This document shows, piece after piece, positions 1 through 64,000 of a stretch of 64,000 nt of DNA. Numbering within the stretch: the first letter of the stretch is position 1; every line of letters begins with the position of its first letter. The notes below the pieces were generated by a model. The model did no database searches, had not been told where the DNA came from, and was given only the letters and a program-made list of their open reading frames with translations. This stretch comes from an uncultured virus (IMG/VR IMGVR_UViG_3300033463_000052) (taxonomy: Duplodnaviria; Heunggongvirae; Uroviricota; Caudoviricetes). Location: IMG/VR virus record IMGVR_UViG_3300033463_000052; one strand, 5' to 3'. The translations under genes were made by a program, and so were the position numbers.

Positions 1-219
1 TCTACAATAATATTTCATTTCGCCATTATCATTGTAGACTTTATCCACATCCTGCATTCCACATAAAATAAGCAAATTTGCCATTAAAGCACTTTTAGTT
101 AAAACGCAACCTTGACCATTTTTTAATTGTTCAATGGCAATATCTAAATGCGCTCTTAAATCTGATAATTGTTTAATAATATCCTCTTCATTTTTCGTAA
201 TATATTTATATTTACTCAT
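1..219 (-). CDS. hypothetical protein, runs off window edge
   Basis: Manual translation: ATG at 219 (MSKYKYITKNEEDIIKQLSDLRAH...), open to position 1, overlaps stop of upstream ORF. Confidence 0.6.
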   Translation of the reverse strand, partial: MSKYKYITKNEEDIIKQLSDLRAHLDIAIEQLKNGQGCVLTKSALMANLLILCGMQDVDKVYNDNGEMKYYCR

Positions 220-886
220 ATTTATTCTCCGAATTAATAATTTCCCATTCTAATAAATAATTATCAATATCTTCTTTATTTATTTTTTTATCTGTTAATT
301 GTTTATTATATAAATCAAAATTGTATTTTTGTTTATTTATATAAACATTATCATTTTTTATTCTATATCCAAGATTATAATAAGCAGAAAAATTATATAT
401 TTTTTCTGACGGAATTATATCATGTGTTGATATATTAAATATTCTTGGACTATCATTCACAATATTTAATATATGGTCTTTATCAATTACAATTCCTTCA
501 AAAGAAAAAGTAAAACTATTTTTTAACTTTGTTAATTTAATATATTCCCCATTAAAATATACATTTCCATTTCTTTCTAAAATATTACCAGATATGAATA
601 ATTTATTTGTCTGTTTTTCTAATAAATTATTAGAAGAAATACAGTAATATTTTGTTTTTCCATTCCAGACATATCCTTGTATGGTTGGATGGAATTTAGG
701 TATTAAGCTAATAAATTCTTTATATTTTTCAATATGAAATTTTTTATTTATAGAATAATAAACAGTTATTTCTTGTTGTTTATCTATTTCAATATTGAAT
801 CTTGCTTTTATATGTGATTGGAATAAATCAATTCGACATTCTTTTAATATTCCAACTATAGAAAATCTATTTAATAAAGAAATCAT
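212..886 (-). CDS. hypothetical phage protein
   Basis: 224 aa ORF coupled to neighbours; no recognised motif. Confidence 0.6.
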   Translation of the reverse strand: MISLLNRFSIVGILKECRIDLFQSHIKARFNIEIDKQQEITVYYSINKKFHIEKYKEFISLIPKFHPTIQGYVWNGKTKYYCISSNNLLEKQTNKLFISGNILERNGNVYFNGEYIKLTKLKNSFTFSFEGIVIDKDHILNIVNDSPRIFNISTHDIIPSEKIYNFSAYYNLGYRIKNDNVYINKQKYNFDLYNKQLTDKKINKEDIDNYLLEWEIINSENKYE

Positions 887-1320
887 AATAAAATATCTCC
901 ATTATTAAAAACTTCTAAAAATTTTTCTTTAGTTTTTTCATATAAGATTGTACTACAATAATCTCTTTTTTTATTTAAAAGCTTAAGAATGTATTCTTTA
1001 GGATAATCAGGAGTACAATCTTTACCAGAACCTTCTTTAAAATAACCTATTTCATTGTTCCATCCCCATGCATGTGGAATACCATCATAAGGAATGTGAA
1101 TAAATTTAATCCATTTTCCAATAATGTAAATATTATTTAATTTATCTAAAGAAATAGTAGAATAAATTAATTCTCCATTTGAATCTATTTCCCCAATGCC
1201 ATATTTACAAGAATAATGTGCAATTTTCCCATTGATTCCATCAATATAATAATTTGGCTCATTACCATTGTACATTTCTTCAGTATAATTTGGAAATGTT
1301 TCCATTAAAAAATTTTTCAC
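883..1320 (-). CDS. hypothetical phage protein
   Basis: 145 aa ORF with upstream SD and sigmaA promoter. Confidence 0.6.
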   Translation of the reverse strand: MKNFLMETFPNYTEEMYNGNEPNYYIDGINGKIAHYSCKYGIGEIDSNGELIYSTISLDKLNNIYIIGKWIKFIHIPYDGIPHAWGWNNEIGYFKEGSGKDCTPDYPKEYILKLLNKKRDYCSTILYEKTKEKFLEVFNNGDILL

Positions 1321-1352
1321 AATAAAATTTCCCTTTCTTTATAGATATATAA

Positions 1353-1381
1353 ATTATATCATAAAGAAAGGGAAATGTCAA
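1353..1381 (-). promoter_or_regulatory. sigmaA-type promoter; representative of many similar minus-strand promoters (e.g. ~1946-1974, ~11806-11834, ~19765-19792, ~21731-21759)
   Basis: Reverse complement reads TTGACA-N17-TATAAT with TGA before the -10. Confidence 0.85.
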
Positions 1382-1390
1382 GTATTAAAT

Positions 1391-1834
1391 TTATTTACCA
1401 AAACTTGGTTTCCTGCCATACCAATAATTTTTTTCACCTTTATGTGATTCTGATAATCTATTTCTTCTTCCATTTGTCCTTGCATTTTCTAAATTTGTTG
1501 TCCAATATAAATTATCAACACAATTATTTGTTTTATCTTTTAAATCGTCTTTATGCCCCACTTGTGGATAATTATTAGGGTTTGGAATAAACATAGTAGC
1601 AACCAATCTACTTATTCTAAAATTTTTACTTTTTGAATTTTTAGTAAGATTTACATTTAAATATCCTTTTTTATTTGTTCCAAATTTCAATATTTTTTCT
1701 TTATAATGAAGAATATTTCCATTTTTAGTTTTTATAAATCTTTCTAAACTTTTTACTCTTCCTAAATTAGATATTTGATAATATCCAGTATAATCATGTC
1801 CATCAATTATTATATCTTTCCAAATTTCTTCCAT
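1391..1834 (-). CDS. NUMOD4/HNH homing endonuclease
   Basis: EIWKDI...YQISNLGRVKS (NUMOD4); RLVATMFIPNP..QVGHKD...NNCVDNLYW (HNH_3-like). Confidence 0.9.
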   Translation of the reverse strand: MEEIWKDIIIDGHDYTGYYQISNLGRVKSLERFIKTKNGNILHYKEKILKFGTNKKGYLNVNLTKNSKSKNFRISRLVATMFIPNPNNYPQVGHKDDLKDKTNNCVDNLYWTTNLENARTNGRRNRLSESHKGEKNYWYGRKPSFGK

Positions 1835-1945
1835 TTATAAAATTCTCCTTACCTTAGAATTATTTTATTATATGAGTAAAAGGAACTGAGGTAAGCAGTT
1901 CCTTTTTAAAAGATAAGTTTGCGCTAACTTATCTACCTCTATTAT
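1835..1945 (-). ncRNA. structured 5' leader of homing endonuclease gene (copy 1)
   Basis: Multi-stem fold; loop CUUACCU (1889-1895) complementary to AGGUAAG (1848-1854) overlapping the SD. Confidence 0.7.
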
Positions 1946-1983
1946 ATTATATCATATTTTTAATATTTTGTCAAGTATTTTTT

Positions 1984-2601
1984 TCAACTAAATGGGTCAA
2001 AATCATCTTCATCATCAACAAAAGGTGAATCAGAATTAGATTCTGTATCATTATTGGTCACATTTTCATCAGAAAATGGATCAATAAATTCTTCCTTCTT
2101 GCTTTCTGCAACCTTAGATTCATCAATTTCCTTTAAGGCTGGGATAGTAAAATCTCCCTTTTCAATTGCTTCAAGAGAACGAACAGAGGCAACATAATTA
2201 CGAACACGCTTCTGGCCTTTAGTGTTAAGATATTCTTCATCAGCAATAATTAAACCAATATACTTCTTAACAAGAGTCTTTTCGTCAAAATTCCACTTAT
2301 AATTCTTATTTGACTTTTCAACAGCAGTACAGAATCCCTTAAACATTGAAAGGGCGGCTTCCTTGTAAGAACGAATAAGAGTACCAGCAATAGGCCACTT
2401 CTTATCCTTACGAGTATCAGAATCATAAAGCTTTTGGAAATAACCCTTATTATCTCCCTTTACAATATCGAAATAAATCTTAAGATATTCCTTATCTGAA
2501 ACATCTTCTACTGCCTTGATAGCACAAATATAAGCTCCCGGTTCAAGACGCTTAAAATCTGAATTTTCCTTAATATTTTCCCAATCGTTAATCTTCTTCA
2601 A
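1984..2601 (-). CDS. putative single-stranded DNA-binding protein
   Basis: LEPGAYICAI N-terminal motif, acidic tail ending DDFDPFS, directly downstream of Sak4-like gene. Confidence 0.65.
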   Translation of the reverse strand: MKKINDWENIKENSDFKRLEPGAYICAIKAVEDVSDKEYLKIYFDIVKGDNKGYFQKLYDSDTRKDKKWPIAGTLIRSYKEAALSMFKGFCTAVEKSNKNYKWNFDEKTLVKKYIGLIIADEEYLNTKGQKRVRNYVASVRSLEAIEKGDFTIPALKEIDESKVAESKKEEFIDPFSDENVTNNDTESNSDSPFVDDEDDFDPFS

Positions 2602-2617
2602 TTTTATTTCTCCTTAA

Positions 2618-3247
2618 TTAAAAATCTTCAAGTGCTTTAATAACCAAAGTAATATCATTATCAATGGTATCTTCATCAAAAGCCCCCATTGGGGTCTTTG
2701 CCGTACTATTATGTGCTCTTGTCTCAAAAATATATTTACCTTCTGATTCTTTTGCAACAAGCACTGTTGTCATCTTACTTTCAAGACAAATCTTATTAAG
2801 CTTTCTGCCATTTGTAAGCATACAAGTAAAACCATCATCACTTGTCTGTGAATGAGCCAAAAGAATTACATATAAATCTTCTCTCATTTTGTTTGAATAA
2901 TCTACAATATTGAAAACTGATTGAGCTAAATCCATCCATTTATCATATGTTTTTTCTTTAGCCCTTCTCATTTCATCACCAACCATAATGCCATTAAGAG
3001 TATCAATAATAAGATACTTAATATGCTTTTGCTTGGTATCAATTTGTTCCATTACCTTGTAAATCTGTTCTGCATCATCAGAACGATAATAGTTTTTGTT
3101 TTCTTTACAATACTGTTTTCGCCAGCCTTTCCAACTCAAACCCTTACCATCTGCATCAATATAAAAAGCTTCCTTATAATTAAGATTTCTAAGACTTGTT
3201 GTTTTACCAGACCCACTTGGGCCAATAATCATAATTGCCTTACTCAA
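2618..3247 (-). CDS. Sak4-like AAA ATPase (single-strand annealing protein)
   Basis: Walker A GPSGSGKT, Walker B LIIDT, LAH and AKTPMG motifs; SSB neighbour. Confidence 0.8.
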   Translation of the reverse strand: MSKAIMIIGPSGSGKTTSLRNLNYKEAFYIDADGKGLSWKGWRKQYCKENKNYYRSDDAEQIYKVMEQIDTKQKHIKYLIIDTLNGIMVGDEMRRAKEKTYDKWMDLAQSVFNIVDYSNKMREDLYVILLAHSQTSDDGFTCMLTNGRKLNKICLESKMTTVLVAKESEGKYIFETRAHNSTAKTPMGAFDEDTIDNDITLVIKALEDF

Positions 3248-3320
3248 ATTTTACATTCCTCCTAAAAATAGTTCAAGCCTTTTCGACTTTTCTATATTAT
3301 ATCATAAATAATTTTATTTG

Positions 3321-3665
3321 TCAATCATAATTTTTATTTAAAACAGATTCCATCATTTTGCAAAATCCAAGAATCATTTTAATAACTCTTTCTGAAGGAT
3401 TAGATTCTAACCATCTTAACCCAATAGATTCAAATTCAAAACATGGCTCTTTGGGATTCCATTCTAAACACCCAACAGAATAACAATATTTTGTAATTTG
3501 TCTTTCTTCCCCTGTTTCACCATCTATTGCAGTATGTGGTTCACATTCTTCCCATTTTACAATATCAAATCTTGTTGGTGTTTCTGGATATTTACCCAAA
3601 CAAAGAAGTGAATTTATATCTCTAACTTGAAATCCATCAACAATAGGTGTATATTCTCTTACCAT
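3321..3665 (-). CDS. hypothetical phage protein
   Basis: 114 aa ORF in operon. Confidence 0.55.
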   Translation of the reverse strand: MVREYTPIVDGFQVRDINSLLCLGKYPETPTRFDIVKWEECEPHTAIDGETGEERQITKYCYSVGCLEWNPKEPCFEFESIGLRWLESNPSERVIKMILGFCKMMESVLNKNYD

Positions 3666-3856
3666 TTTAATTCTACCCCTGTTATATCAATTATTTTTAT
3701 ATTTCCATTTTCATCTATTTTAATTGTATTATAATAACAATAATCATTCATTAAACATTTTATTGCTCTTTTACTTGAAAACATACAATTATGATGAATA
3801 CCATTTTCTGAAATGATTGGTCTGCTATTTATACAAGTATCACATTTATTTTCCAT
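3659..3856 (-). CDS. small Cys-rich hypothetical protein
   Basis: 65 aa ORF overlapping next gene. Confidence 0.5.
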   Translation of the reverse strand: MENKCDTCINSRPIISENGIHHNCMFSSKRAIKCLMNDYCYYNTIKIDENGNIKIIDITGVELKW

Positions 3857-3886
3857 TTTTTTATTTGTTAAAATCTTGTGACGGAA

Positions 3887-4810
3887 TTAAACCGCCACAA
3901 GATTCATAGCCTTGTCAAGAATTGGGTGACCATTCATAATCTTTCCCCAATTATTCTCTTGATAATTAGTAGTAAGTCTGGCAGGAATGGAATGCCCAAC
4001 ATAATCAGACACAGCATTAATAAAACCCCACTTTGTTCCAAGGAACTGTGCAATATCTGGACGAACCATACAAATCATAATTCCATCCTTTGCGTTTTGT
4101 ACATTCTGCTTCTGTCTATCACTTGCATCTTCATCAATAGGAAACATTTCATCAAGTGTCTTAATAACATCGTCTTCCTTCATTGTTTCATTTGCAAGCT
4201 TTTCTGCTTCAATACTAAGATTATCAAGATATTCATTTGCAAGCTCAAGTGTCTGTCTTGCTTCAGAAAGTTTAGCGCTCATATCGCCCATATGTTTAGT
4301 TGACCAACTTCTTTTGGCACTATGAAGTGCCATGTTAAGCGTATTATTGCAGACCACACGAATGGGGGTCATAGCAATTTTAACAGCACCAGTACCATCA
4401 TGGGAATTAGAAAACACGATATAAGGTTCAAATTTATCTCCGCAAATAAATCTATCTGGCATTTTTCCCAGAAGCCAAATCGTTCTGCCCTTCTTCAAAG
4501 AACCAGCAGTTTCATACCTCATTTCATTTCCAATCAAAGCATCCGTAAAATCAAACGCTTCTACATTCTGAACAATTTTATATTTGTCTGTGACAACGCC
4601 AAGAATAGAATTGTCAGAAGACCTTGTATTGGCTTTAAATCCTTTAATTTCATTACCATACATATCAAAGATTGGGTTACTCTGAACAAGCCAATCAAGA
4701 CCAGCAAGCTTAATTGCATCACGAGAAGTGGGCGCTTCTTCAATAATTTCGCCAAGTCCATGCCAAGGCTTCTCTCTTACTGCAAACATAGTTTCAACAT
4801 TAGCGGGCAT
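3887..4810 (-). CDS. DUF932-family phage/plasmid protein
   Basis: REKPWHGLG, YETAGSL, NSHDG, TPIRVVCNNTL, WGFINAVSDY motifs. Confidence 0.9.
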   Translation of the reverse strand: MPANVETMFAVREKPWHGLGEIIEEAPTSRDAIKLAGLDWLVQSNPIFDMYGNEIKGFKANTRSSDNSILGVVTDKYKIVQNVEAFDFTDALIGNEMRYETAGSLKKGRTIWLLGKMPDRFICGDKFEPYIVFSNSHDGTGAVKIAMTPIRVVCNNTLNMALHSAKRSWSTKHMGDMSAKLSEARQTLELANEYLDNLSIEAEKLANETMKEDDVIKTLDEMFPIDEDASDRQKQNVQNAKDGIMICMVRPDIAQFLGTKWGFINAVSDYVGHSIPARLTTNYQENNWGKIMNGHPILDKAMNLVAV

Positions 4811-4891
4811 AATACATATCTCCTTTTATTTTTTTATTTTTTTTGGTCTTTTTTAATTCCGTGTGTATTATATCATATAAAATCTATTTTG

Positions 4892-5101
4892 TCAATAGTT
4901 ATTTTTAAAATAATTTAAAAGTGTATTTGGAAAAAATTCTGTTTGAACATTAATTGATGGTGTTAAATCTGGTGCAAAAGAAATACTAATATAAATATTT
5001 GATATATTTTCTAAATCTGCTACCATTGATGAAGCATTGTCAATTAATCCTTGTCCAACTTCTCTAATTTGTTCTATTAATTGTTTATTATCAAATTTCA
5101 T
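4892..5101 (-). CDS. hypothetical protein
   Basis: 69 aa coupled ORF. Confidence 0.5.
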   Translation of the reverse strand: MKFDNKQLIEQIREVGQGLIDNASSMVADLENISNIYISISFAPDLTPSINVQTEFFPNTLLNYFKNNY

Positions 5102-5420
5102 TTTTCAAAATTTCCTTTTTATTTTCCCATACATATTTAACAAATTTATCCCAATTTAATTTTAATTGGTCATAAACATCTATTTTTTCTTCTTTAAATT
5201 TATCCCATCGAGGCCAACAAGTTAGAATAATTTCATATTCACATTTTGACCAAAAATAATACATACAAATTCTTTTTAATTCTGTTGAAAAATCTTCAAT
5301 TGTTTTACATTTTTTTATTATTTTTTTTAAATCTTCACAAAATGAATAATGTTTAAAAACATTGAAAATAATTATTTTTCTTTTATTAATATCTTCAAGA
5401 TAAGTATTCCATTCCAACAT
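5091..5420 (-). CDS. conserved hypothetical phage protein
   Basis: YYFWSKCEYEII...KIDVYDQ motif; coupled to DnaE. Confidence 0.6.
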   Translation of the reverse strand: MLEWNTYLEDINKRKIIIFNVFKHYSFCEDLKKIIKKCKTIEDFSTELKRICMYYFWSKCEYEIILTCWPRWDKFKEEKIDVYDQLKLNWDKFVKYVWENKKEILKNEI

Positions 5421-8400
5421 TATAAATCCTCCTTTTTATAACATTTAATTATTATTTCCTTTTCTCCTGTTTTTAAAAATGAACCATTTTCTGATTTTCT
5501 AAACTTATCCTTTTCTTGGAAAACACAAGTTATAATGTCGCCTATTTCTGCTTTATGTGTTGCAGACCATTTTTTATTTACTTTATATTGTTTTGAAGCC
5601 CCATAATGAATATTATATAAAGTAAATTTTTGCGTTCCAAAAGAAGAAGATTCAATATCTGTAATAATCCATGTAGTAGTTGGAATAGAAACATCAGATA
5701 ATGTTGTATACCCAAGAAATTCAATTTGCCATTTTATCAAATCAAAAACTGTAGTCTTTTCAATGTTTGATTTTTTTATCATTTTTGAAATTAATTTTTT
5801 ATTATCTATATCACGGAATTGTTTTTCTGTTTCTTTACCAGAACATTCTTTAATAATATTAATTTCTTCTTCAGTAAGTTTAGATTTTGAAATTACTTTA
5901 CTATCAATATATTTTTTATAAATTTCAAATTCTGTCATCAATTTTTTAGGAGAACCAAATTGAGAAAAATAATTTAATTTAAACAGAATTTCAATAGCTT
6001 TACTATTTATTCTATTATCAGAAATTAAATATTGATAAATTTCTGCCCTATTTTTGACACCTTTTAAACTTAATTCATAAAGAGCTTCAGGAGTAGACTT
6101 TGGCATATCTTTAATACTTGTCATTGTTTGAATAATACAATTATTTTCTTTGTCAATATTAAATTGTCTATTATCATCTCCAAATTTAATTTCTTTAAGA
6201 GAAAATCCACGTTTAATCATTTCTTGTTTAATTAAAGAAACTTTATTTTTTTCTCCTTTATTAGTAAATCTTTGAAGAACTACTTTATAAAATTCCAAAG
6301 GATAATATGCTTTAAGATAAGCAATTGTAACACTATCAATAGCCATACAATAAGCATGGGCAGAATTACAAGTTATAATTCCATCATTTGCTACAAAGTT
6401 ATGACCAACATCTTCGCTCATTTCTACATCATAAACATCTTCAATAATATTTTTTGCAATTGAAATTATTTTTTCAGTATTACATTCAATCCCATTTTCA
6501 TATTGTTTTATCCTGCCATGTTTATAATGTATTTTTTTATGGCAAGAACAACATAACCACATATAATTATCTTCAATATTATTGAATCTATTAAAATCTT
6601 TATGATGCACTTCAAATCTTTTTTCTAAAGAATAAGTTTCCCCACAACATTCGCATTGGCATAATAAATTTATTTTTTTATTTCTATAGTTTTCATAAAC
6701 AACAGAATCACCATTTATCTTTTTTTGAAAACCACATTCACCCTTTTTAGGAAAATTATTTTCAAAATTATTTGTTAATCTTGTATTAAAAAATTTTTTC
6801 TTATATTCACCTTGAACATAAAGTAAATCATTAATTTTTAAATCTTTTAATAATTTAATTCCTTCAACTGTTGGGAATTTATGGTTTTCAGTGGCCTTAA
6901 TTTTTCTTCCTGTTTCTGTTTTTATAATATAAGTTAAAGCTTTTGGTTGTTTATAAATATCAATAATCTTATTTTTATAAATTTTTCCATCTTTCATTGA
7001 TAATCCATAACCATAACCATAAAGATTATATTTATCATGCAAACTTTTATGTCCTGTACTTTTTGCATAATTTATATCGTGTTTAATCTTATACATTTCT
7101 TCTATTGTTGGAATAAAATTGCCATTATTACTTGGTTTTTTAATAATTGTATCACCAGATACACAATTAAACCCATACGCCGCACTATTTTCTACAATAG
7201 TCCAAACTTGTGTGGCTAATTCATTTGCTTTTTCTATATCGTTTGTTTCACCAGTAGCAATAATAGCAAGTGCAAAATTTTTAATAAACTTTGGTTTTGC
7301 ATCTTTGATAATATAATCTTTCTTTTTAGAAATTGCTTTTATAATTGTATAAGTATCGCTCATAGGAAATCCAGCAAATTCCAAAACCTTCATAAGACTT
7401 TCTTGATAAAGAATAAAAGAAGAAGAACAATATTCATCTTGAAGTAATTGGTCAAGTGCTTTAATGCCATATTCAAAATGCTGTCTACTTTCAAAAGTAT
7501 GATACATAGATTGAAAAGAAGGTCTTATTCCTGCTACAAATTGAGTAAGTTCTGATATATTTTTAGGTTTATATCTCATTACTTTAGCAGTTGATTTAGG
7601 TTGCTCACATTGATTAACACATTGAGTAAAACCATTAGCATAAATATCCCAAACTTTTTTATCATCTTTTACTTTTTCAAGTAATTGGTTTACAGAATAT
7701 GGTTCAATCCCAATTTCTTTATAAATATCATAAGTTAATCCAATTGAATCAACAATAAGATAATCTTGTTTTAAATAGCCAAAAGCATCAATTGTTCCTG
7801 ATTCTATAACAGCAGTTAATACTTTATTTCCAGTAGCTTCAGATTTACATAATACAATTCCTATATCTGATTCTACATCACCATCATAAGCAATCGTAGC
7901 ACATGGATGCCCTTTTATAGTATCATAAATTCCTAAATATTTTTGGCAACCTTTTACTAAATCTTTATATTGATTATCAATATAATCTTCTATATTTATA
8001 TCTTCATTTTCTTCTGCGTGTTTTTTTGCTAATTCATAAGAACTTAATTGTTTAGAAACTTCATTTGCAGTTTCAGGAGAAATACCATTTGCTCTTGCAT
8101 ACATCTTCCAAGCGGCTTTTAATTTGAGTGTACCTAAAGCAATTAAATCATAAGTACCTAAATCCCCAATTAACTCCTTTTGTGCTTGAATAAATGGTTC
8201 TCTGGAACTTACGTTGTTGTCGATATCGGGCGGCGTATGCGATTCTAAAACTCTTTCTTTGGTTAGAAATCTTTCAGAGTACATAAGAACAGAGCTATTT
8301 ACTTTATCTACTTTTGTTAATCTTAAAAGCTTATTAAGATACATAGAAACAGCAGAACCGCGCCCTGTAGGTGTTAATACTCCACCATATTTTTCTTGCC

Positions 8401-9466
8401 CATATTTCATAATATAATATGACAAAATAAAATAATCTGCCATATTACAAGCTTCAATTTCTTTTATATCATGATTTATTTCTTTTCTATATTCTTCGTA
8501 TTTATCTTTATTAATATCCCATTTTTGTTCTTTCCATTCATTTTTCAAAATAGATTCAAAAATTTTATTTCTTTCTTCTTGTGTTTTATTTTTTAAAGAT
8601 TTAATTACAGGAACTTTTAATGAACGGTCAAGAATAATATCTTCAAATTTAAAAATGATATTTGTGTTATCTATTGCTTCTTTAATTTCTTCATTTTTCA
8701 AAATGTCTTGTTCTTGGAATCTTTTAAAAAGCACATTATAAGTAGGAAAATCCATATACCAACCCTCTTCATCTTCATAACTTATATGTGCTGATTCTAA
8801 TAAATCATCCCTATCTACCATTTGATTTTCATTAATAACATGACTATCAACACCAGCAATAATAGGAATATTTAATTCATTATGCATTGTGATAATGTGT
8901 TTATTTAATTCTTTCTGTGAATCAGTATTATGTGGTTGTACTTCAAGAAAAAAATATTTAAATCTATCAGCTAAATATTGAACAAAATCGTCAATATCTT
9001 CGTATTTATTCCAAAATGCAATACAAGCAGTAGTAATCATAACATCATTACCATCAAGCATATCTAACAATTCTTTATCTATTCTTGGGCGATAATAATA
9101 TCCGTCTTTATTAGCAATAGAAATAATCTTATTAATCTGTTTTCTTCCCTTATCATTCCTTGCTAATAAAATAATATGGCAATTAGACTTGTCTTCTTCA
9201 TGTCTATCTTTAACCCAATAAGCTTCAACACCAAAAACAAATCTAATATTAGTATTGTTCTTTTTATTATATTTTTCTAAATCATCATAAGTTTTAAAAT
9301 AATTCCCAGCCCATCCATGTTCAACAGTAGTATAGATACATTCCCTGTTTCCATATCTTTTTCTTAATTCGTTCCAATAATCTTTATGAACAAGTGGACT
9401 GTCCTTTGTATAAACATTAGATAATGAAGTATGCTTATGATAATTTACCCAAATAGGTTCTTCCAT
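5420..9466 (-). CDS. dnaE: DNA polymerase III alpha subunit (family C) with intein
   Basis: PHP domain (NYHKHT, GVEAY, DSH), GRGSAV, PPDIDN catalytic motif, YQE, YGFN...SAHAY. Confidence 0.95.
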   Translation of the reverse strand: MEEPIWVNYHKHTSLSNVYTKDSPLVHKDYWNELRKRYGNRECIYTTVEHGWAGNYFKTYDDLEKYNKKNNTNIRFVFGVEAYWVKDRHEEDKSNCHIILLARNDKGRKQINKIISIANKDGYYYRPRIDKELLDMLDGNDVMITTACIAFWNKYEDIDDFVQYLADRFKYFFLEVQPHNTDSQKELNKHIITMHNELNIPIIAGVDSHVINENQMVDRDDLLESAHISYEDEEGWYMDFPTYNVLFKRFQEQDILKNEEIKEAIDNTNIIFKFEDIILDRSLKVPVIKSLKNKTQEERNKIFESILKNEWKEQKWDINKDKYEEYRKEINHDIKEIEACNMADYFILSYYIMKYGQEKYGGVLTPTGRGSAVSMYLNKLLRLTKVDKVNSSVLMYSERFLTKERVLESHTPPDIDNNVSSREPFIQAQKELIGDLGTYDLIALGTLKLKAAWKMYARANGISPETANEVSKQLSSYELAKKHAEENEDINIEDYIDNQYKDLVKGCQKYLGIYDTIKGHPCATIAYDGDVESDIGIVLCKSEATGNKVLTAVIESGTIDAFGYLKQDYLIVDSIGLTYDIYKEIGIEPYSVNQLLEKVKDDKKVWDIYANGFTQCVNQCEQPKSTAKVMRYKPKNISELTQFVAGIRPSFQSMYHTFESRQHFEYGIKALDQLLQDEYCSSSFILYQESLMKVLEFAGFPMSDTYTIIKAISKKKDYIIKDAKPKFIKNFALAIIATGETNDIEKANELATQVWTIVENSAAYGFNCVSGDTIIKKPSNNGNFIPTIEEMYKIKHDINYAKSTGHKSLHDKYNLYGYGYGLSMKDGKIYKNKIIDIYKQPKALTYIIKTETGRKIKATENHKFPTVEGIKLLKDLKINDLLYVQGEYKKKFFNTRLTNNFENNFPKKGECGFQKKINGDSVVYENYRNKKINLLCQCECCGETYSLEKRFEVHHKDFNRFNNIEDNYMWLCCSCHKKIHYKHGRIKQYENGIECNTEKIISIAKNIIEDVYDVEMSEDVGHNFVANDGIITCNSAHAYCMAIDSVTIAYLKAYYPLEFYKVVLQRFTNKGEKNKVSLIKQEMIKRGFSLKEIKFGDDNRQFNIDKENNCIIQTMTSIKDMPKSTPEALYELSLKGVKNRAEIYQYLISDNRINSKAIEILFKLNYFSQFGSPKKLMTEFEIYKKYIDSKVISKSKLTEEEINIIKECSGKETEKQFRDIDNKKLISKMIKKSNIEKTTVFDLIKWQIEFLGYTTLSDVSIPTTTWIITDIESSSFGTQKFTLYNIHYGASKQYKVNKKWSATHKAEIGDIITCVFQEKDKFRKSENGSFLKTGEKEIIIKCYKKEDL
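6365..7165 (-). mobile_element. 267-aa intein in DnaE with internal HNH-type nuclease domain
   Basis: Begins CVSGDT after YGFN; block B IKATENHKF; ends VYDVEM...HNFVANDGIITCN followed by Ser; internal CECC...EVHHKD...LCCSCHKKIH. Confidence 0.92.
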
Positions 9467-9919
9467 TTATCCATACCACCAACCCTCAAATTGTTTTTTA
9501 TATTCTGGATAATTGTCTATCATTTTTTTAAATTTAGTATCAATTTTATTCCAATCTTCTTCTGAAATACCACCACAATCATACTTTTCTTGAAGATTAA
9601 AATAATTTTGAACTAAATATCTTTCATTATGCCAATTTGAAAATAAGTCATTTCTTGTAATATATGTTGACCACAATGGAAGATATTTCTTAAAACTTTT
9701 TTCTTTATAATGATACCCCCGTTTTACTAATTCATAACATACTAAAGAAGTATAACAAATAAAATGTTTTAAATCATAATTCATTATTCTATTGACAAGA
9801 ATGTGATTGGGTGTCCCGTCTTCATCAATAGCTTTTGCAATAGCGCAACATTCACGCCATTGTGAAATTAGTTGTTCTCTTGGAAGAACATCAATTAAAT
9901 CTTTATGCCAAAGACGCAT
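9467..9919 (-). CDS. pyrimidine dimer DNA glycosylase / endonuclease V-like
   Basis: MRLWH..LI..LPREQL.SQWREC, HILVN motifs. Confidence 0.8.
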   Translation of the reverse strand: MRLWHKDLIDVLPREQLISQWRECCAIAKAIDEDGTPNHILVNRIMNYDLKHFICYTSLVCYELVKRGYHYKEKSFKKYLPLWSTYITRNDLFSNWHNERYLVQNYFNLQEKYDCGGISEEDWNKIDTKFKKMIDNYPEYKKQFEGWWYG

Positions 9920-9985
9920 AATAAAAATCCTCCTTTATAGATATATAAATTATATCATATAAAAGAGGATTTGTCAAGTTAATTA

Positions 9986-10378
9986 TTATTCGATTGTATA
10001 AGAAGTAGAATAATAATTTTTAGCTACATAAATATTAATATATTTATTATCTTCTTTTTCACCAAAAATTATAGTATCACCAGTAGCCCAAGAATGATAA
10101 AAACTTTTTTTATTGTCTTCAAGATTTTTTCTTACTATGTTAATACCCTCTTGAATTTCTGAATCACTTAAAATCTTTCCCTTTCCAAATTGGAAAAAAG
10201 ATTGTGGGAATTTAAAAGGAGTTCTTTCTTCAATAATGATTTCATTACCACATTCTGGACAAATAAATCCATAATGTCTTTCATCTAAATCAATTATATC
10301 ACTATCTGCATACAAAAAATCAGTATTACAAAAGTTACAACGAATTTCTTTTTCTTTATTATTATACTTATACCTTAT
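9986..10378 (-). CDS. Zn-ribbon hypothetical protein
   Basis: CNFC...CPEC; start probably MIRYKY. Confidence 0.55.
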   Translation of the reverse strand: MRYKYNNKEKEIRCNFCNTDFLYADSDIIDLDERHYGFICPECGNEIIIEERTPFKFPQSFFQFGKGKILSDSEIQEGINIVRKNLEDNKKSFYHSWATGDTIIFGEKEDNKYINIYVAKNYYSTSYTIE

Positions 10379-10607
10379 CATTTTCAACTTCCTTATTATT
10401 AACATAATTATTTATTCTACTTTGTGATTCAATAATTTTATTATCAATAAATTTTTTAATCTTTCTTGTACTTGTCATTGAAGAAATTTCTTTTTTAATT
10501 TCAAATAAACAAGCATTCCACCCTACGATTGTTCCATTTAAAAAACTTTTTTCTGCTAAATCTTTAGTTTCCTTTTCTATAAGTTCTTGTAACTTTTTAT
10601 CTTCCAT
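10368..10607 (-). CDS. hypothetical protein
   Basis: 79 aa ORF with SD. Confidence 0.55.
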   Translation of the reverse strand: MEDKKLQELIEKETKDLAEKSFLNGTIVGWNACLFEIKKEISSMTSTRKIKKFIDNKIIESQSRINNYVNNKEVENDKV

Positions 10608-10620
10608 ATTTTACCCTTTC

Positions 10621-11466
10621 TTAAATATCAGTATTATTAAAAATCATATCCTGCGACATAACATTTCTAATTTTATTATCACAAGACTTAACATATCTGG
10701 AAGTAACAGCAATATTAGAATGACCAAGCGCATCCCTAATAGTAGCCAAATCTACCCCATGTTCCAAAGAATTAGTTGCAAAAAACATTCTAATCCAATG
10801 TGGGGAAATACTATTTGCATAAGGGAGATTAGCTTTTTTAGCCGCACGAATAAGTGACCTTCTAAGACAACTTTCATCAGCAGTAACAAAAAGTTTATCT
10901 GTACCTTTTTTATTTTTATAATTCTTAGAAAGGTAATCATCAATATAATACTTGGCAGTATCATTAACAAAAATCTTTCTTTCCTTATTACCCTTACCTA
11001 CAATAACAATTGACCTATCTGTAGCAAGCGCAATTTTATATTCTTCCAAAGTAATATTTGCCATTTCAGTATAACGCAATCCAGTAGAAGCCATAAGCGC
11101 AACAATAGCTTTACCTTCAGCAGTATACATATTTTTAATAATATTCTTCATATCTTCAGAAGAAACATACTGTTTTTCTTTAGGATTATTCTTAACTTTT
11201 TCAAGTTCCAAAGCAGGATTGGAATGAATAACTTCAATCTTTTTAAGATACTTAAAGTAACTTTTGACAGCAGAAATTTTCAAATTAATAGTTGCAGGAG
11301 AATTATTAGAAATCTTCTTCAGCCATTCAAGCAAATCCACATATTTAATTTCATTTTCTTCTTTCCCAATAATATTAAGCATTTCGTTAATATGGGTAAT
11401 GTAACTTTTAATAGTGTTTTCAGATTTATGCATTGCTTCAAGATAAGAAATATAAGTATTCTCCAT
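10621..11466 (-). CDS. XerC/D-like tyrosine recombinase
   Basis: SENTIKSY, TGLRYTE, GKGNKER, HWIR, LGHSNIAVTSRY catalytic set. Confidence 0.93.
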   Translation of the reverse strand: MENTYISYLEAMHKSENTIKSYITHINEMLNIIGKEENEIKYVDLLEWLKKISNNSPATINLKISAVKSYFKYLKKIEVIHSNPALELEKVKNNPKEKQYVSSEDMKNIIKNMYTAEGKAIVALMASTGLRYTEMANITLEEYKIALATDRSIVIVGKGNKERKIFVNDTAKYYIDDYLSKNYKNKKGTDKLFVTADESCLRRSLIRAAKKANLPYANSISPHWIRMFFATNSLEHGVDLATIRDALGHSNIAVTSRYVKSCDNKIRNVMSQDMIFNNTDI

Positions 11467-11488
11467 TTTATATACCCTCCATTTAATA

Positions 11489-11788
11489 TTATTTCTTTTC
11501 TACTTTATACCCATTTTCTTCAAGAAATTTAATTGCATTTAATATTTTATTATTTAAATTATCTTCTTTTGCTTGTTTCCTTATGTAATCATAAAAATCA
11601 CATTTATTTTTATCCCCACCACAAGAACATTCTTCTTGCTCTTTCGTACCAGCGCACCATCCATATTCTTCAATTCTATAATCGCTTAAATAATAATTAG
11701 ATATATTTGAATATATTTTTCTACTTCCTATATTATAACAATAACATGGAGAAAAGTTTATGTCATTTGAATAATTTATTTTTATCAC
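11489..11788 (-). CDS. Cys-rich hypothetical protein (shares domain with 38170..38481)
   Basis: CAGTKEQEECSCGGDKNKCDFY. Confidence 0.5.
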   Translation of the reverse strand: MIKINYSNDINFSPCYCYNIGSRKIYSNISNYYLSDYRIEEYGWCAGTKEQEECSCGGDKNKCDFYDYIRKQAKEDNLNNKILNAIKFLEENGYKVEKK

Positions 11789-11845
11789 TTCCTTTAATTT
11801 AATTGAATTATATCACAAAAAATAAAATTTGTCAAGCATAAAATT

Positions 11846-11875
11846 TTATCCCAAGATATTTTTATCTTGGGATAA
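11846..11875 (-). terminator. probable terminator at end of tRNA operon
   Basis: Perfect 13-bp inverted repeat ttatcccaagata/tatcttgggataa with 4-nt loop. Confidence 0.55.
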
Positions 11876-11948
11876 TATATCTAAACAATGAACCATTAGC
11901 TATTTACGGATTGTATAAATGCTTTTTTAGGAACATTGTTGTTTTATA

Positions 11949-12023
11949 TGGCTGGGGCGGGTTGAGTTGAACAACCTTACTATGGGTCAAAGCCATATAT
12001 CCAAGCCGTTAGATTACGCCCCA
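11949..12023 (-). tRNA. tRNA-Gln(UUG)
   Basis: Cloverleaf, anticodon loop CT-TTG-AC, encoded CCA. Confidence 0.85.
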
Positions 12024-12194
12024 ATATATAAAAACTTTTCTCCTAAATAAGATTCTAAAATAACGCCCTAAAGAATTTTAAAATCTATACAACGCTTGAA
12101 AAGTTGATTTGTTGATTTTATGTATTCGTGCGCACTCGTTTCACCTGCTAATAGGGATAGCTTTTGGGAACTAACAATAATCAACAGCGTTTCT

Positions 12195-12269
12195 TGGAGC
12201 CTCCATACAGAATCGAACTGTAATCTAAGCATTACAAGTGCCTTGTAATATCCTTTATACTATAGAGGC
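12195..12269 (-). tRNA. tRNA-Thr(UGU)
   Basis: GCCTCTA/TGGAGGC acceptor, CT-TGT-AA, TTCGA, CCA. Confidence 0.9.
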
Positions 12270-12274
12270 AAAAA

Positions 12275-12469
12275 TTAATTACATTTTTTATATAAATCTA
12301 TTGGACTATTCGCAGTACCAATTTTTTCATATCCATTTTTTAATATTTCCCAAAGAGTAAATTTTTCTTTCTTTGTATTTTGAGATATAATATATTCATT
12401 TCCATATTCAGAAATATATCTTACACCATAACCATCTTCAGATTTAGGAATTTGATTTACAATACTCAT
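12275..12469 (-). CDS. hypothetical protein
   Basis: 64 aa ORF directly after a sigmaA promoter. Confidence 0.6.
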   Translation of the reverse strand: MSIVNQIPKSEDGYGVRYISEYGNEYIISQNTKKEKFTLWEILKNGYEKIGTANSPIDLYKKCN

Positions 12470-12777
12470 ATATTATACCACACTTTTTATTATTTGTCAA
12501 GTATTTTTTTTAGAAGAAGGATGATTTAACTGCTATCCACAGAGAACTTCATCAAACTTGTGAATCCTATATATATACTTCTTCTTATATAAATCGACAG
12601 TTTTATTTCTACTTTGCCAAAGCTTCATTAAAACTGTCTTAGGTTTAACCACTCAACTATAGTCAGCTTATAGGCGGCAAACTCTACAAACCAACCATTT
12701 CAAAGGCAAGGATTTTAGCCTGTTTACAATCCCAACTTGGTACGCTTAGACCTATGACCATAGGCGTATTGGGATAT

Positions 12778-12853
12778 TGGAGTGGATAATGGGAATTGAA
12801 CCCACAGCATCCAGATTGGAAGTCTGGCACTCTGCCAATTGAGTTATATCCAC
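12778..12853 (-). tRNA. tRNA-Gly(UCC)
   Basis: CCAGA-CTTCCAA-TCTGG anticodon arm, TCCA end. Confidence 0.92.
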
Positions 12854-13144
12854 ATATTTTAAAATAGGTTTTTATCCTTCTATGCAGGATGCCTATAAGC
12901 ATTTCAACCTATCAACCCACTTTTCTTTTTCCTCGGACTGGATAAGGAACCTACGCTTACCAGCGGCAGTTTTTTGAAATGATACTTGCAAACATTAGTA
13001 GAATATTTTATTACCTTTTGTTATTACTACCATTCTAACGCAATTACACAAAGTAACTTGAGGGGCTTCTTTTCAGGACTTATTTAAACCCATACGACTG
13101 TTCCGCTAAACGCTATTCACTTGCGGTGTCCACGTTGAATTGAT

Positions 13145-13260
13145 ATGTAATCGTTACCCCATGTCCAGCTTTTCACTTATCATGCGTTGATTTGAATAAG
13201 CAGTTTACCCTATCATTTCAAGATACTAACTTATTTCTCTTGGATTATTCACGATTACAT
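13145..13260 (-). ncRNA. putative structured ncRNA directly 3' of tRNA-Glu
   Basis: Perfect 10-bp closing stem atgtaatcgt/acgattacat; no ORF. Confidence 0.55.
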
Positions 13261-13337
13261 TGGTGATGCTATGGGGACTTGAACCCCAAAATTCCAGCGT
13301 GAAAGGCTGGTGACTTTACCTATTCGTCTATAGCACC
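13261..13337 (-). tRNA. tRNA-Glu(UUC)
   Basis: CCAGC-CTTTCAC-GCTGG anticodon arm, CCA. Confidence 0.92.
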
Positions 13338-13492
13338 ATAATTAAACTCCCCCACGAACAACACATTAGTCTGTTCATTATCTTTGTCTTGATATTATCT
13401 CAAATGGGCTGGTATGTGATTTTCCAGCCTTGTGGGGCTTGAAAGTTCACTTAAGAGCTTACAAATCAAAATCGTCCAATTGTTACCATTCC

Positions 13493-13649
13493 ATATGCCC
13501 TTATGTTCTGGTGTCTGGTGTTATGGACAATTTACCAGCACTTTTCCCCTCAATGGGCGGGAAGTCCAGCTACTCTCTGTTAAGGTCGTTGCTCAAATTT
13601 CGGATGTTACAGCATCCTCACCGTAATCTGTAACTTACGGATGGCATAT
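13493..13649 (-). ncRNA. putative ~157-nt RNA with kissing loop and pseudoknot
   Basis: 7-bp closing stem; hairpin loops GUUACAG and CUGUAAC complementary; UGGAC/GUCCA pairing. Confidence 0.6.
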
Positions 13650-13709
13650 TCGTATTTCATTTGTTTTCCTTATTGGAATGGCACAAAGCAATACTGAAAT
13701 AAAAGCCTC

Positions 13710-13785
13710 TGGTCTGAGTGGGGAGACTCGAACTCCCGGCATCGTGATCCCAAATCACGCATTCTACCAACTGAATTACACCCAG
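13710..13785 (-). tRNA. tRNA-Pro(UGG)
   Basis: CGTGA-TTTGGGA-TCACG, TTCGA, CCA. Confidence 0.92.
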
Positions 13786-13800
13786 ATATTTTTAAAAAAG

Positions 13801-13877
13801 TGGTAGACGGTTGGGGACTTGAACCCCAATCTTTGGATTATAAGTCCAAGGCTTCTAACCGATTGAGCTAACCGTCT
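13801..13877 (-). tRNA. tRNA-Ile(UAU)
   Basis: TTGGA-CTTATAA-TCCAA, full cloverleaf, ACCA end. Confidence 0.9.
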
Positions 13878-14278
13878 AAATCAATTTTTTTATTTCTGAG
13901 GGATACCAAGTTTTTCCTCTGCCCTTCCCTTTATTAGCACCCCTATAATTTTTAGTTAAAGAATAACAATTTGGGTATAAAAGAATTAAATTTTCTGGAC
14001 GATTATTTTTATAATTCCCATCTATATGTTCAACTTCTAAAGGTATTAATCCTGTAAATGGATTTCTTTCACCCCATCCCCCATCCACATTTACTACATT
14101 TACGGTCTGGTATGTTGCCCCAATGGTCAGTTTTATGAAAACCATCTATTTCACCACTTAACAATTTTCTTTCCCATTCTTTTCTTTCAAATTCATGTTG
14201 ACATTTACTACAACAATATTTTCTTCCTTTATAAGTTTTTTCAATTTCTTTCCTACAATTTAAACATTTTATATTCAT
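13876..14278 (-). pseudogene. frameshifted HNH endonuclease
   Basis: Two overlapping ORFs joined at a GGATGGG duplication (~14073-14086); LYPNCY in place of the usual LCPNCH. Confidence 0.75.
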
Positions 14279-14380
14279 TTTTTAATCTCACCCATTTAAA
14301 GATTTATTTTTATAGGTGAGATAGAAGAAATAGGCTTCTATCTCTAAATATAATAGTTTGCAACCTACTATAACCCTATA
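14279..14380 (-). ncRNA. structured 5' leader of homing endonuclease gene (copy 2)
   Basis: Loop CCUAUUU (14328-14334) pairs with AAAUGGG (14291-14297) at the SD. Confidence 0.65.
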
Positions 14381-14382
14381 TG

Positions 14383-14455
14383 TGGATGCAGGAATAGGAA
14401 TCGAACCTATGGAATTTAGTTTATGAGACTAAAGTGAATACCAATTCTTCCTGCT
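14383..14455 (-). tRNA. atypical tRNA with CAU anticodon (Met or Ile2)
   Basis: TTTAGT-CTCATAA-ACTAAA, ATAGG-TTCGATT-CCTAT, CCA; short D arm, unpaired first position. Confidence 0.7.
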
Positions 14456-14498
14456 ATATTATAGGATTCATTTTTCAGAATCCTATTTTTATAAAATT

Positions 14499-15266
14499 TC
14501 ATTCTTTTTTGTTTATACACTTAAATAAATGTGTTTTTTCATTATAGATTAAGAAAGCATACTTACTTGTATGAAATCTTTTATGGTCAGAAGAAGTTTG
14601 AAAAACAATTAAATTATTAAATTTATTATTATGTTTATTTTCATCAATATGATGAACTGTATTTTCTTTTTTTAATTTTCCATTTAACAATTTATTTGCA
14701 ATATAATCGTGTTCAAAATAAGATGGAAAATCACAAATTTCTTTTAAACTTCTTTTCTTTATAATTATATATTCTTTATTATTATTTGTTTCATAATAAG
14801 GAATTTTTATATTTAAAGTTTCTATATAATCAAACCATTTTTTAATTTCTTCTTTATTATGATTTTCAAATATATGATAAAAATTTTTATCTAAATAGCT
14901 CCAAGTTGTATTTCTTTTATACCCATTTTCATATTTATTTTTCATTGTTTGGACTTGTTTTGCTATTTCTTTACAATTTTCTTTTGTTTTCCCTTTTCTA
15001 TTATTTTTAATATAAATAGCAAATTTATCTACATCTTTTCGATTTGGGTTATATTTACATCTTAATTCATGTTGTGCTAAACTATTTTTATTTTTGCATT
15101 CTTTTTTACAAAATTTACAATATAAATCATCATGGTCTAAATGATATGAATTAATTTTATCATTTTTATAACCATTTATACAAGCATTTTCGTGTTTTTT
15201 AATACAAGCAACATCAATTAATCTTCCACAATTTTTACAAGCTACTTTTTTATGTATATTATACAT
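14499..15266 (-). CDS. HNH endonuclease with N-terminal Zn-finger-like repeats
   Basis: CKNC..H..C, CKFC..HELRC, VHHIDENKHNNKFNNL...HKRFH. Confidence 0.8.
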   Translation of the reverse strand: MYNIHKKVACKNCGRLIDVACIKKHENACINGYKNDKINSYHLDHDDLYCKFCKKECKNKNSLAQHELRCKYNPNRKDVDKFAIYIKNNRKGKTKENCKEIAKQVQTMKNKYENGYKRNTTWSYLDKNFYHIFENHNKEEIKKWFDYIETLNIKIPYYETNNNKEYIIIKKRSLKEICDFPSYFEHDYIANKLLNGKLKKENTVHHIDENKHNNKFNNLIVFQTSSDHKRFHTSKYAFLIYNEKTHLFKCINKKE

Positions 15267-15368
15267 TTATTTTTCCTCCTACATAGGTAATTATTTTATA
15301 TAATAAACAGTAATTTTAATAATGTAGGTATTAAAAAACATCCGTCAATGCTGTCCTGTTTATTATAT
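15267..15368 (-). ncRNA. structured 5' leader of homing endonuclease gene (copy 3)
   Basis: 13-bp closing stem; loop CCUACAU (15322-15328) pairs with AUGUAGG (15278-15284) overlapping AGGAGG. Confidence 0.7.
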
Positions 15369-15369
15369 T

Positions 15370-15446
15370 TGGTAGCGCCCCCGAGATTCGAACTCGGCCT
15401 GTAACGATTTTAAGTCGTTTGTCTCCTGCCTCTGGACTACGGCGCC
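15370..15446 (-). tRNA. tRNA-Leu(UAA), short variable arm
   Basis: AACGA-CTTAAAA-TCGTT, TTCGA, ACCA; 77 nt. Confidence 0.88.
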
Positions 15447-15607
15447 ATATCTAACTTACTTTTATATTATATCACAATTTTCTTCATTTGTCAAGAACTT
15501 TTTTTATGGCGACTCGTTCCTCACACAGTTCATTAAGGTAAGCGGATTTCTAACCACCATTGTGTATAAATGCTGTTCACTTCATTTGACTTCTATATTA
15601 TATCACA

Positions 15608-15847
15608 TTACTTGTTATTTGTCAAGTATTTTTTTACAATTTTACTTATTTTATGTTGAGTATATTTATATTTTATTTTATCCATAATCTTATATCTACG
15701 AAAACCAAGACAGTTGCCATTTTCATCTATGTGGTCACACATTAAACCTCCAAAATAATAACAATAATCACAATATTTTTTTCGTAAGATATAATTATTT
15801 ATAAATTCTATAATATTATATTTTAAATTAAAAATTATTTTATTCAT
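15608..15847 (-). CDS. Cys-rich hypothetical protein
   Basis: 79 aa ORF in operon. Confidence 0.5.
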   Translation of the reverse strand: MNKIIFNLKYNIIEFINNYILRKKYCDYCYYFGGLMCDHIDENGNCLGFRRYKIMDKIKYKYTQHKISKIVKKYLTNNK

Positions 15848-15849
15848 TT

Positions 15850-16032
15850 CTAAAATTGAAAAATTTCATCAATACATTCAATTATCTTTTCAATTCTTTT
15901 AATTTCAAAACTATCTAAATTTTTACTATTGTATTTTAAAAAATTAATTAAAGGGAGTCTTACACCAACCGCTAAATAATTTCTTAAATAATCGTTACAA
16001 ATCCAATTACAAATTTTAAATTTTAATCCCAT
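15850..16032 (-). CDS. hypothetical protein
   Basis: 60 aa coupled ORF. Confidence 0.5.
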   Translation of the reverse strand: MGLKFKICNWICNDYLRNYLAVGVRLPLINFLKYNSKNLDSFEIKRIEKIIECIDEIFQF

Positions 16033-16033
16033 A

Positions 16034-16321
16034 TTACTTCCTTACATAATGTTTCTTCCAAAATTTATTTAAAAATTCTTCTTTTGATTTATAACTTTCT
16101 TTTAAATATTTATATCTATTTAAATCATTTAATGCTTCATACTTACTCCATCTTGAAATATAATCATGAATTTCCCATGAATTAAATAATCTTCTATATT
16201 TATTCCCTTTTGAAAAATGATTATTTTTTCTTCTTACTTTTTTATTGGCTAATCTTTTCCAATATTTAGCCCCATTAGGACGGTCTGTACATACAGGATT
16301 TTTCTTATAACTTCTTGACAT
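16034..16321 (-). CDS. highly basic hypothetical protein
   Basis: MSRSYKK...KRLANKKVRR...SWEIHDY. Confidence 0.65.
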   Translation of the reverse strand: MSRSYKKNPVCTDRPNGAKYWKRLANKKVRRKNNHFSKGNKYRRLFNSWEIHDYISRWSKYEALNDLNRYKYLKESYKSKEEFLNKFWKKHYVRK

Positions 16322-16343
16322 ATGTCAACCATCCCATCTTTTT

Positions 16344-16580
16344 TTATTCTAAAATACTATCTTTTACATTATTTTTTATATAATCAACTGCTTCTGTGAG
16401 TGTATATTCCCATCTTACAAAATTCCATGTTACATCATAATATCTATATGAATTAAATCTTTTATAATCTCTTTTTTCTTTATATATACAATAAATCATT
16501 TCATCATTATTAAAAAATGATTTTCTTTTAATAATAATAATATGACCATTTTTTGATTCCCAAACAATTTTTTCTTTCAT
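16344..16580 (-). CDS. hypothetical protein
   Basis: 78 aa coupled ORF. Confidence 0.5.
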   Translation of the reverse strand: MKEKIVWESKNGHIIIIKRKSFFNNDEMIYCIYKEKRDYKRFNSYRYYDVTWNFVRWEYTLTEAVDYIKNNVKDSILE

Positions 16581-16581
16581 A

Positions 16582-16773
16582 TTAAAAAATGTAATAAAAC
16601 AACGCCTTTAACGTTTTCTTCCAATTATTATTTTTCCATTCATATCCATTACAATATAATTTATTATTTATTTGTGTAACTTTATGAGTATATTTCCCAT
16701 TTTTTAATTCAGGTAAATTAATTTCTTTACCATTTTCATAAAATTTTCCTAATGCACTATTAAAATATATCAA
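16582..16773 (-). CDS. hypothetical protein
   Basis: 63 aa coupled ORF. Confidence 0.5.
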   Translation of the reverse strand: MIYFNSALGKFYENGKEINLPELKNGKYTHKVTQINNKLYCNGYEWKNNNWKKTLKALFYYIF

Positions 16774-17093
16774 ATAAAATCATCCTTATAATTTTCAATT
16801 TCATAATTCATAGAATCAATTTTTCTTTTATCAGAAGGTTTATAATTTATAGCAGGACAATAATTTTTTCCTTTTTTTCTTGTTTTAGGTGAACACCAAG
16901 GACAACTACAATGAATTTTATTTTTTGAATATTCATGTAAATTATTGTACATACCAATTTGTATATAAGATTGCCAACTACAAAAGGGATTATTATATTC
17001 TTTTAAATTATAACAGCTTACAGCTAAATCAATATTTCTTTTTCTTTCTGCTTTAGAAAAATCTTTTTTTCTTCTCCATGCTCTATTTCTCAT
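16770..17093 (-). CDS. basic Zn-binding hypothetical protein
   Basis: MRNRAWRRKK...YSKNKIHCSCPWCS. Confidence 0.65.
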   Translation of the reverse strand: MRNRAWRRKKDFSKAERKRNIDLAVSCYNLKEYNNPFCSWQSYIQIGMYNNLHEYSKNKIHCSCPWCSPKTRKKGKNYCPAINYKPSDKRKIDSMNYEIENYKDDFI

Positions 17094-17171
17094 ATAAAAT
17101 CCCCTTTATAATAATTTTTAGATTTAAGGGGGTAAAATTCCCTTTTTAAAAAAGTTTTACCCCCTTAAAAA

Positions 17172-17477
17172 TTAAAACCAAAAACTGTCAAGTAAATCAA
17201 AAAGATTCAAAGAATCTTCTACTTCAGTATCAAAAGTCATGTGAAACGAACCATAGTCATTGATAAACTTATTAAGCTTTTCACGATAAACCTTATCTGC
17301 TTCAAAACGAGCCTTATAAGCATCTTCGACTTCCTTTGCACGAACCTTGCGTGTTTCAGAAAGCTTCTTCTTTTCAGCTTCCTTTACCGTAATAGCTTCA
17401 TCATACTTCTTTTCTGCTTCCAGACATTCATCAACTGTAGCGTAATACTTGTTAGTCTTTTCACTAAAAATCTTCAT
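17172..17477 (-). CDS. helical hypothetical phage protein
   Basis: 101 aa, strong SD, downstream hairpin terminator (~17124-17167). Confidence 0.7.
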   Translation of the reverse strand: MKIFSEKTNKYYATVDECLEAEKKYDEAITVKEAEKKKLSETRKVRAKEVEDAYKARFEADKVYREKLNKFINDYGSFHMTFDTEVEDSLNLFDLLDSFWF

Positions 17478-17537
17478 TTGTAAATTCCTTCCTTTACATG
17501 AAAAATAATTATATTTACCCCACGAATCTTAGGGGTA

Positions 17538-17613
17538 TGGTGTGTCTGGAGGGACTTGAACCCTCGACCCCATGATTAAAAGTCATGTGTTCTACCATCT
17601 GAACTACAAACAC
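17538..17613 (-). tRNA. tRNA-Lys(UUU)
   Basis: CATGA-CTTTTAA-TCATG, CCA. Confidence 0.92.
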
Positions 17614-17655
17614 ATATATATACTGTCAAAAAAAATAATTGACAGTATATTTTTT

Positions 17656-19059
17656 TTAATGGCTTAAAAGAAACATTGCAAGAAATAGAATGTCAATAAC
17701 CCAAGTTGAAATACGAATTTCTTGAATCTTTCCAACGAAAATTTTAATAAAAGTATAGGCAAGGATGCCAATACCAATACCATTACTGATACTATAACTA
17801 AATGCCATAATGGTAACAGTTAAGAATGCTGGAATTGCAATTTCTGGATTTTCCCATTCAATATCTTTCAGAGAACCAATCATTAATGCACCTACATAAA
17901 TAAGAGCCGCTGAAGTTGCCGCACTTGGAATTAATGAAGCAATTGGGGCAAAGAACATTGCAATGAAGAATAAACCAGCAGTAGTTATAGCAGAAAGACC
18001 AGTTCTTCCACCTTCTGCAACACCAGCAGATGATTCAACAAAAGTAGTAACAGTAGAAGTGCCACATATAGCACCAGTACAAGTAGCCAGCGCATCACTT
18101 AGCATGGCTTTATTTAAATTAAGAACTTCGCCATTTTCTGTCATAAGTCCACCACGGGAACAAGCACCATAAAGTGTACCTAAAGTATCAAACATATCAA
18201 CAATACAAAAGGCAATCATTGTAGTAAGCAAACTTAAGACAAAATTAGCTTGTCCATGAATTAAAATATAATTGCTGAAATCAAAACCAGATTTAAAAAC
18301 TGCAAATAAAGATTCCCTACCAAATGCCTTAAAAGCTGTTGAAGGACTCATAGTAAGAAAACTAAATCCATCATAAAAACCTTGAATAGTAAGCCCACCA
18401 AGATAATAAAGAACTGTACCAATAACAATGCCAATTAATACTGCACCTTTCTTTTTAAAAGCAACAAGGGCAGAAATAATTAAAATTGTAATAATTGTAA
18501 CAAGCATTGGCATAATTGTTTCCCAATTAGCAGAACCACTAAAGATATTAAATGAAGACATAGTGGAAGCTGTTGAAGCATCAGGAACAATAATTCCAGC
18601 AGATTGTAAGCCAATATAAGCAATAAACAAACCAATACCAGCAGAAATAGAATTTTTAACTGCTTTTGGAATAGCATTGAAAATAATTTTTCGTAAACCA
18701 GTTATGGTCAACAAAGTAAAAACAATGCCATCGAATAATACCATCACTAATGCATTAGCATAAGTAAATCCAAGCCCAAGACATACAGAATAAACAAAAT
18801 AAGCATTTAATCCCATCCCTGAAGCTTGTGCCAAAGGAAGATTTGCAAGCAATCCAATTAAAAGCGAACCAACACAAGCCGAAATTGCTGTTGCAATATA
18901 CATTCCTTCATAACTTACATCAGGTAAAGCAGAAAACATACCAGCATTTACAAACAAAATATAAGCCATTGCCATAAATGTTGTAATACCAGCTAAAATT
19001 TCTGTACGGATGGTAGTATTACGTTCTTTTAAATTAAAAAAACTTTCCATTAACACCAA
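17656..19059 (-). CDS. NCS2/AzgA-family purine permease (PbuG-like)
   Basis: TEILAGITTFMAMAYILFVN, GMGLNAYF, DMFDTLGT, GTSTVTTFVESSAGVAEGGRTGL; many hydrophobic segments. Confidence 0.93.
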   Translation of the reverse strand: MVLMESFFNLKERNTTIRTEILAGITTFMAMAYILFVNAGMFSALPDVSYEGMYIATAISACVGSLLIGLLANLPLAQASGMGLNAYFVYSVCLGLGFTYANALVMVLFDGIVFTLLTITGLRKIIFNAIPKAVKNSISAGIGLFIAYIGLQSAGIIVPDASTASTMSSFNIFSGSANWETIMPMLVTIITILIISALVAFKKKGAVLIGIVIGTVLYYLGGLTIQGFYDGFSFLTMSPSTAFKAFGRESLFAVFKSGFDFSNYILIHGQANFVLSLLTTMIAFCIVDMFDTLGTLYGACSRGGLMTENGEVLNLNKAMLSDALATCTGAICGTSTVTTFVESSAGVAEGGRTGLSAITTAGLFFIAMFFAPIASLIPSAATSAALIYVGALMIGSLKDIEWENPEIAIPAFLTVTIMAFSYSISNGIGIGILAYTFIKIFVGKIQEIRISTWVIDILFLAMFLLSH

Positions 19060-19096
19060 CCTTTTTATTAAAATTTAAATGCAGGATATTCCTGCA

Positions 19097-19188
19097 TGGC
19101 GGCGCTGGTAGGATTTGAACCCACGCACAGCTATTAACTGCCTTTCGATTTTCAAGACCGACCCCTTAAGCCCCTTGGGTACAGCGCC
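19097..19188 (-). tRNA. tRNA-Ser(UGA)
   Basis: TCGGT-CTTGAAA-ATCGA, long variable arm, GCCA end. Confidence 0.92.
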
Positions 19189-19407
19189 AAGTAAAATGGC
19201 AACTTGCTCGGCTGGATTTTAACTAACTAATCCATTTGTCAAGTTATTACTTCTGCACTTCCATATACGCCAAAGACAGAACCAATATTAAATTCAAAAT
19301 GGAGGTTGTTGTTCTCTATCCATCACACATCCAGAACAACATAAGAGGTTGTATGTTTAATCTACTTGTTTATTATAACATATTTATTTTAATTTGTCAA
19401 GTAGATA

Positions 19408-19731
19408 TTAAATATTTCTTTGGAAATTATAAAGCACACGCTGAGCTTCATTATACTTCCAGCAAGATTCATCATAATACTTATTCATTTCATCAAAATG
19501 CTTCTGTGCTTCAAAAAGCAACTGTCTTGCTTCAATATACTTATTATAAGCCCTATTCATTCGCTTTTCTGCAACCTTAAAATCACATCTAAGCTGTGCA
19601 AGTCTTTCACCAATTTCAATACTGAAATTATCCTTGGGTGAACACTTTGCAATTCCCCTAACAACTTTCTTTGCATAAGTTGAAAGACAAATAATCTTGT
19701 TGTTGTTCCTAATAAACCTATACTTTGCCAT
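19408..19731 (-). CDS. conserved phage hypothetical protein
   Basis: STYAKKVVRGIAKCSPKDNFSIEIGERLA; own promoter and SD. Confidence 0.7.
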   Translation of the reverse strand: MAKYRFIRNNNKIICLSTYAKKVVRGIAKCSPKDNFSIEIGERLAQLRCDFKVAEKRMNRAYNKYIEARQLLFEAQKHFDEMNKYYDESCWKYNEAQRVLYNFQRNI

Positions 19732-19788
19732 AAATTTTAATTCCTTTCTTAATTTGTATATGTATTATATCATAAAAGTTTAAATTTG

Positions 19789-20706
19789 TCAAGTATTATT
19801 TTTCAAAAGAAAATTAAACATTTTACTTACATCATTGTCAAATTCTTCACAATCAAATCTTTCTCTACAACAACTATTTTTACAAAACTTTTTTTCAACT
19901 AAATCAATATACATACTGGCAGAATTAAATTCACCATCAATTCCATCATCACCCATAAAGAAGGAATCCCATTCTTTTTTAGTGAGAATATTTTCTAAAT
20001 TAAGTTGATTGATTGCAAGATTATCAAAACTAATAATTGAATAATAACTTTCTTCGATACAATTTGCTATAAATACTTTCCATGAAGCAATCATAAAATC
20101 AATTCTATCTTGATTATTATTATAAAAAGTAATACCTCTACGAAAATGTTTATAGCCTAATACTAAGATTTTAATATCTTTATTTGCTAACTTCTTTAAA
20201 ACTTCTAATGGTGTAACACCAATAATAACATGACATACTGCACCAACATCTTTAATTAAACTAATTTCTTCATTATTAATATCAAAAACAGAAACACCAA
20301 TTCCATTTATAAGTTTTTCATTATAAAGATATTTAATATATTCTATATTTTTTACAAAATGAAATTTATTTACAGTAATATTACAAATAATATTTTTTCT
20401 TTTACATTCTTTTAAGAAAATTTCAAGATGTGGATGGGAAAGTGGATTACCACCACCAATAGCAAGTTCAGTATAAGAAGGAATAGAATTAATAATATCG
20501 TTTCCAAAAACAAGCAAATCACTATGTTTCCCATCTTGTGTAGAATTTTCATGGCACATGGGACAACCCATGTCGCATTGATTTGTAATTTTTATATCCA
20601 TACTTTCTACTCTGGTAGGAATATAAATATCAGATTTATTATAACGAATTTTAGTTCCATCATCTAAAATCATTACTGTATATGTACCATTTTTATAAGC
20701 AAACAA
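19789..20706 (-). CDS. radical SAM enzyme
   Basis: CDMGCPMC (CxxxCxxC), AIGGGNP, NITVN. Confidence 0.9.
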   Translation of the reverse strand: MFAYKNGTYTVMILDDGTKIRYNKSDIYIPTRVESMDIKITNQCDMGCPMCHENSTQDGKHSDLLVFGNDIINSIPSYTELAIGGGNPLSHPHLEIFLKECKRKNIICNITVNKFHFVKNIEYIKYLYNEKLINGIGVSVFDINNEEISLIKDVGAVCHVIIGVTPLEVLKKLANKDIKILVLGYKHFRRGITFYNNNQDRIDFMIASWKVFIANCIEESYYSIISFDNLAINQLNLENILTKKEWDSFFMGDDGIDGEFNSASMYIDLVEKKFCKNSCCRERFDCEEFDNDVSKMFNFLLKNNT

Positions 20707-20727
20707 ATTCTATCTCCCTTAATATTC

Positions 20728-21258
20728 TTAATTTCCTTTAAAGAAATAATCAAAATGTTCTGAATCGTGATTAGGATTTGGAATATATGATTCAGTTTCA
20801 TCATCCCAAATTGTTGAATCAGCACAATAACACATGGAATCACCTTCAGAACTATTATCATTTCCTGTATATACTGTGCTATCACCAAACAATGCCCTTG
20901 CTAACAAATCTTCATCATTAAGAATTTCATGCATAATAGGTAATGCTTCATATGAATGGTCTACATAGCCAGATTCAATATAACCATATTTTGAATTATA
21001 ATGTGGTTCTTCAAAACTATATTTTACTTCCCATTTATCTAAAATTGATTTCAATTTTTTAATACTTTCATTATCATTACAATCTAATAATGTAGTATAC
21101 ATATAACTTGGAAAAGAATATTCACTTTCTTCCCATCCATATTCCCCAATATGGAAACGAATCGAATCTCCTTTTCTAATGGTTGCAGGACTTTTTGAAA
21201 TTGCAATACTATGTGTACCGCTTGAATTAGTTTCAAAAACACCTTTACGAATTTTCAT
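20728..21258 (-). CDS. ETNSS-motif protein adjacent to radical SAM gene
   Basis: N-terminal IRKGVFETNSSGTHS, GEYGW, GYVDH, GNDN. Confidence 0.75.
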   Translation of the reverse strand: MKIRKGVFETNSSGTHSIAISKSPATIRKGDSIRFHIGEYGWEESEYSFPSYMYTTLLDCNDNESIKKLKSILDKWEVKYSFEEPHYNSKYGYIESGYVDHSYEALPIMHEILNDEDLLARALFGDSTVYTGNDNSSEGDSMCYCADSTIWDDETESYIPNPNHDSEHFDYFFKGN

Positions 21259-21260
21259 TT

Positions 21261-21461
21261 TTAATTTTCCTCTGCACCAAAATAATTTCTAAAATACTTA
21301 ATCATTTCATCTTCTTCTGGGAAGAATGGGTCACGCCCATCTGCCGCCATTTGACCAAATGTATTACAAATAAACTGCCCAAAACGCCAATCTGGGCAAT
21401 TATTTTTCCAAATCTTTGCCAATTCATTACAAAAAGTATCAATTCTATTAGGATTCCTCAT
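21261..21461 (-). CDS. DUF1040/YihD-like small protein
   Basis: MRNPNRID...IW...PDWRFGQ...DPFFPEED. Confidence 0.65.
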   Translation of the reverse strand: MRNPNRIDTFCNELAKIWKNNCPDWRFGQFICNTFGQMAADGRDPFFPEEDEMIKYFRNYFGAEEN

Positions 21462-21702
21462 TTTTCATTTCCTTTCTTTCTCTTGCTTTTTTAACTCTTT
21501 CTTTTAACTGTTCTTTTTCTTCTTCACTATATTCTCTTGATTTTCGATATGGATTTTTCCCAAGCCTATAAGGGTATAAAGCACATTTAGATGCAGTACA
21601 TTCTTTTACATCTTGTTTCGACCCGCCACAACATTCAAAACAGAAAACTTGTATCGCTTTCATAGGTGTTGAAATGTCTGCGTCTTCATTAACATAAGGC
21701 AT
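21448..21702 (-). CDS. small Zn-binding hypothetical protein
   Basis: AIQVFCFECCGG...VKEC...CALYPYRLGKNP. Confidence 0.7.
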   Translation of the reverse strand: MPYVNEDADISTPMKAIQVFCFECCGGSKQDVKECTASKCALYPYRLGKNPYRKSREYSEEEKEQLKERVKKARERKEMKNEES

Positions 21703-22761
21703 ATTATTCCCCCCTTTTTAATTCTTCTGCATTATATCATATTTATTTTATTTTGTCAACAGGAAAATAAAATTCAAATTTAAAAATCAAAATGAAAAAT
21801 TCAAATTTAAAAATGAAATTCAAATTCACAGATAAAAAAATCAAATTCAATTTTTCAGACCACACTTTATTATAATATATTATATATATAAATATATAAT
21901 ATTAATATATTATAATAAATTATAAATATAATATATTTTTATATATGATATATTATTTTTGATTTTATTCAATTACCTTTAAATTAATACAATTAATATA
22001 ATATATTTATATATTTTAATTTTTATTTATAGAAAATATAAATATATTTAATAATATAATATATAAATTATTTGTTTCATTCATTTTATATGTTTCACCA
22101 AATTGATGAAACATATAAATTTAATGAAACATTTTAAAAAATATAAATAAAAAAATTGATTTTGAATTTATAAAAAATTTAATATTAATAGTTAAATTCA
22201 AATAATTTATAAATTAAGTTAAATTAAATATATACATATTTATCATATTTTCGCCAGTAATTACACTAAAAGTATAACTACTGGTGAAAATATAACATTT
22301 TCGTAATTAAAAGAAAAAAATAAAACCTTTTTTATTCTTGGTAAAATTTTTTTTACATAAATGTAACAACTTCATTTTTAAAAATGATAAAAAATATATA
22401 AAATAAAAAAGTCATTTTTAAAAATGAAAAAAAATAAATATAAAAAAATCAGAGAATTTTAAGAATAAAATCCTCTGCTTCTTTATCAGTATCAAATTTT
22501 CTAAGAAAACCATATTTAATAGTTTCCTTGTTTGTTCCATATACCAGCCAATCACCATAAGACTCTACAATTGTAAAACCATGAAATTCATAACTATACT
22601 TCATTTTAATTATCCCCTTTTATATATTTAAGAATCACTTTATTCTGTTCAATCCTTACATATGTTCCCTTCTTACAAGGGATTTTATGCATCTTCCACA
22701 GAATCCCCAAATAAGTATGAGAATTTGCTACATTTTCATTATCAAAATATACTGAATACAA

Positions 22762-23070
22762 TTACAAAACCTCCCATTCACCAAATTCATCATTCCAATA
22801 TTCAATATATGTACATCCATAAAGAACCCCAATTTCATCTAAAGGTTGGAAAGCCCTTTCATCATCATTAGTTGTAGCAACGCCTTTAACATACCATTCG
22901 CCATCGTCATCACAAACCCTAAACTTCTTGTTGCACTTCTTTACAAGCCTGTTAAACCTTGCTTTAGTCTCTTCTGGCGTTTCAGTAGGCGAAGCACGAA
23001 AACCCCTATATCCATCTTCAAATCTTTCATCTGCAAAAACTTTAGGATTAGCCCTTGTGATTTTATACAT
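22762..23070 (-). CDS. hypothetical early protein
   Basis: FRVCDDDGEWY...PLD...GCTYIEY. Confidence 0.65.
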   Translation of the reverse strand: MYKITRANPKVFADERFEDGYRGFRASPTETPEETKARFNRLVKKCNKKFRVCDDDGEWYVKGVATTNDDERAFQPLDEIGVLYGCTYIEYWNDEFGEWEVL

Positions 23071-23299
23071 CAGAATTTACCTCACTTTCAGCATCAAATT
23101 CCCTAATAATAGAACGACTATTATAAATTAAATCCCCATGACTATCTACAACAGTATATCTTTCATTTCTAAAAATGAAACATTTTTCATTATTTTGTTT
23201 AATATATTCCCTTGCTTGTCTTTTAATTTCATCTAAATTATCATTTGTCTCACTTGTAAAAGTATTTGTTGAAAAATAATAATCAATTTTTTGTATCAT
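23063..23299 (-). CDS. hypothetical early protein
   Basis: 78 aa coupled ORF. Confidence 0.5.
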   Translation of the reverse strand: MIQKIDYYFSTNTFTSETNDNLDEIKRQAREYIKQNNEKCFIFRNERYTVVDSHGDLIYNSRSIIREFDAESEVNSDV

Positions 23300-23300
23300 T

Positions 23301-23516
23301 TTAATCCTCCCATATAATTAATCCAATAATCATACCAATAATAATACTAATCGTCATTAAACAAATAATGCAAATAATTTTTATAACAAAATTATCAACA
23401 CTTAAAATAAAGTAAATAGGAAAAATAATATCAAAAAGAATAATAAGAAACCAAGAAACTAAGGAAAATTTATCTACTAAACTTTCATCTTTAAATACAT
23501 CTTTTATAAAATTCAT
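23301..23516 (-). CDS. small membrane protein
   Basis: Two hydrophobic segments. Confidence 0.55.
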   Translation of the reverse strand: MNFIKDVFKDESLVDKFSLVSWFLIILFDIIFPIYFILSVDNFVIKIICIICLMTISIIIGMIIGLIIWED

Positions 23517-23668
23517 TCTTTATTCAACTCCTTCTTCATTTTCTGCCTGTCATAACTTCCTTTGCCTTTTTTAGATTTGACAAAGTAACCTCTTCTTCTA
23601 AATTGCAAATATTCTTGAAGTTCAGCATCATTCTTTTTATTTACTCTTTTATCCATTTTTATCCCCCT

Positions 23669-24169
23669 TTATCTATTTTGAACATAAGACAAACTTCTTT
23701 TGTTACAGTAAGGACATTTGCATCTATTCAAATTCTGAATTACATTTCCAGCCCTATTATAATGCCATTCAGCCCCACATAAATTACAAGTAACAGTATA
23801 TTTAAAAAACTTAACTTCTCTTTCTATGCCTTTTTCCGCACAACTTGTCGTGCGTTTAATATTATATTTTGTATTACGATTAACTACATCTGCCCACTTC
23901 TTCCACTCTTTACCATGATTCATACAATTAGGGCAAGTATGCAAAAGTTCGTGAATCATAGTATTAAAAGTTGCTTCTTCTGAAATGCTATCGTCAAGAA
24001 GTCTATCAGAAATTTCAATGATATATTCATCTTGACATTCAAGCTTACACAGACCCCAACGCTTTTTTGCTCTGCTATTAACTTTTACCCTAATACAATC
24101 TGCAATAGGAATATTCAAGTCAATACAAATCTTTCTGCAATCTTCATAAACCTTTAGGACATTTTTCAT
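23669..24169 (-). CDS. SprT-like zinc metalloprotease
   Basis: RAKKRWGLC, HELLH, HGKEWK, C-terminal CNLC/CPYC. Confidence 0.85.
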   Translation of the reverse strand: MKNVLKVYEDCRKICIDLNIPIADCIRVKVNSRAKKRWGLCKLECQDEYIIEISDRLLDDSISEEATFNTMIHELLHTCPNCMNHGKEWKKWADVVNRNTKYNIKRTTSCAEKGIEREVKFFKYTVTCNLCGAEWHYNRAGNVIQNLNRCKCPYCNKRSLSYVQNR

Positions 24170-24400
24170 TTTTTATACCCCCCATTAACTTTATGCCATT
24201 ATATTATCACAAACTAATATAAATGTCAAGAAAAAATTTGCACAAAATAAAAAAAATTTTTTATGCAAATTGACAATACACATCATTTTCCAAAATGGAA
24301 TTTTATTATTTTATTTATTTTTTTCATTTTTCAAAATGACTTTTTTATATTTAAAAAAAAAAAATATAAGGCTGAATTTTTCAGCCTTATAAATAAAATA

Positions 24401-24607
24401 TTAAAAATTATCAATTGCCTTTTTTACTTTATTATAAAGCAATATAAAATCTTCCTTATCTACAAAAGATTCACCCTTATAGTCTGCATTTTCTACCATA
24501 TCAACCATCTTATTATAACAATCATTATCTTCAATAGGATAGTAATTGTCGCTTGCCATAATTTCAAGACTTTCAATCATTCTATCTGCCTTATTAATAT
24601 TCAACAT
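24401..24607 (-). CDS. hypothetical early protein
   Basis: 68 aa with SD. Confidence 0.55.
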   Translation of the reverse strand: MLNINKADRMIESLEIMASDNYYPIEDNDCYNKMVDMVENADYKGESFVDKEDFILLYNKVKKAIDNF

Positions 24608-24927
24608 AATTTTAATTCCTTTCTTAATCTTTTTTATTTTCTTCTATTTCTGCCATAGCCTTTTTAATAAATAATACAATTAAAAATATAACTATAACTG
24701 TTAAAATTATATAAGATACAGGCTCTTCAATAATAATTATCACCCCTAATTGTCAAAAATTTCAATTTGATAAATCCAAATATGAAAATTTAATTCACTT
24801 CCATCTTTAAAAACAAGTGTATTAAAAGCCATTTTAAATTTAATAGTTTTTACATCAGTATAATAATGTTTCATCCCATTAATCAAATCAGTTGCTACAA
24901 CGACCATTCTAAAACACTCCTTTTTAA

Positions 24928-25239
24928 TTAAAGTTCTTGAATAGCTCCACATTCAACTTGCTTCTTATAGAAAAAGGTGACCTTTTGAATATAATCTGCT
25001 GTCTTCTTTTTATCGCTAAACTTTACTGCAAAATCTGCTGAATGAACAAAATCAACTGTTTCCTTTTTTGTCTTGCCTTTATAAACAGAAAGACCACTTA
25101 AAGGGTCAATTGCAAACCATCCATCTTTGCCATGATAATAATTAAAATCATTATCAGTAAATCCATCCTTCTTAATGGCGGCAATTACCCCATCTTTATT
25201 TTTTGCCAATGTTCTAAAAGTTGTCTTGTACATTTTCAT
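24928..25239 (-). CDS. hypothetical early protein
   Basis: 103 aa with SD. Confidence 0.6.
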   Translation of the reverse strand: MKMYKTTFRTLAKNKDGVIAAIKKDGFTDNDFNYYHGKDGWFAIDPLSGLSVYKGKTKKETVDFVHSADFAVKFSDKKKTADYIQKVTFFYKKQVECGAIQEL

Positions 25240-25425
25240 TCACCTCTCTAAAATTTGACTAATACAAGCAAATACAGTATCTCTTCTAAAAGGATTATCA
25301 AGCCATATTTCTTCAAAATCACCATTAAAATATTTAATTATAATTGTATTGCCAACTTCATATTTATCAATACGCCTTACATTTTCCAAGGAATAAATTG
25401 AATTATCAACTGTAATTTTTTTCAT
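25240..25425 (-). CDS. hypothetical early protein
   Basis: Likely start MKKITVDN after SD and promoter. Confidence 0.5.
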   Translation of the reverse strand: MKKITVDNSIYSLENVRRIDKYEVGNTIIIKYFNGDFEEIWLDNPFRRDTVFACISQILER

Positions 25426-26052
25426 CTTTGTTCCCCTTTCATTTATTGTTTTTACATTATGTATATTAACACATTCTTTTTTCTTTGTCAAGTGTTTTTT
25501 TAAAAAATTTTTTTATTCATTTTTTAAAATGATAATTTTCAGTAAAAAATAAGTTTCACCAATTTGGTGAAACTATTAAAAATAATGAAATTAAAAAATG
25601 ACTTTTTTCTTAAGAAGAATTACAAAATTAACTCCATCAAAAAATACATCAAAAATTTCTTTTTCTTCTATATTAGCTCTATTTTTTAAAACAATTTCTG
25701 CATCGCCATATATTTTAATTCTTTCTGAAAGTTCATTAACTAATTCTGACATTTTCATTTTTTAATACCCCATTTCTTTTATAATAAACAAAATAGAAAA
25801 AGAAATAAACCAAAGAGAAATTTGAAGAATATATTTAAACCATTTTTCATTATACCAATTTAAAAAAGGACAAAGAATCATTACAATAAACATATAAATT
25901 TTAATTAGGGTCATATATTATCCCCTTTCTACTTCTTCATTATCAGGATAAATAATCATTGCCGCTTGCAATAAAATAATTCTTTCTTCATGTGTAAACT
26001 TTTCATATTGAATTGATTCTAACCACTTTAAAGCCTTTTTAGAAAGCATTTT

Positions 26053-26265
26053 TCAACCCTCCAATAAATCAAAAATAAAAATTAAATTTCCATTCTTATC
26101 AAGTTCTCTTGAAAAAATATGAGTATATTTTGTCTCAGGGTCAATAATAATAATTTTAGTTTCTGGATTATACCATCCACAAAGACTTCTATAAGCCATT
26201 TCTGCATTTGGTGCATCAACAGTATATAACTTATTTCCTTCAGCCATATACAAAAATCTTTTCAT
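26053..26265 (-). CDS. hypothetical early protein
   Basis: Likely start MKRFLY after GGAGG. Confidence 0.5.
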   Translation of the reverse strand: MKRFLYMAEGNKLYTVDAPNAEMAYRSLCGWYNPETKIIIIDPETKYTHIFSRELDKNGNLIFIFDLLEG

Positions 26266-26488
26266 TTTTATTTCCTCCAAAATCAATTTCAATTTTCATT
26301 TAGAATATTACAACATTTTTGTTTGTTTGTCAATAGTTTTTATAAAAAAATTTTGAGAATTTTTATTTATCATTTTTTAAAATCAAAATTAAATTTCTAA
26401 ATCACATTTTGAAAAATGAAATTTAGATTTAGGTTTTCATTTTTCAAAATCAAAATTTCAAAATTGAAAATTAAAAACGGGAAACAAA

Positions 26489-26866
26489 TTAATTGTCCCC
26501 CGTTAAATAATCTACCCATTCATTTAAATTGTTTATTACCTCTTCTTGTTCTTTCCTAAATTCAGTTTTTGATTTTGTATTCTTATAAATATATCTTATT
26601 ACATTTCCATTTTCAATTTTAAATCCTTTTGGTGCATCTACAAATTTTCTATTCTTTACAAAACTAATATAAGTATTTGGAATTTTATCTTCAAAATGTC
26701 CTTCGCAACAATCAACAGTAAAGAAATTTGCATCATTTAACTTTTGAATTGCATATTGCAACTTTGAATCTACAAGAATTAAACTCATAGAATAACAACT
26801 GCAAATACATTTATTAGGTCTTCGAAAACAAACAGGGCAAACATAATTCTTAGCCGCTCTTCTATT
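26489..26866 (-). CDS. Zn-binding hypothetical protein (start uncertain)
   Basis: CPVC...C, VD..LQ.AI..LN...TVDCCEGH. Confidence 0.5.
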   Translation of the reverse strand, partial: NRRAAKNYVCPVCFRRPNKCICSCYSMSLILVDSKLQYAIQKLNDANFFTVDCCEGHFEDKIPNTYISFVKNRKFVDAPKGFKIENGNVIRYIYKNTKSKTEFRKEQEEVINNLNEWVDYLTGDN

Positions 26867-27305
26867 ATTCTTCTTCGTATAATCCAACCTCCTTTGCACA
26901 TTCAATAATTGCGTTATACAAATATCGCCGGGAAATTTTATTGTCTTCATAACCCGTTTTAATTATCTGGTAGTAACTTTCTGACGGCATCTGATAATCA
27001 TGCTGTCCACACATAACATACACAATAGCGTTTTTAAGACCACGGCTGGTGCTTACAGGCAGATTAACCATCTTATAATATCCACCACGAACACCTTCAT
27101 ATCTGTCAAGTGCATAAAAATCCACTTCTGGTACTTCCCAAAGAACCACAGGAACACAATCACCATCAGAGGGAACAATATCCGCATGATAAGAAAACTT
27201 CAATTTGTAATTTTTAATCATTCCCTTTCCTACAACCTTAGAATCAGGACAACGCCATGCCATTTGCCCCAAATTCATATTAGAACCATAAGCCGCATAC
27301 AACAT
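26865..27305 (-). CDS. gamma-glutamylcyclotransferase (AIG2-like) family protein
   Basis: YAAYGSNMN..QM..RCP, LDRYEG, AIVYVM, PS..Y. Confidence 0.88.
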   Translation of the reverse strand: MLYAAYGSNMNLGQMAWRCPDSKVVGKGMIKNYKLKFSYHADIVPSDGDCVPVVLWEVPEVDFYALDRYEGVRGGYYKMVNLPVSTSRGLKNAIVYVMCGQHDYQMPSESYYQIIKTGYEDNKISRRYLYNAIIECAKEVGLYEEE

Positions 27306-28023
27306 TTAACATTCCTTCTTTCTTTTCTTTTTTTATTCTGCTTGATTATACCATATAATTTGTAATTTGTCAAGACCCAATTTTTACCGTTTTGTCATTT
27401 TTAAATTTGATATTTTTTACAAATAAAAGAATTTCATTTTTAAAAATGACAAAGAAACAAAATAAAAAAAAGAAAAGGGATTTTACTTTCCCTTCTCTTT
27501 TTCAATTTCTTCGCTTAAAGTTGTAAGATAAGAACTAATATCTAAAGCATCAATAAAAGAAAGTTCGCTTGACTTCATCCCCATAATAACTTTTATAAGA
27601 CGGCTAATATTTTCTTGCGCTGTCTCTCTTGCTTTATCATTATAATAAATCATTTTTTATTCTCCTTTAAATATTCTTCAACAAAGAAACTTCATCATAC
27701 CGACAATCAAAACCAGTTTTAGAATAATAAATGTCGGCATAATCACTTGCCCTTTCTTCTGCATCTTCACCACAAAACGCCTTAACTGCTTTTCCATTAT
27801 CAACATCAACAACAACCCAGATTTTCATTTTTAATTTTCCCTCCTGTTCAAGTTTACATATAATGTATCACAAAAATTCTTATTTGTCAACTACTTTTTC
27901 AAAAATATTTTTTAGAAATAAAAAACTCAAATCCAAAAATGGATTTCAAATTTTCAGCCGAGCGTTTTCGTTTTTCAAAATGGTGTAAACATATAAATAA
28001 AAATTGGTGGATTAAACCACTAA

Positions 28024-28410
28024 TTAATAACCATAATGGACAACGCAAATTTGACCCCATTTATTTTCTTCTATCTGTTTTTTCATTACATATAGATAAA
28101 ACAATAGATTTTCTGCTCTCCTGTAATTTACATTAGCACAATACATTTCAAGCCATTCAATAACTTCTTCTATTGTAGCCCATTTACAATGCTCCCCATA
28201 CGAATCTATACGCGCATCCTCACCATAAGAATCATTAATGTATAAATCAAAATCAATTTCCTGCGTAAAGATTTCTCTAAAACTCTTTCCGTTATATTCA
28301 TAATATCCCATCTTTGACAAATCAAATCTTGAAATTTCAGAACCAATTACAACTCTACCGTCAAAGCAAGTTTTACGCTCCACGAAAAAAATTCTGCTTT
28401 CGTAACCCAT
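28024..28410 (-). CDS. hypothetical early protein
   Basis: Likely start MGYESRI after SD; ends VVHYGY. Confidence 0.6.
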   Translation of the reverse strand: MGYESRIFFVERKTCFDGRVVIGSEISRFDLSKMGYYEYNGKSFREIFTQEIDFDLYINDSYGEDARIDSYGEHCKWATIEEVIEWLEMYCANVNYRRAENLLFYLYVMKKQIEENKWGQICVVHYGY

Positions 28411-28627
28411 AGAAAATTTCTCCTTTCGTTTAATGACAATGAAAGTGTAATATATTTTTTTCTTTTTGTCAAGTAGAAAATTAAAATTCATTTTTAAAAA
28501 TGAGATTTTTTAATTAGGATTTTTGTTTTTCAAAATGAATAAATATGAATTAAAAAAGAAAAACTGATTTTGAAAAATGAAAATCTCATGAATAAAAAAA
28601 TAAAAACGAAAAAATTAATTTCCATTT

Positions 28628-28837
28628 TTATAAATAATTATCAATAATATAATTTCTTGCCGCAATTTTTATATAACATTCTTTATTTCCATGTATAAGA
28701 TTATCTTTTTCATCAACAACAAAATCTTGAGAAGGATTTCCAAAATAACAATAACAAGTATACAATCTTTTATTTTTATCTTGCACAAGAATTTTTCTTG
28801 CAGTTCCAGATTTTCCACAATCACAAATTACTTTCAT
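28628..28837 (-). CDS. hypothetical early protein
   Basis: 69 aa with GGAGG. Confidence 0.55.
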   Translation of the reverse strand: MKVICDCGKSGTARKILVQDKNKRLYTCYCYFGNPSQDFVVDEKDNLIHGNKECYIKIAARNYIIDNYL

Positions 28838-28855
28838 TTTTTAATTCCTCCATAT

Positions 28856-29056
28856 TTAATGCCTAATACCGTTTTTATAAGTACATACAGTAAAATAATT
28901 TTCAAAAACAATTTTTTGTCTTACAATCCATTCGATACCATGACAAGCGGCTTTACCATGCTTTTTGTCAATTACATAATAAATTTTTTCAGGAAATTTC
29001 AAGCTAAGTTCTTTTGCTTCATTTTCTGCTTCAATACGAGATTTCTTTTGATACAT
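28856..29056 (-). CDS. hypothetical early protein
   Basis: 66 aa with GGAGG. Confidence 0.55.
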   Translation of the reverse strand: MYQKKSRIEAENEAKELSLKFPEKIYYVIDKKHGKAACHGIEWIVRQKIVFENYFTVCTYKNGIRH

Positions 29057-29079
29057 AATTTATACCCTCCCGGCAAAAT

Positions 29080-29391
29080 TTAAATTTCATTGTAATGTAA
29101 AGCGCAATGCATCCGAGCTTTTTCTAAAACAGAATCAGGAATTACAAAACCGTATCTTGTTAGTTGTGCTGGTCTTGCAATAAGCCCAGTTATATATTTT
29201 TTAGAATTATAATTATAAATATTAATAACTCCATTTTCAGTAATAACGTGAATTTCTTTTCCGTTTTTATGTCCTTTGTCTACAATGAAAATGCAGAGCT
29301 TTCCATTTACGGAAAGTATAGGCGCTTTAAGCTCTTCAAGAATAGCGGCGCGGCTTTTTCTGTCTGCTGAAAAGTGAATAGACGTTTTCAT
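29080..29391 (-). CDS. hypothetical early protein
   Basis: FIVDKGHKNGKEIH...LIARPAQL; own promoter. Confidence 0.65.
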   Translation of the reverse strand: MKTSIHFSADRKSRAAILEELKAPILSVNGKLCIFIVDKGHKNGKEIHVITENGVINIYNYNSKKYITGLIARPAQLTRYGFVIPDSVLEKARMHCALHYNEI

Positions 29392-29706
29392 TTTTTGAGC
29401 TTCCTTTCGCTGTTCAGTTTACTATACATTACCACATAATAAAAGATTTGTCAAGATATTTTTTCAATTTTTAATTTTGATTTTTTATATGATATAAAAT
29501 TCATTTTTTAATTTGGAATTTTTTCTCTATAATATTTTTATCATTTTAAAAAATGAATTTTAATATAATAATCTTATTTTTAAAAATGGAAATCTATTTA
29601 TAAAATATCGTTTTGAAAAATGAAAATCAAAAACAAAATTAAAAATTCAAATTTAAAAATGAAAATCCGACAAAAAATAAAAAATTAACCGGGATATTTC
29701 ACCCGG

Positions 29707-29919
29707 TTAATGTGCAAACTGTTTTTCAAATTCGCGCTGGTGGCGGCTTGTGGTCTGGCTCCATTTGCCCAAATGCTCCACAACTCCGTTAACACAACGG
29801 GAAACAATTGTATCATAGCTCTGAAGCTCCAGCACACCGTTGTCATGGTCAATTACATGGGCTTTACCGTAAAAGCTTTTGCGAGAATCGTAAATGTTGT
29901 TCAGTTCGTAAATTTTCAT
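29707..29919 (-). CDS. conserved small phage protein
   Basis: RKSFYGKA...LQSYDTIV...WSQTTSRHQREF; own promoter and terminator (29687-29709). Confidence 0.7.
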   Translation of the reverse strand: MKIYELNNIYDSRKSFYGKAHVIDHDNGVLELQSYDTIVSRCVNGVVEHLGKWSQTTSRHQREFEKQFAH

Positions 29920-30348
29920 TTTTTATTCCTCCATTTGTTTGATGTGAGTATAATATAACATATAGGGTTTCTTTTGTCAACTATTTTTTTAAAGAATCTC
30001 AGAAAAAATAATTGTTTGCTGAATGATTTCAGAATCAGAAAAATTAAAAGTAAAAATTTTTTTAAGGAATTTAATAAACATTTTTTGCATCCTCCCGCAA
30101 AATTTATTTTGTAATGTAAATATATCGCATGAAGACTATTATGTCAACGACTTTCTTTTGTAACTTTTGTCAATTTTCTGTTTCTTTTCGTCATTTTTTA
30201 AAATGGAAAAATTTTTAAATATCTAAATATAAAAATATCATTTTGAAAAATGAATAAAATAAATAAAATTAAAATAAAAAATCTTCATTTTGAAAAATGA
30301 GAATTTTAAAATAGATAAAAAAATAAAGGGGAAAAATCCCCTTTATTT

Positions 30349-30573
30349 TTATTTTTCTTTGATGTAAGAAGGGACATTTCTATAACAAGAAATGTAAAGC
30401 GTATCTGTCTCATTGTCTGCGTATGCTGTCCAATTCCATCCATAAACGCCCGAATTATAACCAAGTTCAACAAGGGAAAATTTGCTCTTGTTATCGTCTT
30501 GATAACAGCAGTAACCAACTTTGCAATGAGTGTACCAGTTATACCAGCGGCGCAAATCTTTAATAGTGGACAT
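30349..30573 (-). CDS. hypothetical early protein
   Basis: YNSGVYGWNW motif; AGGAGG SD; own promoter. Confidence 0.65.
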   Translation of the reverse strand: MSTIKDLRRWYNWYTHCKVGYCCYQDDNKSKFSLVELGYNSGVYGWNWTAYADNETDTLYISCYRNVPSYIKEK

Positions 30574-30934
30574 TTTTTAAATCCTCCTAAATAATTTTTT
30601 TATTTGCTTTATCAGCATAACCAATATACCACATCAAAATAAACTTGTCAATAGGTTTTTAAAAATTTTTTCTTTCGTTTTTCTTATTTTTAGAAATGAA
30701 AAAAATAATATGATTTTAAATCTCATTTTGAAAAATGAGATATTATTATATTACATTTTGAAAAATGAAGTCTATAAATATTTCAAATTTAAAAATGAAA
30801 TAGAAAAACAAAAAAAGGATAAACCATTTTTTAAAATGGTGCAAAATTAAAAAATTTTTCTTGACAAGAAATAACAGATATGATATATTGTTAGTGTCGA
30901 AAGACAAAATAAAAAATAAAGGAGATCAAAAAAA

Positions 30935-31273
30935 ATGACTGTTGATTTTAAAGAAGGTTTTGAAATTAATTTCAATAAAACTTCTGACGGGAAAAACGAA
31001 ATTACTTTTACAAATCATGGGAAAGATTGGGGCTTTATTCCTAATGTTGCAAAAGACTTCGGCAATTACTGGTATAAATACTCCGTTAAAGCTTCTCGTG
31101 CTGGGCATCATGGGCAAGATGTATGCGACATGATTTATTTTGATAGCGCCGCATTTGATGACGATTTTGATTTTTACTCCGATATGCATAAAGATGTTTT
31201 TGGTGTGCGTCCTCACTTCACTTCTGAAGAATGGAAAGAAATAGTAAAAAGAGCACAGAATAGAAAGCCGTGA
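30935..31273 (+). CDS. hypothetical early protein
   Basis: Plus-strand TTGACA promoter at 30861, SD, YSDMHKDVFGVRP motif, terminator hairpin. Confidence 0.7.
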   Translation: MTVDFKEGFEINFNKTSDGKNEITFTNHGKDWGFIPNVAKDFGNYWYKYSVKASRAGHHGQDVCDMIYFDSAAFDDDFDFYSDMHKDVFGVRPHFTSEEWKEIVKRAQNRKP

Positions 31274-31536
31274 AAAATCGGCTTTCTATTTTTTATATAT
31301 AAGAGTTTTCATTTTTAAAAATGAATAAAAAGAATAAAGAATGATAAAGAAAATAATCATTTTAAAAAATGACAAGATAGGAAGCAAACGAAAATAAAAA
31401 ATTCAAATTGAAAAATGAATAAAAAATTCTTTGAAAAAATTTTTAAAAAAATACTTGACAAATAAAAACCCTTTTGATATACTCATAATTGCCGAAGGGC
31501 AAAAAACAAATCAAAAAATATATGGAGGGCTTACAA

Positions 31537-31776
31537 ATGAAGGTTTACAAAGAGGTTAACAGTTATAGTGATTTTGATTTTTGGTCTGGTGCGCGTGATA
31601 CTGTAAGGTATCTGACTACTGAAGAAGTTGAACAGATTTTTTCCATGCTCGAAGAGCTGTACCCGGAAGGAATGGAAGAAACCGAAGTAAACGACTTTTT
31701 CTGGTTTGAAGATGATACAATTGCGGAATGGCTTGGTTATTCCAGCTTTGAAGAAATTATTGAACGGGAAGATTAA
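31537..31776 (+). CDS. acidic hypothetical early protein
   Basis: Start MKVYKE after GGAGG; FDFWSGARDT...TEVNDFFWFE. Confidence 0.7.
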   Translation: MKVYKEVNSYSDFDFWSGARDTVRYLTTEEVEQIFSMLEELYPEGMEETEVNDFFWFEDDTIAEWLGYSSFEEIIERED

Positions 31777-32394
31777 AAACTCCCCGTTTTTTTATTTATT
31801 TTCATTTTTCAAAATAAATAATTCGATTTTGATTTTTCAAATCATTTTTCAAAATGAGAAAATCAATTTCAAACTTTCGGACGAGAAAAATCAAATTGAA
31901 AAATGAAAATAAAAAATTCGATTTCAAATTTTCAGCCGTCATTTTTAAAATGATAATATACAAATACATATACACATACATTCACATATACAAATACAAA
32001 TACATTTTGAAAATTGGAGAAACAAAAAAAATAATTTTTCAGATTAAAAAATGATTAAATTTATCACAAGAAAATAAAAATTTTTAATTGTTATTTATTT
32101 AACAATGCCCGTTTTAAATCGCTTCTGCTGGGCTTTTCTGCTGGGAGATATAAATATACTATGAAAGAATTTAAAAAGATTCTGAGCGGGTTTTAATTCG
32201 TTTTATAAATATTTTTTGTTGTTGTTTGAGTTTATTTTCTGTTAGTAGAGATAATAAAAAATTTTTTATTATCTGTTATAAAATTAGATTGTCGAAAAGT
32301 TTTTATATTGAGCGGGAAAATCTGAATATATAATAATATAGCGCTTGGGAAAAAATTTTTTATAACTTAATATCAGACACAAACGAAAACTTTT

Positions 32395-32780
32395 CACTTT
32401 AACATTTTAAATCATTAGCGATTTAGCGAATTAAAGTGAAAAAATCTTTAACGATTTAAAGCGTTAAATTATGCATAAAAATTCATCATTTTTCAAAATG
32501 GCTTTTTTATGCCGGGAAAAAATATAAAGTGTAATTGACGCAGACGGAAGCCCAACATTTTCAGTTAAAGATCTCTAACCACTTTCGCTAATTCGCTACT
32601 TTGCTATCACTTTAAAGTGTTAAAGTGTTAGCACGACAGCGCTTTAAATCGTTAAAGTGTATGCATCATTTTTCAAAATGATAAAAAACGATTTAAAGTG
32701 ATAATACGCTAATACTTTAAATCACTAAAGTGTGAAAAATTTAACAATCTGTTTGTTAAAAAAATAACTTTAATGATTTA
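32395..32780. repeat. degenerate ~8-bp periodic repeats (TTAAAGYG / TTAGCGA) in both orientations
   Basis: e.g. cactttaaagtgttaaagtgttagcacg, ttagcgatttagcgaattaaagtg. Confidence 0.65.
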
Positions 32781-32844
32781 AATAAATAAAGTTTTGTCAT
32801 TTTGAAAAATGAGACTTGTTAAAATTTTCACAATCGGTTACAAA

Positions 32845-32876
32845 AAAATTACAGGGAATTATTTCCCTGTAATTTT
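32845..32876 (-). terminator. intrinsic terminator
   Basis: aaaattacaggga/tccctgtaatttt hairpin after amidoligase gene. Confidence 0.7.
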
Positions 32877-32882
32877 TCCTTT

Positions 32883-33752
32883 TTATGCCTTTTCCCATAC
32901 TTTGACAATCTGTTTTGCGGCCTTTTCAGCGGCCTTTTTCAGTTCGGCCTTTTGCTCTGCCGTCAAAGTCTGATTTTCAGTTAGTCCCATTTCAAGAACT
33001 TTCGCGCAAAATGTATTAAAAACCTTGCTAGACATATCCACAACAACATCGACACAATGGGCATATTGTTTTTCATTCCTATACACACAAATACGCCATT
33101 CTAACGTATTTTTGTGTTGCGTATTGATAAAATTACTATGTGTTGTCGCTGTCGTTCTTTCTGTAATGGGGCTTGCATAATCAACAAAGTTTCGGCCGAA
33201 AATCCGCGCTACTTTTTCCCTATCTGTCAACATTGCTTTACAAAGTGGCAGGAACAAAGAATGATAAAACCGCCGGATATAAGACATTGTTAATGCGTTC
33301 ATGTAATCATGATGTCCTACATGCGTATGCGTTCCCGTAGAGGGTGCCCATGCGTCAGAATAGTTATAATTTAAGCCCATTTCCCCATTGTCAATTAAAT
33401 ATTGGATTGTAGGAATGAAAGCTTTGATAGAATTGAATCCCTCCATGATTGGGGATTTAAATTCAGGGCCACGAATTGAGCCGTCATGTGTAGGGAGAAA
33501 GCCTTGTAACATCATTTCAAGCCGCGCATATTCACTTGCAAAATCCGTTTCAAATTCGACGCCTAAAGTCATTTTATGCGCTTTGATTGTACCAACATGA
33601 ATATTATTTTTAGTGTAATAGGACTCATTATTAATCTTGTGAAATTCGCACATGAAAGCATTACCACCTCCACGACGGCGAACAGCGTACTTGTAAACGC
33701 CCATGTTATTGCATTCCGGACACTGGCATTTTGGCATTGTGTTGCTTCCCAT
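32883..33752 (-). CDS. putative amidoligase (COOH-NH2 ligase type 2)
   Basis: GVEFET, HDGSI, EFKSP, GTHTHVG, TLEWR. Confidence 0.8.
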   Translation of the reverse strand: MGSNTMPKCQCPECNNMGVYKYAVRRRGGGNAFMCEFHKINNESYYTKNNIHVGTIKAHKMTLGVEFETDFASEYARLEMMLQGFLPTHDGSIRGPEFKSPIMEGFNSIKAFIPTIQYLIDNGEMGLNYNYSDAWAPSTGTHTHVGHHDYMNALTMSYIRRFYHSLFLPLCKAMLTDREKVARIFGRNFVDYASPITERTTATTHSNFINTQHKNTLEWRICVYRNEKQYAHCVDVVVDMSSKVFNTFCAKVLEMGLTENQTLTAEQKAELKKAAEKAAKQIVKVWEKA

Positions 33753-34025
33753 GATTTTTTACCTCCAAAAAATGTAATTTTTAGGACTTTTTAAGCCCTT
33801 ATTTATACGGAAAAATTATATTATAATAACTTTTCCGCATAGTATAAAGGTTTAAAAAATAATATGCATTAAAATCTTTTGTTTGTAGCTCTATATAATG
33901 ATGTATTTCCAAAGTTATACTTGCCGAAAATAACTTTTCTCCTATATTCAGCGCGTTCTCTTTCCTCGTCTTTTAAATGCTTTTCAAAGTCCGATTCTTT
34001 AAAAAAGCTTAAACAAAACGGGCAT

Positions 34026-34298
34026 TTAACAAATTTTTCCATTTTTAACAGTCCTCTCATACAGTTTGATTTTTTTCTCTAAGTCTTTAATTTCCGCTCC
34101 AATCTTTTCTTGTTCCTCTTTTGATAAAATGCCGTCTTTAGTGAATATTATACGCCCGCCGTTAATGTCCGAAGTTATTACATAATCCCGGCCTGAAAGA
34201 GCCGCTAAAACAAGCCGCAAACTATTTGTATAAACTTTAATTTCCGTTATTGTCGCGCCCGTTTCAACCTCTTTTTTAAATATCTCTTTTCTATTCAT
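34026..34298 (-). CDS. hypothetical early protein
   Basis: 90 aa with AGGAGG. Confidence 0.6.
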   Translation of the reverse strand: MNRKEIFKKEVETGATITEIKVYTNSLRLVLAALSGRDYVITSDINGGRIIFTKDGILSKEEQEKIGAEIKDLEKKIKLYERTVKNGKIC

Positions 34299-34377
34299 TT
34301 TAAAACTTTCCTCCTATTTTTTTAATGTGAAAATGCTTTTTTCGGCCTCTTTTCTATTGTTTTTTTGTATTTATTGT

Positions 34378-34569
34378 TTATTCTCTGTATCCTTTTTTAT
34401 ATGCCCAATTATAAGCGGCTGTCTCGTTTTCAAATTCTTTTGTATCTATCCGGAACAAGTCAAAATTGAAATATTCAACCGTTACGCTATTATCATTAAA
34501 TACATAAATCGTCACTTTTTCGCCGTAAATGTCGCACATATCATAATAATATTTTACTTCTATCTCCAT
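34378..34569 (-). CDS. hypothetical early protein
   Basis: 63 aa with SD. Confidence 0.55.
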   Translation of the reverse strand: MEIEVKYYYDMCDIYGEKVTIYVFNDNSVTVEYFNFDLFRIDTKEFENETAAYNWAYKKGYRE

Positions 34570-34583
34570 TTGTTTCCCTCTTT

Positions 34584-34946
34584 TCAGATGTTTAAATACT
34601 CTGTTACATGAACAAAAGCAAGATTATTACACAAGCTTTTTTCGCCGTATACAGAAACACCATAACCACCCGGAATACTTGTTGAACATTCATAGATTTT
34701 TGTATAATCCCCGAAAATATCACAAATCAAGTTTGAAATTGTTTTGTATTCGTGATAAAGGCAAGAATCATTATATTTTTGTTCTTTATCGTCATATGTG
34801 TAATTTTTAGGATGTTCAAGCGAATCAATATAAAATTCAAGAGAATCAATCTTTTCTTGTTCTTTTTCGCTGAATTGAACAAGGAAAGTTGTTGTTCTTT
34901 CCTCCATGGTAGTATTAACAGAATCAACTTTTGTAATAATTTTCAT
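34584..34946 (-). CDS. hypothetical early protein
   Basis: Likely start MKIITKV. Confidence 0.55.
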   Translation of the reverse strand: MKIITKVDSVNTTMEERTTTFLVQFSEKEQEKIDSLEFYIDSLEHPKNYTYDDKEQKYNDSCLYHEYKTISNLICDIFGDYTKIYECSTSIPGGYGVSVYGEKSLCNNLAFVHVTEYLNI

Positions 34947-35074
34947 AATAATTGACCTTTCCGAAAAGAGGCCCAAAAAAACATTCTCACGCTAAAACGG
35001 CACGTTTTAAGCCCTTTTTAAATCGTCTCGCAAAATAGGCAAGAATACCATTAAAAAGGGCTTAAAACGGCTTA

Positions 35075-35292
35075 AATTGTCAATGTTCAGGCTTCAAGGA
35101 ATTATAAGCGCTTTGCGCTTTCCGCACCTCCCGCACGTTTCAGAAAAGGCCGCAGAGCAGAGCGCGGACAAGTCAACGCGCTATCAATTCTTAATCCGTG
35201 CGGGCGCTACTCGCGCGCCACGCTCAACCTATCCACTTTCCAAAGGTACACAAAGGGCATATAGCGGCCCTTGCAAGCTTAGCTTGCGATTG
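35075..35292 (-). ncRNA. GC-rich structured leader or ncRNA upstream of early operon
   Basis: Stems gcaagc/gcttgc, agggc/gccct, cccgcacg/cgtgcggg, agcgcg/cgcgct in AT-rich context. Confidence 0.55.
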
Positions 35293-35924
35293 TATTGTAT
35301 CACACGCGCGAAAGAGGTTATAAAAATTTATATTTTTTCTTTATTTTATTATCTTTTTTCTTTTAAAAGTTATGATAATTTTTTGTCAATCAGAATTTGG
35401 TAAAAATAGGGTTTAAAAAACAATTAAAAAATAATAAAAAAGCCCTGTTTTTGCCCTAAAAAGTTATCAATTTTTTTTTGTGCAAAAAGACACAAGATTT
35501 TGAAAAATGACCGCCTTATTTTGTGCATATTGACAAACAGGGTTTAAAAAATTATAAAATGAATCAAAAAAGGCTACTTTTAGAATTAAAAAGTTATAAA
35601 AATAAAGTTTTTGGCATTATATATAAATTTATATATGTTCTTTTGTGCATATTGACTATATTCATTTTATGCGGTTTTATTCATCAAATATACATTCAAA
35701 AAGTGAATAATCAGAGTTAAAACAGGGCTTGAAAATGAATATTTTAACTTTTCAGAGTAAAAAGCGGCTCTTTTCTATGAATATTCGATATTTTCGGAAC
35801 GTGATAAATATACAAAATCGAGTTAAAGCTTTGGGAATATAAACATACTACAGGTGGCCTAAATGCGCTTATAAGCGATTTTAAAGGGCTTTTGTTAACT
35901 ATTTAACAATCTTCCCTTCAATCC

Positions 35925-36310
35925 TTCAAATATTTTAAGTAATATTTGATATACTACAATAATTTTAAATAATATTAAATATCATTCAATAATTTTAAGT
36001 AATATTCAGAATACGGTAATATTGAATATTATTTAAAAATCTTTAAACAATATTAGATATAATTCAATAATTTTAAATATTATGTGATGTTCGGCATAAT
36101 TCAATAGTTTGAAGTAATATTAGATATAATTCAAATATTTGAATAGTTTGATATTTTGAAGTAATGTTAGATATAAGGGTATATTAAATATTATTTAAAA
36201 GATTAAAAGTAATATTTGATATTGATTGATATAGAATATTATCTTATATTCAATATATTTCAATAATTTAATTTAAATATTTAAATAATTCAAGATTTTA
36301 AAGTATTTTT
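35925..36310. repeat. degenerate ~30-bp AT-rich tandem repeats
   Basis: Recurring (tc)aataattttaa(g/a)taatatt(a/t)(g/a)atat units. Confidence 0.7.
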
Positions 36311-37003
36311 GTCAAGTTGAAAAATGAATAATTGATTGTATATTCATGTTGGAAAATGAATATTTATTAATAGTTTGATGGTATATTATGGTATAATGTG
36401 GGAGATAATAGAGTGATGTAAGATATTAGTTGTTTGTGTAGTTTGTATAGTAATATAGTATATTGCGCTACACTTAATTATGCAGTTTATACAAAGCTTC
36501 CCTTCGTTAAATTTTTAACAATGTCGTGAATAGTTACAAAGTAGTAACAATCGTTACCATTATGTCAGATAATTGTTATTATCTGGTCAATAATTGTAAC
36601 AAAATAGTTACAAAGTGGGGGATATTTTCAGACAAAAGGTTACAAAACGGTAACAAAACCTTATGTGGTTATAACATCCAACACATACCTAATAACATAA
36701 AACAGATACCTAATACACCCAATAACATAGAATGAATACCTAACAACTTTAATCTTATTATACTATAATATATTAATTATATCATTATAATATCATATTA
36801 ATATCATAAAAAAATATTCCCCACTTTCATATAAAAAACACTATAAATTTAGACTTCATTCCCCACTTTTATATCAATAAAAAATTTACAATTTATTAAC
36901 AATTTATATCTTGACAAATTTTTAACAATATATTATAATATAAAAAAATATCATTTTGAAAAATATTTTGAAAAACGAAGTTTTTCATTTTTAAAAATGA
37001 AAA

Positions 37004-37126
37004 TTTTTTGTACATTTCGTTCCATTATAAGTAAATATTATTGTAGAAAGAAATGTACAAAAAATTTTTGTACAAATCGTTCCTATATAAGTAAATTACT
37101 TATAAGGGAAGGAAATGTACAAAAAT
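37004..37126. repeat. two tandem ~60-bp units, each an imperfect inverted repeat
   Basis: tttttgtaca...tcgttcc..tataagtaaat...gaaatgtacaaaaa twice. Confidence 0.8.
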
Positions 37127-37146
37127 TAAAAAAGGAGGCAGATTAT

Positions 37147-38148
37147 ATGAGAAAAATTGAAGCCGATATTATTCCAAAATTAAAAACAATCGTCAATCAA
37201 GAGCTTTCGTATAAAGATTTATGTGAAGCCGTTGATATTCCAGTCAAGTCTGGAAATTCAAAAATTGCCCAACTTAGAGATTTAGATATGTATTGCCAAA
37301 TTGACAGAATTGAAGGAACAAAAAAATATGTTATATCAGAAGTTTATGATGAAGCCGTTTTAAGAGAATTAAATGGCAATGACAAATATCAAGCCGTTTT
37401 TGAGGCTTCTATATGCCAAATGTTTTTAGAAAATGGTGACAATCCTTTATATGTTTCTTATATGGATATGCTTAAAGGGTTTAATGAAGTTAATTATAAT
37501 TTTCCTTTATTATGTAATTCATCTAATATCCAATATCTAGATGATTCTTATTCTTCATTCCCACAAATAGGGCAATCTGCCTATAAGATATTAAAAGAAT
37601 GGACAAGAGATAGAATTGAAAGAATGAATTCCCGTGGGGTCGCTATTAAAAGGGATGGGTTTAGATTATATAGCCATTTTGGGAAAGCAACTATTATTCA
37701 TAATGTTAAAATAGAATCTGAAGAAGAAAAAATATGCCAACAAATATGGAATATTGCCGTTAATAGAATTATGCCAGAAGAATGGAATGGCGGCTGGGTA
37801 AAATTAGAAACATGGGAAAAATTTGAAAAAGAACTAAGAAAGCTGACATTAGAATATTTTCAAGGACAATATGATGATTTAAAAAGGATTATTATATTAT
37901 CCCCACCGCGACAATCTTATGTAAAAGAAATATTAAAAAATTTATATAATAAAAACCCAGATTTAAAGTCAATAAATGAAGAAGCTGGAAGAAAAGTTTT
38001 AGAATCAAGAAGTAAAGGACTTATTACCCAAAAGAAAAAAGACAAAGAAAACTTTGTTGAAATAGCAATGAAAGAAAATCCTAAAATTGATATAAGAAAA
38101 AAAATATATAATATAAAAGATAATGAAGAAGAGACAGAAGAAAATTAA
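37147..38148 (+). CDS. hypothetical protein, possibly DNA-binding or replication-related
   Basis: AAGGAGG then ATG at 37147; SYKDLCEAV.IP...GNSKIAQL helix-turn-helix-like N-terminus. Confidence 0.6.
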   Translation: MRKIEADIIPKLKTIVNQELSYKDLCEAVDIPVKSGNSKIAQLRDLDMYCQIDRIEGTKKYVISEVYDEAVLRELNGNDKYQAVFEASICQMFLENGDNPLYVSYMDMLKGFNEVNYNFPLLCNSSNIQYLDDSYSSFPQIGQSAYKILKEWTRDRIERMNSRGVAIKRDGFRLYSHFGKATIIHNVKIESEEEKICQQIWNIAVNRIMPEEWNGGWVKLETWEKFEKELRKLTLEYFQGQYDDLKRIIILSPPRQSYVKEILKNLYNKNPDLKSINEEAGRKVLESRSKGLITQKKKDKENFVEIAMKENPKIDIRKKIYNIKDNEEETEEN

Positions 38149-38162
38149 TCTTCCGTCTCTTC
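38129..38162. terminator. bidirectional terminator between convergent genes
   Basis: gaagagacagaaga/tcttccgtctcttc hairpin. Confidence 0.6.
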
Positions 38163-38169
38163 AAATATT

Positions 38170-38481
38170 TTATTCCTTTTTAAGAAATTCTATTACTTCA
38201 CTTAACAGATTAATAAGATTTTCATCCGAATATTTTTCAATGCACGTTTCATAAATGTTACAATTATCACAATTGCCACAACAATTTTTAATTACTTCTG
38301 TGAAATCTTCAAGTTTTTCAATAAGTTCTTTTTTATTATTTCTTTTTAATCCATGTGAATAAAAATCACATTTATTATAATTTCCACCACAAGTGCATGG
38401 GTCTTTTTCTTTTGTTCCATAACAAATACCAAAACCACCAAGATAATTTCTTTCATTGTGGTAAGCATCACATTTAATCAT
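38170..38481 (-). CDS. Cys-rich hypothetical protein
   Basis: CYGTKEKDPCTCGGNYNKCDFY. Confidence 0.6.
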   Translation of the reverse strand: MIKCDAYHNERNYLGGFGICYGTKEKDPCTCGGNYNKCDFYSHGLKRNNKKELIEKLEDFTEVIKNCCGNCDNCNIYETCIEKYSDENLINLLSEVIEFLKKE

Positions 38482-38500
38482 TGCCTATCTCCTGTTTTAA

Positions 38501-38863
38501 TTAATTTTCCTTTAAATATTTTCCTGCCGCACTTCGACTTGCCATATTGAATTTCTTTACATCTTCCATAAAGACTTTACTATATGGAACATGATAAGCC
38601 AATCTTGCCCCAAAATATACAAAACAATCTTGATGACAAGTAACTGGAATAAAAACATATGTATTTGCCATTGTCATTGCTTGACTACCACAACCATCAA
38701 ATCCAAGTGCTGTACTTCCCCATGTTTGTTCAAAAACAATCATTTCAAAATCATCAATTCTAATTCTGAAATTCTTTTCTTCTTTCTTATAGTCCATATG
38801 TGTAAGGAAATTTTGTTCTATAAGAAGAAGTTCTAATGCAGTATCTGTAAGTTTATTACTCAT
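38501..38863 (-). CDS. conserved phage hypothetical protein
   Basis: FEQTWGSTALGF.G.G.QAMT.A..VYFG.RLAY. Confidence 0.7.
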   Translation of the reverse strand: MSNKLTDTALELLLIEQNFLTHMDYKKEEKNFRIRIDDFEMIVFEQTWGSTALGFDGCGSQAMTMANTYVFIPVTCHQDCFVYFGARLAYHVPYSKVFMEDVKKFNMASRSAAGKYLKEN

Positions 38864-39223
38864 TTAATTATACCCTTTAATTCTCCTATTTTATTTAATC
38901 ATTATCATCCCTTATTGGGCAATAACCACTATATTCTTTACATTTCTTCATCCTACAAGTACAATGAGGGTAATTAGTAGTTCTATCCCAACTTTCAACA
39001 CTTTCAAGATATTTGCAATTTTTTGGTCTTGGTTTACAACCCAAATATGTAATATTTCCCATTTAATCACCATTTAACTCTATTATTTTAAATATATCTT
39101 CTGCCGATTCTATTTCTTTTCCGTCAATGCAGATTTTCCCTTTTTCACCATTTTTATTTTTAACTATTTTTACATCATAATCTTTTAAGCATTTAATAAA
39201 TAAATCTAAATCAAACATTATTA

Positions 39224-39502
39224 TTATTTAATCTTCTTTCCACATTTATAACAATATTTATGATTACCATTTAATACATCAGAATTACTTACCCTTGCTT
39301 TACAATTAGAACATTTATAACCACTATTATTATTACATTTAATAAATTCTGCTTCATCTTCATCAATATTTATATATTGATTACATTCAATACAAGGTTG
39401 ATTATCAATTACCCTACAGATTTTATTATGAAAACAACTTTGACAAATTGATTTCCCATTCGCCTGTATTTTTTGTTTTAAATAAATATTATTAGTAGTC
39501 AT
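39224..39502 (-). CDS. Zn-ribbon hypothetical protein
   Basis: CSNC...YCYKCG. Confidence 0.6.
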   Translation of the reverse strand: MTTNNIYLKQKIQANGKSICQSCFHNKICRVIDNQPCIECNQYINIDEDEAEFIKCNNNSGYKCSNCKARVSNSDVLNGNHKYCYKCGKKIK

Positions 39503-39872
39503 GTCTGTTATATTCTTCTATATATTTAAAATAATCACTTAAAAATAGATTTTCATAATTTGTATCTTTCTTGGGGAATAAAGTAGGAACATCTTGAATA
39601 TATTTTGGTTCAACAGGAAGTGTCTTATATTCCCACCATTCAGAACCATCATATTCATGCCTTTCTAACCACCAATCTTCCCCAATGATTAAAAGGTCTT
39701 CTGCTACTTCTGCCCCACCATATCCACTATCATAAGTTTTATTTGCTAATTTAAAAAATTCATTGATTGGAATTTTGAATAAACTACATCCAATCCATTT
39801 AATATCTTTAATTTCTTTATTATGTCTTCTTAATACAGTAATAGTTTCTTCTTTAAGATTTCTAATACTCAT
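39492..39872 (-). CDS. conserved phage hypothetical protein
   Basis: YDSGYGGAEV..DL...WWLERHEYDGSEWWEY. Confidence 0.7.
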   Translation of the reverse strand: MSIRNLKEETITVLRRHNKEIKDIKWIGCSLFKIPINEFFKLANKTYDSGYGGAEVAEDLLIIGEDWWLERHEYDGSEWWEYKTLPVEPKYIQDVPTLFPKKDTNYENLFLSDYFKYIEEYNRHDY

Positions 39873-40332
39873 ATTATAATTACCTTTCTATCTTCATCCA
39901 ATGTGTTACTTCTACTTTATCTAAATCTATATTTTCATATTTCAATAAAGTATTATAACGCCATTCATTACATTGTTTGCCATCTAAATCATGTGTCCAA
40001 AATTCAAGAATCCTAAATGGCAATTTATCACCTTTAATTTTACAAACATAATAATCTGGTTCTGTAGGTAATCCATTTTCTTTAATATTTATAAAAGAAG
40101 CATCATTTATTATTGTGATTTATTTCCACTTCCTCTACATTTATAATAATCACAGTAAGGTATAGTATTATTAAAAGGTAAAAATTTTTTATTAATTCTA
40201 CATTCTAATAATTTTGTTACACCCATTGTTCTGAATCCACATACATAAAATATACTATTTAAGCATTTTTTACATTTAATTACTTCATTTTTTTTATTCA
40301 TCTTTTCTTATATTACAAGAATATCATATTAT

Positions 40333-40515
40333 TTATCCTTTTTCTGTTAAAATCTGTTTCATAACTTCTTCTATTGGCATATCTGTATCAAAATACCCAT
40401 TATCTCTAATTGTACAAATTCGTGTCTTCCCCTCATATGTAAAAACAGATTCAATATAATTAATATTTAAAAAGTAATCATTCCCACCAAATGCAACAAT
40501 ATGAAGAAATTTCAT
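40333..40515 (-). CDS. small hypothetical protein
   Basis: 60 aa with AGGAGG; FLNINYIESV. Confidence 0.55.
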   Translation of the reverse strand: MKFLHIVAFGGNDYFLNINYIESVFTYEGKTRICTIRDNGYFDTDMPIEEVMKQILTEKG

Positions 40516-40606
40516 TATTTATCCTCCTTTAAAGATACAATAAGTTCAAATATTTTATTATCATTCATTTTCTATAGGAATTGGTTTTGTTGGTTTTGGC
40601 AAGTTA

Positions 40607-40927
40607 TCAATGCGCTGTCTTCATCCTACTCGCTGGGATGACGGTGGGAGCGTCATCTATAATTTCGCCTAATAGGTACAAATACTCTTGGCTCGGATGC
40701 ACTCCATAGCACACCCCATCCATATACGCTTCCATGACTTCGTGGTTTATCCGCATCAACAGCGCATCCGCATCCACTAGTCTGCCGTGGTCGGGGACGG
40801 AGATGGCCTTGTATACTTTCCAGCCGCCTGTATAGTCTGTAATGACTTTCCCGTCACCGTGTACGCAGAAGTGGATGTACTTCCCTTCCTCTGGCATCGG
40901 TGCATTAATATAGATTCCTCCGCTCAT
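40607..40927 (-). CDS. GC-rich hypothetical phage protein
   Basis: VPDHGRLVDADAL...IDDAPTVIPA; GC far above flanks. Confidence 0.65.
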   Translation of the reverse strand: MSGGIYINAPMPEEGKYIHFCVHGDGKVITDYTGGWKVYKAISVPDHGRLVDADALLMRINHEVMEAYMDGVCYGVHPSQEYLYLLGEIIDDAPTVIPASRMKTAH

Positions 40928-41277
40928 TTTTCGCCCTCCTTTTCTGTTTCATAACAAGAAGCTATCTTTACCCACATCTTTTCATCTGCCATGTATATGT
41001 AAACATCTTTCGTATCATCCTCTTTAATGCACGTTCCATTCGGGACATTAAGTGGCTTAATATCTGTGCTAAGATATTTCTTCGGTATCTCCATACCGAG
41101 AATCAGTATGTACCCCATGTCAGCTGTCGCTTCACGGAAATAAATACGGCTATGCCACCGCCCCCGTACCACAGGGGCAACATCTGGAATATAATTATTA
41201 GTCATTAAAAATCCTCTTATTCTATTTTTATTTGTTATTCTGAATAAGTGGTGGTTGTTCCATTTCCACAAGTCCAT
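40924..41277 (-). CDS. possibly chimeric hypothetical protein (start uncertain)
   Basis: DVAPVVRGRW segment plus LSTDIKP...NG...DT domain. Confidence 0.4.
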   Translation of the reverse strand: MDLWKWNNHHLFRITNKNRIRGFLMTNNYIPDVAPVVRGRWHSRIYFREATADMGYILILGMEIPKKYLSTDIKPLNVPNGTCIKEDDTKDVYIYMADEKMWVKIASCYETEKEGEK

Positions 41278-41747
41278 GTGATTTTAGGTGTATTATGTGT
41301 ATAAAGTGGACACATACTATTTGTTTTAGTGCAAATTCCGCATGGTAAAAGATACCAACAATTTGTGCTACCATAATAAATTTGATTAAGTTTTAAATTT
41401 TCTCCTGTATAATAATTATCCATTTTTATTCTTCTTTCTATGATAATTTTCTATTTCCATTATTGCTCTTTCAAGACCTATCCTAACACCATCTTCAAAA
41501 CGGTCATTTAAATCTAATTCTAAAAACTCTATTACTTCTTCAAGTCGTTTAATAATTTTCTTTTTATTCATTGTTTATTTCTATACATACTCCCCATTTT
41601 CTTGGAAATAACAAAAAATTTTCACTTGATTCATAATGATATTCATTTTCATTTCTAATAGGATAATCAATTACCACTTTACCATTTAAATTAGGGCAAT
41701 TTAAAAGTTTATTAATCAATTCTTTTACTGCCATATTTATTTTCCCT

Positions 41748-42035
41748 TTATTTTAATTCTTCATCTTTGATTAAAAATTCTTTGTCAACTAAACAATAAT
41801 AAATATCATATCCTTTATGTTTCATATCAATTTCTATAGGGATATTATGATATTGCAACATATCATTTTTATAAATAATTCTTTCTTTTGCAATATAACT
41901 ATATAAATAAAATGACATATATATTTTTACAGGGTCTTTATGATGTAATTCATAATAATAATCTAAATCATAATTTAAACTATTATAAGTTTCTTTTAAA
42001 ACATCATTAACTGTCATATTATTTAAATTCTCCAA
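41748..42035 (-). CDS. hypothetical protein
   Basis: 95 aa coupled ORF. Confidence 0.55.
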   Translation of the reverse strand: MENLNNMTVNDVLKETYNSLNYDLDYYYELHHKDPVKIYMSFYLYSYIAKERIIYKNDMLQYHNIPIEIDMKHKGYDIYYCLVDKEFLIKDEELK

Positions 42036-42300
42036 TTATATCAGAAACTTCATATGTCTTTTCTTCTGTTTCTTCTTTTTCTACAGTATGAACAATAGTC
42101 CCTGTATAAGAATTATTTTTCGTTGTATCAATTCTAAGCCATGTATCAAAATCTATAATTCCCCTTAAAAATCCATATCCACTAAGAATACTGATAATTA
42201 TAATATAAGCAATTGGCATAGCTTTATAAGAAAAATATAAAAGAATACTAAACATAATAGAAAAAATTGTAACAATAGTAAGAGATTTATTTTTATTCAT
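42019..42300 (-). CDS. membrane protein
   Basis: Two hydrophobic segments; likely start MNKNK. Confidence 0.55.
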   Translation of the reverse strand: MNKNKSLTIVTIFSIMFSILLYFSYKAMPIAYIIIISILSGYGFLRGIIDFDTWLRIDTTKNNSYTGTIVHTVEKEETEEKTYEVSDIIGEFK

Positions 42301-42425
42301 TTTTTTCTTCCTTTCATTCATCAATTTTAATATTAAAAATTTTACATATCAAAAGTAAGATTATAATATAAATTGAAAGAAAAATAATTTCAATAGAAAT
42401 AATAACTTCTTTAATGATTTCCATT

Positions 42426-42941
42426 TTAACTTTCCTTAAAAAATATTTCTGCCGTTTTATATCTTTCATCTATTGGTGGGATGTTATTTTTGCAATTTTT
42501 ACAAGGCTCTACATTTAAAGCCATTCCAGATTCATCCCAATTATTATCATCATCTGATAAATAATAAAAATAACAGTTCCCACAATCAAATTCTGGTTCT
42601 TTAAGGTCATAATCAAAATCAGCATTTTCTTTGTGTGTAAGATTTTCGTTTATTGAAGCCCAAAGAAAGGAAAGATAATTTTGAATATCTTGAATTTTTT
42701 CTAACGCATCGTCTTTATCTTCCCAATCATTTCTAAGAATTTTATCTCTAAGTGCTACAAGATGCTTTGTCATATATCCCCATATACATTCTTGTACAGT
42801 AACACCCATTATTTCTGCCCCAGCATGAAAATTATGAAGAGCATCATCCTCTGGTGCATATTTAGAATTTTTAGTTTTTAAAGTATTAATTCTTATTTCT
42901 TCTAAAGAATCAACTAAATTATTAAATTGTTCATGTGTCAT
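42426..42941 (-). CDS. nucleotide-modification-associated (DUF1599/Nmad1-like) protein
   Basis: L..KN..YA...D.LHNF...KH...EKIQDIQNY. Confidence 0.55.
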   Translation of the reverse strand: MTHEQFNNLVDSLEEIRINTLKTKNSKYAPEDDALHNFHAGAEIMGVTVQECIWGYMTKHLVALRDKILRNDWEDKDDALEKIQDIQNYLSFLWASINENLTHKENADFDYDLKEPEFDCGNCYFYYLSDDDNNWDESGMALNVEPCKNCKNNIPPIDERYKTAEIFFKES

Positions 42942-43124
42942 ATTATTTATATCCCCTTTATTTTTTCTAAATTATAACATATTTATTATTTTTTGTCAAT
43001 AGTGATTTTAAAACCACTATTTATATATAATATTATATTATATATAGATATTATAACATATATAATATAAAATGTCAATAATTATTTTATATATTATACT
43101 TTGTTAAAAATGCACAAAAAATAG

Positions 43125-43153
43125 TTGACAAATTTGGCAATTTGTGATATAAT
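43125..43153 (+). promoter_or_regulatory. sigmaA promoter for phage RNA polymerase operon
   Basis: TTGACA-N17-TATAAT with extended -10 TG. Confidence 0.85.
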
Positions 43154-43182
43154 AGTGACAGTTCCAAGAAGGGGGGTTGGCT

Positions 43183-43308
43183 ATGTGTTCTTGGGGAAAG
43201 GAGGATGGGATATTATCAATGTCTGATAAATTAGAAGTAACACCAGAAGAAATTGATTATTCTTTGGACTACTTTAATATAGATGATAGTTATGGGGAAG
43301 ATGATTAA
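43183..43308 (+). CDS. small acidic peptide coupled to RNAP gene (alternative start 43219)
   Basis: ...MSDKLEVTPEEIDYSLDYFNIDDSYGEDD*; TAATG overlap with RNAP start. Confidence 0.5.
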   Translation: MCSWGKEDGILSMSDKLEVTPEEIDYSLDYFNIDDSYGEDD

Positions 43309-45884
43309 TGGCACTTAATAAACAGATATATTTATATTCTGTTGCTACTGATTCATTTTATGATGAAGAAGAAAATAAGATACATAAAGAATTATTAAAA
43401 TTATATAAAATACGAAAAAATTTAAAAGATAAAAAAAATAAAGAAAAAACAGAAAAGCTTGGCATACAGAATGATTGGGATTTTTGGATTAAGTCTATAA
43501 ATAAAATAATTTCTGATGATAAAGATAAATTAAATATTTTATTAAATAATAGATTAAATAATAATAAACCAAGAAAACTTAATCCAGATTCAATTAAGGA
43601 TAAAAATATTATAACATTATTTGAAAGTTCATTAACAAGGGCATTAGGATTAAAAATAAATGAACTTACTGATGAACTAATAGTTTTAAATGTTTTTTTC
43701 TTTCAAGTATTTCATAACCTTGTTAGGGATGGTTTTATTTATAAAAACGAAAAATATATTTTCTTAACTGCTTCTGCTGGGCAGATTAGAACAAAAAGGG
43801 CTGTTTTTATAAAAGAAAAATCTTTTAAGAAGATAGAACCAACAATTATGTGTGGATTGACAAGGGATGAAATAAATAATAAGGGTGGAATAAACCCTAA
43901 CAAATTTTTAGCGTATTTAGCTTTATGTAACTCTGCTACTGATATATGGGAAGATTTTGATATAGACCGTTCTATAATTGTTGAAGATTTTGAAACAGAT
44001 GTTATTGGCGAAGTTGATTTTATAAATGAGTATGATTATTCTATAAAAAGGGATAAAATTCCTGTAAAAATACCACATATGGATGGTTGTGGTATTATGC
44101 TTGAAGACACCACACGAATGATAAGATTACCTTGGATAAAAGGTTTATTGGTTACTTTTCCTTTTGATAAATTTATAAATGAAAAATGTAATGGTCAAGC
44201 AATTATTTATGATATATATGGGAAAGAACATAATATTTTAAAAGAAAACATAAAATATATTTTTACAAAATCTCAATTTAAACTTTATAAATATTATTCT
44301 TCATGGGAAGAATATAAAGAAAATTTTAAAAAATATAATTGTGAAGCTTGTTATTGTAATATAGAAGAAGATTTTATTCCAAAAGCTAAAATAAATTATC
44401 AAATGCTTCAAACTTTAAGTGATATTAAAGATGAAGAAATAGAAAGGTTAATTAAAAGAACAAGGGAAGATATAGAAAAAATTGGTAACGATTATCAAGT
44501 AACAATGAGAATTTTAGGTGCTACTGAATATAATAAAACACCTAACTATTTTCAAGAAGCTTTAATGATTTATCCAGAACTTTTTAAAGATACTTATCAT
44601 AGGGAAATTTTAAAGCAAACAAAAAAATCTTTAGTTAAACAAGCCAAAGGCGGTAGATTGTCTGTTAATGGGCGTTATCAATTTTTAAGTCCAGACTTAT
44701 ATGCTTTTTGTGAATGGTTGTTTTTAAATGATGATTCCCCAAAAGGGTTATTGGAAGACGGAGAAGTATATAGTTCTTTAAATAAAAATGGTGTTGATTT
44801 AGCCTGTCTTAGAAGCCCACATTTATATAGGGAGTGGGCAATAAGAAAAAATAAAAAGAATGAAGAATTAAACAAGTGGTTTGGCAATACTAAATGTTTA
44901 TATACTTCTTGCCATGATTTAATTTCAAGAATATTGCAGTTTGATGTAGATGGGGATAAAAGTCTGGTTATACAAGATAGAACTTTAACCGCTATTGCAA
45001 AAAGAAATATGGTAGGGATTGTTCCACTTGCTTATAATTTAAGAAAAGCAATGGGTGGTCAGTTAACATATGAAAATTTGTATGAGGGAATGATTCATGC
45101 TTATACTGGTGGAAATATAGGCCCAATTTCTAATAATATTACAAAAGTTTGGAACAGTTCTAATAAAATAACAGAAGAACAGTTAAATGTTGTAAAATGG
45201 TTATGTATGGAAAATAATCAAGTGATTGATTATGCAAAAACCCTTTGGAAAAGTAAAAGACCAAAAGAAATAGATAAGACGATAAAATCTTATACAAAAG
45301 CCCAAGTTCCGCAATTCTTTATTTATGCTAAAGATAAAGAAAGCAGTAGTGTTGAAAATCCTAATAATTCAACAATGAATAGGATTTCCGCTATGATACC
45401 AAACAATAAAATAAAGTATAGCAAAAAAATTGGAAAATTTGATTATCAAATGTTGATGAATAAAAATTCAGATTTCACAATTAAAAGAACTCCAATAATT
45501 GATTGTTATGATTATTGGCAAAGACATTGGAAGTCTATAGCAAATTTAGAAGACAATCATGTTGACCAAGACGATTTATGGGCTTTTAAAAAAATTAGGG
45601 AAGAATTATTACAATTTGGCGACAAAGATTATATAATAAATACATTGATTTCCTATTCTTATACTGTTAAAAAGACAAGTACAAAGAAATTATTATGGTC
45701 TTGCTTTGGCAAAGAAATTGTTGAAAATTTAAAAGAAAATACAAAAGACTTAGGAAGAATTTGTAAGATTTGTGGGAAAAGATTTATTCCTTTCCATTCT
45801 GGCGATTTTGATTTATATTGTTCTACTGATTGTTATGCTGTTGGTAAGAAACAATATGATAGAGAATATAGACAAAAGTCGTGA
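43308..45884 (+). CDS. YonO-like single-subunit (RdRP-fold) DNA-dependent RNA polymerase
   Basis: ASAGQIR, DGCG, RLPWIKG, LRSPH, catalytic FDVDGD; 858 aa; precedes late genes as in SPbeta. Confidence 0.88.
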   Translation: MALNKQIYLYSVATDSFYDEEENKIHKELLKLYKIRKNLKDKKNKEKTEKLGIQNDWDFWIKSINKIISDDKDKLNILLNNRLNNNKPRKLNPDSIKDKNIITLFESSLTRALGLKINELTDELIVLNVFFFQVFHNLVRDGFIYKNEKYIFLTASAGQIRTKRAVFIKEKSFKKIEPTIMCGLTRDEINNKGGINPNKFLAYLALCNSATDIWEDFDIDRSIIVEDFETDVIGEVDFINEYDYSIKRDKIPVKIPHMDGCGIMLEDTTRMIRLPWIKGLLVTFPFDKFINEKCNGQAIIYDIYGKEHNILKENIKYIFTKSQFKLYKYYSSWEEYKENFKKYNCEACYCNIEEDFIPKAKINYQMLQTLSDIKDEEIERLIKRTREDIEKIGNDYQVTMRILGATEYNKTPNYFQEALMIYPELFKDTYHREILKQTKKSLVKQAKGGRLSVNGRYQFLSPDLYAFCEWLFLNDDSPKGLLEDGEVYSSLNKNGVDLACLRSPHLYREWAIRKNKKNEELNKWFGNTKCLYTSCHDLISRILQFDVDGDKSLVIQDRTLTAIAKRNMVGIVPLAYNLRKAMGGQLTYENLYEGMIHAYTGGNIGPISNNITKVWNSSNKITEEQLNVVKWLCMENNQVIDYAKTLWKSKRPKEIDKTIKSYTKAQVPQFFIYAKDKESSSVENPNNSTMNRISAMIPNNKIKYSKKIGKFDYQMLMNKNSDFTIKRTPIIDCYDYWQRHWKSIANLEDNHVDQDDLWAFKKIREELLQFGDKDYIINTLISYSYTVKKTSTKKLLWSCFGKEIVENLKENTKDLGRICKICGKRFIPFHSGDFDLYCSTDCYAVGKKQYDREYRQKS

Positions 45885-46026
45885 AATAAAAAAGCCAGAA
45901 GCCCTTGATTTTATTGATAAAATTTAATTTATTATTTTTTATGTAAATCTGTATTAGGGAAATTAACATAATTTTGATAAATTTATTTTATCAAAATAAA
46001 AAAAAAAAAAAAATAAGAAAGGGTAT

Positions 46027-46356
46027 ATGAAGATGGAAGTTGTTAAATGGATGAATATTATTATACAAATTCTTTCTGGTGTAGCCGCTTGTATTCCTCT
46101 GATGCTTAAATTAATTTCTGTTGTTAAAGAATTACTTAGACAAAAAAGATGGAATGAAATGGTCATTCATACTTTTGACTTAATGGCAGATGCAGAACAA
46201 AAGTTTGAGCGTGGTGCTGAAAGAAAAGAATATGTTATGGACGCTTTAAAGATTATAGCCCAAAAGATTAATTTTGACTATGATGAAGAAGCAGAGCGTA
46301 AGATTTCTGAAATGATTGACGCTGTTTGTGGTCTTTCTAAGGAAATTAATAAGTAA
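46027..46356 (+). CDS. putative holin
   Basis: N-terminal TM, AEQ..GAERKEYV...IDAV; precedes endolysin. Confidence 0.7.
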   Translation: MKMEVVKWMNIIIQILSGVAACIPLMLKLISVVKELLRQKRWNEMVIHTFDLMADAEQKFERGAERKEYVMDALKIIAQKINFDYDEEAERKISEMIDAVCGLSKEINK

Positions 46357-46426
46357 AAATATTTTAATATAAAATATGGGGGAAATTGTTCCCCCATATT
46401 TTATATAGAACGGAAGTGAAAATAGG

Positions 46427-47491
46427 TTGACTAAAAATGAAGCAATTAATGTTATTTTAAATATTGCAAGGCTTGAATTGGATTACCATGAAAAAGCATC
46501 TAATAGTAATTTAGATGATAAATATTTAAATGCTGGTTCTGGTAATTATACTAAGTATGCAAGGGATTTAGATGCTGTCGGAAATTTTTATAATGGTAAG
46601 AAACAAGGATTTGCATATTGTGATGTTACTTATGACTGGTTTCACTATAAAGCGTGGGGTGCAGAAATGGCTATGAAAGTTCTGTGCCAACCAGAATATA
46701 GTGCTGGTGCTGGTTGCTTATTTTCTGCACAATATTATAAACAATATGGAAGATGGCATGAAAAAAATCCTGCGGCTGGTGACCAAATTTTCTTTTCTTA
46801 TAATTTAAATGAATATAGTCATACTGGCTTAGTTGAATCTGTGACTTCCACTACTATTGTGACGATAGAGGGCAATACTTCGGATAGAGTTGCCAGACGA
46901 AGCTATAGTATAAATGATTCACATATTATCGGTTTTGGAACTCCAAGATGGGAATTATTAGAAAATTTTGATTATAATAATATTCCTAAAGATAGTACAT
47001 CATATCAAGACGATATTAAGAAAGAATATAAATATAAGGAAAGAAATTTATTTAATGGTTGTATTGGGGAAGATGTTAAAATCCTTCAAGAAAATTTATT
47101 GAAATTAAATTATAAGTTACCAAGATATGGTGCCGATGGTGAATTTGGTTCTGAAACATTAGCCGCTGTTAAAAGTTTCCAAAAGGATAATGGGTTAGAA
47201 GTTAATGGAATAGTATCCAGTCAATTTTATGATTTAATTGATAAAAATTTATTAAATAAAAAAGATGAAATAAATGAATTTAAAATAGGGGATATTGTTT
47301 ATTATAAAGGTGGAATACACTATACAAATGCTTATTCTAATTACCCTATATCTTGTAAAAATGGGAAAGCAAGGATAACTGATATTTATTTATTAGGAAG
47401 GTCTAAGCACCCATATCATTTAATAGCACTTGTTGGAAGTGGCTCAAATGTGTATGGTTGGGTAGATGAGGGAAGTTTTATAAAGGAATAA
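46427..47491 (+). CDS. endolysin: CHAP domain, PG-binding domain, C-terminal SH3-like domain
   Basis: NYTKY, AYCD, HTGLV, TIEGNT; GEDVK.LQ..L...YGADGEFG.ET..AVK.FQ; GWVD. Confidence 0.88.
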   Translation: MTKNEAINVILNIARLELDYHEKASNSNLDDKYLNAGSGNYTKYARDLDAVGNFYNGKKQGFAYCDVTYDWFHYKAWGAEMAMKVLCQPEYSAGAGCLFSAQYYKQYGRWHEKNPAAGDQIFFSYNLNEYSHTGLVESVTSTTIVTIEGNTSDRVARRSYSINDSHIIGFGTPRWELLENFDYNNIPKDSTSYQDDIKKEYKYKERNLFNGCIGEDVKILQENLLKLNYKLPRYGADGEFGSETLAAVKSFQKDNGLEVNGIVSSQFYDLIDKNLLNKKDEINEFKIGDIVYYKGGIHYTNAYSNYPISCKNGKARITDIYLLGRSKHPYHLIALVGSGSNVYGWVDEGSFIKE

Positions 47492-47495
47492 TTAA

Positions 47496-48695
47496 ATGAT
47501 AAAAAAAGAAAAAGAAAACTACTTAGAATTTGCAGAAAGAATTACACAAGCACTTTCTTGCGGTTCAATTAGTTATAAAGAGTGGGCTGAATCTTTAATT
47601 GGCGAACAGATATATTCTGAAGAAACATTAAGAAGATGTAGCATATTTTTTGATAGTTTTTTAAATAAGTTAAAAAAGGAAGAATTTTCTTTAAAAGATT
47701 ATAATTTTATAAAAAGTTATACTAATTTAAAAGAAGAAATAGAGTTACAAAGAAATAAATTAAAACAAGAAAAAATAGAATTAAATGAATCGAATAGATG
47801 GAAAGCAAGAAATGAATTGTTTCAAGAAAGAATCATTGAAGCAATAAATAACTTGCCCTCTTTTTCTAAAGAAAATTTATTCATTTTTAAAAATGAAAAA
47901 ATAGATACAAGTGCGCTTTTATGTTTGTCAGATTTTCATGCTGGCAGTACATATGAAATTAAAGGTTTATATAATGAAATAGTAAATAAATATGATTTTG
48001 AAATAATGCAAGCAAGAATGTGGTCTATCATAAGAAAAATAGAAAATGAAGATATTTTATATGATGATATGACTGTTGCAATTCTTGGCGATTGCTTTGA
48101 AAATATATTAAGACTTTCTTCTTTGGCAAAATTAAAAGAACCAGTTGTAGATACTGTTATTAAATTTTCAGAATTTTTATCAACTTGGTTTGTGGAATTA
48201 TATAAAACTATAAGTGTTCCAATTAATGTAGTTATAGTTGGTGGCAATCACGATATTAACAGACCTTTAAATAATAAACCACAATTAGAGGATGAAAATT
48301 TAACAAAGATAGTTGTTGAATTTTTAAAATTAAGATTAAAAGATTTTGATGACATAAAAGTAGATGATTATACAGATGTTGCCTTAAAGAATATAAAAGG
48401 AACTAATGTGCTTTTTCAACATGGCGAAGATAAAGATATAGAAAATACAATGAATTATTTTGAAAATTTATATAATGTTTCTGTAGATGAAATTATATGT
48501 GGTCATTTACATAGACCAGAAAGCAAATCTGTTGGAATAACAGAAGTTGGAGATAGAACTATTTTAAGAGTTGGTTCTATTTGTGGTATAGACCCTTATG
48601 CAAAAAAGGTAAGATGTGCCGCAAGACCTTCCTGTTATTTTGCTTTATATGACCAAGATAATGGAAAAACTTGGTCAAGAAATTTTTATTTATAA
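47496..48695 (+). CDS. calcineurin-like metallophosphoesterase
   Basis: SDFH, LGD, GNHD, HG, GHLH motifs. Confidence 0.85.
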   Translation: MIKKEKENYLEFAERITQALSCGSISYKEWAESLIGEQIYSEETLRRCSIFFDSFLNKLKKEEFSLKDYNFIKSYTNLKEEIELQRNKLKQEKIELNESNRWKARNELFQERIIEAINNLPSFSKENLFIFKNEKIDTSALLCLSDFHAGSTYEIKGLYNEIVNKYDFEIMQARMWSIIRKIENEDILYDDMTVAILGDCFENILRLSSLAKLKEPVVDTVIKFSEFLSTWFVELYKTISVPINVVIVGGNHDINRPLNNKPQLEDENLTKIVVEFLKLRLKDFDDIKVDDYTDVALKNIKGTNVLFQHGEDKDIENTMNYFENLYNVSVDEIICGHLHRPESKSVGITEVGDRTILRVGSICGIDPYAKKVRCAARPSCYFALYDQDNGKTWSRNFYL

Positions 48696-48718
48696 ATTAA
48701 AAAAATATAGACAGGAGG

Positions 48719-48904
48719 ATGGTAATGTTTACTTTATATAGACCAGCAAATTATGATAATCCAAGAGCATCTTCCTTTGTTGGATTAAGTACAGATACAA
48801 AACCTATAGATGAAAAGAATGGTGCTTCATTTGAAGAAATAGATACTGGAAAAGTTTATAGATTTGATGAAGAAAATAAAAAATGGTATGAGGGTGTGAT
48901 GTGA
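48719..48904 (+). CDS. small protein with LSTDxKP domain
   Basis: GLSTDTKP...NG..FEEIDTGKVYRFD...W. Confidence 0.65.
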   Translation: MVMFTLYRPANYDNPRASSFVGLSTDTKPIDEKNGASFEEIDTGKVYRFDEENKKWYEGVM

Positions 48905-48908
48905 TAAT

Positions 48909-49949
48909 ATGATTAAACAAATAAGAGCCGCATTTTATCACAATAAAAAAAATGCACAATATTGTTGTTTAAGTGAAGATATAGAAAATGCAATCCCCGA
49001 TTGTTTAAAAAATGGGGATGAAGTTTATTTTATAGATACTGGTAAGAAATATGTTTATGATGCTGTTAGTGGTCAATTATATGAAAAACCATCTGGTGGG
49101 GGTGGCGGGGGAACTTCTGTTTATCCCTATGATAGCGACCCAGAAGCTTTAGGACAAGAAGCCAGTCCCGGCACATCTGATGATTTTTCAAGGGGTGACC
49201 ATGTTCACCCATTCCCTACTGCTTCTGATGTTGGGGCATTACCTTTAACTGGTGGAACAATGTCTGGTGCGATTGCAATGGGTTCATATAAAATAACTGG
49301 TCTTGCAGATGGGGAGAATAATAATGATGCTGTTTCTGTACAACAGATGGCATCTGCTATATCACAAAGCTCTGCTTATTTTAGGGGAAGTTTTGCCAGT
49401 AATGCGGCGTTATTAGCTGTCGCTTGGCAAACAAGTAACCCAAGTGCCTCTTATTATGTTACGAATAATGACTATGCAATCGTATTAGATGATGAAACTC
49501 ATAATGATGAATGTTGGAGATATTTATATGTGTCTGGGACTGGATGGACTGCTCAATATCGAATTAATGAAACGCCATTAACCCAAGCACAAATTAATGC
49601 GCTTAATTCTGGAGCTACAACGCAGAATATTAGTTCTATTGCGAATAAAGCAGACAAATTCGTTGAAGTAACTGTCAATACTTCTGGTGCGGTTACGCAG
49701 GCGCTGGACGCCGGGAAGATCTATCATTTCACCGGTGCTCTGACGGCGCTGACGATCACGCTCAATGCGGCGGCATCCGGGCAGCTCGCACAGTACCACT
49801 TCGACTTTGACAGCGGCGCAACGCCTCCCACGTTTACGCTGCCGAACACGGTTGTAATGCCGACCGGCTTCGCTGTGGCGGCAAACACGCACTATGAGAT
49901 CGACATTCTCAACAACTTCGGGGCGGTGATCGCATGGGCAATCTCTTGA
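48909..49949 (+). CDS. fibre-like virion protein (mosaic AT/GC)
   Basis: SRGDHVHP, LPLTGGTMSGAI.MG..KITGL fibre motifs; GC rises at ~49680. Confidence 0.65.
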   Translation: MIKQIRAAFYHNKKNAQYCCLSEDIENAIPDCLKNGDEVYFIDTGKKYVYDAVSGQLYEKPSGGGGGGTSVYPYDSDPEALGQEASPGTSDDFSRGDHVHPFPTASDVGALPLTGGTMSGAIAMGSYKITGLADGENNNDAVSVQQMASAISQSSAYFRGSFASNAALLAVAWQTSNPSASYYVTNNDYAIVLDDETHNDECWRYLYVSGTGWTAQYRINETPLTQAQINALNSGATTQNISSIANKADKFVEVTVNTSGAVTQALDAGKIYHFTGALTALTITLNAAASGQLAQYHFDFDSGATPPTFTLPNTVVMPTGFAVAANTHYEIDILNNFGAVIAWAIS

Positions 49950-50581
49950 TGCTCCGGCGGCGCGGAATAAAAGCTCGACGTAAAATTCTTCCTGTCGCGT
50001 ACAGAGAGGTAGAGTATCTCGAAAGTTCCGGGACGCAGAAAATTGAGACAGGCTATGTACCTAAACCGACAAATACGCATGAGCTGTCGCTTATTTTCTC
50101 ACCTCTGAGTATTACCGGTATTCGCATATTTTGTTCGTGTCCGGACAAATTCCCAAACGCGGATAACGGACAGCGCTTTCAATTCCCTGCAAACGGGGCG
50201 GGTTTATACTCACAGGCGAATGGTGCGCCCGATTGGTCTGTAATGGATAAATTCGGCGACATGACAATTGGGGCTGTCTATACGCTGTCTCTTAGGCAAA
50301 TGCAAGTATCATGCTTGGGCCAGTCGTTTCCAGTCTCCTTTCTCGCGTCTGGGAACACCTCTCAGCTTGGCATTTTTGGGCAACCGACCAGCGAAGCCAA
50401 CACGCGATTCATCGGGCGAATTTATTACTTCTGTTATAAAATTTCTGGCGTTGAACAGGTCGAGTTAATTCCGTGCTATCGAATAGCCGACGGGAAACCC
50501 GGCATGTACGACACAGCAAGAAGCCTCTTTTTAACAAATAGCGGCAGCGGCGAGTTCGTCTGCGGCCCTGCAATTTACTGA
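49934..50581 (+). CDS. putative receptor-binding / lectin-like domain protein (GC-rich)
   Basis: VEYLESSGTQ.I.TG...GRIYY...LIPCYR..DGKPGMYD. Confidence 0.6.
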   Translation: MGNLLMLRRRGIKARRKILPVAYREVEYLESSGTQKIETGYVPKPTNTHELSLIFSPLSITGIRIFCSCPDKFPNADNGQRFQFPANGAGLYSQANGAPDWSVMDKFGDMTIGAVYTLSLRQMQVSCLGQSFPVSFLASGNTSQLGIFGQPTSEANTRFIGRIYYFCYKISGVEQVELIPCYRIADGKPGMYDTARSLFLTNSGSGEFVCGPAIY

Positions 50582-50586
50582 TAGGG

Positions 50587-50877
50587 GTGACGATAATGTA
50601 CGGAAAAATGATAAACAATGTGCTGCACATTGCACCCAACAAACTGTCCGGTGACGGCGTGACGGTCTACAACCCGCCCGCGGAGATGTATCTGGCGCAG
50701 GGCTGGAAGCCCGTGGACTATACCGATCCTCCCGGTGAGCCGCCGGAGGGATACCGCTACATCAGCGGATGGGAGGAGCAGGCGGACGCCATCATGCAGA
50801 CGTGGACGCTCGCCCCGCTGCCGGAGGACATTGGCGATGAAGAGGCGTTCAATATCATCTTCGGAGGTGCGGAATGA
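50587..50877 (+). CDS. fibre-associated small protein, GC-rich paralog of 52413..52694
   Basis: MYGK.....APNKL.GDGV.VYNPP..MYL.QGWK shared by both. Confidence 0.75.
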   Translation: MTIMYGKMINNVLHIAPNKLSGDGVTVYNPPAEMYLAQGWKPVDYTDPPGEPPEGYRYISGWEEQADAIMQTWTLAPLPEDIGDEEAFNIIFGGAE

Positions 50878-51061
50878 AACGAGAACACGCTTATAAACTG
50901 CGCGAGATGCTGCACAAGGCGGCGGCATCCTCGGCGCGGTCGGCCTGAAGGTCATCCCTGACTTCCCCGTCGCCAACATCATCGACGCCGTTGCAGTGGG
51001 CATCGAGTCCGGGCTGGCTGCTACCGGCGTCAATCAGGTCGGCAAGCAGCTCAGCAAGTAA
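50874..51061 (+). pseudogene. fused fragments: 5' end of a 52691 paralog joined to the 3' half of a holin-like gene
   Basis: MKREHAYKLREMLHK, then in another frame GGILGAVGLKVIPDFP...AVAVGIESGLAATGVNQVGKQL*. Confidence 0.7.
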
Positions 51062-51304
51062 ATAATATGACAGATCCGAAAGCAGGCAAGGCCAACATCA
51101 AGAAAAAGACGCCCGCCCCGAGCTACAAAATGCACGGAGCGGGTAGGGATTGGCCTTCCCGATTTCAGAGAAACATCGACGTAAAGGTCGAAGTTTCCGA
51201 CTATAACAGCAAGGCGGGCAAGATGTCGCTTTAGGATCAGGTCAGCATCAAAGCGCTCTGCCATAACGGCAGGGCGCTTTTCATTTAAGGAGATGAGATA
51301 AGAT

Positions 51305-52333
51305 ATGCCTTTTATCGAAGGGCAGGCTCAGACGCCGACCAATAAAACTACTCCCGCTACTTCCGGGAATAGTTCGCGTACAAATGTAGGTAGCGCGAGT
51401 ATTCCTACGGGTAGCTATGGCGCTCCGGTAACCGCAGCTACTGGCAGCTCAGCCGAAGCCGCTCATATTCAGCAGAGTCAGGACCGGCTTCGAGGGGACG
51501 GCAATCTTAATGTTGGCGGCAACGTGATTACGTTGAGCCCCGGTACAAGTGTTCCTGATACTCGCGCTACAACGACCGCCAACGTCTTGAGTGGGCCTGA
51601 CTATTCCGGGGGAGGTAATACCGGGGTAAAAAAACCTGCGAGTCCGGCAAATGAGGTGACCGGGTATACGGACACTGCCACTGGCGGCGGAACAGGCGAT
51701 CCTACTGGCGGCAACACCGACACGGATAAACCGCCTGTTGATACCCCAACGCAGCCTACCTATGACCCTAACGCCTCCACCCGCCCCTCTGGCAATGGCT
51801 CCTCTGGCTCTTCCGGTGGCGGCTCCTCTGGCGGCAACGGCACCGGCTATACCGATGCCCAGCTCCTTTCGCAGGCGCTGAATGCCGCCGGTATTCTCAC
51901 GGCTGATCCTTACCAGCTGCCCGAGGTTTCCGGCCCCAACGCTCAGCCTGTGGATCATGTGGACACGACTCAGCTGAAGGAGATGCTCCAGCAGATCCTC
52001 GACTCCCAGACTCAGCAGAGCCAGCAGCAGGTGGATTACACCGTCCAGCAGGGCGTCAATGAACTGACCCGTGCTATGGAAGACGCGGCCACTCAGTACC
52101 AGACCCAGCGTAATCAGGCGACCGCTGATGAGATGCGGGCGCGCATCTACTGGTGCATGATTTATGACAATGGGATGCTTGTGCGTAATTATGTACCGTG
52201 CCTCCGTGTATCTGATGGTAAGCCCGGTCTTTATGACTTCTGCGGCTCAATATGTTCTATCACGAACAGCCCGTTTTATCCAAGTGCAAACGCAAACGGC
52301 GAGTTCACCGATATTGGAGGGATTGTTTTATGA
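51305..52333 (+). CDS. chimeric GC-rich protein: low-complexity/Gln-rich N-part plus C-terminus homologous to 49934 protein
   Basis: Switch at ~52137 to RIYWCMIY...YVPCLRVSDGKPGLYD. Confidence 0.55.
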   Translation: MPFIEGQAQTPTNKTTPATSGNSSRTNVGSASIPTGSYGAPVTAATGSSAEAAHIQQSQDRLRGDGNLNVGGNVITLSPGTSVPDTRATTTANVLSGPDYSGGGNTGVKKPASPANEVTGYTDTATGGGTGDPTGGNTDTDKPPVDTPTQPTYDPNASTRPSGNGSSGSSGGGSSGGNGTGYTDAQLLSQALNAAGILTADPYQLPEVSGPNAQPVDHVDTTQLKEMLQQILDSQTQQSQQQVDYTVQQGVNELTRAMEDAATQYQTQRNQATADEMRARIYWCMIYDNGMLVRNYVPCLRVSDGKPGLYDFCGSICSITNSPFYPSANANGEFTDIGGIVL

Positions 52334-52412
52334 GTTATAGAAAACTGATAAACAATGTGCTGGTTCAAGAATGTTTGTTGTTTTTGAATATAATTGAGAG
52401 GTAAATTAAATT

Positions 52413-52694
52413 ATGTATGGTAAAATTGAAGATGGTATTTTAAAATTTGCACCAAATAAACTTTATGGTGATGGTGTAGTTGTTTATAATCCACCTTTTG
52501 ATATGTATTTATCACAAGGATGGAAACTTGTTCAATATACTGAAGAACCCTCTGATGCCCCATCTGGTTATTATTATAAAAGTGGTTGGGATGAGGAAGA
52601 AAATATAATTATTCAAACATGGGAACTTTCACCTTTACCAGAAGATATTTCTGGTGAAGAAGCCTTTAATATTATTTTTGGAGAAGAAGAATGA
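52413..52694 (+). CDS. fibre-associated small protein (AT-rich copy)
   Basis: Paralog of 50587..50877. Confidence 0.75.
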   Translation: MYGKIEDGILKFAPNKLYGDGVVVYNPPFDMYLSQGWKLVQYTEEPSDAPSGYYYKSGWDEEENIIIQTWELSPLPEDISGEEAFNIIFGEEE

Positions 52695-53110
52695 AAAGAA
52701 GCCACGCTTATAAAATAAAAGATTTATTATATAAATCATCTTATTATCTTTCTGATGATGATGCTTTAGATGGTATTGAATTGTTCCCATTTTGGGAAAT
52801 AAATAAAGAATATAAAATTAATGATAGATTTCGTTATAATCAAAAGCTTTATAAAGTTATTCAAAATCATACTTCACAAGCAGATTGGTTGCCAGATATT
52901 GCACACTCACTTTATACAGAGGTAGAAAAAAGTGGGCAAGGTGATACACCAAACAATCCAATCCCTTACAATAATAATATGGAATTATTTAATAGTAAAT
53001 ATTATTCACAAGATAATGTTGTATATTATTGTTTTCGTGATACTGGTATTCCTGTTTATAATAACCTTGTTGATTTAATTGGGTTATATGTTGAAGTTTA
53101 TGTAGGATAA
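52691..53110 (+). CDS. carbohydrate-binding module (CBM5/12-like) protein
   Basis: W....Y..ND..RY...LYKVIQNHTSQADW.P. Confidence 0.7.
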   Translation: MKRSHAYKIKDLLYKSSYYLSDDDALDGIELFPFWEINKEYKINDRFRYNQKLYKVIQNHTSQADWLPDIAHSLYTEVEKSGQGDTPNNPIPYNNNMELFNSKYYSQDNVVYYCFRDTGIPVYNNLVDLIGLYVEVYVG

Positions 53111-53140
53111 TTATAAAGTAGAAGTAAAAGGATAGATAAA

Positions 53141-54028
53141 ATGGCTGAAGTCACAAATGGTAAATATGCCAAAAATGTTTGTGAATTTTGTGGTGAAAAA
53201 AAGACGGCAACTTTGTTTTATCCTAATTATGGTGGGCAATATTCTGAAAGAACAAAAACAAGATATTGTAAAGATTGTTGTTCAAAAAGGCTTGCTTATT
53301 ATAAAGGATTTTTAAATGAGCAAGCCTCTTTGTGGATGATATTGTCTGAATTAGGGATTCCATTTATTAAAAAGATTTATAAACAAGTTGTAGAGGAAAG
53401 AAGTATAAATCGTACTGGAAAACAACCAGAACTTGTTGGTCATTATTTAAAAAGACTTATAGAATCAGATACAGTTTATTCTGGATTTTGGGAATCTGAT
53501 ATTGGTATAAATGAAATTATTGAAAAACAAAATAATGAAGATGAAAAAGCTAATATGAATTTAGATGAAATGCAAGAAATTTGGGGTAAATATCCAGACG
53601 ATGAATATAATGAAGCATATGTTTTTCTTCAAAAAACTTTCAAAGATTATACAGAAGATTTGCCCGGTGAAATGGACGCTAATTTAATAAATCGTTATAG
53701 GGATTTATGTAAAGCAGAGTATAGAAAAAGAAAAGCAGATGAAAATGGTGATATTGGGGAAATAAAGCAAGCCCAAGCAAATTTAACAGATATGCTTAAA
53801 TTGCTTAAATTAAATGATTTTCAAAGCAATCAAAAATCTGAAACTGAAAAAATGATTGAAAGAAAGATTTGGATGATTGAAAATACAAAACCAGCAGAAT
53901 GTGAAGATTTAGATATGTATAAAGATGTTAGTGGATTTGAAACTACATGGAATCATATTTTAAGATGTGTTAAAAATCTTGTAGCTGGTTCAAGAGAATA
54001 TCCAGATGTTCCAAGGAGTGAAAGATGA
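53141..54028 (+). CDS. hypothetical protein, probable terminase small subunit
   Basis: N-terminal CEFC/CKDC; coupled directly upstream of TerL. Confidence 0.5.
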   Translation: MAEVTNGKYAKNVCEFCGEKKTATLFYPNYGGQYSERTKTRYCKDCCSKRLAYYKGFLNEQASLWMILSELGIPFIKKIYKQVVEERSINRTGKQPELVGHYLKRLIESDTVYSGFWESDIGINEIIEKQNNEDEKANMNLDEMQEIWGKYPDDEYNEAYVFLQKTFKDYTEDLPGEMDANLINRYRDLCKAEYRKRKADENGDIGEIKQAQANLTDMLKLLKLNDFQSNQKSETEKMIERKIWMIENTKPAECEDLDMYKDVSGFETTWNHILRCVKNLVAGSREYPDVPRSER

Positions 54029-55290
54029 AATCGGCAGAACGTGGTCTTCGTAGAAGATTCATGGAAAATCAATTAATTACAACACAATATCGTACTTCTT
54101 ATAAAAAAAGTAATCAAGAAAAAGAAGAAAATTTAATACATTGGATAACTTATTTTAGAAGAAATTGGCATATTTATGTTGATTTTATATTAGGAATAAA
54201 ATTAAGACCTTTCCAGCAGATAATGATTTATTTAATGGGCGTAAGCGAAATATTCTTTGGAATTTGTAGCCGTGGTTTAAGTAAATCTTTTATTGCTGGT
54301 TTAGGTGCTATTGTAAAAATGAATTTATATCCATACTCAGAAATTGTTATAACTTCTTCTACTGTTCCACAAGCTAATAAACTTGTAGAAAAAAAGATAA
54401 GGGATGAATTGATAAAGAAACTATCCCCTTATCTTTTATATATGTATGAAAAAGAATATATTGTTATAACAAGGGCAGAAGATGGATATAAAATTGAAAA
54501 TAAATTAAATGGTTCTACTTTAGTTGTCTTGGCTTGTTTAGATTCCAGTCGTGGCTCAAGAACCACGATGTTAATTTATGAAGAAACAAGGTTATTAAAG
54601 AAAACAATTATTGATTCAGTTTTTGAAAAAATGAGCCACCCAAGACAAGCGAAATATTTAGAAAATCCATTATATTCTTCTAATCCAAGATGGTTAGAAG
54701 AATGTCAGCATATATATATTACAAGCGCTCGGTTTAAATTTGAATGGTTTTGGTTACTATTTAAGAAAACATTTGTAAGAATATTTACAGATAAAAAGAC
54801 TAAATGTAATATATTTGCTGGTGATATATTTATGGCAATTGACAATGGATTAAAAACTTGGGCAGACTATAGAAATGGTGTTAATGGCGACCAATATGAT
54901 TTTCGTATGGAAGATTTAAATGAAATGATAGGGGAAGCTGATGATGCTTTCTTTACTATACAATCATTTAGAGAAAATCAAATTATCGAAGAATGTTTTT
55001 ATCCACCTAAAAGTGATGATTTATATATAATAGATTTTGATTCTATTCACCCAAAACAGGAAAATGAAATAAGAATAGTAGGGGTTGACTATGCTTTTGC
55101 TAATACAACAAAAGAAAATCAAAAGAATGACAATACTATTATTATGTGTATTTCTGGTATATGGAAAAAGAATAGATTTGAAAAAAGATTAGAATATATA
55201 GAATTACATGAAGCAAGTGATTCATTAGGTGCGGCAGATAGGGCAAGGGAATTATTTTGGTTATATCATGCTGACTATTTAGTACCAGAT
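54025..55290 (+). CDS. terL: terminase large subunit, exon 1
   Basis: LRPFQ, SRGLSKS (Walker A), SRGSR, LIYEE (Walker B), ITSA, GVDYA, ND. Confidence 0.88.
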
Positions 55291-55600
55291 TCAGTGTGAG
55301 TCTGACTCCATAGTGATATGGTTTAAAAACCTATTGAACTGACTGGAAAACCCTTAGAGCTATATAAACTACAACGTATAGATGAAATAAGCTAAAGCGT
55401 GAATGTTTGAAAATTATATAGATTGGGCAATCAGCAACTAAGCCCCGAATAGGGGAAAGCTCAACGACTATCCCGTAAGGGAGTACACTACAAGCGATTG
55501 GTAGTGGAAGTGGTAGGTATCTTATTTATAAGATAAAGATATAGTCTGAACTTATAAGAAATTATAAGAAGATAAGGTGTAGCGACCTTTAATATAAAAA

Positions 55601-55701
55601 AATAATTAAAGAGGACAGGGAGTAGCTACCTTTTATAATACTGATACTATTATAATTACTCTTTAATTATATAAATTTACTTTGTATCAGAAGGTGATTT
55701 T
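55601..55701 (+). ncRNA. structured 5' leader of homing endonuclease gene (copy 4)
   Basis: 12-bp closing stem; loop CUGAUAC (55641-55647) pairs with GUAUCAG (55684-55690) abutting the SD. Confidence 0.7.
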
Positions 55702-56508
55702 ATGAAATTATATGAAATTTTAGATGGAAAAAGAAAAGAAAAAATGTTTTCTTGTATTTATTTATGGACAAATTTGATTAATAATAAAAAATATGTAGGA
55801 CAGGCACAAAGTTTTTATAATCGCATGACAACTTATAAAACAAAAGGTGCTACTAAGTTTTTACAAAATGCAATAAAAAAATATGGGATAGAGAATTTTG
55901 ATATTACGATATTAGAAAAATGTCCAATAGATAAATTAGATGAAAGAGAACAGTATTGGATGGATTTTTACAAATCTTATGAAAGAGAAAATGGCTATAA
56001 TATTTGTAAGTATGCTTCTACAACGAGAGGTTATAAATATACAGATGAAGTAAAACAAAAAATAAAAGAAACTAAATCAAAAAGAGTATATCAAAAACCT
56101 ATAAAGGAATTAAATGGTATGTATGGGAAGCATCATACAGAAGAAACTAAAAATAAAATAAGAGAAAGCACAAAAAGATTATGGGAAAATCCAGAATATA
56201 GAAAAATGCAAAGTGAAAGAATGTCTGGCGAAAAAAATTATTTCTATAATGTACATATGTACGGAGAATTAAATCCAAGATATGGTAAACATTGTACAGT
56301 TGAAACGAAACAAAAAATTTCAAATAAAGCAAAAGGAAGAAAAAATATTAAAATAAGTATTCCTGTTGTTTGTATAGAAACTGGAAAAGAATATTATAGT
56401 ATGACACTTGCCGCACAAGAGTTGAATACTTATGCAAGTGCAATAAAAATAGCCGTAGACAATCCAAATAGAACTTGCAAAGGTTATCATTTTTCTAAAA
56501 TTTCATAA
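55702..56508 (+). CDS. intron-encoded GIY-YIG homing endonuclease
   Basis: CIYLWTNLINNKKYVGQ..R..E..GYN; NUMOD3-like GMYGKHH repeats; C-terminal HTH-like region. Confidence 0.92.
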   Translation: MKLYEILDGKRKEKMFSCIYLWTNLINNKKYVGQAQSFYNRMTTYKTKGATKFLQNAIKKYGIENFDITILEKCPIDKLDEREQYWMDFYKSYERENGYNICKYASTTRGYKYTDEVKQKIKETKSKRVYQKPIKELNGMYGKHHTEETKNKIRESTKRLWENPEYRKMQSERMSGEKNYFYNVHMYGELNPRYGKHCTVETKQKISNKAKGRKNIKISIPVVCIETGKEYYSMTLAAQELNTYASAIKIAVDNPNRTCKGYHFSKIS

Positions 56509-56523
56509 TCGCAACAAAAAATG

Positions 56524-57102
56524 TCACGCAATGGTGGGGAAATATTATTTAATAGAATGACCATGCCTTGGGAAATTAATGAAAAACCTTGGATGATGAA
56601 TTTTCATGGTCTTACTATTTCAGAAAAACTTAATTATCATGTTGTTCCAGATTCTAAATTAGTAGATTATAGAATGAGGACTGTTGATAAAGACGCATAT
56701 CCTTGTATAATACCTTTTATTGGAACTGGCGAATTAAATTCAATAGCTTGGATTGAATTAAAAAAGCAAGTGGAAAGTGGAAATATTAAGTTTTTAATTT
56801 CAAGCCAAGATAAACAAGGGAAAATAGAAGATGACGGGTCGTATTTTAGAATGTCTTCTGAAGAAGTTGTCAAAACATTATTACCTTATGGTCAAACAGA
56901 TGAATTAATCCATGAAGCTGTAAATTTGAAGAAAGAATACAGAAATGATAAAATAAAATTAATTGAACCAAGAACAGGAACAAAAGATAGAGTTGTTATT
57001 TTATCTTATTGTAATTATATATTTTCGTTAATAGAAAATGAGTGGTTAAAACAACAACAAAACGATTCTTCTTCTTGGGATGATTTTAATTTAATATATT
57101 AA
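56524..57102 (+). CDS. terL: terminase large subunit, exon 2
   Basis: In frame after splicing; C-terminal KDR motif. Confidence 0.85.
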   Translation, partial: SRNGGEILFNRMTMPWEINEKPWMMNFHGLTISEKLNYHVVPDSKLVDYRMRTVDKDAYPCIIPFIGTGELNSIAWIELKKQVESGNIKFLISSQDKQGKIEDDGSYFRMSSEEVVKTLLPYGQTDELIHEAVNLKKEYRNDKIKLIEPRTGTKDRVVILSYCNYIFSLIENEWLKQQQNDSSSWDDFNLIY

Positions 57103-57111
57103 GAAAGGAGG

Positions 57112-58689
57112 TTGAAGATGGGAGAAAAACTATTAAATGAAGAACAAGTTAATATAGTATTAGAATTTTCTGACGCACTTAGGAATTATGGTTGGGCTGA
57201 AGGTTTTTGGTCGCCTTGGCAAAGTAATCAATTATTAAAAGATTTAACTGGAAGACAAATCACAAATAAAGATGGTGCTAAAACATTAGAAAATTTAAGA
57301 AAGGCTCTTGGCAATTATAAAGAAAACATAACACAGATTCAAGGTTATATGGAATTTGCAAATGCTTATGATATGTTATTTGCAAGAACGCTTGAATCTT
57401 ATGTAAATTCCTTATCTTTTGACCTTCAAGTAATTTGTGAAAATGCTTATGCACCAGAAGAATATACTTCAAAAGAATATCTTGAAGATAAAAAAAGAAT
57501 TAATGATTTTCTTTTAAAGTTTGATTATAAGAAAGAATTTAGAAATGTTGTTCAACAAGTTTTATTAAGGGAAACTTATTATACTTGGTTTAGAAAAACT
57601 AAGTGGGGAAATAAAGGAATGAAGTTTGCTTTACAAATCATGCCACAAGATAGATGTATGCTCACAGGATATTGGGAAAAAGGTTTATTATTCGATTTCG
57701 ATATGGGGTATTTTTTAACTGCTGGTACTGACATAGATGGTTATGACCCAGCTTTTAAGAAATATTATAATCGTGTGTTTGGTGGCAATCAACCTATTTC
57801 TGATTATAGACCAACAAATCCTTTAAATGAAAGAAATGGTGTTTATGCTATGTGGACACAAACATCACCAGAAGATGGAGCATGGGCATTTAAATTTAAT
57901 ACAAGCGATTTTTATTCTTCCCCATTTTTAGCCCCATATTTGAAATCTGCATTGACAAGCGATAAGATTGAACAAATGCAGTATGATAAAGATTTGGCTG
58001 AAGCGTATGCTATTTTAGCTGGTGAAATTGAAACATTTGATACAGCTAAAAGTGGAACACAAACAGACCAAACAGTTTTTAAACCAAATACATTAGCTGG
58101 ATTTATGTCGAAAGCCAAAGCAGGATTAGAAAGTTCTACTAAACTTGCGGCTATGCCATTGAAAAATTTAAAATGGTATCAGTTTGAAGATAAAAACCCA
58201 GATATGTATAAAAATAATTTATCTACTACTGCTGGGATTGGTACTGGTTTAAGTAGAATTATTTATTCTACGGATAGAATGAGTAATGCTGAAGTTGAAG
58301 CGGCTATGAATGAAACTTATCAAACAATGAAACCTTTATACTATCAGTTTTCTAATTTCATGGAATTTTTTGCCAATAAATTAACAAAGAAATATAAGTT
58401 TAAATTTATATTTGATGGTGCTACTTATAGATATGAAAAAGAATTAAGATTTGATAAAATTTCTAAATTAGCGGATAAAGGAATTGTCCTATCCCCATCT
58501 GTTTGGGCAAGTGCAATAGGTATGCATCCTGTTTTGTTTGAAAATAGTTTAATGGAAAGTAAAGCAAGTGGATGGACAGAGAATTTACAATTACTTCTTA
58601 ATTCTAATACAACGGCACAAGATACTAAAACAGGAAGACCGAAAACTGATTTTCCAGATGATTCTACAGATAGAGATTATGATATGTAA
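57112..58689 (+). CDS. portal protein (putative)
   Basis: 525 aa directly after TerL; C-terminal GRPK motif. Confidence 0.75.
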   Translation: MKMGEKLLNEEQVNIVLEFSDALRNYGWAEGFWSPWQSNQLLKDLTGRQITNKDGAKTLENLRKALGNYKENITQIQGYMEFANAYDMLFARTLESYVNSLSFDLQVICENAYAPEEYTSKEYLEDKKRINDFLLKFDYKKEFRNVVQQVLLRETYYTWFRKTKWGNKGMKFALQIMPQDRCMLTGYWEKGLLFDFDMGYFLTAGTDIDGYDPAFKKYYNRVFGGNQPISDYRPTNPLNERNGVYAMWTQTSPEDGAWAFKFNTSDFYSSPFLAPYLKSALTSDKIEQMQYDKDLAEAYAILAGEIETFDTAKSGTQTDQTVFKPNTLAGFMSKAKAGLESSTKLAAMPLKNLKWYQFEDKNPDMYKNNLSTTAGIGTGLSRIIYSTDRMSNAEVEAAMNETYQTMKPLYYQFSNFMEFFANKLTKKYKFKFIFDGATYRYEKELRFDKISKLADKGIVLSPSVWASAIGMHPVLFENSLMESKASGWTENLQLLLNSNTTAQDTKTGRPKTDFPDDSTDRDYDM

Positions 58690-58707
58690 AAAGGAGCATT
58701 TTTAAAA

Positions 58708-59220
58708 ATGAATATTTCTTTAAAAACAAGTGAAGCATTAGATTTACTTGTTGGTAAGGCGTTTGATTTAAATAGGTCTTTTGATAGGGCTGTTTCTATT
58801 ATGCAAAATAAGTGGTGTATGCCACAAGCCGCAGATATTATTCATCATAAATTAGCCCACTTATTTCCTGCGTTGGCAGATATAATTTCTGGATTTAAAG
58901 ATGATTGTAATGCTACTACTGTTTATCCAGAAACACATAAAGATGATAGAGATTATTCTAATCTATTAGTAATGGTTACAACTTTAAGAAATGAAGTATT
59001 AGATTTTTATGAAATGATAAAAATGGTTTATAAAATAGCGGATGAAGAAAATGATTTTAATGCCGAAGCTATGTTAATAGATTTTATGAACAAATTAACG
59101 AAAGTTATTTCACAAATGAATACTTTAAAAGATAAGGCAGAACAAATGCCAACAGGATGGGATTTATTTGATAATCATATTTCATCTTGGGGAATAAATG
59201 GATTGGATTTAGGAGAATAA
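58708..59220 (+). CDS. ferritin-like helical protein (tentative)
   Basis: Helical pattern, HH..AH....AD, ADEEND..AEAML.DF. Confidence 0.45.
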   Translation: MNISLKTSEALDLLVGKAFDLNRSFDRAVSIMQNKWCMPQAADIIHHKLAHLFPALADIISGFKDDCNATTVYPETHKDDRDYSNLLVMVTTLRNEVLDFYEMIKMVYKIADEENDFNAEAMLIDFMNKLTKVISQMNTLKDKAEQMPTGWDLFDNHISSWGINGLDLGE

Positions 59221-59221
59221 A

Positions 59222-59398
59222 ATGATAATTATTGGTACTCCAAATGACTTAGAAAGTTATTTCATGGCAGATGGAGATTTAATTTGGAAGTTAGAACAAG
59301 CTGGTTTTCATGCTAAATATATGGACGAAGATGTTCAATATTTCAAATTAAATAATAAATTAAGAAAATATTTAATTAAACTTGGAATTGAAGTTTAA
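59222..59398 (+). CDS. small hypothetical protein (58 aa, below ORF track cutoff)
   Basis: MIIIGTPNDLESYF... with AGGAG SD. Confidence 0.6.
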   Translation: MIIIGTPNDLESYFMADGDLIWKLEQAGFHAKYMDEDVQYFKLNNKLRKYLIKLGIEV

Positions 59399-59412
59399 TA
59401 AATATATAATCC

Positions 59413-61173
59413 TTGTGGAAAGGAGGGGTATGTCTTTTGCAAAAAAAGAAGAATATTAGTTTTGCTTTAGAAGAAGTGGAAGAAATTCCAAATTGGGCAG
59501 AAGCTTATCCAGAACATAAATTTACTGTAGCAAAATGTTGTTTTCTTTCAACAAGAGAAAATTCACATGAAATTAAAATTAGTAAAGAAGTTTTAAAAGA
59601 ATGTGCTGGAAGTATTCTTGGTAATTTTTTAGTTGCTAAAATTGAGTGGGGCGATGCCACAACACATAAAGATACGGAAGTGATTTATGGGTATTTCCCA
59701 ATGGAACAAGATGTACAGTTTATTGAAACTGAAGATAATATATTAAAAGCTTATGCTTATGCAGTAATAAGTAGGCGATATAGCAAAGAATTTAATGGTA
59801 TATTTGAATATCAAAATTTAAGGGACAGTTCAGTTGAAATGACTGTTACTTATGATGATGACGATGAAAATAAAGCATTGGCTTTTGATATATATGGTCT
59901 TACTGTTTTAGGAAGAACTGTTAATGGTTCTTGCCCAGATGCAGATGCAAAATTGGTAAGATTTACCAAGAAAACTGCTGAAAAATATTTTTCTAAAAAT
60001 GACACATTTACCAACTTGAAAAATTTTACCAAAGAAAGGAAACAACTTATGGAAGGTAAAACATATAAAGTTGACAAGTCTAAAGAGGGAATGTCAACAA
60101 AACCTTGGGGTGAAGTTGATAAAACAGAGTTAAGAAATAAAATCATTGAAGCTAACAATAAAAATGAATTAGTTAAAGATTGTTATATGTTAGTTGAGGA
60201 TGGTTGGGAAGATGCCCCAAGTGAACATTTAAAATACCCTGTTATGTGTTTTGAGGGGGATAAATTAGTTTATAACAGATATGGTTTATCTTCTGCTCTT
60301 GCTTATGCAAAACAAGAAAAAGAAGAATCTGTTATTAATAAAATTAAGGCTATTTATAAAGAACTTGACCTTGATGATGATTCTGATGGGAAGGAGGATA
60401 AAGAAATGTCTGAAATTGAATTTTCTGCCGTTAATATTAGCGACCTTTGGGGAAAATTATATAGTGCTATGAGGCGGGAGTATTATATTAAAGGTATTTA
60501 TGAACAAGATAATCAAAAGTTTGCTATTGTTTATGATGATGATACGAAACTTTATCGTCTTGACTTTTCTTTAACAGAAGAGGGTCTTATTCTTTCAGAT
60601 GAAATTGTCGAAGTTAAAGAAGAATTTATAGAAACCGAAAATATGAAAAAGTTTGCAGAACCAGAAGATGTTGCACAATATCGCAAAGAAGAAAAATTAG
60701 AAGAAGAAAAAGAACCAGAGGAAGAAGATAAAGAAGAAGAAGATTCTAAAGAGGAAGAAATGGAAGAACAAAAAGAAGAAGGGTTCACAATCGAAGATTT
60801 GCAAAACCGTATATCTCAATTAGAAAAAGATATTGAGGAAAAAGATAATATAATTATGGGGCAAAACGAAGAATTAAAGACTCTTAGAGAATTTAAAGAT
60901 GAAGTAGAAAAGAAAGAAAAGGCTACTGCTGTTGAATCTTTAATTGGTGAAGTTTCTGAATTTTTAGATGAAGACACAATTAAAGCTTTACGCTCTGAAG
61001 GTTTAGCTTGCGAAATGTGCGATATGGATGGTTGGAAAAATAAAGTTAAAGCGTTTTGTTTCACAGCTATTAAGAAACAACCAAAAAAGAAATCTTCTGA
61101 TGTTTGGAGTTTTAGTGCTCCTAAAAATAATCAAGAAGAAAAGAAGTCTAATTCCGTTTGGGATAGAATTTAA
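59413..61173 (+). CDS. prohead protease / scaffold protein (putative)
   Basis: H and SVEM motifs in N-domain, acidic coiled-coil C-terminus, located between portal and capsid. Confidence 0.7.
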   Translation: MWKGGVCLLQKKKNISFALEEVEEIPNWAEAYPEHKFTVAKCCFLSTRENSHEIKISKEVLKECAGSILGNFLVAKIEWGDATTHKDTEVIYGYFPMEQDVQFIETEDNILKAYAYAVISRRYSKEFNGIFEYQNLRDSSVEMTVTYDDDDENKALAFDIYGLTVLGRTVNGSCPDADAKLVRFTKKTAEKYFSKNDTFTNLKNFTKERKQLMEGKTYKVDKSKEGMSTKPWGEVDKTELRNKIIEANNKNELVKDCYMLVEDGWEDAPSEHLKYPVMCFEGDKLVYNRYGLSSALAYAKQEKEESVINKIKAIYKELDLDDDSDGKEDKEMSEIEFSAVNISDLWGKLYSAMRREYYIKGIYEQDNQKFAIVYDDDTKLYRLDFSLTEEGLILSDEIVEVKEEFIETENMKKFAEPEDVAQYRKEEKLEEEKEPEEEDKEEEDSKEEEMEEQKEEGFTIEDLQNRISQLEKDIEEKDNIIMGQNEELKTLREFKDEVEKKEKATAVESLIGEVSEFLDEDTIKALRSEGLACEMCDMDGWKNKVKAFCFTAIKKQPKKKSSDVWSFSAPKNNQEEKKSNSVWDRI

Positions 61174-61205
61174 AAAATATTTATTTATAAAGGAGAATAT
61201 TAAAA

Positions 61206-61706
61206 ATGGCTAATAATCATGGATTTATTATTGGTACTCATTGCGCTTTCTGGGATGTTGATAGTTTAAATTTAGTTGGCATTGATGCCTCACATGATAT
61301 TGACAATGGCACTTTTGTTGCCCTTGGTGATATACTTAACACTACTGGCGTTATTGACGAATATGTGTTTGCGGTTTCTGCCGCAAGTGCGAGTGATTAT
61401 GTGGTTGCTACTCCCCCTGTGGGATATGACTTAGAGATGCAACTCTTTGAAGACCCCCGTTATTTCTACAACAAACAGGGTCAACCTATGAGCGTTAAAC
61501 ATCTTCAAGTTGGTGATTGCATTGAAGTTGATGAAAACTGCTTCTCTACTGCTCCTACTACTGGCACTTCTACATACGCCGCTGTGACTTCTGGCAAACT
61601 TGTTGCTGGCACAACTGCTACCGACCCATTTAAAATCCTTGGCGAACATTCTGTCGATATTGGTGGAACTCCTGTTAAGACTTGGGTACTGATGAAGGTT
61701 AAGTAA
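61206..61706 (+). CDS. capsid decoration / stabilising protein (putative)
   Basis: IDNGTFV.LG motif; directly upstream of MCP. Confidence 0.6.
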   Translation: MANNHGFIIGTHCAFWDVDSLNLVGIDASHDIDNGTFVALGDILNTTGVIDEYVFAVSAASASDYVVATPPVGYDLEMQLFEDPRYFYNKQGQPMSVKHLQVGDCIEVDENCFSTAPTTGTSTYAAVTSGKLVAGTTATDPFKILGEHSVDIGGTPVKTWVLMKVK

Positions 61707-61762
61707 TTCAATTATATAAAAAGTTGAATTATAAATAATAAAAGAAAAGGAGAATTTTAAAT

Positions 61763-62854
61763 ATGAATCTTTCTAATGAAATTATTGCTTTTGCTAATGG
61801 CAATACTGATTTTTATGTTGCGTTTGCCGATTATCATAATCATAAAGCCGCTGAAGAATGGGGTAAAGTTTTTGGGTCTTATGACAAGAATGTTTCCCTT
61901 TCTGAAAAGGCTGAAAAAGTGAAGAACGCTTTCTTTGCTGAAGTGGAGCGTCTTTCAAATTGCCCTCGTACAGAAAATAATAGTGATGCTTGGATGGCGA
62001 ATCCTGTTGTTCGTTGGGCTTATTTCGCCATTATAAATGCGGCTGTTAATGTGGTTCTTCCTGCTTATGTGTCTGCCACATTTGCCCCATTTGTGGATTT
62101 TCGCACTATCGGTTATGCTGATGTTGTGAATCTTAAAATCCCTCCCAAAACCCTGTATACTGTTTCTCGTGGTGCTCGTGGTGAGCGTACTTCTTTCCGT
62201 CAGAAGAAATATGCTGGTAACATTCAAGTTGCTCCTATTGAGCATATTGTGACCACTTATGTGGACATGGCTCGTGTTTTAGCTGGTAAAGACGATTTAG
62301 CCGAAGCTGTTCGTGCTATTGTTATTTCCATTGAATTAGATATGAACGCTGAAATCATCGGCGCTCTTACTGCTGGTTTAGGTTCATTATCTTATCCTTC
62401 ACAGTTTGTTGAAAGTGGTGCTTTTGATGCTAAGAAATTAGTGCAACTTGCCCAGCGTGTGCAAGCCTATAATGGCATGGCGAAACCTATTATTATGGGT
62501 ACTGCTTCTGCCCTTATGAATGTTCTTCCAGATTCTACACAGGGTTATCGTATGGTGGTTGATGGCAAAGAGGGAACTGTTTCTTACATTAAGAACTTCT
62601 ATGGCTTTGACCTCTTTGAACTTCCACAAGCCCCTACTGGCGTGAATTATGGCATGGCTTTAAGCGACAATATTCTTTATGTTATTAGTCCTGCTGTTGC
62701 CAAGGCTATTGTTGGTGTTATGTCTACTACATTAACTAATAGCAATGAATTTTATGATAATGCTGACATTTCCCAGAACTTTACTATGCGTAAAGGCTAC
62801 AACTTCCAGTTTGTTGGAGCGGCTTGGGCTGGTCAGTATACTGTTTCTGAATAA
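61763..62854 (+). CDS. major capsid protein (putative)
   Basis: 363 aa, strong SD, biased codons, followed by terminator; synteny. Confidence 0.75.
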   Translation: MNLSNEIIAFANGNTDFYVAFADYHNHKAAEEWGKVFGSYDKNVSLSEKAEKVKNAFFAEVERLSNCPRTENNSDAWMANPVVRWAYFAIINAAVNVVLPAYVSATFAPFVDFRTIGYADVVNLKIPPKTLYTVSRGARGERTSFRQKKYAGNIQVAPIEHIVTTYVDMARVLAGKDDLAEAVRAIVISIELDMNAEIIGALTAGLGSLSYPSQFVESGAFDAKKLVQLAQRVQAYNGMAKPIIMGTASALMNVLPDSTQGYRMVVDGKEGTVSYIKNFYGFDLFELPQAPTGVNYGMALSDNILYVISPAVAKAIVGVMSTTLTNSNEFYDNADISQNFTMRKGYNFQFVGAAWAGQYTVSE

Positions 62855-62865
62855 TTTATAATTAT

Positions 62866-62892
62866 TAGGGGGGCTATTTATTTAGCCCCCAA
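62866..62892 (+). terminator. intrinsic terminator after MCP
   Basis: gggggcta/tagccccc hairpin plus T run. Confidence 0.7.
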
Positions 62893-62927
62893 TTTTAAAA
62901 ATAGAAAATAAGGAGAAAAAGGATAAA

Positions 62928-63584
62928 ATGGGTATTGAAAAAAATAAAGAAGTAGAAACAACTGAAAAACAAGTTAAATCTAAAACACCAAAAGTCGATA
63001 AAGAAAAAGAAGAATTAAAAAATATAATTGAGAAACAAGAACAAAGAATTAAAGAGCAAGATAATCAGTTGTTAGAAATTAAACAACAATTAGATTTACT
63101 TTTAAAAGGTTCTTTAATAAATTCATATAAAGAAGATAAGAAAACAAAAAGAACCATTAAATTTGTTAATATGACTTCTGGTGGGTTTACTATTCGTGGA
63201 AATCGTCTTTATCATTTAGATAAGCAATTTGATTCAATTTCTTTTTCTGAAAGTGAAGCTAAGACGATTATTGCTAATATGCCACAGTCGATTGCGAATG
63301 GATTTTTATATATAGCAGATAAAGATTTTGTGGAAGAATGTGAACTTGATGGGGTATATGAAACCCTTATTGATGAAAAGACATTAAGGAATTTATTAAA
63401 TAACGATTCTTCAGAAGTTTGTAATATATATAAAAATGCTTCAGATGAACAAAAGAAAATCATTGTTGATATGATAATTAATAAAAAGATAAATAAAGAA
63501 CCAGTTGATGCCAATATTTTAGTTGAACTCGGTAATTTATGTGGACAAAAACTTATAGATATTGAACCTCTTGATGAGGAGTGA
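62928..63584 (+). CDS. hypothetical protein of head module
   Basis: 218 aa with coiled-coil N-terminus. Confidence 0.65.
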   Translation: MGIEKNKEVETTEKQVKSKTPKVDKEKEELKNIIEKQEQRIKEQDNQLLEIKQQLDLLLKGSLINSYKEDKKTKRTIKFVNMTSGGFTIRGNRLYHLDKQFDSISFSESEAKTIIANMPQSIANGFLYIADKDFVEECELDGVYETLIDEKTLRNLLNNDSSEVCNIYKNASDEQKKIIVDMIINKKINKEPVDANILVELGNLCGQKLIDIEPLDEE

Positions 63585-63588
63585 TAGA

Positions 63589-64000
63589 ATGACTTCATTC
63601 GATGATATTATTGATTTAGCTTTAATAACTGTCAATGATTATCGTTTAACGAAATTATTTAATAAAGATGAAAATTCTTTTAGAACATATTGTGATGGGT
63701 TTTTAATTTCTGCTATACCAGATTTCCCAGAGTGTAGGCAATCTTTAGATTATAATTTAGAACAAAGGAAATTTAGTTCTGATTTAACTTCAATAGAAAA
63801 ATCTATTCTTGCAAATTTGTGGATAATTAAATGGTATTTAAGAGATAATCAAACATATGCTTTGTATAGGCAACATTTACAAGCCGCAAGTTCTTTTAAG
63901 AATCATAGTGAATCACAAAATCTTAAAGAAAATTCAGCTTATTTAGATAAGCTTAGAGAAGAATTAGATAGGCAAAAAGTTTCGTATCAATTAAGTGCTT
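63589..64000 (+). CDS. putative head-tail connector, truncated by window edge
   Basis: Manual translation MTSFDDIIDLALITVNDYRL..., open to end. Confidence 0.55.
   Translation, partial: MTSFDDIIDLALITVNDYRLTKLFNKDENSFRTYCDGFLISAIPDFPECRQSLDYNLEQRKFSSDLTSIEKSILANLWIIKWYLRDNQTYALYRQHLQAASSFKNHSESQNLKENSAYLDKLREELDRQKVSYQLSA

Follow-up and report, generated by a model that had tools for sequence, protein, structure and literature searches.

Homing endonucleases need to be expressed sparingly and without disturbing their host intron or operon, and to our knowledge the only solution described so far is the RNA hairpins of T-even phages. Loop-loop (kissing) regulators include ColE1 RNA I/RNA II and R1 CopA/CopT, antisense RNAs that act in trans; the preQ1-II and SAM-II riboswitch pseudoknots sequester the Shine-Dalgarno sequence; an activating pseudoknot lies near the repZ ribosome-binding site (RBS) of plasmid ColIb-P9; and the lariat-capping ribozyme measures about 190 nt. 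In the part of PMC2988022 available to us, T4 I-TevI, I-TevII, I-TevIII and segB and Aeh1 mobE are described as sequestering the RBS in individual hairpins, each coupled to an internal late promoter. The same part reports that td intron splicing suffers when the I-TevI hairpin is lost, and gives as the rationale of these structures the limiting of nuclease synthesis and the keeping of ribosomes off the intron. The guanidine-II riboswitch is a loop-loop kissing regulator (available part of PMC9300104), and the lariat-capping ribozyme of twin-ribozyme group I introns is an intronic RNA domain just upstream of a homing endonuclease ORF, whose expression it serves (available part of PMC4167309).

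We analysed 64,000 nt of DNA (the window) from an uncultured Caudoviricetes virus, IMG/VR IMGVR_UViG_3300033463_000052, and found that a folded RNA leader precedes each of four homing endonuclease genes, copies 1-3 being read from the minus strand and copy 4 from the plus strand (Table 1). In every leader the 7-nt loop (L3) of a hairpin has its full-length complement in a 7-mer that adjoins or overlaps the Shine-Dalgarno, with Watson-Crick pairs throughout in copies 1, 3 and 4 and one G-U pair in copy 2. An earlier note on this DNA had listed these four pairings, and all were present where it had placed them. Fold z-scores of the leaders ranged from -2.8 to -3.9. When gene starts were scanned for a hairpin (stem ≥6, loop 6-8) followed by an RBS-proximal hairpin (stem ≥3, loop 6-9) with at least 6 complementary bases between the two loops, criteria fixed after the leaders were already known, 4 of 87 matched, exactly the four nuclease genes and none of the other 83. 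Shuffled upstream regions gave a mean of 0.6 matches per 87 (30 shuffles), and raising the RBS stem to ≥4 left 3 of 87, with copy 3 dropping out. No further stand-alone nuclease gene was found among the 62 ORFs of at least 80 aa scanned in the window.

Table 1. Leader elements and neighbouring features in the window.
Feature	Position	Strand	Basis or remark
Copy 1, type B leader	1835-1939	-	
Copy 1 P1	1937-1939 with 1874-1876	-	only 3 bp
Copy 1 P2	1911-1934	-	
Copy 1 P3	1878-1906	-	contains L3
Copy 1 P4	1841-1861	-	9-nt loop containing target
Copy 1 L3; target	1889-1895; 1848-1854	-	loop/7-mer complementarity
Sigma-70 consensus promoter	1946-1974	-	12/12 positions; directly upstream of copy 1
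NUMOD4/HNH_3/NUMOD3 endonuclease gene	1391-1834	-	behind copy 1
Copy 2, type B leader	14279-14380	-	
Copy 2 P1	14373-14379 with 14312-14317	-	
Copy 2 P2	14353-14371	-	
Copy 2 P3	14318-14344	-	contains L3
Copy 2 P4	14284-14304	-	9-nt loop containing target
Copy 2 L3; target	14328-14334; 14291-14297	-	loop/7-mer complementarity
HNH gene	13876-14278	-	behind copy 2; split into two frames (14069-14278, 13876-14145)
tRNA-Met	14383-14455	-	immediately 5' of copy 2
Copy 3, type A three-way junction	15298-15368	-	fold; model scores 70-84 bits
Copy 3 P1	15356-15368 with 15298-15310	-	MFE fold
Copy 3 P2	15337-15352	-	MFE fold
Copy 3 P3	15329-15336 with 15314-15321	-	MFE fold
Copy 3 P4	15275-15287	-	only 3 bp
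Copy 3 L3; target (L4)	15322-15328; 15278-15284	-	loop/7-mer complementarity
Zn-finger/HNH homing endonuclease gene	14499-15266	-	behind copy 3
tRNA-Leu (anticodon UAA)	15370-15446	-	immediately 5' of copy 3
Copy 4, type A three-way junction	55602-55670	+	MFE fold; model scores 88-101 bits
Copy 4 P1	55602-55613 with 55659-55670	+	MFE fold
Copy 4 3-nt junctions	55614-55616 and 55656-55658	+	MFE fold
Copy 4 P2	55617-55632	+	MFE fold
Copy 4 P3	55633-55640 with 55648-55655	+	MFE fold
Copy 4 L3 (7-nt loop of P3); target	55641-55647; 55684-55690	+	loop/7-mer complementarity
Copy 4 RBS hairpin P4	55677-55697	+	5' strand 55677-55683
Copy 4 L4	55684-55690	+	full L3 complement
Copy 4 P4 3' strand	55691-55697	+	Shine-Dalgarno
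GIY-YIG + NUMOD3 homing endonuclease gene	55702-56508	+	within group I intron; Pfam, PHROGs
Group I intron	55297-56520	+	ends approximate; core match to other phage introns

The leaders resemble the T-even hairpins, as far as the latter are covered by the available part of PMC2988022, in that a homing endonuclease gene has its Shine-Dalgarno paired in a cis structure and in that both intron-borne and free-standing genes are involved, segB lying in a tRNA cluster; they differ in that a conserved three-way junction presents a second loop that kisses the RBS hairpin, and in that type A is one homologous family spanning phages and nuclease families. With the ColE1, R1 and guanidine-II regulators, as far as described in the sources seen, they share complementary loops of 6-7 nt that form a helix and a hairpin that carries or abuts the RBS, whereas those regulators either are antisense RNAs in trans or depend on a ligand, with loop letters that are fixed, and in the leaders one mRNA bears both loops, whose complementarity is complete and whose letters covary freely. 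As in preQ1-II and SAM-II, a hairpin loop pairs with the downstream RBS region, but the paired letters are unconserved and no ligand pocket is evident. The earlier note had allowed for a match to a known RNA family. No Rfam 15 family matched the leaders: only tRNAs reached the gathering score in the window, and the leaders searched alone (to E ≤ 10) gave best matches of 10-24 bits against gathering scores of 36-100. The lariat-capping ribozyme, according to the available part of PMC4167309, caps an mRNA in eukaryotic nucleolar rDNA introns, whereas type A is a 70-nt bacterial-phage junction that has no ribozyme core and also occurs outside introns.

The minimum-free-energy (MFE) folds of copies 3 and 4 were an identical closed three-way junction, helix for helix, and covariance models (R1-R3) recovered at least 10 further type A lineages in phage and metagenome DNA. 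With filters off, the two copies were the only full-length type A matches in the 64 kb. Copies 3 and 4 are homologous and belong to one conserved RNA family. Among 21 distinct family sequences, 96.2% of 500 cells in the junction stems were paired and 19 of 24 pairs had changed on both sides, compared with 40-57% and 5-9 pairs when partners were slid by 1-3 columns, counts that come from alignments fitted to the model and are inflated by related sequences. The covariation that the earlier note had proposed to look for appeared among homologues of copies 3 and 4, both in the loop/target pairing and in each of the three junction stems; it covers this family, copies 1 and 2 being known from this phage alone. 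One P2 G-U pair is invariant in 21 of 21 sequences, P1 shows changes from A-U to G-U, and reverse-strand model scores are about 70 bits lower, indicating that the signal is that of a sense-strand RNA. A DNA inverted repeat as its source was ruled out by the G-U pairs and the reverse-strand scores. Several positions are the same in every lineage, which is more conservation than base pairing alone needs: the two 3-nt junctions, pairs one and two of P2, of which one is G-U, the pairs that close P3, and the opening base of the loop. Since the search patterns that led to all family members came from copies 3 and 4, real diversity and non-nuclease contexts are under-sampled.

The 7-mer forms the loop (L4) of another small hairpin, P4, and the Shine-Dalgarno lies in the 3' strand of P4, so that the contact is a loop-loop kiss. 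Of the portable pseudoknot that the earlier note had proposed for unrelated nucleases, the association with nucleases and the covariation held, and no check drawn from the note's refuting conditions spoke against the idea, but two hairpins that kiss through their loops describe the contact better than a plain pseudoknot. In 18 of 20 distinct family sequences, copies 3 and 4 included, L3 has a perfect Watson-Crick complement over its full length 22-26 nt past the start of the P1 3' strand; seven different L3 sequences occur, and the two exceptions are copies whose gene is lost. The bases around the target pair with each other (mean 5.2 bp, versus 1.0 bp when slid), and the nuclease ORF starts 7-20 nt past L4. 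In all four copies of the window the Shine-Dalgarno is paired in P4 just upstream of the start codon, most weakly in copy 3, where it overlaps L4 and the P4 3' strand. L4 or the P4 3' strand is the Shine-Dalgarno itself in most lineages, and several L3 loops are anti-Shine-Dalgarno-like. In an Enterocloster-phage lineage the best Shine-Dalgarno sits 3' of P4 and is therefore not paired by it.

Judged from this anatomy and from the T4 precedent, the most likely function of the leaders is to repress nuclease translation in cis. Each homing endonuclease mRNA would open with a clamp on its RBS: the three-way junction of P1, P2 and P3 would display L3, a short A/U linker would lead to P4, and the kiss between L3 and its exact complement L4 would keep P4 closed, with the Shine-Dalgarno in its 3' strand, its loop or both, and so exclude the 30S subunit. 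Nuclease output would then be low or limited to transcripts or conformers free of the clamp. We put the probability of this reading as a whole at roughly 0.65, including type A as a conserved family and copies 1 and 2 as another pair, type B, related to each other and following the type A plan. The analysis establishes the structures, their covariation, their location and their restriction to nuclease genes; that they repress translation, putting the known T4 logic into a new, conserved and portable fold, and how such repression would be relieved, we infer.

The clamp might instead act as a T4-style temporal switch, present only on long early transcripts while a promoter in the linker yields translated late transcripts lacking L3. 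The same arrangement is described for T4 I-TevI/II/III, segB and mobE (available part of PMC2988022), and the linker is A/U-only in all lineages, with a -10-like element 6-8 nt before L4. However, the linker has no conserved motif beyond its A/U richness, the recognisable promoters of the window are all full -35/-10 consensus sites with none inside a linker, and no late-promoter motif could be defined in this phage. An internal promoter is a rival reading here, and a rather unlikely one.

The single architecture that the earlier note saw in all four leaders stood as a common topology, whereas detectable homology and a conserved family were confined to copies 3 and 4. The shared sub-motifs it had reported proved real, copies 3 and 4 having junction letters in common and copies 1 and 2 a P2-loop element. 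Copies 1 and 2 could lie outside the phenomenon, as a chance loop/RBS complementarity over a terminator and a plain RBS hairpin, respectively. Their type A model scores fall within simple-hairpin noise (copy 1, 12-14 bits, E = 6.6, 2.1 and 4.8 with the three models; copy 2, 12.6 bits, E = 4.6 with the second and no match up to E = 10 with the first and third). The MFE fold of copy 1 is a junction with just three closing pairs, and that of copy 2 is a competing plain RBS hairpin, an 11-bp helix in which the P3 3' strand pairs with the Shine-Dalgarno. No homologue was found outside this phage; among 80 relatives of the copy-1 nuclease, none had the junction or a real loop/RBS complement, the one that scored having a mis-set start. 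Nevertheless, both copies pass the kissing-hairpin scan that 83 of 83 other genes fail; their element order is alike, though L3/L4 spacing differs from type A; their mutual alignment reaches z = 4.2, a level that 0 of 300 shuffles equalled; and their P2-loop element recurs in the true family member L384. A terminator scan of 1300-2700 gave no terminator-like site on either strand, so that copy 1 P3 did not score as an intrinsic terminator, a G+C-rich stem with a U run behind it. Chance is an unlikely account of copies 1 and 2. Copy 1 P3 also resembles a two-way terminator stem, and the A and U runs seen by eye on its two sides pair mutually.

Copy 4 lies in an intron, and the gene that this intron interrupts (54025-55299 plus 56521-57102) stands just before the portal gene (gene order, PHROGs). 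Matches to the intron core include the Twort nrdE intron and many further introns of phages; Rfam's group I intron model gave no match to it. At least six lineages are intron-borne, just after P9/P9.1, the type A P2 loop is like that of the neighbouring P9.1-like hairpin, and the leader survives in introns with a deleted or decayed ORF (L402, L384), as expected if the junction were a peripheral folding or insulating domain that shields the ribozyme core from the ORF and has no translational role. This is improbable. Copy 3, L151 and L429 stand free, with an intron core nowhere near, and L175 follows a promoter of its own and shows no recognisable core. Two intron positions are used, that of L121 and L384 differing from copy 4's, always abutting the ORF start, and a peripheral domain at one fixed position was rejected on these grounds. 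The covarying partner of L3 is the RBS region. Only 6 of 79 GIY-YIG relative loci searched have the element, and several others (L010-L018, L021) lack it even though an intron core can be recognised upstream of their ORF.

Copy 3 begins 2 nt past tRNA-Leu, which is driven by a promoter at 15466-15494 (12 of 12 consensus positions), and in copies 2 and 3 P1 lies at the exact 5' end expected from tRNA 3' processing, a placement that would suit a kiss that stabilises the mRNA against exonuclease or activates translation as in ColIb-P9 repZ, as would the Shine-Dalgarno outside P4 in one lineage. Such a role is decidedly improbable, since L3-L4 pairing engages the Shine-Dalgarno in most lineages, through L4 or the P4 3' strand and in several cases with anti-Shine-Dalgarno-like L3 loops, and should block initiation. 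A switch in which a small molecule, or a protein of the phage or its host, binds the invariant bases of the junction and the G-U and so opens or closes the kiss would explain conservation of the junctions, P2 start and P3 closing pairs beyond pairing needs, but is highly improbable, because the fully complementary, freely varying loops need no ligand to kiss, no Rfam riboswitch matches, and a 70-nt element serves selfish nucleases with no obvious metabolite link.

As the clamp model would have it, the type A family travels with nuclease ORFs of unrelated families. Following the earlier note's suggestion to tabulate downstream genes, model matches were found immediately upstream of GIY-YIG, HNH and LAGLIDADG nuclease ORFs: GIY-YIG in at least five lineages with catalytic-domain identity of only 29-44%, HNH behind copy 3, and LAGLIDADG_3 with an N-terminal HTH (E = 5e-13 and 7.5e-7). 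Besides the two group I intron sites, leaders stand free past a tRNA gene, past an ORF stop codon or past their own promoter. This indicates that the mobile unit includes a regulatory RNA, not just a protein gene. More boldly, and quite doubtfully, the type A leader may be a self-contained, horizontally mobile module swapped by recombination between unrelated nuclease genes, introns and cassettes, whose invariant core, G-U included, senses a signal from phage or host by which the clamp is opened at the proper stage of infection; the leader would then found a new class, riboswitch-like or protein-responsive, that serves selfish nucleases alone. Type A is a definable RNA family that can be modelled and deposited, a usable marker for nuclease cassettes and their boundaries, and a putative compact, sequence-programmable translational clamp open to compensatory mutations. 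No gene follows the orphan copy L405, two copies likewise occur in another phage record (G003), and the family phages come from gut, rumen and other metagenomes.

The four leaders that the earlier note had placed before the stand-alone homing endonuclease genes (copies 1–4) were all found at the positions claimed, and the pairing described for them was confirmed: in each leader the 7-nt loop (L3) of hairpin P3 is complemented in full by a 7-mer at or beside the Shine-Dalgarno, by Watson-Crick pairs throughout in copies 1, 3 and 4 and with one G-U in copy 2. Folding energies of the leaders lie 2.8–3.9 standard deviations below those of dinucleotide shuffles. The minimum-free-energy folds of copies 3 and 4 match helix for helix: a closing stem P1 of 12–13 bp leads through a 3-nt junction into the 16-nt hairpin P2, which is abutted by P3, with 8 bp and the 7-nt loop, and a second 3-nt junction then joins the 3' strand of P1. 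Copy 1, which begins right behind a consensus promoter, has the same order of elements with a P1 of just 3 bp. Copy 2 is able to form this order, and its minimum-free-energy fold contains a competing 11-bp helix between the 3' strand of P3 and the Shine-Dalgarno. In all four copies a short inverted repeat flanks the 7-mer, which becomes the loop (L4) of a further hairpin, P4, whose 3' strand is the Shine-Dalgarno; in copy 4, P4 is present in the minimum-free-energy fold with 7 bp and holds the entire Shine-Dalgarno within its 3' strand. Since the 7-mer sits in the loop of P4, the predicted long-range contact is a loop-loop kiss between L3 and L4. The pseudoknot proposed by the earlier note thus stands as a pairing between loop and ribosome-binding site (RBS), and is replaced, as a plain pseudoknot, by a kissing loop on an RBS hairpin.

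The window is phage DNA with a G+C content of 29%. It has many promoters with a perfect fit (12 of 12 positions) to the sigma-70 consensus, and its genes include those for a DNA polymerase, the portal and further structural proteins, as well as an integrase-like gene. Among 62 ORFs of at least 80 aa scanned against PHROGs, only four were stand-alone nuclease genes. The GIY-YIG gene is inside a group I intron, and the host gene is split just 5' of the portal gene. Matches to the core of this intron include the Twort nrdE intron and about 240 further phage records; Rfam's own intron model was silent on it. In the nearest record, the intron region is missing. Ten tRNA genes are located on one strand. 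On the same strand, two nuclease cassettes sit 2–3 nt behind tRNA-Met and tRNA-Leu, an arrangement like that of segB within the tRNA cluster of T4; by implication, tRNA 3' processing would make the 5' end of these leaders.

Positions of the nuclease genes and other features discussed in the text
Feature	Position (nt)	Strand	Associated leader
NUMOD4/HNH nuclease gene	1391-1834	minus	behind copy 1
HNH gene broken into two frames	13876-14278	minus	behind copy 2
Zn-finger/HNH nuclease gene	14499-15266	minus	behind copy 3
GIY-YIG/NUMOD3 nuclease gene	55702-56508	plus	behind copy 4
DNA polymerase gene	5420-9466	minus	
Tyrosine-integrase-like gene	10621-11466	minus	
tRNA gene cluster	11949-19188	minus	
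G+C hairpin, A/U-flanked	30317-30352		
G+C hairpin, A/U-flanked	32843-32878		
G+C hairpin, A/U-flanked	46367-46406		
P9.1-like intron hairpin	55575-55591	plus	just 5' of copy 4

A scan for kissing hairpins was performed on 87 gene starts of the window, namely 86 crude calls with a Shine-Dalgarno-like motif and, in addition, that of the broken HNH gene. To pass, a start needed a first hairpin with a stem of at least 6 and a loop of 6–8, a second hairpin with a loop of 6–9 that ends within 14 nt of the start codon, and at least six complementary bases between the loops, at least two of them G/C. With a second stem of at least 4 bp, three of the 87 starts passed (copies 1, 2 and 4), and the mean for shuffled upstream regions was 0.2. 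With a second stem of at least 3 bp, the starts that passed were exactly those of the four nuclease genes (shuffles, mean 0.6), although the thresholds were set after the leaders had been seen and the exact odds are not to be over-read. The kissing-hairpin design is clearly specific to the nuclease genes in the window.

Homologues were searched for using covariance models, the first of which (R1) was built from copies 3 and 4 and one 73%-identical relative. With filters off, copies 3 and 4 were the only full-length matches of R1 in the window. The junction was present at 6 of 79 loci that encode relatives of the GIY-YIG protein and absent at the other 73, and it was also found in a cultured Enterocloster phage record; the proteins at all of these junction-bearing loci are at least 43% identical to that of the window. 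A pattern made from the invariant junction letters occurred at nine places in IMG/VR, all of them true members, and a slightly relaxed version occurred at 112 places in metagenome contigs, 14 with a P1 of 7–14 bp and 98 with one of at most 4 bp. A looser pattern gave at least 118 matches in IMG/VR and, among the matches listed, at least five more lineages and one orphan copy. In five whole phage records, the model found a single copy in four and two copies in the remaining one. In total, 22 matches in 21 sources passed the second model at E <= 3.5e-7, and a pattern match serving as negative control failed it. In bacterial and archaeal genomes, searched with the strictest pattern only, none of 23 pattern matches was accepted by the model. 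The search for relatives of the copy-3 nuclease found none beyond the same phage. Judged by sequence and predicted fold, copies 3 and 4 are homologous and belong to a demonstrable, widespread family, which we call type A.

The final type A alignment has 21 distinct rows, in which 96.2% of 500 cells are standard pairs; of the 24 pairs in the junction stems, 19 vary in both partners, at a covariation score of 0.67. Sliding the partners by 1–3 columns left 40–57% of cells paired and 5–9 pairs changing, at a score of 0.07–0.15; the alignment was fitted to the model and favours the structure, a bias that these slid controls share only partly. P3 and P2 also show compensatory changes among close relatives. 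Both 3-nt junctions, the two pairs closing P3 and the first loop base are invariant, as are the first two pairs of P2, one A-U and one G-U, in 21 of 21 rows. The invariant G-U, together with changes from A-U to G-U in P1 and much lower scores on the reverse strand, shows that the signal is one of RNA and lies on the sense strand of the nuclease.

The loop-loop contact provides a test independent of the model, because L4 is absent from it. For 18 of 20 distinct sequences, the entire L3, 6 or 7 nt long, is complemented by perfect Watson-Crick pairing at a site 22–26 nt past the start of the 3' strand of P1; these complements were counted by script, a MAFFT alignment through the start codon (A5) having put the targets out of register. 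The 18 use seven distinct loop sequences; the second leader of G003, a phage record with two leaders, adds an eighth. Several of the L3 loops look like an anti-Shine-Dalgarno and pair with the Shine-Dalgarno itself. The exceptions are locus L384, an intron copy with a 5/7 complement and only a stub left of its decayed nuclease ORF, and locus L405, an orphan copy that no gene follows. P4 is formed by the bases on either side of the target and averages 5.2 bp, compared with 1.0 bp at positions slid by 1–6 nt. Covariation in homologues, proposed as a check by the earlier note, is thus seen in type A for the junction stems as well as for the pairing of L3 with L4.

Members of the family immediately precede nuclease ORFs, whose starts lie 7–20 nt past L4. 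GIY-YIG genes are found downstream in at least five lineages, with only 29–44% identity between their catalytic domains; HNH is represented by the Zn-finger/HNH gene of copy 3, and LAGLIDADG by double-motif nucleases with an N-terminal helix-turn-helix (HTH). A 319-aa ORF of the last kind matches LAGLIDADG_3 at E = 5e-13, and a second ORF, read through two in-frame TAG codons, does so at E = 7.5e-7. One further downstream ORF has an HTH-type N-terminus and is cut by the end of the locus. The suggestion that unrelated nuclease families share the leader is therefore borne out for type A, which stands before GIY-YIG, HNH and LAGLIDADG genes. Two type A leaders occur in G003, one in an intron before a GIY-YIG gene (L425) and one free-standing (L429) before a 118-aa ORF that has no Pfam or PHROG match and may be another nuclease type. 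Two related contigs, L090 (minus strand, ~1–861) and L162, carry a LAGLIDADG ORF with two TAG codons at the same places, which when read through yields a full double-motif nuclease; this is either a shared pseudogene or a sign of a phage in which TAG encodes an amino acid.

In group I introns, the leader follows right after the P9/P9.1 hairpins in copy 4 and five other lineages, and it has an earlier position in L121 and L384. Free-standing leaders lie two bases behind tRNA-Leu (copy 3), directly behind the stop codon of another gene (L151 and L429) or behind a promoter of their own (L175). The same P2 is found in copy 4, L121/L175 and L429, with different P1, P3, loops and downstream genes, a mosaic pattern of the kind that exchange of the leader between cassettes would produce. 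Some leaders lack a gene: L402 is an intron with its ORF deleted, L384 an intron with a GIY-YIG stub of ~15 codons, and L405 an orphan junction with a promoter behind it and, on the other strand, a gene that resembles a Zn-finger nuclease.

Copy 1 scored in the noise with three successive models (E = 6.6, 2.1 and 4.8), and copy 2 gave E = 4.6 with the second model and was unlisted up to E = 10 with the other two. Searches of IMG/VR using the P3 stem with a free loop returned 20 matches for copy 1 and two for copy 2, of which the related ones came from the same phage record only; an anchored pattern derived from both copies returned two, the same phage and one unrelated stretch. The junction was absent in all 80 relatives of the copy-1 nuclease. 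A loop/RBS complement scored in one of these 80 was rejected, as it rests on a mis-set start. Both copies pass the kissing-hairpin scan, which none of the 83 ordinary genes does, and they have the order P1-P2-P3-P1'-linker-P4 in common, with P4 stems of 6 bp and loops of 9 nt. Alignment of copy 1 with copy 2 gave z = 4.2, unequalled in 300 shuffles, and the P2 loop element of both recurs in P2 of L384, a bona fide family member. On these comparisons, we take copies 1 and 2 to be a second pair that is specific to this phage and shares the plan of the others (type B). The earlier claim of one architecture holds for the order of elements in all four leaders; a single family can be demonstrated for copies 3 and 4 only, copies 1 and 2 being in the noise.

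The anatomy of the leaders most likely points to cis repression of nuclease translation initiation. The Shine-Dalgarno would be held within P4 and/or L4, and L3, pre-organised on a rigid junction by the abutting P2 and P3, would lock it there by kissing L4. Relief could come from a constant low leak, from a promoter placed, as in T4, inside the A/U linker, from processing, or from a factor that acts on the invariant junction; no definable promoter motif was found in the leader linkers. In the Enterocloster-phage type, a better Shine-Dalgarno lies just 3' of P4, which argues against direct Shine-Dalgarno pairing in every case. Plain hairpins hide the RBS of T4 I-TevI, I-TevII, I-TevIII and segB and of Aeh1 mobE, late transcripts that start inside the structure escape repression, and intron splicing suffers when the I-TevI hairpin is lost (PMC2988022; PMC3984707). 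We propose that the leaders described here have a repression logic in common with these systems. Type A is set apart from the T4 hairpins by how it folds, by being conserved as a single family and by being portable across nuclease families. Overall, and within the reach of sequence analysis, the interpretation as portable translational control is supported, with the two corrections given above: the kissing loop on an RBS hairpin and the division into two sequence classes.

Comparison with Rfam 15, likewise proposed in the earlier note, gave no family match to the leaders at the gathering score and no suggestive match on the leaders alone. Full-text literature searches returned the T4 hairpin papers and general RNA-motif surveys, and no description of the type A fold. 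One survey, with over ten thousand candidate RNAs from phages, names homing endonucleases in its reference list only (PMC10690425); the type A motif may be listed unnamed in its supplementary motif lists. The predicted kind of regulation is already known, and the RNA that would carry it out is new.

In metatranscriptome-labelled runs from three bovine-gut studies, contigs extend over the intron, leader and nuclease gene (~55346–56570) with the exons hardly covered; these contigs come from close relatives and break at the conserved intron core, and DNA carry-over is possible. Several of them stop at 55346 (plus strand). Such a pattern may come from an excised intron RNA that is stable, or simply from assemblies breaking at the conserved core.

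Other features of the window were observed in addition. Residues 914–988 of the 1348-aa DNA polymerase are endonuclease-like (phrog_2340), perhaps through insertion of an in-frame nuclease or an intein-type element; if true, this would be a fifth trace of mobile elements in the window. Located between the polymerase module and the tRNA cluster, the tyrosine-integrase-like gene (phrog_1, E = 6e-40) is found in a phage that otherwise looks large and lytic-type. Three strong A/U-flanked G+C hairpins score on both strands with the models and are probably bidirectional terminators unrelated to the leaders. The loop of the P9.1-like intron hairpin just 5' of copy 4 is near-identical to the P2 loop, and pairing of part of P2 with this hairpin is possible as an extra tertiary or alternative contact.

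Follow-up and report, generated by a model that had tools for sequence, protein, structure and literature searches.

To our knowledge, stable RNAs in phage tRNA clusters have been recognised since T4, and very few of them have been defined. tRNA-like handles such as mascRNA of MALAT1, viral tRNA-like structures and minihelix substrates recruit RNase P or RNase Z and thereby free a neighbouring RNA. Large ornate RNAs are represented by GOLLD and ROOL, of which GOLLD is the larger. Both frequently lie close to tRNAs and in prophages, and ROOL, which is of rumen origin, averages 581 nt (PMC5737381). RNAC and RNAD of T4 are non-tRNA small RNAs from the phage tRNA cluster, whose biological roles are given as unknown (PMC3014915). 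Gut phages use theta ribozymes at tRNA 3' ends; these are minimal HDV-like ribozymes that cleave at G1 and have an obligatory C in J4/2, and just 4.5% of the associated tRNAs encode CCA (PMC10879173).

In this study, we analysed the spacers of a tRNA array in an uncultured rumen phage of the Caudoviricetes (IMG/VR record IMGVR_UViG_3300033463_000052). The whole stretch of 64,000 nucleotides is called the window. Two elements of the array, A and B, are conserved folded RNAs, and both folds are backed by compensatory changes. They are RNA genes absent from Rfam 15, and each is carried by many uncultured gut phages. Element U is probably a third structured RNA gene beside them. The spacers were read on the minus strand, because all ten window tRNAs lie on it (ARAGORN). 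The main features are listed below; the tRNAs given were identified by ARAGORN, Rfam and 3' ends.

11807-11835, minus strand: perfect promoter (12/12 hexamer positions, TG) for the ORF 11489-11788 and the integrase 10621-11466
11846-11875, minus strand: terminator-like hairpin, 13-pair stem then AAUUUUAU, shuffle z -3.37; operon end
11949-12023, minus strand: tRNA-Gln, encoded CCA
12195-12269, minus strand: tRNA-Thr, encoded CCA
12472-12500, minus strand: perfect sigma-70-type promoter (TTGACA, 17 nt, TATAAT, TG; 12/12 hexamer positions)
12778-12853, minus strand: tRNA-Gly, encoded CCA
12950-13140, minus strand: element A, about 170-190 nt, CCA-anchored, two pseudoknots
13141-13260, minus strand: element U, tRNA-like and stem-closed, directly after the CCA of tRNA-Glu and ending where A begins
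13261-13337, minus strand: tRNA-Glu, encoded CCA
13338-13469, minus strand: 3' flank of B, reaching tRNA-Glu; first ~35 nt conserved with one relative
~13470-13709, minus strand: element B, ~240 nt, multi-branched, kissing loops and a pseudoknot
13710-13785, minus strand: tRNA-Pro, encoded CCA
15466-15494, minus strand: perfect promoter (12/12 hexamer positions, TG), upstream of tRNA-Leu

CCA is encoded in 10/10 window tRNAs, and ..AUAU precedes 7/10. The promoter at 15466-15494 is the likely start of a transcript through Met, Ile, Pro, B, Glu, U, A and Gly, and no terminator-like site was found on the minus strand between this promoter and 11875. At 11846-11875 a hairpin containing GC is followed by a U-rich run on the minus strand, as in an intrinsic terminator. 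The promoter at 12472-12500 serves the ORF 12275-12469, tRNA-Thr and tRNA-Gln; its 40-nt promoter word was found several times in the viral contig G002 too. The gene 10621-11466 was assigned to integrases by both Pfam and PHROGs. We lean towards reading the whole region as a minus-strand stable-RNA operon with perfect consensus promoters, in which two or more genes, and probably three, code for structured RNAs other than tRNAs. A first, sequence-only reading had proposed non-tRNA RNA genes within a polycistronic tRNA array, and this core idea is borne out by the conservation and compensatory changes of A and B. Its observation that the spacers are richer in GC was also confirmed: in 200-nt windows GC is 0.36-0.44 over 12600-13900 vs 0.16-0.31 in the coding flanks of this ~30% GC phage. 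It had further described the spacers as free of credible ORFs. This holds inside the units that it listed, where no credible gene was found, but not throughout: a 64-aa ORF (12275-12469, minus strand) with its own perfect promoter occupies part of the Thr-Gly gap outside those units, and a 67-aa ORF (13430-13633, plus strand) runs antisense to element B. No frame is open across the 36 family members in the B core (minimum 5-16 codons), and none is open throughout all family members in the A core.

Element A, the best-conserved element of the array, was missing from the units of the sequence-only reading. It comprises the following parts.

13133-13136 with 13093-13096, minus strand: 5' domain, helix P1
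13128-13131 with 13076-13079, minus strand: 5' domain, helix P2
13103-13126, minus strand: 5' domain, P3 hairpin
13088-13091 (GGGU) with 13063-13066 (GCCC), minus strand: proposed pairing
13057-13068, minus strand: 3' domain, invariant AAGCCCCUCAAG
13053-13057 with 13010-13014, minus strand: 3' domain, helix S1
13039-13047, minus strand: 3' domain, GUAAUUGCG
13032-13037 with 12999-13004, minus strand: 3' domain, helix S2
13015-13020, minus strand: 3' domain, CAAAAG
12950-12969, minus strand: possible end hairpin

A is present in 51 viral contigs and 3 MAG contigs. Over 105 nt, the copy in the 30%-GC window phage shares 79-81% identity with those of phages of 54-58% GC. A covariance model (R1) matches 12967-13143 with 118.9 bits (E 2.6e-38), the sole copy in the window; a second copy suspected in the spacer of B on account of short common words was therefore dropped. 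Across 44 distinct sequences, 90.8% of the cells pair, vs 22-43% with the partners slid, and 21/30 pairs show a compensatory change; the observed value was reached in 0/500 shuffles. Eight helices are supported, two pseudoknots among them. The P3 hairpin is absent in L113, closed by a GCAA tetraloop in L040 and ~110 nt long in G002, with the core fixed throughout. Two further proposed pairings, GGGU with GCCC and CA/AUU (the slash marks the junction) with AAUUG, are nearly invariant among relatives, so covariation cannot probe either of them.

A starts exactly at the end of an acceptor stem with NCCA. In 47/49 distinct contexts A comes directly after an acceptor 3' strand of 7 nt with its discriminator base and CCA, and the complementary acceptor 5' strand lies 48-142 nt upstream. 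A follows an encoded CCA in 48/49 contexts; in the window UCA stands in place of CCA. The unit upstream can be an ordinary tRNA, a long tRNA of odd form or a minihelix of 48-68 nt without anticodon arm. In other phages A is bracketed by tRNAs, and in 14/43 loci shown an ARAGORN tRNA begins 110-117 nt past the A pattern. A blastn search of 50,697 GenBank phage records gave one match for A, which is metagenomic, and none in a cultured phage.

In the window the unit upstream of A is element U. It is closed by a 10-bp stem (13251-13260 with 13145-13154, minus strand) and followed by A-UCA at 13141-13144. U thus carries an acceptor-type end of closing stem, discriminator base and UCA, which is CCA in its single homologue in G002; the latter is closed by AUGUAAUUAG/CUAAUUACAU, then A-CCA. 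Three closing pairs are changed on both sides between the two, and GAAAGCUGG is common to both. The borders proposed by the sequence-only reading, 13145-13260, are exact in this case (shuffle z -2.65). Neither ARAGORN nor the Rfam tRNA model RF00005 called a tRNA at 13141-13260. The U-A junction pattern occurs among viral contigs only in the window phage and G002. A looser pattern gave nine metagenome matches, none with the A core after it, and these were attributed to chance; an integrase search for closer relatives of the window phage returned its own contig only. Three RNA-library contigs span the U-A junction, so a cut at this site is incomplete, or these contigs derive from DNA. An eight-letter word, AGCUGGAC, had been noticed in two units, and it is indeed present at 13163-13170 in U and at 13564-13571 in B. 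Chance alone would yield about 0.6 shared 8-mers, yet each copy lies in a conserved block.

Element B is organised as follows.

13674-13682 with ~13484-13492, minus strand: outer helix, window only
13643-13649 with 13493-13499, minus strand: inner helix
13621-13640, minus strand: hairpin 1, loop kisses hairpin 2
13602-13617, minus strand: hairpin 2, loop kisses hairpin 1
13584-13594, minus strand: hairpin 3
13564-13570, minus strand: GCUGGAC
13544-13563, minus strand: hairpin 4
13511-13541, minus strand: hairpin 5
13483-13511, minus strand: invariant 29-mer
13473-13479, minus strand: tail, pairs with the hairpin 5 loop to form the pseudoknot

The corresponding covariance model (R2) matches 13457-13652 with 160.4 bits (E 7.8e-44). 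In 32 sequences 87.9% of the cells pair, vs 36-51% when slid, and compensatory changes were found in 19/28 pairs, including 6/6 kissing-loop pairs. Complementarity of at least 5 nt between the hairpin 5 loop and the tail occurs in 13/34 own pairs vs 62/968 mismatched pairs. This loop-only version was used instead of a comparison with the whole hairpin 5, which did not discriminate (23/34 own vs 446/1090 crossed). B was detected in 41 viral contigs (37 distinct), always inside tRNA arrays; in L149, L150, L152 and L166 it takes up the 255-285 nt that separate two tRNAs. L167 aligns with the 3' flank of B to ~13440 and diverges beyond. No match to B was found by blastn in the 50,697 GenBank phage records. 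The sequence-only reading had placed a unit at 13493-13649, which captures only the inner helix of B, and a separate one at 13653-13701, which is in fact the 5' extension of the same element.

B-like contigs are deep in the assemblies of two cattle-gut RNA libraries from one study. A contig of 207 nt (13493-13699) has a depth of 104 and one of 159 nt a depth of 183, where each depth is the sum over every B-bearing phage in the sample; neighbouring contigs of the same run have depths of 3-6, about 20-fold lower. These assembled contigs revealed no processed ends; those that end at 13493 do so within the invariant B core, where assemblies break, and parts of the stretch without RNA-contig cover were not read as silence.

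Folding energy relative to shuffles had been suggested as a check on the whole array. Among whole spacers the Pro-Glu spacer alone stands out (z -3.44; the other three -0.46 to -1.46), while the nested folds of A (z -0.21) and B (z -0.90) are no better than shuffles. Shuffle-based folding energy would have wrongly dismissed both families.

The window and 11 related loci were searched against Rfam 15, with the gathering score as well as E <= 10 or E <= 1 as the cut-off. This search, also suggested beforehand, returned only tRNAs and sub-threshold noise, and no family matches A, B or U at E <= 10. A group I intron was rejected for A and B, with no Rfam match at E <= 10 and with complete tRNAs, not split exons, as flanks. 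The group I words AAUUGCG and AAGUCCU.AAGU, RNase P, M-box and glmS were likewise dropped, since neither a model match nor a consistent topology was obtained. Like RNAC and RNAD of T4, A and B are small RNAs encoded inside a phage tRNA cluster, and B-like contigs are deep in RNA libraries. They are larger than the T4 RNAs and pseudoknotted, and, unlike those, A is fixed to a CCA end. No T4-type match for A or B was found by blastn among the phage records, and a further query matched Escherichia phages via its tRNA parts only. U and the minihelices of 48-68 nt resemble tRNA-like handles in that an acceptor-type stem with NCCA borders another RNA. Unlike those handles, they stand upstream of the passenger RNA and inside the tRNA operon of a bacterial virus, where cutting by either RNase P or RNase Z is putative. 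A full-text literature search found no prior description of A or B. The A core was not found in the searchable part of the supplement of PMC10690425; A or B may sit among its 8,495 unnamed candidates.

The best reading of these observations, we infer, is that tRNA processing sets A, B and U free as passenger RNAs and that the site of action of A is the CCA end. Host tRNA-processing enzymes would excise the three elements from the precursor. RNase P would cut the 5' end of each tRNA, ahead of which lies a short AU-rich leader, and probably also the 5' end of U, because its 10-bp stem and A-(C/U)CA tail mimic an acceptor arm. This second cut would also give tRNA-Glu its finished CCA-OH end. A would serve as a 3' trailer anchored at the CCA end, and its invariant AAUUG could pair with CA/AUU across the junction. 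Potentially, A acts in cis by presenting the junction for a precise cut, then persists as a compact pseudoknotted RNA. B might stand alone as an abundant RNA that acts in trans; the strong conservation of its unpaired nucleotides suggests a specific partner or chemistry.

It is tempting to speculate that A itself is a new class of self-cleaving ribozyme that cuts precisely behind the CCA of the tRNA upstream and would thereby be the CCA-specific equivalent of the HDV-like theta ribozymes. The latter are a precedent at the tRNA 3' ends of gut phages (PMC10879173), and both are structured RNAs directly at a tRNA 3' end in uncultured gut Caudoviricetes. The exact position of A at NCCA fits this idea, as do its many invariant unpaired nucleotides, and a structured trailer right at CCA would presumably otherwise stop exonucleolytic trimming. 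The 5' domain of A also shares the nested, crossed helix order of theta and HDV ribozymes: P1 (columns 15-18/68-71) crosses P2 (20-33/86-89) and encloses P3 in a nested double pseudoknot. P1, P2 and P3 pair in 93-98% of cells, with compensatory changes in P1 and P3. However, the position of the catalytic C of J4/2 is variable in A: the bases before GUCC, the 3' strand of P2, are CGAA in the 57%-GC group, GGAA in L021, L038, L091 and L097, and AUAA in the window. A follows CCA with an A, not a G, as its first nucleotide, and P1 begins 4 nt past the junction. A further differs from theta in its ~170 nt, its second pseudoknotted domain and its encoded CCA. None of the ribozyme families in Rfam 15 matches A, and the HDV-type models matched neither the window (E <= 10) nor six A loci (E <= 1). 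RNA-library contigs cross the junction of A, and self-cleavage would leave a 2',3'-cyclic phosphate on CCA, which requires repair before charging. We consider self-cleavage by A unlikely for these reasons. Still less probable, in our view, is that A, B and U are putative decoys or inhibitors directed against those anti-phage systems of the host which attack tRNAs or detect phage RNA, a role also offered by the sequence-only reading. The three elements share their transcript with phage tRNAs, only the acceptor end of a tRNA is left in U and the minihelices, and the elements are gained and lost between relatives like accessory counter-defence genes. That the sequences of A and B are so highly conserved among unrelated phages, however, fits a conserved cellular partner equally well as a defence protein.

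Two other explanations are very improbable. Conserved blocks could in principle be DNA-level features such as integrase attachment sites beside tRNA genes or mobile-element remnants: the array has an integrase gene 500 nt away, relatives have gained or lost units, and A is spread over phages of very different GC content. The number of compensatory pairs in both elements is not expected of DNA sites, their strand is always that of the tRNAs, and the deep B-like contigs come from RNA libraries. The other idea, raised by the sequence-only reading, is that the spacers together make up a single large ornate RNA like GOLLD or ROOL; it is barely credible. GOLLD and ROOL are, like A and B, complex pseudoknotted RNAs of no known function near phage or prophage tRNAs (location near tRNAs and in prophages: PMC5737381), and ROOL and the window phage both come from the cow rumen. 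A and B, however, measure 170-250 nt each, where GOLLD or ROOL would be a single RNA of about 580 nt or more with many multistem junctions. The models of these RNAs, which we take to be RF01998 and RF03087, matched neither positions 11500-20000 of the window at E <= 10 nor L137 and ten other loci. Unlike parts of one RNA, A and B are separate genes: A was found in 0/5 records of B phages and B in 0/5 records of A phages, B as well as A is bracketed by tRNAs in other phages, and in the window tRNA-Glu separates the two.

With processing of passenger RNAs by host enzymes as the preferred reading, a bolder one was also considered. In it, the CCA 3' ends of phage tRNAs would be produced by A as an RNA of a new kind, either catalytic or guiding an enzyme, and B would be a second new functional RNA class. 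In this case A would pair across the CCA/A junction and either cut itself or direct a host nuclease there, and B would be ribozyme-like or bind a ligand or protein, in carriers that are tailed gut phages of 45-170 kb. We regard this combination as rather unlikely. If true, phage tRNA arrays would hold a stock of undescribed functional RNA classes. A and B are two families with well-supported, pseudoknot-rich folds and near-invariant unpaired nucleotides, common to dozens of uncultured gut and rumen phages of very different base composition; such sharing and conservation are usually a sign of a precise biochemical task. A stays strictly attached to an acceptor stem and CCA, also where decay has reduced the 'tRNA' to a minihelix, which leads to a testable hypothesis on the 3'-end maturation of phage tRNAs.

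Apart from A, B and U, the spacers contain small stem-closed units, listed below. Their endpoints were chosen at stems, so that their shuffle z-scores are biased downward.

11884-11940, minus strand: hairpin after tRNA-Gln, z -3.59
12033-12105, minus strand: Thr-Gln spacer, z -2.35
12110-12186, minus strand: Thr-Gln spacer, z -1.35
12512-12585, minus strand: directly upstream of the promoter 12472-12500, z -0.43
12596-12638, minus strand: downstream of tRNA-Gly, z -3.46
12729-12775, minus strand: downstream of tRNA-Gly, z -2.13
12864-12912, minus strand: spacer 12854-12949 between A and tRNA-Gly, z -2.25
13350-13437, minus strand: in the 3' flank of B, z -4.29
13653-13701, minus strand: 5' extension of B, z -0.75

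The sequence-only reading had seen an array of eleven like units. Their closing stems are real in the sense that ten units show them in their MFE structures, and the stem of 13493-13649 also appears in folds. The array as such does not stand: 12512-12585 adjoins a promoter and is not an independent RNA, one unit is part of B, and seven hairpins lack comparative support. The remaining small units are probably operon punctuation (promoter surroundings, terminator) or else putative hairpins. Whether the seven hairpins (11884-11940, 12033-12105, 12110-12186, 12596-12638, 12729-12775, 12864-12912 and 13350-13437) are chance or mere spacer structure with no specific role appears to us an even question. 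Blastn of every spacer against ~200 related loci matched only A, B, tRNAs and promoter words; the spacer 12854-12949 has no similar sequence in the related loci compared. In a pattern scan with 13350-13437, 31/32 matches were unrelated, GC-rich and protein-coding-looking. Whole-spacer z-scores of -0.46 to -1.46, among them -0.46 for the Thr-Gln spacer (12024-12194), and the choice of endpoints also speak for chance. On the other side, z is <= -2.6 in four units, U counted, and hairpins may act in processing or stability. The stretch 12586-12777 (minus strand) holds the hairpins 12729-12775 and 12596-12638 with a long hairpin in between; one related DNA contig is without them, 12579 being joined to 12775 (shorter side 31 letters). 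In 12110-12186, related contigs from two runs show one compensatory pair: both partners of the predicted pair 12177/12118 are changed, the changes at 12171 and 12168 are compatible with the fold, and that at 12179 breaks a pair.

The spacers between the tRNA genes at 11880-13705 contain two conserved folded RNAs, element A (12950-13140, minus strand) and element B (about 13470-13709, minus strand), both in the same orientation as the tRNAs of a promoter-to-terminator unit. A third element, U (13141-13260, minus strand), is probably also a conserved folded RNA co-oriented with the tRNAs of this unit. Spacers, elements and operon are read on the minus strand throughout. The ten tRNA genes that ARAGORN calls in the window share the minus strand, and five of them fall inside the region considered here; all ten encode CCA, and ..AUAU precedes seven of them. 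The tRNA genes listed here are ARAGORN calls with which Rfam agrees, and the four promoters match the consensus at 12/12 positions and carry a TG extension.

11949-12023, minus strand, tRNA-Gln
12195-12269, minus strand, tRNA-Thr
12778-12853, minus strand, tRNA-Gly
13261-13337, minus strand, tRNA-Glu
13710-13785, minus strand, tRNA-Pro
15625-15597, minus strand, perfect promoter TTGACA-17-TATAAT with TG
15494-15466, minus strand, perfect promoter TTGACA-17-TATAAT with TG
12500-12472, minus strand, perfect promoter TTGACA-17-TATAAT with TG, driving a 64-aa ORF, tRNA-Thr and tRNA-Gln
11835-11807, minus strand, perfect promoter TTGACA-17-TATAAT with TG
11875-11846, minus strand, terminator-like hairpin after tRNA-Gln

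The sequence-only reading had divided the spacers into eleven stem-closed small-RNA units. Several of its observations hold: GC content is higher in the spacers (0.36-0.44) than in the coding flanks (0.16-0.31), the listed units are without a credible gene, the closing stems are present in predicted folds, and the word AGCUGGAC is found at both stated positions. The z-scores of the units, whose endpoints had been picked at stems, range from -0.43 to -4.29; of the whole spacers the Pro-Glu spacer alone beats shuffled controls (z -3.44, others -0.46 to -1.46). The proposed unit 12512-12585 (z -0.43) lies immediately upstream of the promoter at 12500-12472, and the promoter word of roughly 40 nt has many copies in the related contig G002. 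Seven other hairpin units are without similar sequence in the related loci or the pattern scan; their role, if any, may lie in processing or stability. In related contigs unit 12110-12186 displays one compensatory pair, two compatible changes and one disruptive change.

Apart from tRNAs, a blastn search of the region against GenBank phages gave one match, 85 nt within the Glu-Gly spacer, and this part of A shares 82.6% identity with an unannotated phage scaffold from human faeces (57% GC). Four pattern scans detected A in 10, 44, 10 and 51 viral contigs, and a further pattern scan in 3 of 185,579 species genomes, all three being roughly 70-kb MAG contigs. The model of A, R1, finds a single copy in the window (12967-13143, 118.9 bits). 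All 44 distinct sequences found were aligned, with the window standing for its twin L002 and L101, cut by a contig end, omitted. In the 5' domain helix P1 is crossed by P2 and encloses the variable P3; in the 3' domain S1 surrounds hairpin S3, whose loop pairs downstream (S2), and an end hairpin follows. Pairing is possible in 90.8% of cells, compared with 22-43% after a shift of the partners by 1-3 columns, and both sides have changed in 21 of 30 pairs; none of 500 shuffles reached the observed values. For S2 alone, eight or more distinct complementary word pairs are seen. The size of P3 differs: L113 lacks it, L040 has a hairpin with a GCAA tetraloop, and in G002 and its kind it reaches about 110 nt. 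The long unpaired words AAGCCCCUCAAG, (U/C)AAUUGCG and UGGG are invariant, and CAAAAG deviates in only a few sequences (to CUAAAG or CAAGAG). AAUUG is also complementary to CA|AUU, which spans the junction at the start of A; because AAUUG never varies, this pairing is putative. By nested minimum-energy folding A does not outscore its shuffles (z -0.21); the folding-energy comparison by which the sequence-only reading could have been refuted would have failed for A.

A is anchored at an acceptor-NCCA end. In 47 of 49 distinct contexts its start comes immediately behind an acceptor 3' strand of 7 nt, a discriminator base and CCA (in the window UCA); the complementary acceptor 5' strand is found 48-142 nt upstream. 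The exceptions are L021, which has CCA but lacks a perfect 7-bp partner, and L108, without the start motif. Among the loci listed, tRNA-Thr forms the upstream unit in 21 of 43; others are tRNA-like with a GCAGACG acceptor stem, acceptor-closed units of 92-142 nt, or minihelices of 48-68 nt without an anticodon arm. Thus, the conserved part is the acceptor end and not a working tRNA. An ARAGORN-called tRNA starts 110-117 nt past the A pattern in 14 of the 43 loci listed, where A occupies the entire gap of ~170 nt between two tRNAs. The minihelices (L024, L043 and L031) combine a GCAGACG acceptor stem with a T-arm-like hairpin and ACCA; the 92-142-nt units (L073, L121, L055, L101 and L091) are uncalled by ARAGORN. 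Both may be odd or decayed tRNAs.

Directly before A the window carries, instead of a tRNA, the 120-nt unit U (13260-13141), which starts right behind the CCA of tRNA-Glu, has a 10-bp closing stem and ends in A-UCA. The arrangement is the same in G002, a viral contig of rumen type with 51 kb and about 40% GC, with the order promoter, small hairpin ending in ACCA, U, A and tRNA-Gln; there the closing stem of U is AUGUAAUUAG/CUAAUUACAU, followed by A-CCA. Between the two, both sides have changed in three closing pairs and in an inner stem. As this comparison covers two examples, we consider U a probable, not a proven, conserved RNA.

The Pro-Glu spacer matches G002 at 67-69% over about 230 nt. 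With an 18-nt word from an invariant 29-mer, B was found in 41 viral contigs (37 distinct, 4.8 to 172 kb), nearly all with ARAGORN-called tRNA genes no more than 700 nt away; no match was obtained in 50,697 GenBank phage records. In L149, L150, L152 and L166 the gap between neighbouring tRNAs that holds B measures 255-285 nt. The model of B, R2, hits the window once (13457-13652, 160.4 bits) and G002 once. In an alignment of 32 of 36 distinct cores (L140, L142, L163 and L165, with 20-60-nt insertions, omitted), 87.9% of cells pair vs 36-51% when slid, both sides have changed in 19 of 28 pairs, and the kissing loops of hairpins 1 and 2 covary in 6/6 pairs. Hairpin 5 pairs through its loop with the tail after GGAAUGG, and about 15 different complementary word pairs are seen by eye. 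Perfect loop-tail runs of 5 nt or more are present in 13 of 34 own pairs vs 62 of 968 with unrelated tails; a cruder first control gave no discrimination. The nested fold energy of B is unremarkable (z -0.90). The next called tRNA downstream of B is tRNA-Glu(UUC) in at least about 16 of the 41 loci (L138-L178), window and G002 included. In L150, a locus from a phage with B, the tRNA array contains a weak match to YrlA (Y RNA-like) at 271-371, minus strand (35.3 bits vs a gathering score of 69).

The sequence-only reading had also considered GOLLD or ROOL RNAs, or parts of one large RNA. Neither idea was borne out: Rfam 15 yields tRNAs alone in the window and eleven related loci, and A and B are separate, occurring together only in the window phage and G002. 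R1 detected A in none of 40 B loci and none of five whole B-phage records (four at least 99% complete), and R2 detected B in none of 54 A loci and none of five whole A-phage records. The 5' domain of A has the helix order of HDV-like ribozymes, but lacks their obligatory cytosine and G1 cleavage site. According to PMC10879173, only 4.5% of the tRNAs adjoining theta ribozymes, minimal HDV-like ribozymes near gut-phage tRNAs, encode CCA, whereas A accompanies CCA-bearing tRNAs. Precedents exist in the unexplained small RNAs RNAC and RNAD of the T4 tRNA region, the textbook case (PMC3014915), in GOLLD and ROOL as ornate RNAs near phage tRNAs (PMC5737381) and in theta ribozymes as structured RNAs at phage tRNA 3' ends (PMC10879173). 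No description of A or B was found in full-text literature searches, with the unnamed candidates of PMC10690425 covered in part; therefore, we regard both as new families within a known kind of feature.

The expression evidence comes from contigs assembled from public runs. B contigs are present in two metatranscriptome runs on cattle gut, both from one study:

13493-13699, RNA library, 207 nt, 8 other letters and 2 gaps, depth 104
13493-13651, RNA library, 159 nt, depth 183

Contigs on the adjacent spacer, tRNA-Glu, U and A reach a depth of 2-6 in the same runs, and a DNA run is without such a contrast between B and its neighbours. The depth of B, which is a sum over all B-bearing phages, fits a stable and abundant RNA; DNA carry-over might still be the source of these contigs, whose ends at 13493 lie inside the invariant core, where assemblies break. 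RNA-library contigs bridge the U|A junction, so either this bond is incompletely cut or the contigs derive from DNA. Potentially, tRNA-processing enzymes would release A, B and U, and an RNase P cut at the 5' end of U would also complete the CCA end of tRNA-Glu. It is tempting to speculate that the role of A is to mark or present the CCA|A bond; B might work in trans.

Two cattle-gut metagenome runs contain nearly the entire stretch; in IMG/VR it is without a close relative except the phage's own 35-kb contig. In DNA contigs 13142 is joined to 13474 and 12579 to 12775, and 13264-13342 is replaced by 552 letters; thus, units come and go between relatives. The joint 13142/13474 coincides with the inferred borders of B and A and, with a shorter side of only 28 letters, lends them weak support. 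In related DNA contigs of a gut run 12579-12775, 13142-13474 and 13263-13343 are missing or replaced. Judged from these assemblies, the spacer units and tRNA-Glu behave as cassettes gained and lost among close relatives.

The genes around the array are phage-like, including a DnaE-type polymerase with an intein, an integrase and HNH endonucleases. The DnaE-type (Pol III alpha) polymerase gene (5420-9466, minus strand) is split by an intein with an HNH-like piece (Pfam Intein_splicing, residues 820-1032). Two overlapping short ORFs at 13876-14278 (minus strand; 89 and 69 aa), both matching HNH endonuclease families, lie between tRNA-Met and tRNA-Ile and possibly represent a single broken homing-endonuclease gene. 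A radical-SAM protein gene (19789-20706, minus strand; Pfam PF04055, PHROG 'Fe-S oxidoreductase') adjoins tRNA-Ser. The 467-aa ORF at 17656-19059 (minus strand) matches Pfam Xan_ur_permease (5.3e-34) and also PHROG 27398 'tail protein' (4.8e-108); either this PHROG label looks wrong or phages commonly carry a nucleobase permease as cargo.

What the first reader, a model, noticed from the sequence alone, without database searches (positions are those of the whole stretch)
13493..13649. ~157-nt RNA with a 7-bp kissing loop and a second pseudoknot
Seen on the minus strand: closing stem AUAUGCC/GGCAUAU; hairpin CCGUAA-[GUUACAGA]-UUACGG next to hairpin GGAUG-[CUGUAA]-CAUCC, whose loops are complementary (GUUACAG/CUGUAAC); a later hairpin CUGGU...ACCAG whose loop GUCCA can pair with upstream UGGAC. 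Such dense tertiary potential is typical of ribozymes or protein-binding RNAs (inference). I do not recognise the class.
Basis: partly seen in the sequence, partly recalled or inferred. Interest (0 to 1): 0.72.

Follow-up and report, generated by a model that had tools for sequence, protein, structure and literature searches.

The report
New knotted RNA in phage tRNA arrays

Summary
The helices are at the stated coordinates, but by themselves they are no better than chance: fold z-scores lie within this phage's background, and a comparable complementary loop pair arises in 12 of 40 shuffled windows.

Relatives settle it. Two exact-word scans of IMG/VR recovered 47 further phage contigs with the same RNA. 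It matches nothing in Rfam 15.

**Supported by compensating changes, 42 aligned members**
- Hairpins A, B, D and E.
- A newly seen hairpin F.
- The 6-bp loop A–loop B contact: all 6 pairs change on both sides, in about 12 different complementary words.

- The GUCCA loop pairs with the UGGAC downstream (13478-13474), not the upstream copy.
- Only UGCC/GGCA of the 7-bp "closing stem" is conserved, and it is a pseudoknot into the loop of hairpin F.
- The RNA spans about 13646-13470 on the minus strand.

It always lies on the tRNA strand inside tRNA arrays, sometimes directly abutted by tRNAs.

Best reading: a stable RNA cut out of the tRNA precursor. Because only 3 nt join hairpins A and B, the loop contact probably forms between two copies, giving a dimer (inference). 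Function unknown.

The parts
13470..13651 (-). Whole RNA as delimited here: the covariance-model match 13486-13651 plus the 3' tail that carries the second pseudoknot strand.
   Evidence: R2 match at 152.5 bits. Tail pairing. In relatives a tRNA ends 3 nt before the GCC and another starts 16 nt after GGAAUGG, which bounds the unit.
13643..13646 (-). UGCC, the 5' strand of pseudoknot 1. It pairs with GGCA in the loop of hairpin F.
   Evidence: GCC/GGC forms a standard pair in 42 of 42 members at each of its three positions (one member has U-G at one position). U-A forms in 37 of 42. The pairs do not vary, so there is no covariation test.
13621..13640 (-). Hairpin A: stem 13640-13635 with 13626-13621, loop GUUACAGA.
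   Evidence: 6 pairs, 5 with changes on both sides, 98.4% of cells paired.
13628..13633 (-). Loop A strand of the kissing helix (UUACAG).
   Evidence: It pairs with 13612-13607. All 6 pairs change on both sides across 42 members and 91% of cells are paired. This helix was not part of the model that made the alignment. Cognate loop duplexes average -7.6 kcal/mol against -3.2 for non-cognate ones.
13618..13620 (-). 3-nt linker UGA between hairpins A and B.
   Evidence: The linker is 3 nt in all 42 aligned rows: UGA in 37 and UGC in 5.
13602..13617 (-). Hairpin B: GGAUG / CAUCC, with loop CUGUAA (13612-13607) as the other strand of the kissing helix.
   Evidence: 5 pairs, all with changes on both sides, 97% of cells paired.
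13583..13598 (-). Hairpin C, with loop GAGCAACG. In this window two of its four stem pairs are broken by U at 13597 and 13596.
   Evidence: Family members show AGGU/ACCU, ACGU/ACGU, ACGC/GCGU, AAGU/ACUU and similar stems. All four laid runs, and L036, have G G at these two places. This helix was read by eye only and has not been counted.
13564..13567 (-). Conserved GGAC.
   Evidence: It is nearly invariant in the family while loop E varies. Only 8 of 41 members are complementary to it.
13545..13562 (-). Hairpin D: a 4-bp stem, UCCC/GGGA here, closing a conserved 10-nt loop (GCCCAUUGAG here, GCCCGUUGAG in most members).
   Evidence: 4 pairs, 2 with changes on both sides and 2 invariant, 100% of cells paired.
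13515..13538 (-). Hairpin E (CUGGU / ACCAG). Its 14-nt loop holds GUCCA at 13528-13524.
   Evidence: 4 model pairs, all with changes on both sides, 94.5% of cells paired.
13506..13512 (-). Conserved joining segment ACCAGAA.
   Evidence: It is near-invariant in the 9 members found with a word from elsewhere in the RNA. Contigs from two RNA libraries end at 13508 and about 13512, which is only a weak hint.
13492..13505 (-). Hairpin F: CAUA / UAUG around loop AGGGCA. The loop's GGC (13499-13497) pairs with the 5' GCC.
   Evidence: Variants are CACA/UGUG, CGUA/UACG, UGCA/UGCA and CGCA/UGCG. 3 of 4 pairs change on both sides and 99.4% of cells are paired.
13486..13491 (-). Conserved GAAUGG.
   Evidence: It is kept in 7 of the 9 members that were not selected on this word; two have GAAUAG. 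The upstream CCAUUCC that could pair with it in this window is absent from the other members.
13474..13478 (-). UGGAC, the 3' strand of pseudoknot 2. It pairs with GUCCA in loop E.
   Evidence: 40 of 41 members have a Watson-Crick run of 4 or more between loop E and the first 20 nt after GGAAUGG, in about 17 different complementary words. Cognate duplexes average -7.95 kcal/mol against -4.67 for non-cognate ones.
13710..13785 (-). Upstream tRNA-Pro (UGG) with encoded CCA.
13261..13337 (-). Downstream tRNA-Glu (UUC) with encoded CCA.
15466..15494 (-). Perfect sigma-70-type promoter (12 of 12, with extended -10) ahead of tRNA-Leu. It is the likely start of the transcript that carries the RNA.
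   Evidence: Consensus scan only.

Best explanation
The stretch encodes one member of a previously uncatalogued family of about 180-nt non-coding RNAs that large uncultivated phages carry inside their tRNA gene arrays.

The RNA is made as part of the tRNA precursor transcript. It is set free, at least where tRNAs abut it, by the enzymes that trim tRNAs.

It folds into a compact knot:
- a 5' GCC that pairs into the loop of the 3' hairpin F
- two neighbouring hairpins, A and B, whose loops are complementary
- hairpins C, D and E around conserved joining sequences
- a 3' tail that pairs back into the loop of hairpin E

Hairpins A and B are joined by only three nucleotides, so a fully formed 6-bp loop-loop helix cannot easily close within one molecule. 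In that reading the folded particle, not a coded message, is the working form, acting in trans during infection.

Shown: the family, the helices, both loop pairings, and the strand and context. Inferred: co-transcription, release by tRNA processing, dimerisation, and any function.
For: **Family**
- Exact-word scans of IMG/VR gave 39 loci (one of them the window's own record) and then 9 further contigs carrying the RNA.
- The covariance model R2 scores all of them at 96-160 bits. It finds none in the 31 loci of the window's closest polymerase relatives.

**Structure**
- On 42 aligned members, 96.8% of cells pair, against 72.7% in shuffles (0 of 500 reach the observed value). The covariation score is 0.629 against 0.167 (0 of 500). 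Slid controls give 35-42%.
- The loop A-loop B helix was not in the model. All 6 of its pairs change on both sides.
- For 14 of 19 distinct loop combinations, the cognate partner beats every non-cognate one.
- The tail pseudoknot is present in 40 of 41 members.

**Non-coding**
- No reading frame is kept between the window and L036.
- G+C is 45% against 29% for the window.

**Context**
- In 34 member loci there are 159 tRNAs on the RNA's strand and 0 on the other. The closest tRNAs lie 3 nt upstream and 16 nt downstream.
- 100 of 100 Rfam matches in 20 member loci are tRNAs.
- A perfect promoter lies ahead of the array.

**Expression hint**
- Contigs from 2 of the 2 RNA libraries laid hold the RNA.

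**Dimer idea**
- The linker is 3 nt in 42 of 42 rows.
- By A-form geometry (my estimate) the two stem bases would lie about 45 A apart in a stacked kissing complex. Three nucleotides span about 20 A.
- In ROOL and GOLLD, which are phage RNAs near tRNA islands, kissing loops first found by covariation proved to be bridges between molecules (PMC12286853, passages read).
Against: - No experiment or read-level data show the RNA's ends, its abundance, or that it is transcribed at all. The RNA-library evidence is assembled contigs, which can come from DNA.
- Covariation cannot tell pairing within a molecule from pairing between molecules. The steric argument is a back-of-envelope estimate, not a model.
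- Many members are not directly abutted by tRNAs: gaps reach 1243 nt upstream and 837 nt downstream. Release by tRNA processing alone cannot hold for all.
- Single members lack hairpins A and B (L036; low-coverage contig, possibly chimeric), lack hairpin E (L108), or have the C-D region replaced (L050). Either no element is strictly indispensable or these copies are decayed.
- This window's own copy has a damaged hairpin C.
- The alignment was fitted to the nested helices by the model, which favours them. That does not apply to the two loop pairings.
- Members were fished with exact words, so conservation of those words is partly by selection.
Confidence: 0.55

Rival explanations
1. The same real RNA family, but the loop-loop helix forms within one molecule. 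The monomer is a compact ribozyme or ligand- or protein-binding RNA, for example one that helps to cut or mature the tRNA precursor.
For: - There are highly conserved joining sequences between variable stems: GGAC, the hairpin D loop, ACCAGAA and GAAUGG. Catalytic and ligand-binding RNAs show this pattern.
- The RNA sits where gut phages are known to keep self-cleaving theta ribozymes (PMC10879173, section 7 read).
- Contigs from two RNA libraries end within 5 nt of each other inside ACCAG. This is only a weak hint of a processing site.
Against: - The 3-nt linker makes a stacked 6-bp intramolecular kiss sterically hard (my inference; for the linker length).
- No Rfam ribozyme or riboswitch model matches, even at E <= 10.
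- There is no HDV-like first helix at the tRNA end. The complement of the first 7 nt after the CCA is absent from the next 60 nt (read by eye).
- Distances to the flanking tRNAs vary from 3 to over 1000 nt, unlike theta ribozymes.
Confidence: 0.25
2. A decoy or sponge RNA: the folded RNA binds and neutralises a host protein, for example a tRNA-directed defence nuclease or an RNA-processing enzyme.
For: Only the context: it is phage-borne and embedded among phage tRNAs.
Against: No conserved neighbouring protein gene was looked for or seen. No tRNA-like feature was detected in the RNA by ARAGORN or by Rfam's tRNA model.
Confidence: 0.12
3. A passive spacer: folded filler that merely keeps neighbouring tRNAs from misfolding or provides nuclease entry sites, with no function of its own.
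For: Other spacers of this array also begin with a strand that pairs further on. Earlier notes of this scan describe stem-closed spacers in other rumen phage tRNA arrays.
Against: - The same fold, with conserved loop and junction sequences, is kept across 47 other contigs in different tRNA contexts.
- A clamp of the spacer's ends is not significant here: 7 of 60 shuffles do as well.
- The window's long outer stem is not conserved.
Confidence: 0.06
4. Not a functional RNA: a chance fold, a decayed tRNA, or a DNA-level mobile element that is conserved only because it spread recently.
For: - Thermodynamic and loop-complementarity statistics of the single sequence are at chance level.
- Closest variants are 96-98% identical and sit in mosaic contexts.
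Against: - Members as low as about 69-76% identical keep every helix through compensating changes.
- Loop and tail pairings change in step in about 12 and about 17 different words.
Confidence: 0.02

Closest known systems
ROOL and GOLLD large ornate RNAs (Rfam families; cryo-EM in PMC12286853)
   Same: Both are phage and prophage RNAs of unknown function, often next to tRNA islands. ROOL was first found in rumen samples. Their folds are rich in pseudoknots, and their covarying kissing loops turned out to bridge separate molecules (passages read).
   Different: - They are about 580 nt and over 800 nt, against about 180 nt here.
- No sequence or model similarity: no Rfam hit in the window or in 20 member loci.
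- Assembly into a multimer is shown for them and only inferred here.
Phage T4 stable RNAs C and D (species 1 and 2) of the T4 tRNA cluster
   Same: Small stable non-tRNA RNAs encoded inside a phage tRNA cluster, co-transcribed and processed with the tRNAs, with function unknown. This is recalled knowledge, and it was also named as closest known in earlier notes of this scan.
   Different: Neither is in Rfam as far as my searches show. Their published folds, as I recall them, are simpler and lack a covarying kissing loop. None of this was tested.
Theta ribozymes (minimal HDV-like, tRNA-associated; PMC10879173)
   Same: Structured RNAs of gut Caudoviricetes, placed directly beside phage tRNA genes (abstract and section 7 read).
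   Different: - Theta ribozymes are short and have a nested double-pseudoknot fold.
- Their cleavage site lies within 5 nt of the tRNA 3' end, and only 4.5% of their tRNAs encode CCA.
- Here the RNA is about 180 nt and has a different topology. Its distance to the upstream tRNA varies from 3 to 1243 nt, and the flanking tRNAs encode CCA.
phi29 packaging RNA (pRNA)
   Same: A phage RNA of similar size with two mutually complementary, covarying loops that pair between molecules to build a ring. This is recalled, not tested.
   Different: pRNA belongs to small phi29-like phages and is not in tRNA arrays. It has 4-bp loop contacts and a three-way junction between the two loops. No similarity was found by Rfam search.

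Membership tests
Any Rfam 15 family (4227 models, including ROOL, GOLLD, raiA, HDV-like, twister, pistol, hatchet, hammerhead, RNase P, tmRNA, SRP, 6S, YrlA) | A match to the family's covariance model at or near its gathering score | tested here: not met
   Only tRNAs pass the gathering score in the window and in 20 member loci. At E <= 10 on the spacer alone there are three chance-level hits of 9-16 bits against gathering scores of 39-50 bits.
Theta / HDV-like ribozymes | Cleavage site (the first nucleotide of helix P1) within about 5 nt of the 3' end of a tRNA | tested here: not met
   The conserved RNA starts 64 nt after tRNA-Pro in the window and 3 to 1243 nt after the nearest upstream tRNA in relatives. 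The criterion is taken from PMC10879173, section 7.
Theta / HDV-like ribozymes | Nested double pseudoknot in the order P1-P2-P3-P1'-P4-P2', with a catalytic C in J4/2 | tested here: not met
   The helix order found here is different: 5' GCC, A, B, C, D, E, F with the GCC partner in its loop, then the tail pairing into loop E. No HDV model hit. The order of the HDV helices is recalled.
ROOL / GOLLD (ornate multimeric phage RNAs) | Homology to the family model | tested here: not met
   No hit.
ROOL / GOLLD (ornate multimeric phage RNAs) | Phage-borne, and located at tRNA islands | tested here: met
   The window encodes a portal protein, an endolysin and a polymerase. There are 159 same-strand tRNAs in 34 member loci.
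ROOL / GOLLD (ornate multimeric phage RNAs) | Homo-oligomer held together by intermolecular kissing loops | not testable with these tools
   Covarying complementary loops and a 3-nt linker are compatible with this. Only biophysics or cryo-EM can show it.
tRNA or tRNA-like gene | Cloverleaf recognised by ARAGORN or by Rfam RF00005 | tested here: not met
   No tRNA call between 13338 and 13709.
Protein-coding gene | An open frame that is kept in relatives | tested here: not met
   - There is no minus-strand ORF of 40 aa or more.
- The 67-aa plus-strand ORF changes frame twice relative to L036.
- The Shine-Dalgarno sequence of a 17-aa minus-strand ORF is altered in run X4.

The most novel reading that the evidence does not exclude
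The RNA is a small, self-assembling particle. Two copies clasp each other through the loop A-loop B contacts, so that two parallel 17-bp stacks are tied at each end by the 3-nt linkers. This would be a compact cousin of the ROOL and GOLLD RNA-only assemblies.

The conserved junctions and the hairpin D loop would then form a surface that acts on the tRNA or translation machinery during infection. If so, RNA-only quaternary structure would not be limited to giant RNAs, and a 180-nt model system would exist for it.
Probability: 0.35. Interest if true: 0.8.

Novelty: new member of a known kind. Interest (0 to 1): 0.66.

Why it matters
Phage tRNA islands are known to harbour enigmatic structured RNAs: T4 RNAs C and D, ROOL, GOLLD and theta ribozymes. 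The roles of most are still open.

This family adds a short, well-delimited member supported by covariation. It has three long-range pairings, and its geometry argues for pairing between molecules.

At about 180 nt it is small enough for chemical probing, native gels, crystallography or cryo-EM, and for clean loop-swap genetics. That could make it a tractable entry into what these tRNA-island RNAs do for phages.

The alignment and model made here would also let the family be added to RNA catalogues and annotated in viromes.

Tried and rejected
**Searches that found no relatives**
- blastn of all four spacers against 31 related phage loci, and the single-sequence model R1: no relatives except L036.
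- Exact 20- to 24-mers from hairpin A and hairpin D of the window: only the window's own IMG/VR record, one metagenome contig (L036), and two chance matches in bacterial genomes. The window's hairpin D stem differs from the family majority, which explains these misses.
- The GAGGGGAAAAGTGCTGG word: 4 other loci, none an R2 hit.
- INPHARED phages by blastn: only tRNA matches.

**Readings dropped**
- A long closing stem (13709-13675 with 13492-13450) and a "clamped spacer". The clamp is not significant, since 7 of 60 shuffles do as well. The stem is lost when 10 nt are trimmed. Its changes in run X4 are not compensated. It is absent from relatives.
- My own early objection that the kissing loop must be a chance match or an alternative helix. 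Covariation overturned it.
- A 17-aa ORF with a Shine-Dalgarno sequence, and a 67-aa plus-strand ORF.
- Theta/HDV fold, RNase P-like, SRP Alu-like and group I-like readings. No model hits. The comparisons from memory gave nothing usable.

**Unresolved or uninformative**
- 12 of the 51 hits to the 17-mer were a protein-coding chance match. They were dropped before all counts.
- Supplements of the 10,006-candidate phage RNA catalogue (PMC10690425) were searched for two 15-mers: no occurrence in 6 files, and 3 files could not be searched. I cannot say whether the family is listed there.
- Coverage gaps and depth in the laid contigs were not used as evidence.
- The habitat hint (24 runs from 18 studies, mostly bovine gut) was checked by laying only 4 runs.

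Full report
**Setting**

The window is part of an uncultivated, AT-rich phage: 29% G+C overall and 26-33% in most 4-kb bins.

- It encodes a DNA polymerase III alpha subunit with an intein, a tyrosine recombinase, a portal protein, an endolysin and an exonuclease.
- Ten tRNA genes lie on the minus strand between 11949 and 19188.
- Perfect sigma-70-type promoters on the same strand stand at 15494 and 12500.
- Two HNH endonuclease genes, one of them split over two frames, are interspersed among the tRNAs.
- The finding sits in the 372-nt gap between tRNA-Pro (13710-13785) and tRNA-Glu (13261-13337). Both tRNAs encode CCA.

**The observation on its own**

The single sequence does not stand out, however.

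- Fold z is -2.1 for the 157 nt and -3.4 for the whole spacer on the minus strand, against -1.7 on the plus strand.
- Among 54 sampled 256-nt windows of this phage the mean z is -1.3, and 20% reach -3 or lower.
- Of 341 adjacent hairpin pairs in the window, 3 have a loop-loop run of 6. The other two are AT repeats.
- 12 of 40 dinucleotide-shuffled windows contain at least one such pair.
- A 5-nt loop-to-strand match is trivial by chance.
- G+C is 45%, against 29% for the window, and there is no conserved reading frame. These were the only intrinsic hints.

**Close variants**

- One near-identical IMG/VR record exists.
- A word index of public runs listed 24 runs from 18 studies, mostly bovine gut. 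Twenty-two of them hold 14-46% of the spacer's words, and the two highest may be the source sample. Six of the 24 are RNA libraries.
- I laid contigs of four of these runs. The block 13459-13714 recurs at about 96-98% identity. Next to it the sequence is replaced in X3 (195 nt swapped for 184 others) or much more diverged. In X4, 18 differences fall in the 138 nt upstream of 13649, against 2 in the 122 nt of core.
- In one RNA-library contig a different tRNA precedes the block.
- All four runs read G G where the window has U U at 13597 and 13596.
- These variants are too close to test structure. The presence of the block in contigs from two RNA libraries does not prove transcription.

**Finding the family**

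- Searches with the window's own hairpin A and hairpin D words found almost nothing.
- blastn against 31 loci of related phages found nothing. Those phages carry only 0-4 tRNAs near the polymerase gene.
- A 17-mer from the 3' part gave 51 IMG/VR loci. Twelve are a coding-sequence chance match. The other 39, one of them the window's own record, share the whole architecture.
- A 23-mer from the majority form of hairpin D then gave 32 loci, 9 of them on new contigs. All nine are strong model hits.
- The covariance model R2, built from 34 unique members, scores all members at 96-160 bits, the 12 false positives at 20-24 bits, and nothing in the polymerase-related loci.
- Rfam finds only tRNAs in 20 member loci: 100 of 100 matches.

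**Structure from 42 aligned members**

Reading 5' to 3', with window coordinates on the minus strand:

| Element | Coordinates |
|---|---|
| UGCC | 13646-13643 |
| Hairpin A | 13640-13621 |
| 3-nt linker UGA | 13620-13618 |
| Hairpin B | 13617-13602 |
| A-rich joiner, then hairpin C | 13598-13583 |
| Conserved GGAC | 13567-13564 |
| Hairpin D, with a conserved 10-nt loop | 13562-13545 |
| Hairpin E | 13538-13515 |
| ACCAGAA | 13512-13506 |
| Hairpin F | 13505-13492 |
| GAAUGG | 13491-13486 |
| 3' tail | to about 13470 |

- Over 32 pairs in 7 helices, 96.8% of cells form a standard pair, against 72.7% in shuffles (0 of 500).
- 25 pairs show changes on both sides.
- The covariation score is 0.629 against 0.167 (0 of 500). 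Sliding the partners by 1-3 columns drops pairing to 35-42%.
- The alignment was fitted to the nested helices, which favours them. The two loop pairings below were not in the model.

**The kissing loop is real**

- Loop A (UUACAG, 13633-13628) and loop B (CUGUAA, 13612-13607) are complementary in the window.
- In relatives the same columns read UCCUAC/GUAGGA, CUGCAC/GUGCAG, CUGUCA/UGACAG, UUGCCG/CGGCAA, CUGCAA/UUGCAG, CUAUCA/UGAUAG, UUGCGG/CCGCAA and others, about 12 words in all.
- All six pairs change on both sides, and 91% of cells pair. Most of the misses are a group of four members that the model misaligned by one column, and these are complementary when read by eye.
- Without any alignment, cognate loop duplexes average -7.6 kcal/mol against -3.2 for non-cognate pairs. 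For 14 of 19 distinct combinations the cognate partner beats every other.
- The Mann-Whitney p of 2e-11 ignores relatedness among the sequences and should be read only as a description.

**The second pseudoknot exists, but with a different partner**

- The loop of hairpin E varies: GUCCA here, and CUCAC, CCCAC, GUCAC, CGUUAC, GUAAG, GACAA and others elsewhere.
- A stretch 4-12 nt after GAAUGG changes in step with it. 40 of 41 members have a Watson-Crick run of 4 or more there, and the 41st keeps it through a G-U pair.
The supported one is 13478-13474.

**The closing stem is mostly not a stem**

- GCC/GGC forms a standard pair in all 42 members, and the adjoining U-A in 37 of 42.
- The outer three pairs of AUAUGCC/GGCAUAU form in 17, 26 and 26 of 42, with no covariation: 113-383 of 500 shuffles do as well.
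- Instead CAUA and UAUG, on either side of AGGGCA, form hairpin F. It changes to CACA/UGUG, CGUA/UACG, UGCA/UGCA and CGCA/UGCG in the members found with the second probe.
- The GGC therefore lies in a hairpin loop, and its pairing with the 5' GCC is a third long-range contact. It never varies, so it stays untested.
- The still longer outer stem that RNAfold draws in the window is not conserved.

**Context**

- In 34 member loci of at most 3 kb there are 159 tRNA genes on the RNA's strand and none on the other. 33 of the 34 loci have at least one.
- The nearest upstream tRNA ends 3 nt before the GCC in one member. The nearest downstream tRNA starts 16 nt after GAAUGG, just past the tail pairing, in another. 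This bounds the functional unit at about 180 nt.
- Other gaps are long, up to 1243 nt upstream and 837 nt downstream.
- In 16 of the 31 loci that have a downstream tRNA, that tRNA is Glu(UUC), as in the window. Many of these loci are close relatives, so I draw nothing from this.
- Three members lack a module: L036 lacks hairpins A and B (low-coverage contig beside a truncated rpsD, possibly chimeric), L108 lacks hairpin E, and in L050 the C-D region is replaced.
- The window's own copy has two of the four hairpin C pairs broken.

**How it most likely works**

Shown: a conserved, knotted RNA fold, encoded on the tRNA strand of phage tRNA arrays.

Inferred:
- It is transcribed from the array's promoter and released with the tRNAs. 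RNase P would cut at the 5' end of a following tRNA, and 3' trimming of a preceding one would free the other end. Where tRNAs are distant, other nucleases must act.
- For the loop contact, the linker between hairpins A and B is 3 nt in all 42 rows.
- In a stacked kissing complex of 6 + 6 + 5 base pairs, the two stem bases are about 45 A apart by A-form geometry. Three nucleotides reach about 20 A. This is my estimate, not a model.
- Two molecules side by side solve this neatly. Loop A of one pairs with loop B of the other and vice versa, giving two parallel 17-bp stacks joined at each end by a linker.
- There is a precedent. In ROOL and GOLLD, phage RNAs "often near tRNA islands", kissing loops first found by covariation proved to be bridges between chains (PMC12286853, passages read).

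I put about 0.95 on "real structured RNA family", about 0.45 on "the loop contact is intermolecular", and very little on any specific function.

**Comparison and novelty**

- It is not a member of any Rfam 15 family.
- It is not a theta/HDV-like ribozyme by placement or topology.
- It works like, or at least lives like, the tRNA-island RNAs of phages: T4 RNAs C and D (recalled), ROOL and GOLLD.
- Literature searches for tRNA arrays or islands, phage, structured or non-coding RNA and kissing loop turned up no description of it.
- A catalogue of 8,495 unnamed IMG/VR candidates exists (PMC10690425). I could search only part of its supplements, with no hit. Prior listing as an anonymous candidate therefore cannot be excluded.
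- Earlier notes of this scan report similar but not sequence-related RNAs in other rumen phage tRNA arrays.

**Verdict**

This is a genuine new RNA family with unusually clear covariation for its tertiary contacts. Its function is unknown.

Noticed in passing
window 5420-9466 (-): The DNA polymerase III alpha gene (1348 aa) carries an intein-type insertion (Pfam Intein_splicing in relatives). Most close relatives are about 1081 aa and lack it. Some relatives carry an HNH domain in the insertion.
   Followed up: partly
window 13876-14278 (-): An HNH endonuclease gene between tRNA-Met and tRNA-Ile is split into two overlapping frames (69 aa and 89 aa), so it is probably frameshifted or decayed. 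A second, intact HNH gene lies at 14499-15266. Such endonucleases could drive the mosaic exchange of array segments seen in the laid contigs.
   Followed up: partly
window 12854-13260 (-), 12510-12777 (-), 12024-12194 (-): The other inter-tRNA spacers are also G+C-enriched (31-36%) and gene-free. The Glu-Gly spacer starts with a perfect 10-bp stem that closes its first 116 nt. It recurs at about 88% identity in run X3 and has no Rfam match. These may be further uncatalogued RNAs.
   Followed up: partly
window 13338-13458 (-): The 121 nt between the RNA's tail and tRNA-Glu fold into a separate domain. That domain is replaced together with the tRNA in run X3 and is about 96% conserved in run X4.
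   Followed up: no
window 13596-13597: The window and its near-identical IMG/VR record have U U where four other runs and L036 have G G. This breaks two pairs of hairpin C. It is either a real lineage-specific defect or an error shared through a common source sample.
   Followed up: partly
window 48001-52000: A 46% G+C island in a 27-30% G+C phage. It holds three ORFs (346, 215 and 342 aa) with no PHROG match. One has a weak, below-cutoff Pfam hit to a trimeric-autotransporter stalk repeat.
   Followed up: partly
L036 923-1051 (-): A 129-nt Rfam tRNA match, that is, a tRNA gene with an insertion of about 56 nt that ARAGORN does not call. It lies downstream of the RNA homolog. The same low-coverage contig carries rpsK and a truncated rpsD on the other strand, so it is possibly chimeric.
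   Followed up: no
window 17656-19059 (-): A 467-aa xanthine/uracil-type permease (Pfam PF00860) is encoded inside the tRNA region of the phage. PHROGs labels its family "tail protein", which looks like a mislabel.
   Followed up: no
L053, L079, L081, L106, L125 (about 1385-1440 in the 3-kb loci): A subgroup of the family carries an extra conserved insert of about 45 nt with its own hairpin (GCUGG...CCAGC) between hairpin C and the GGAC element.
   Followed up: no
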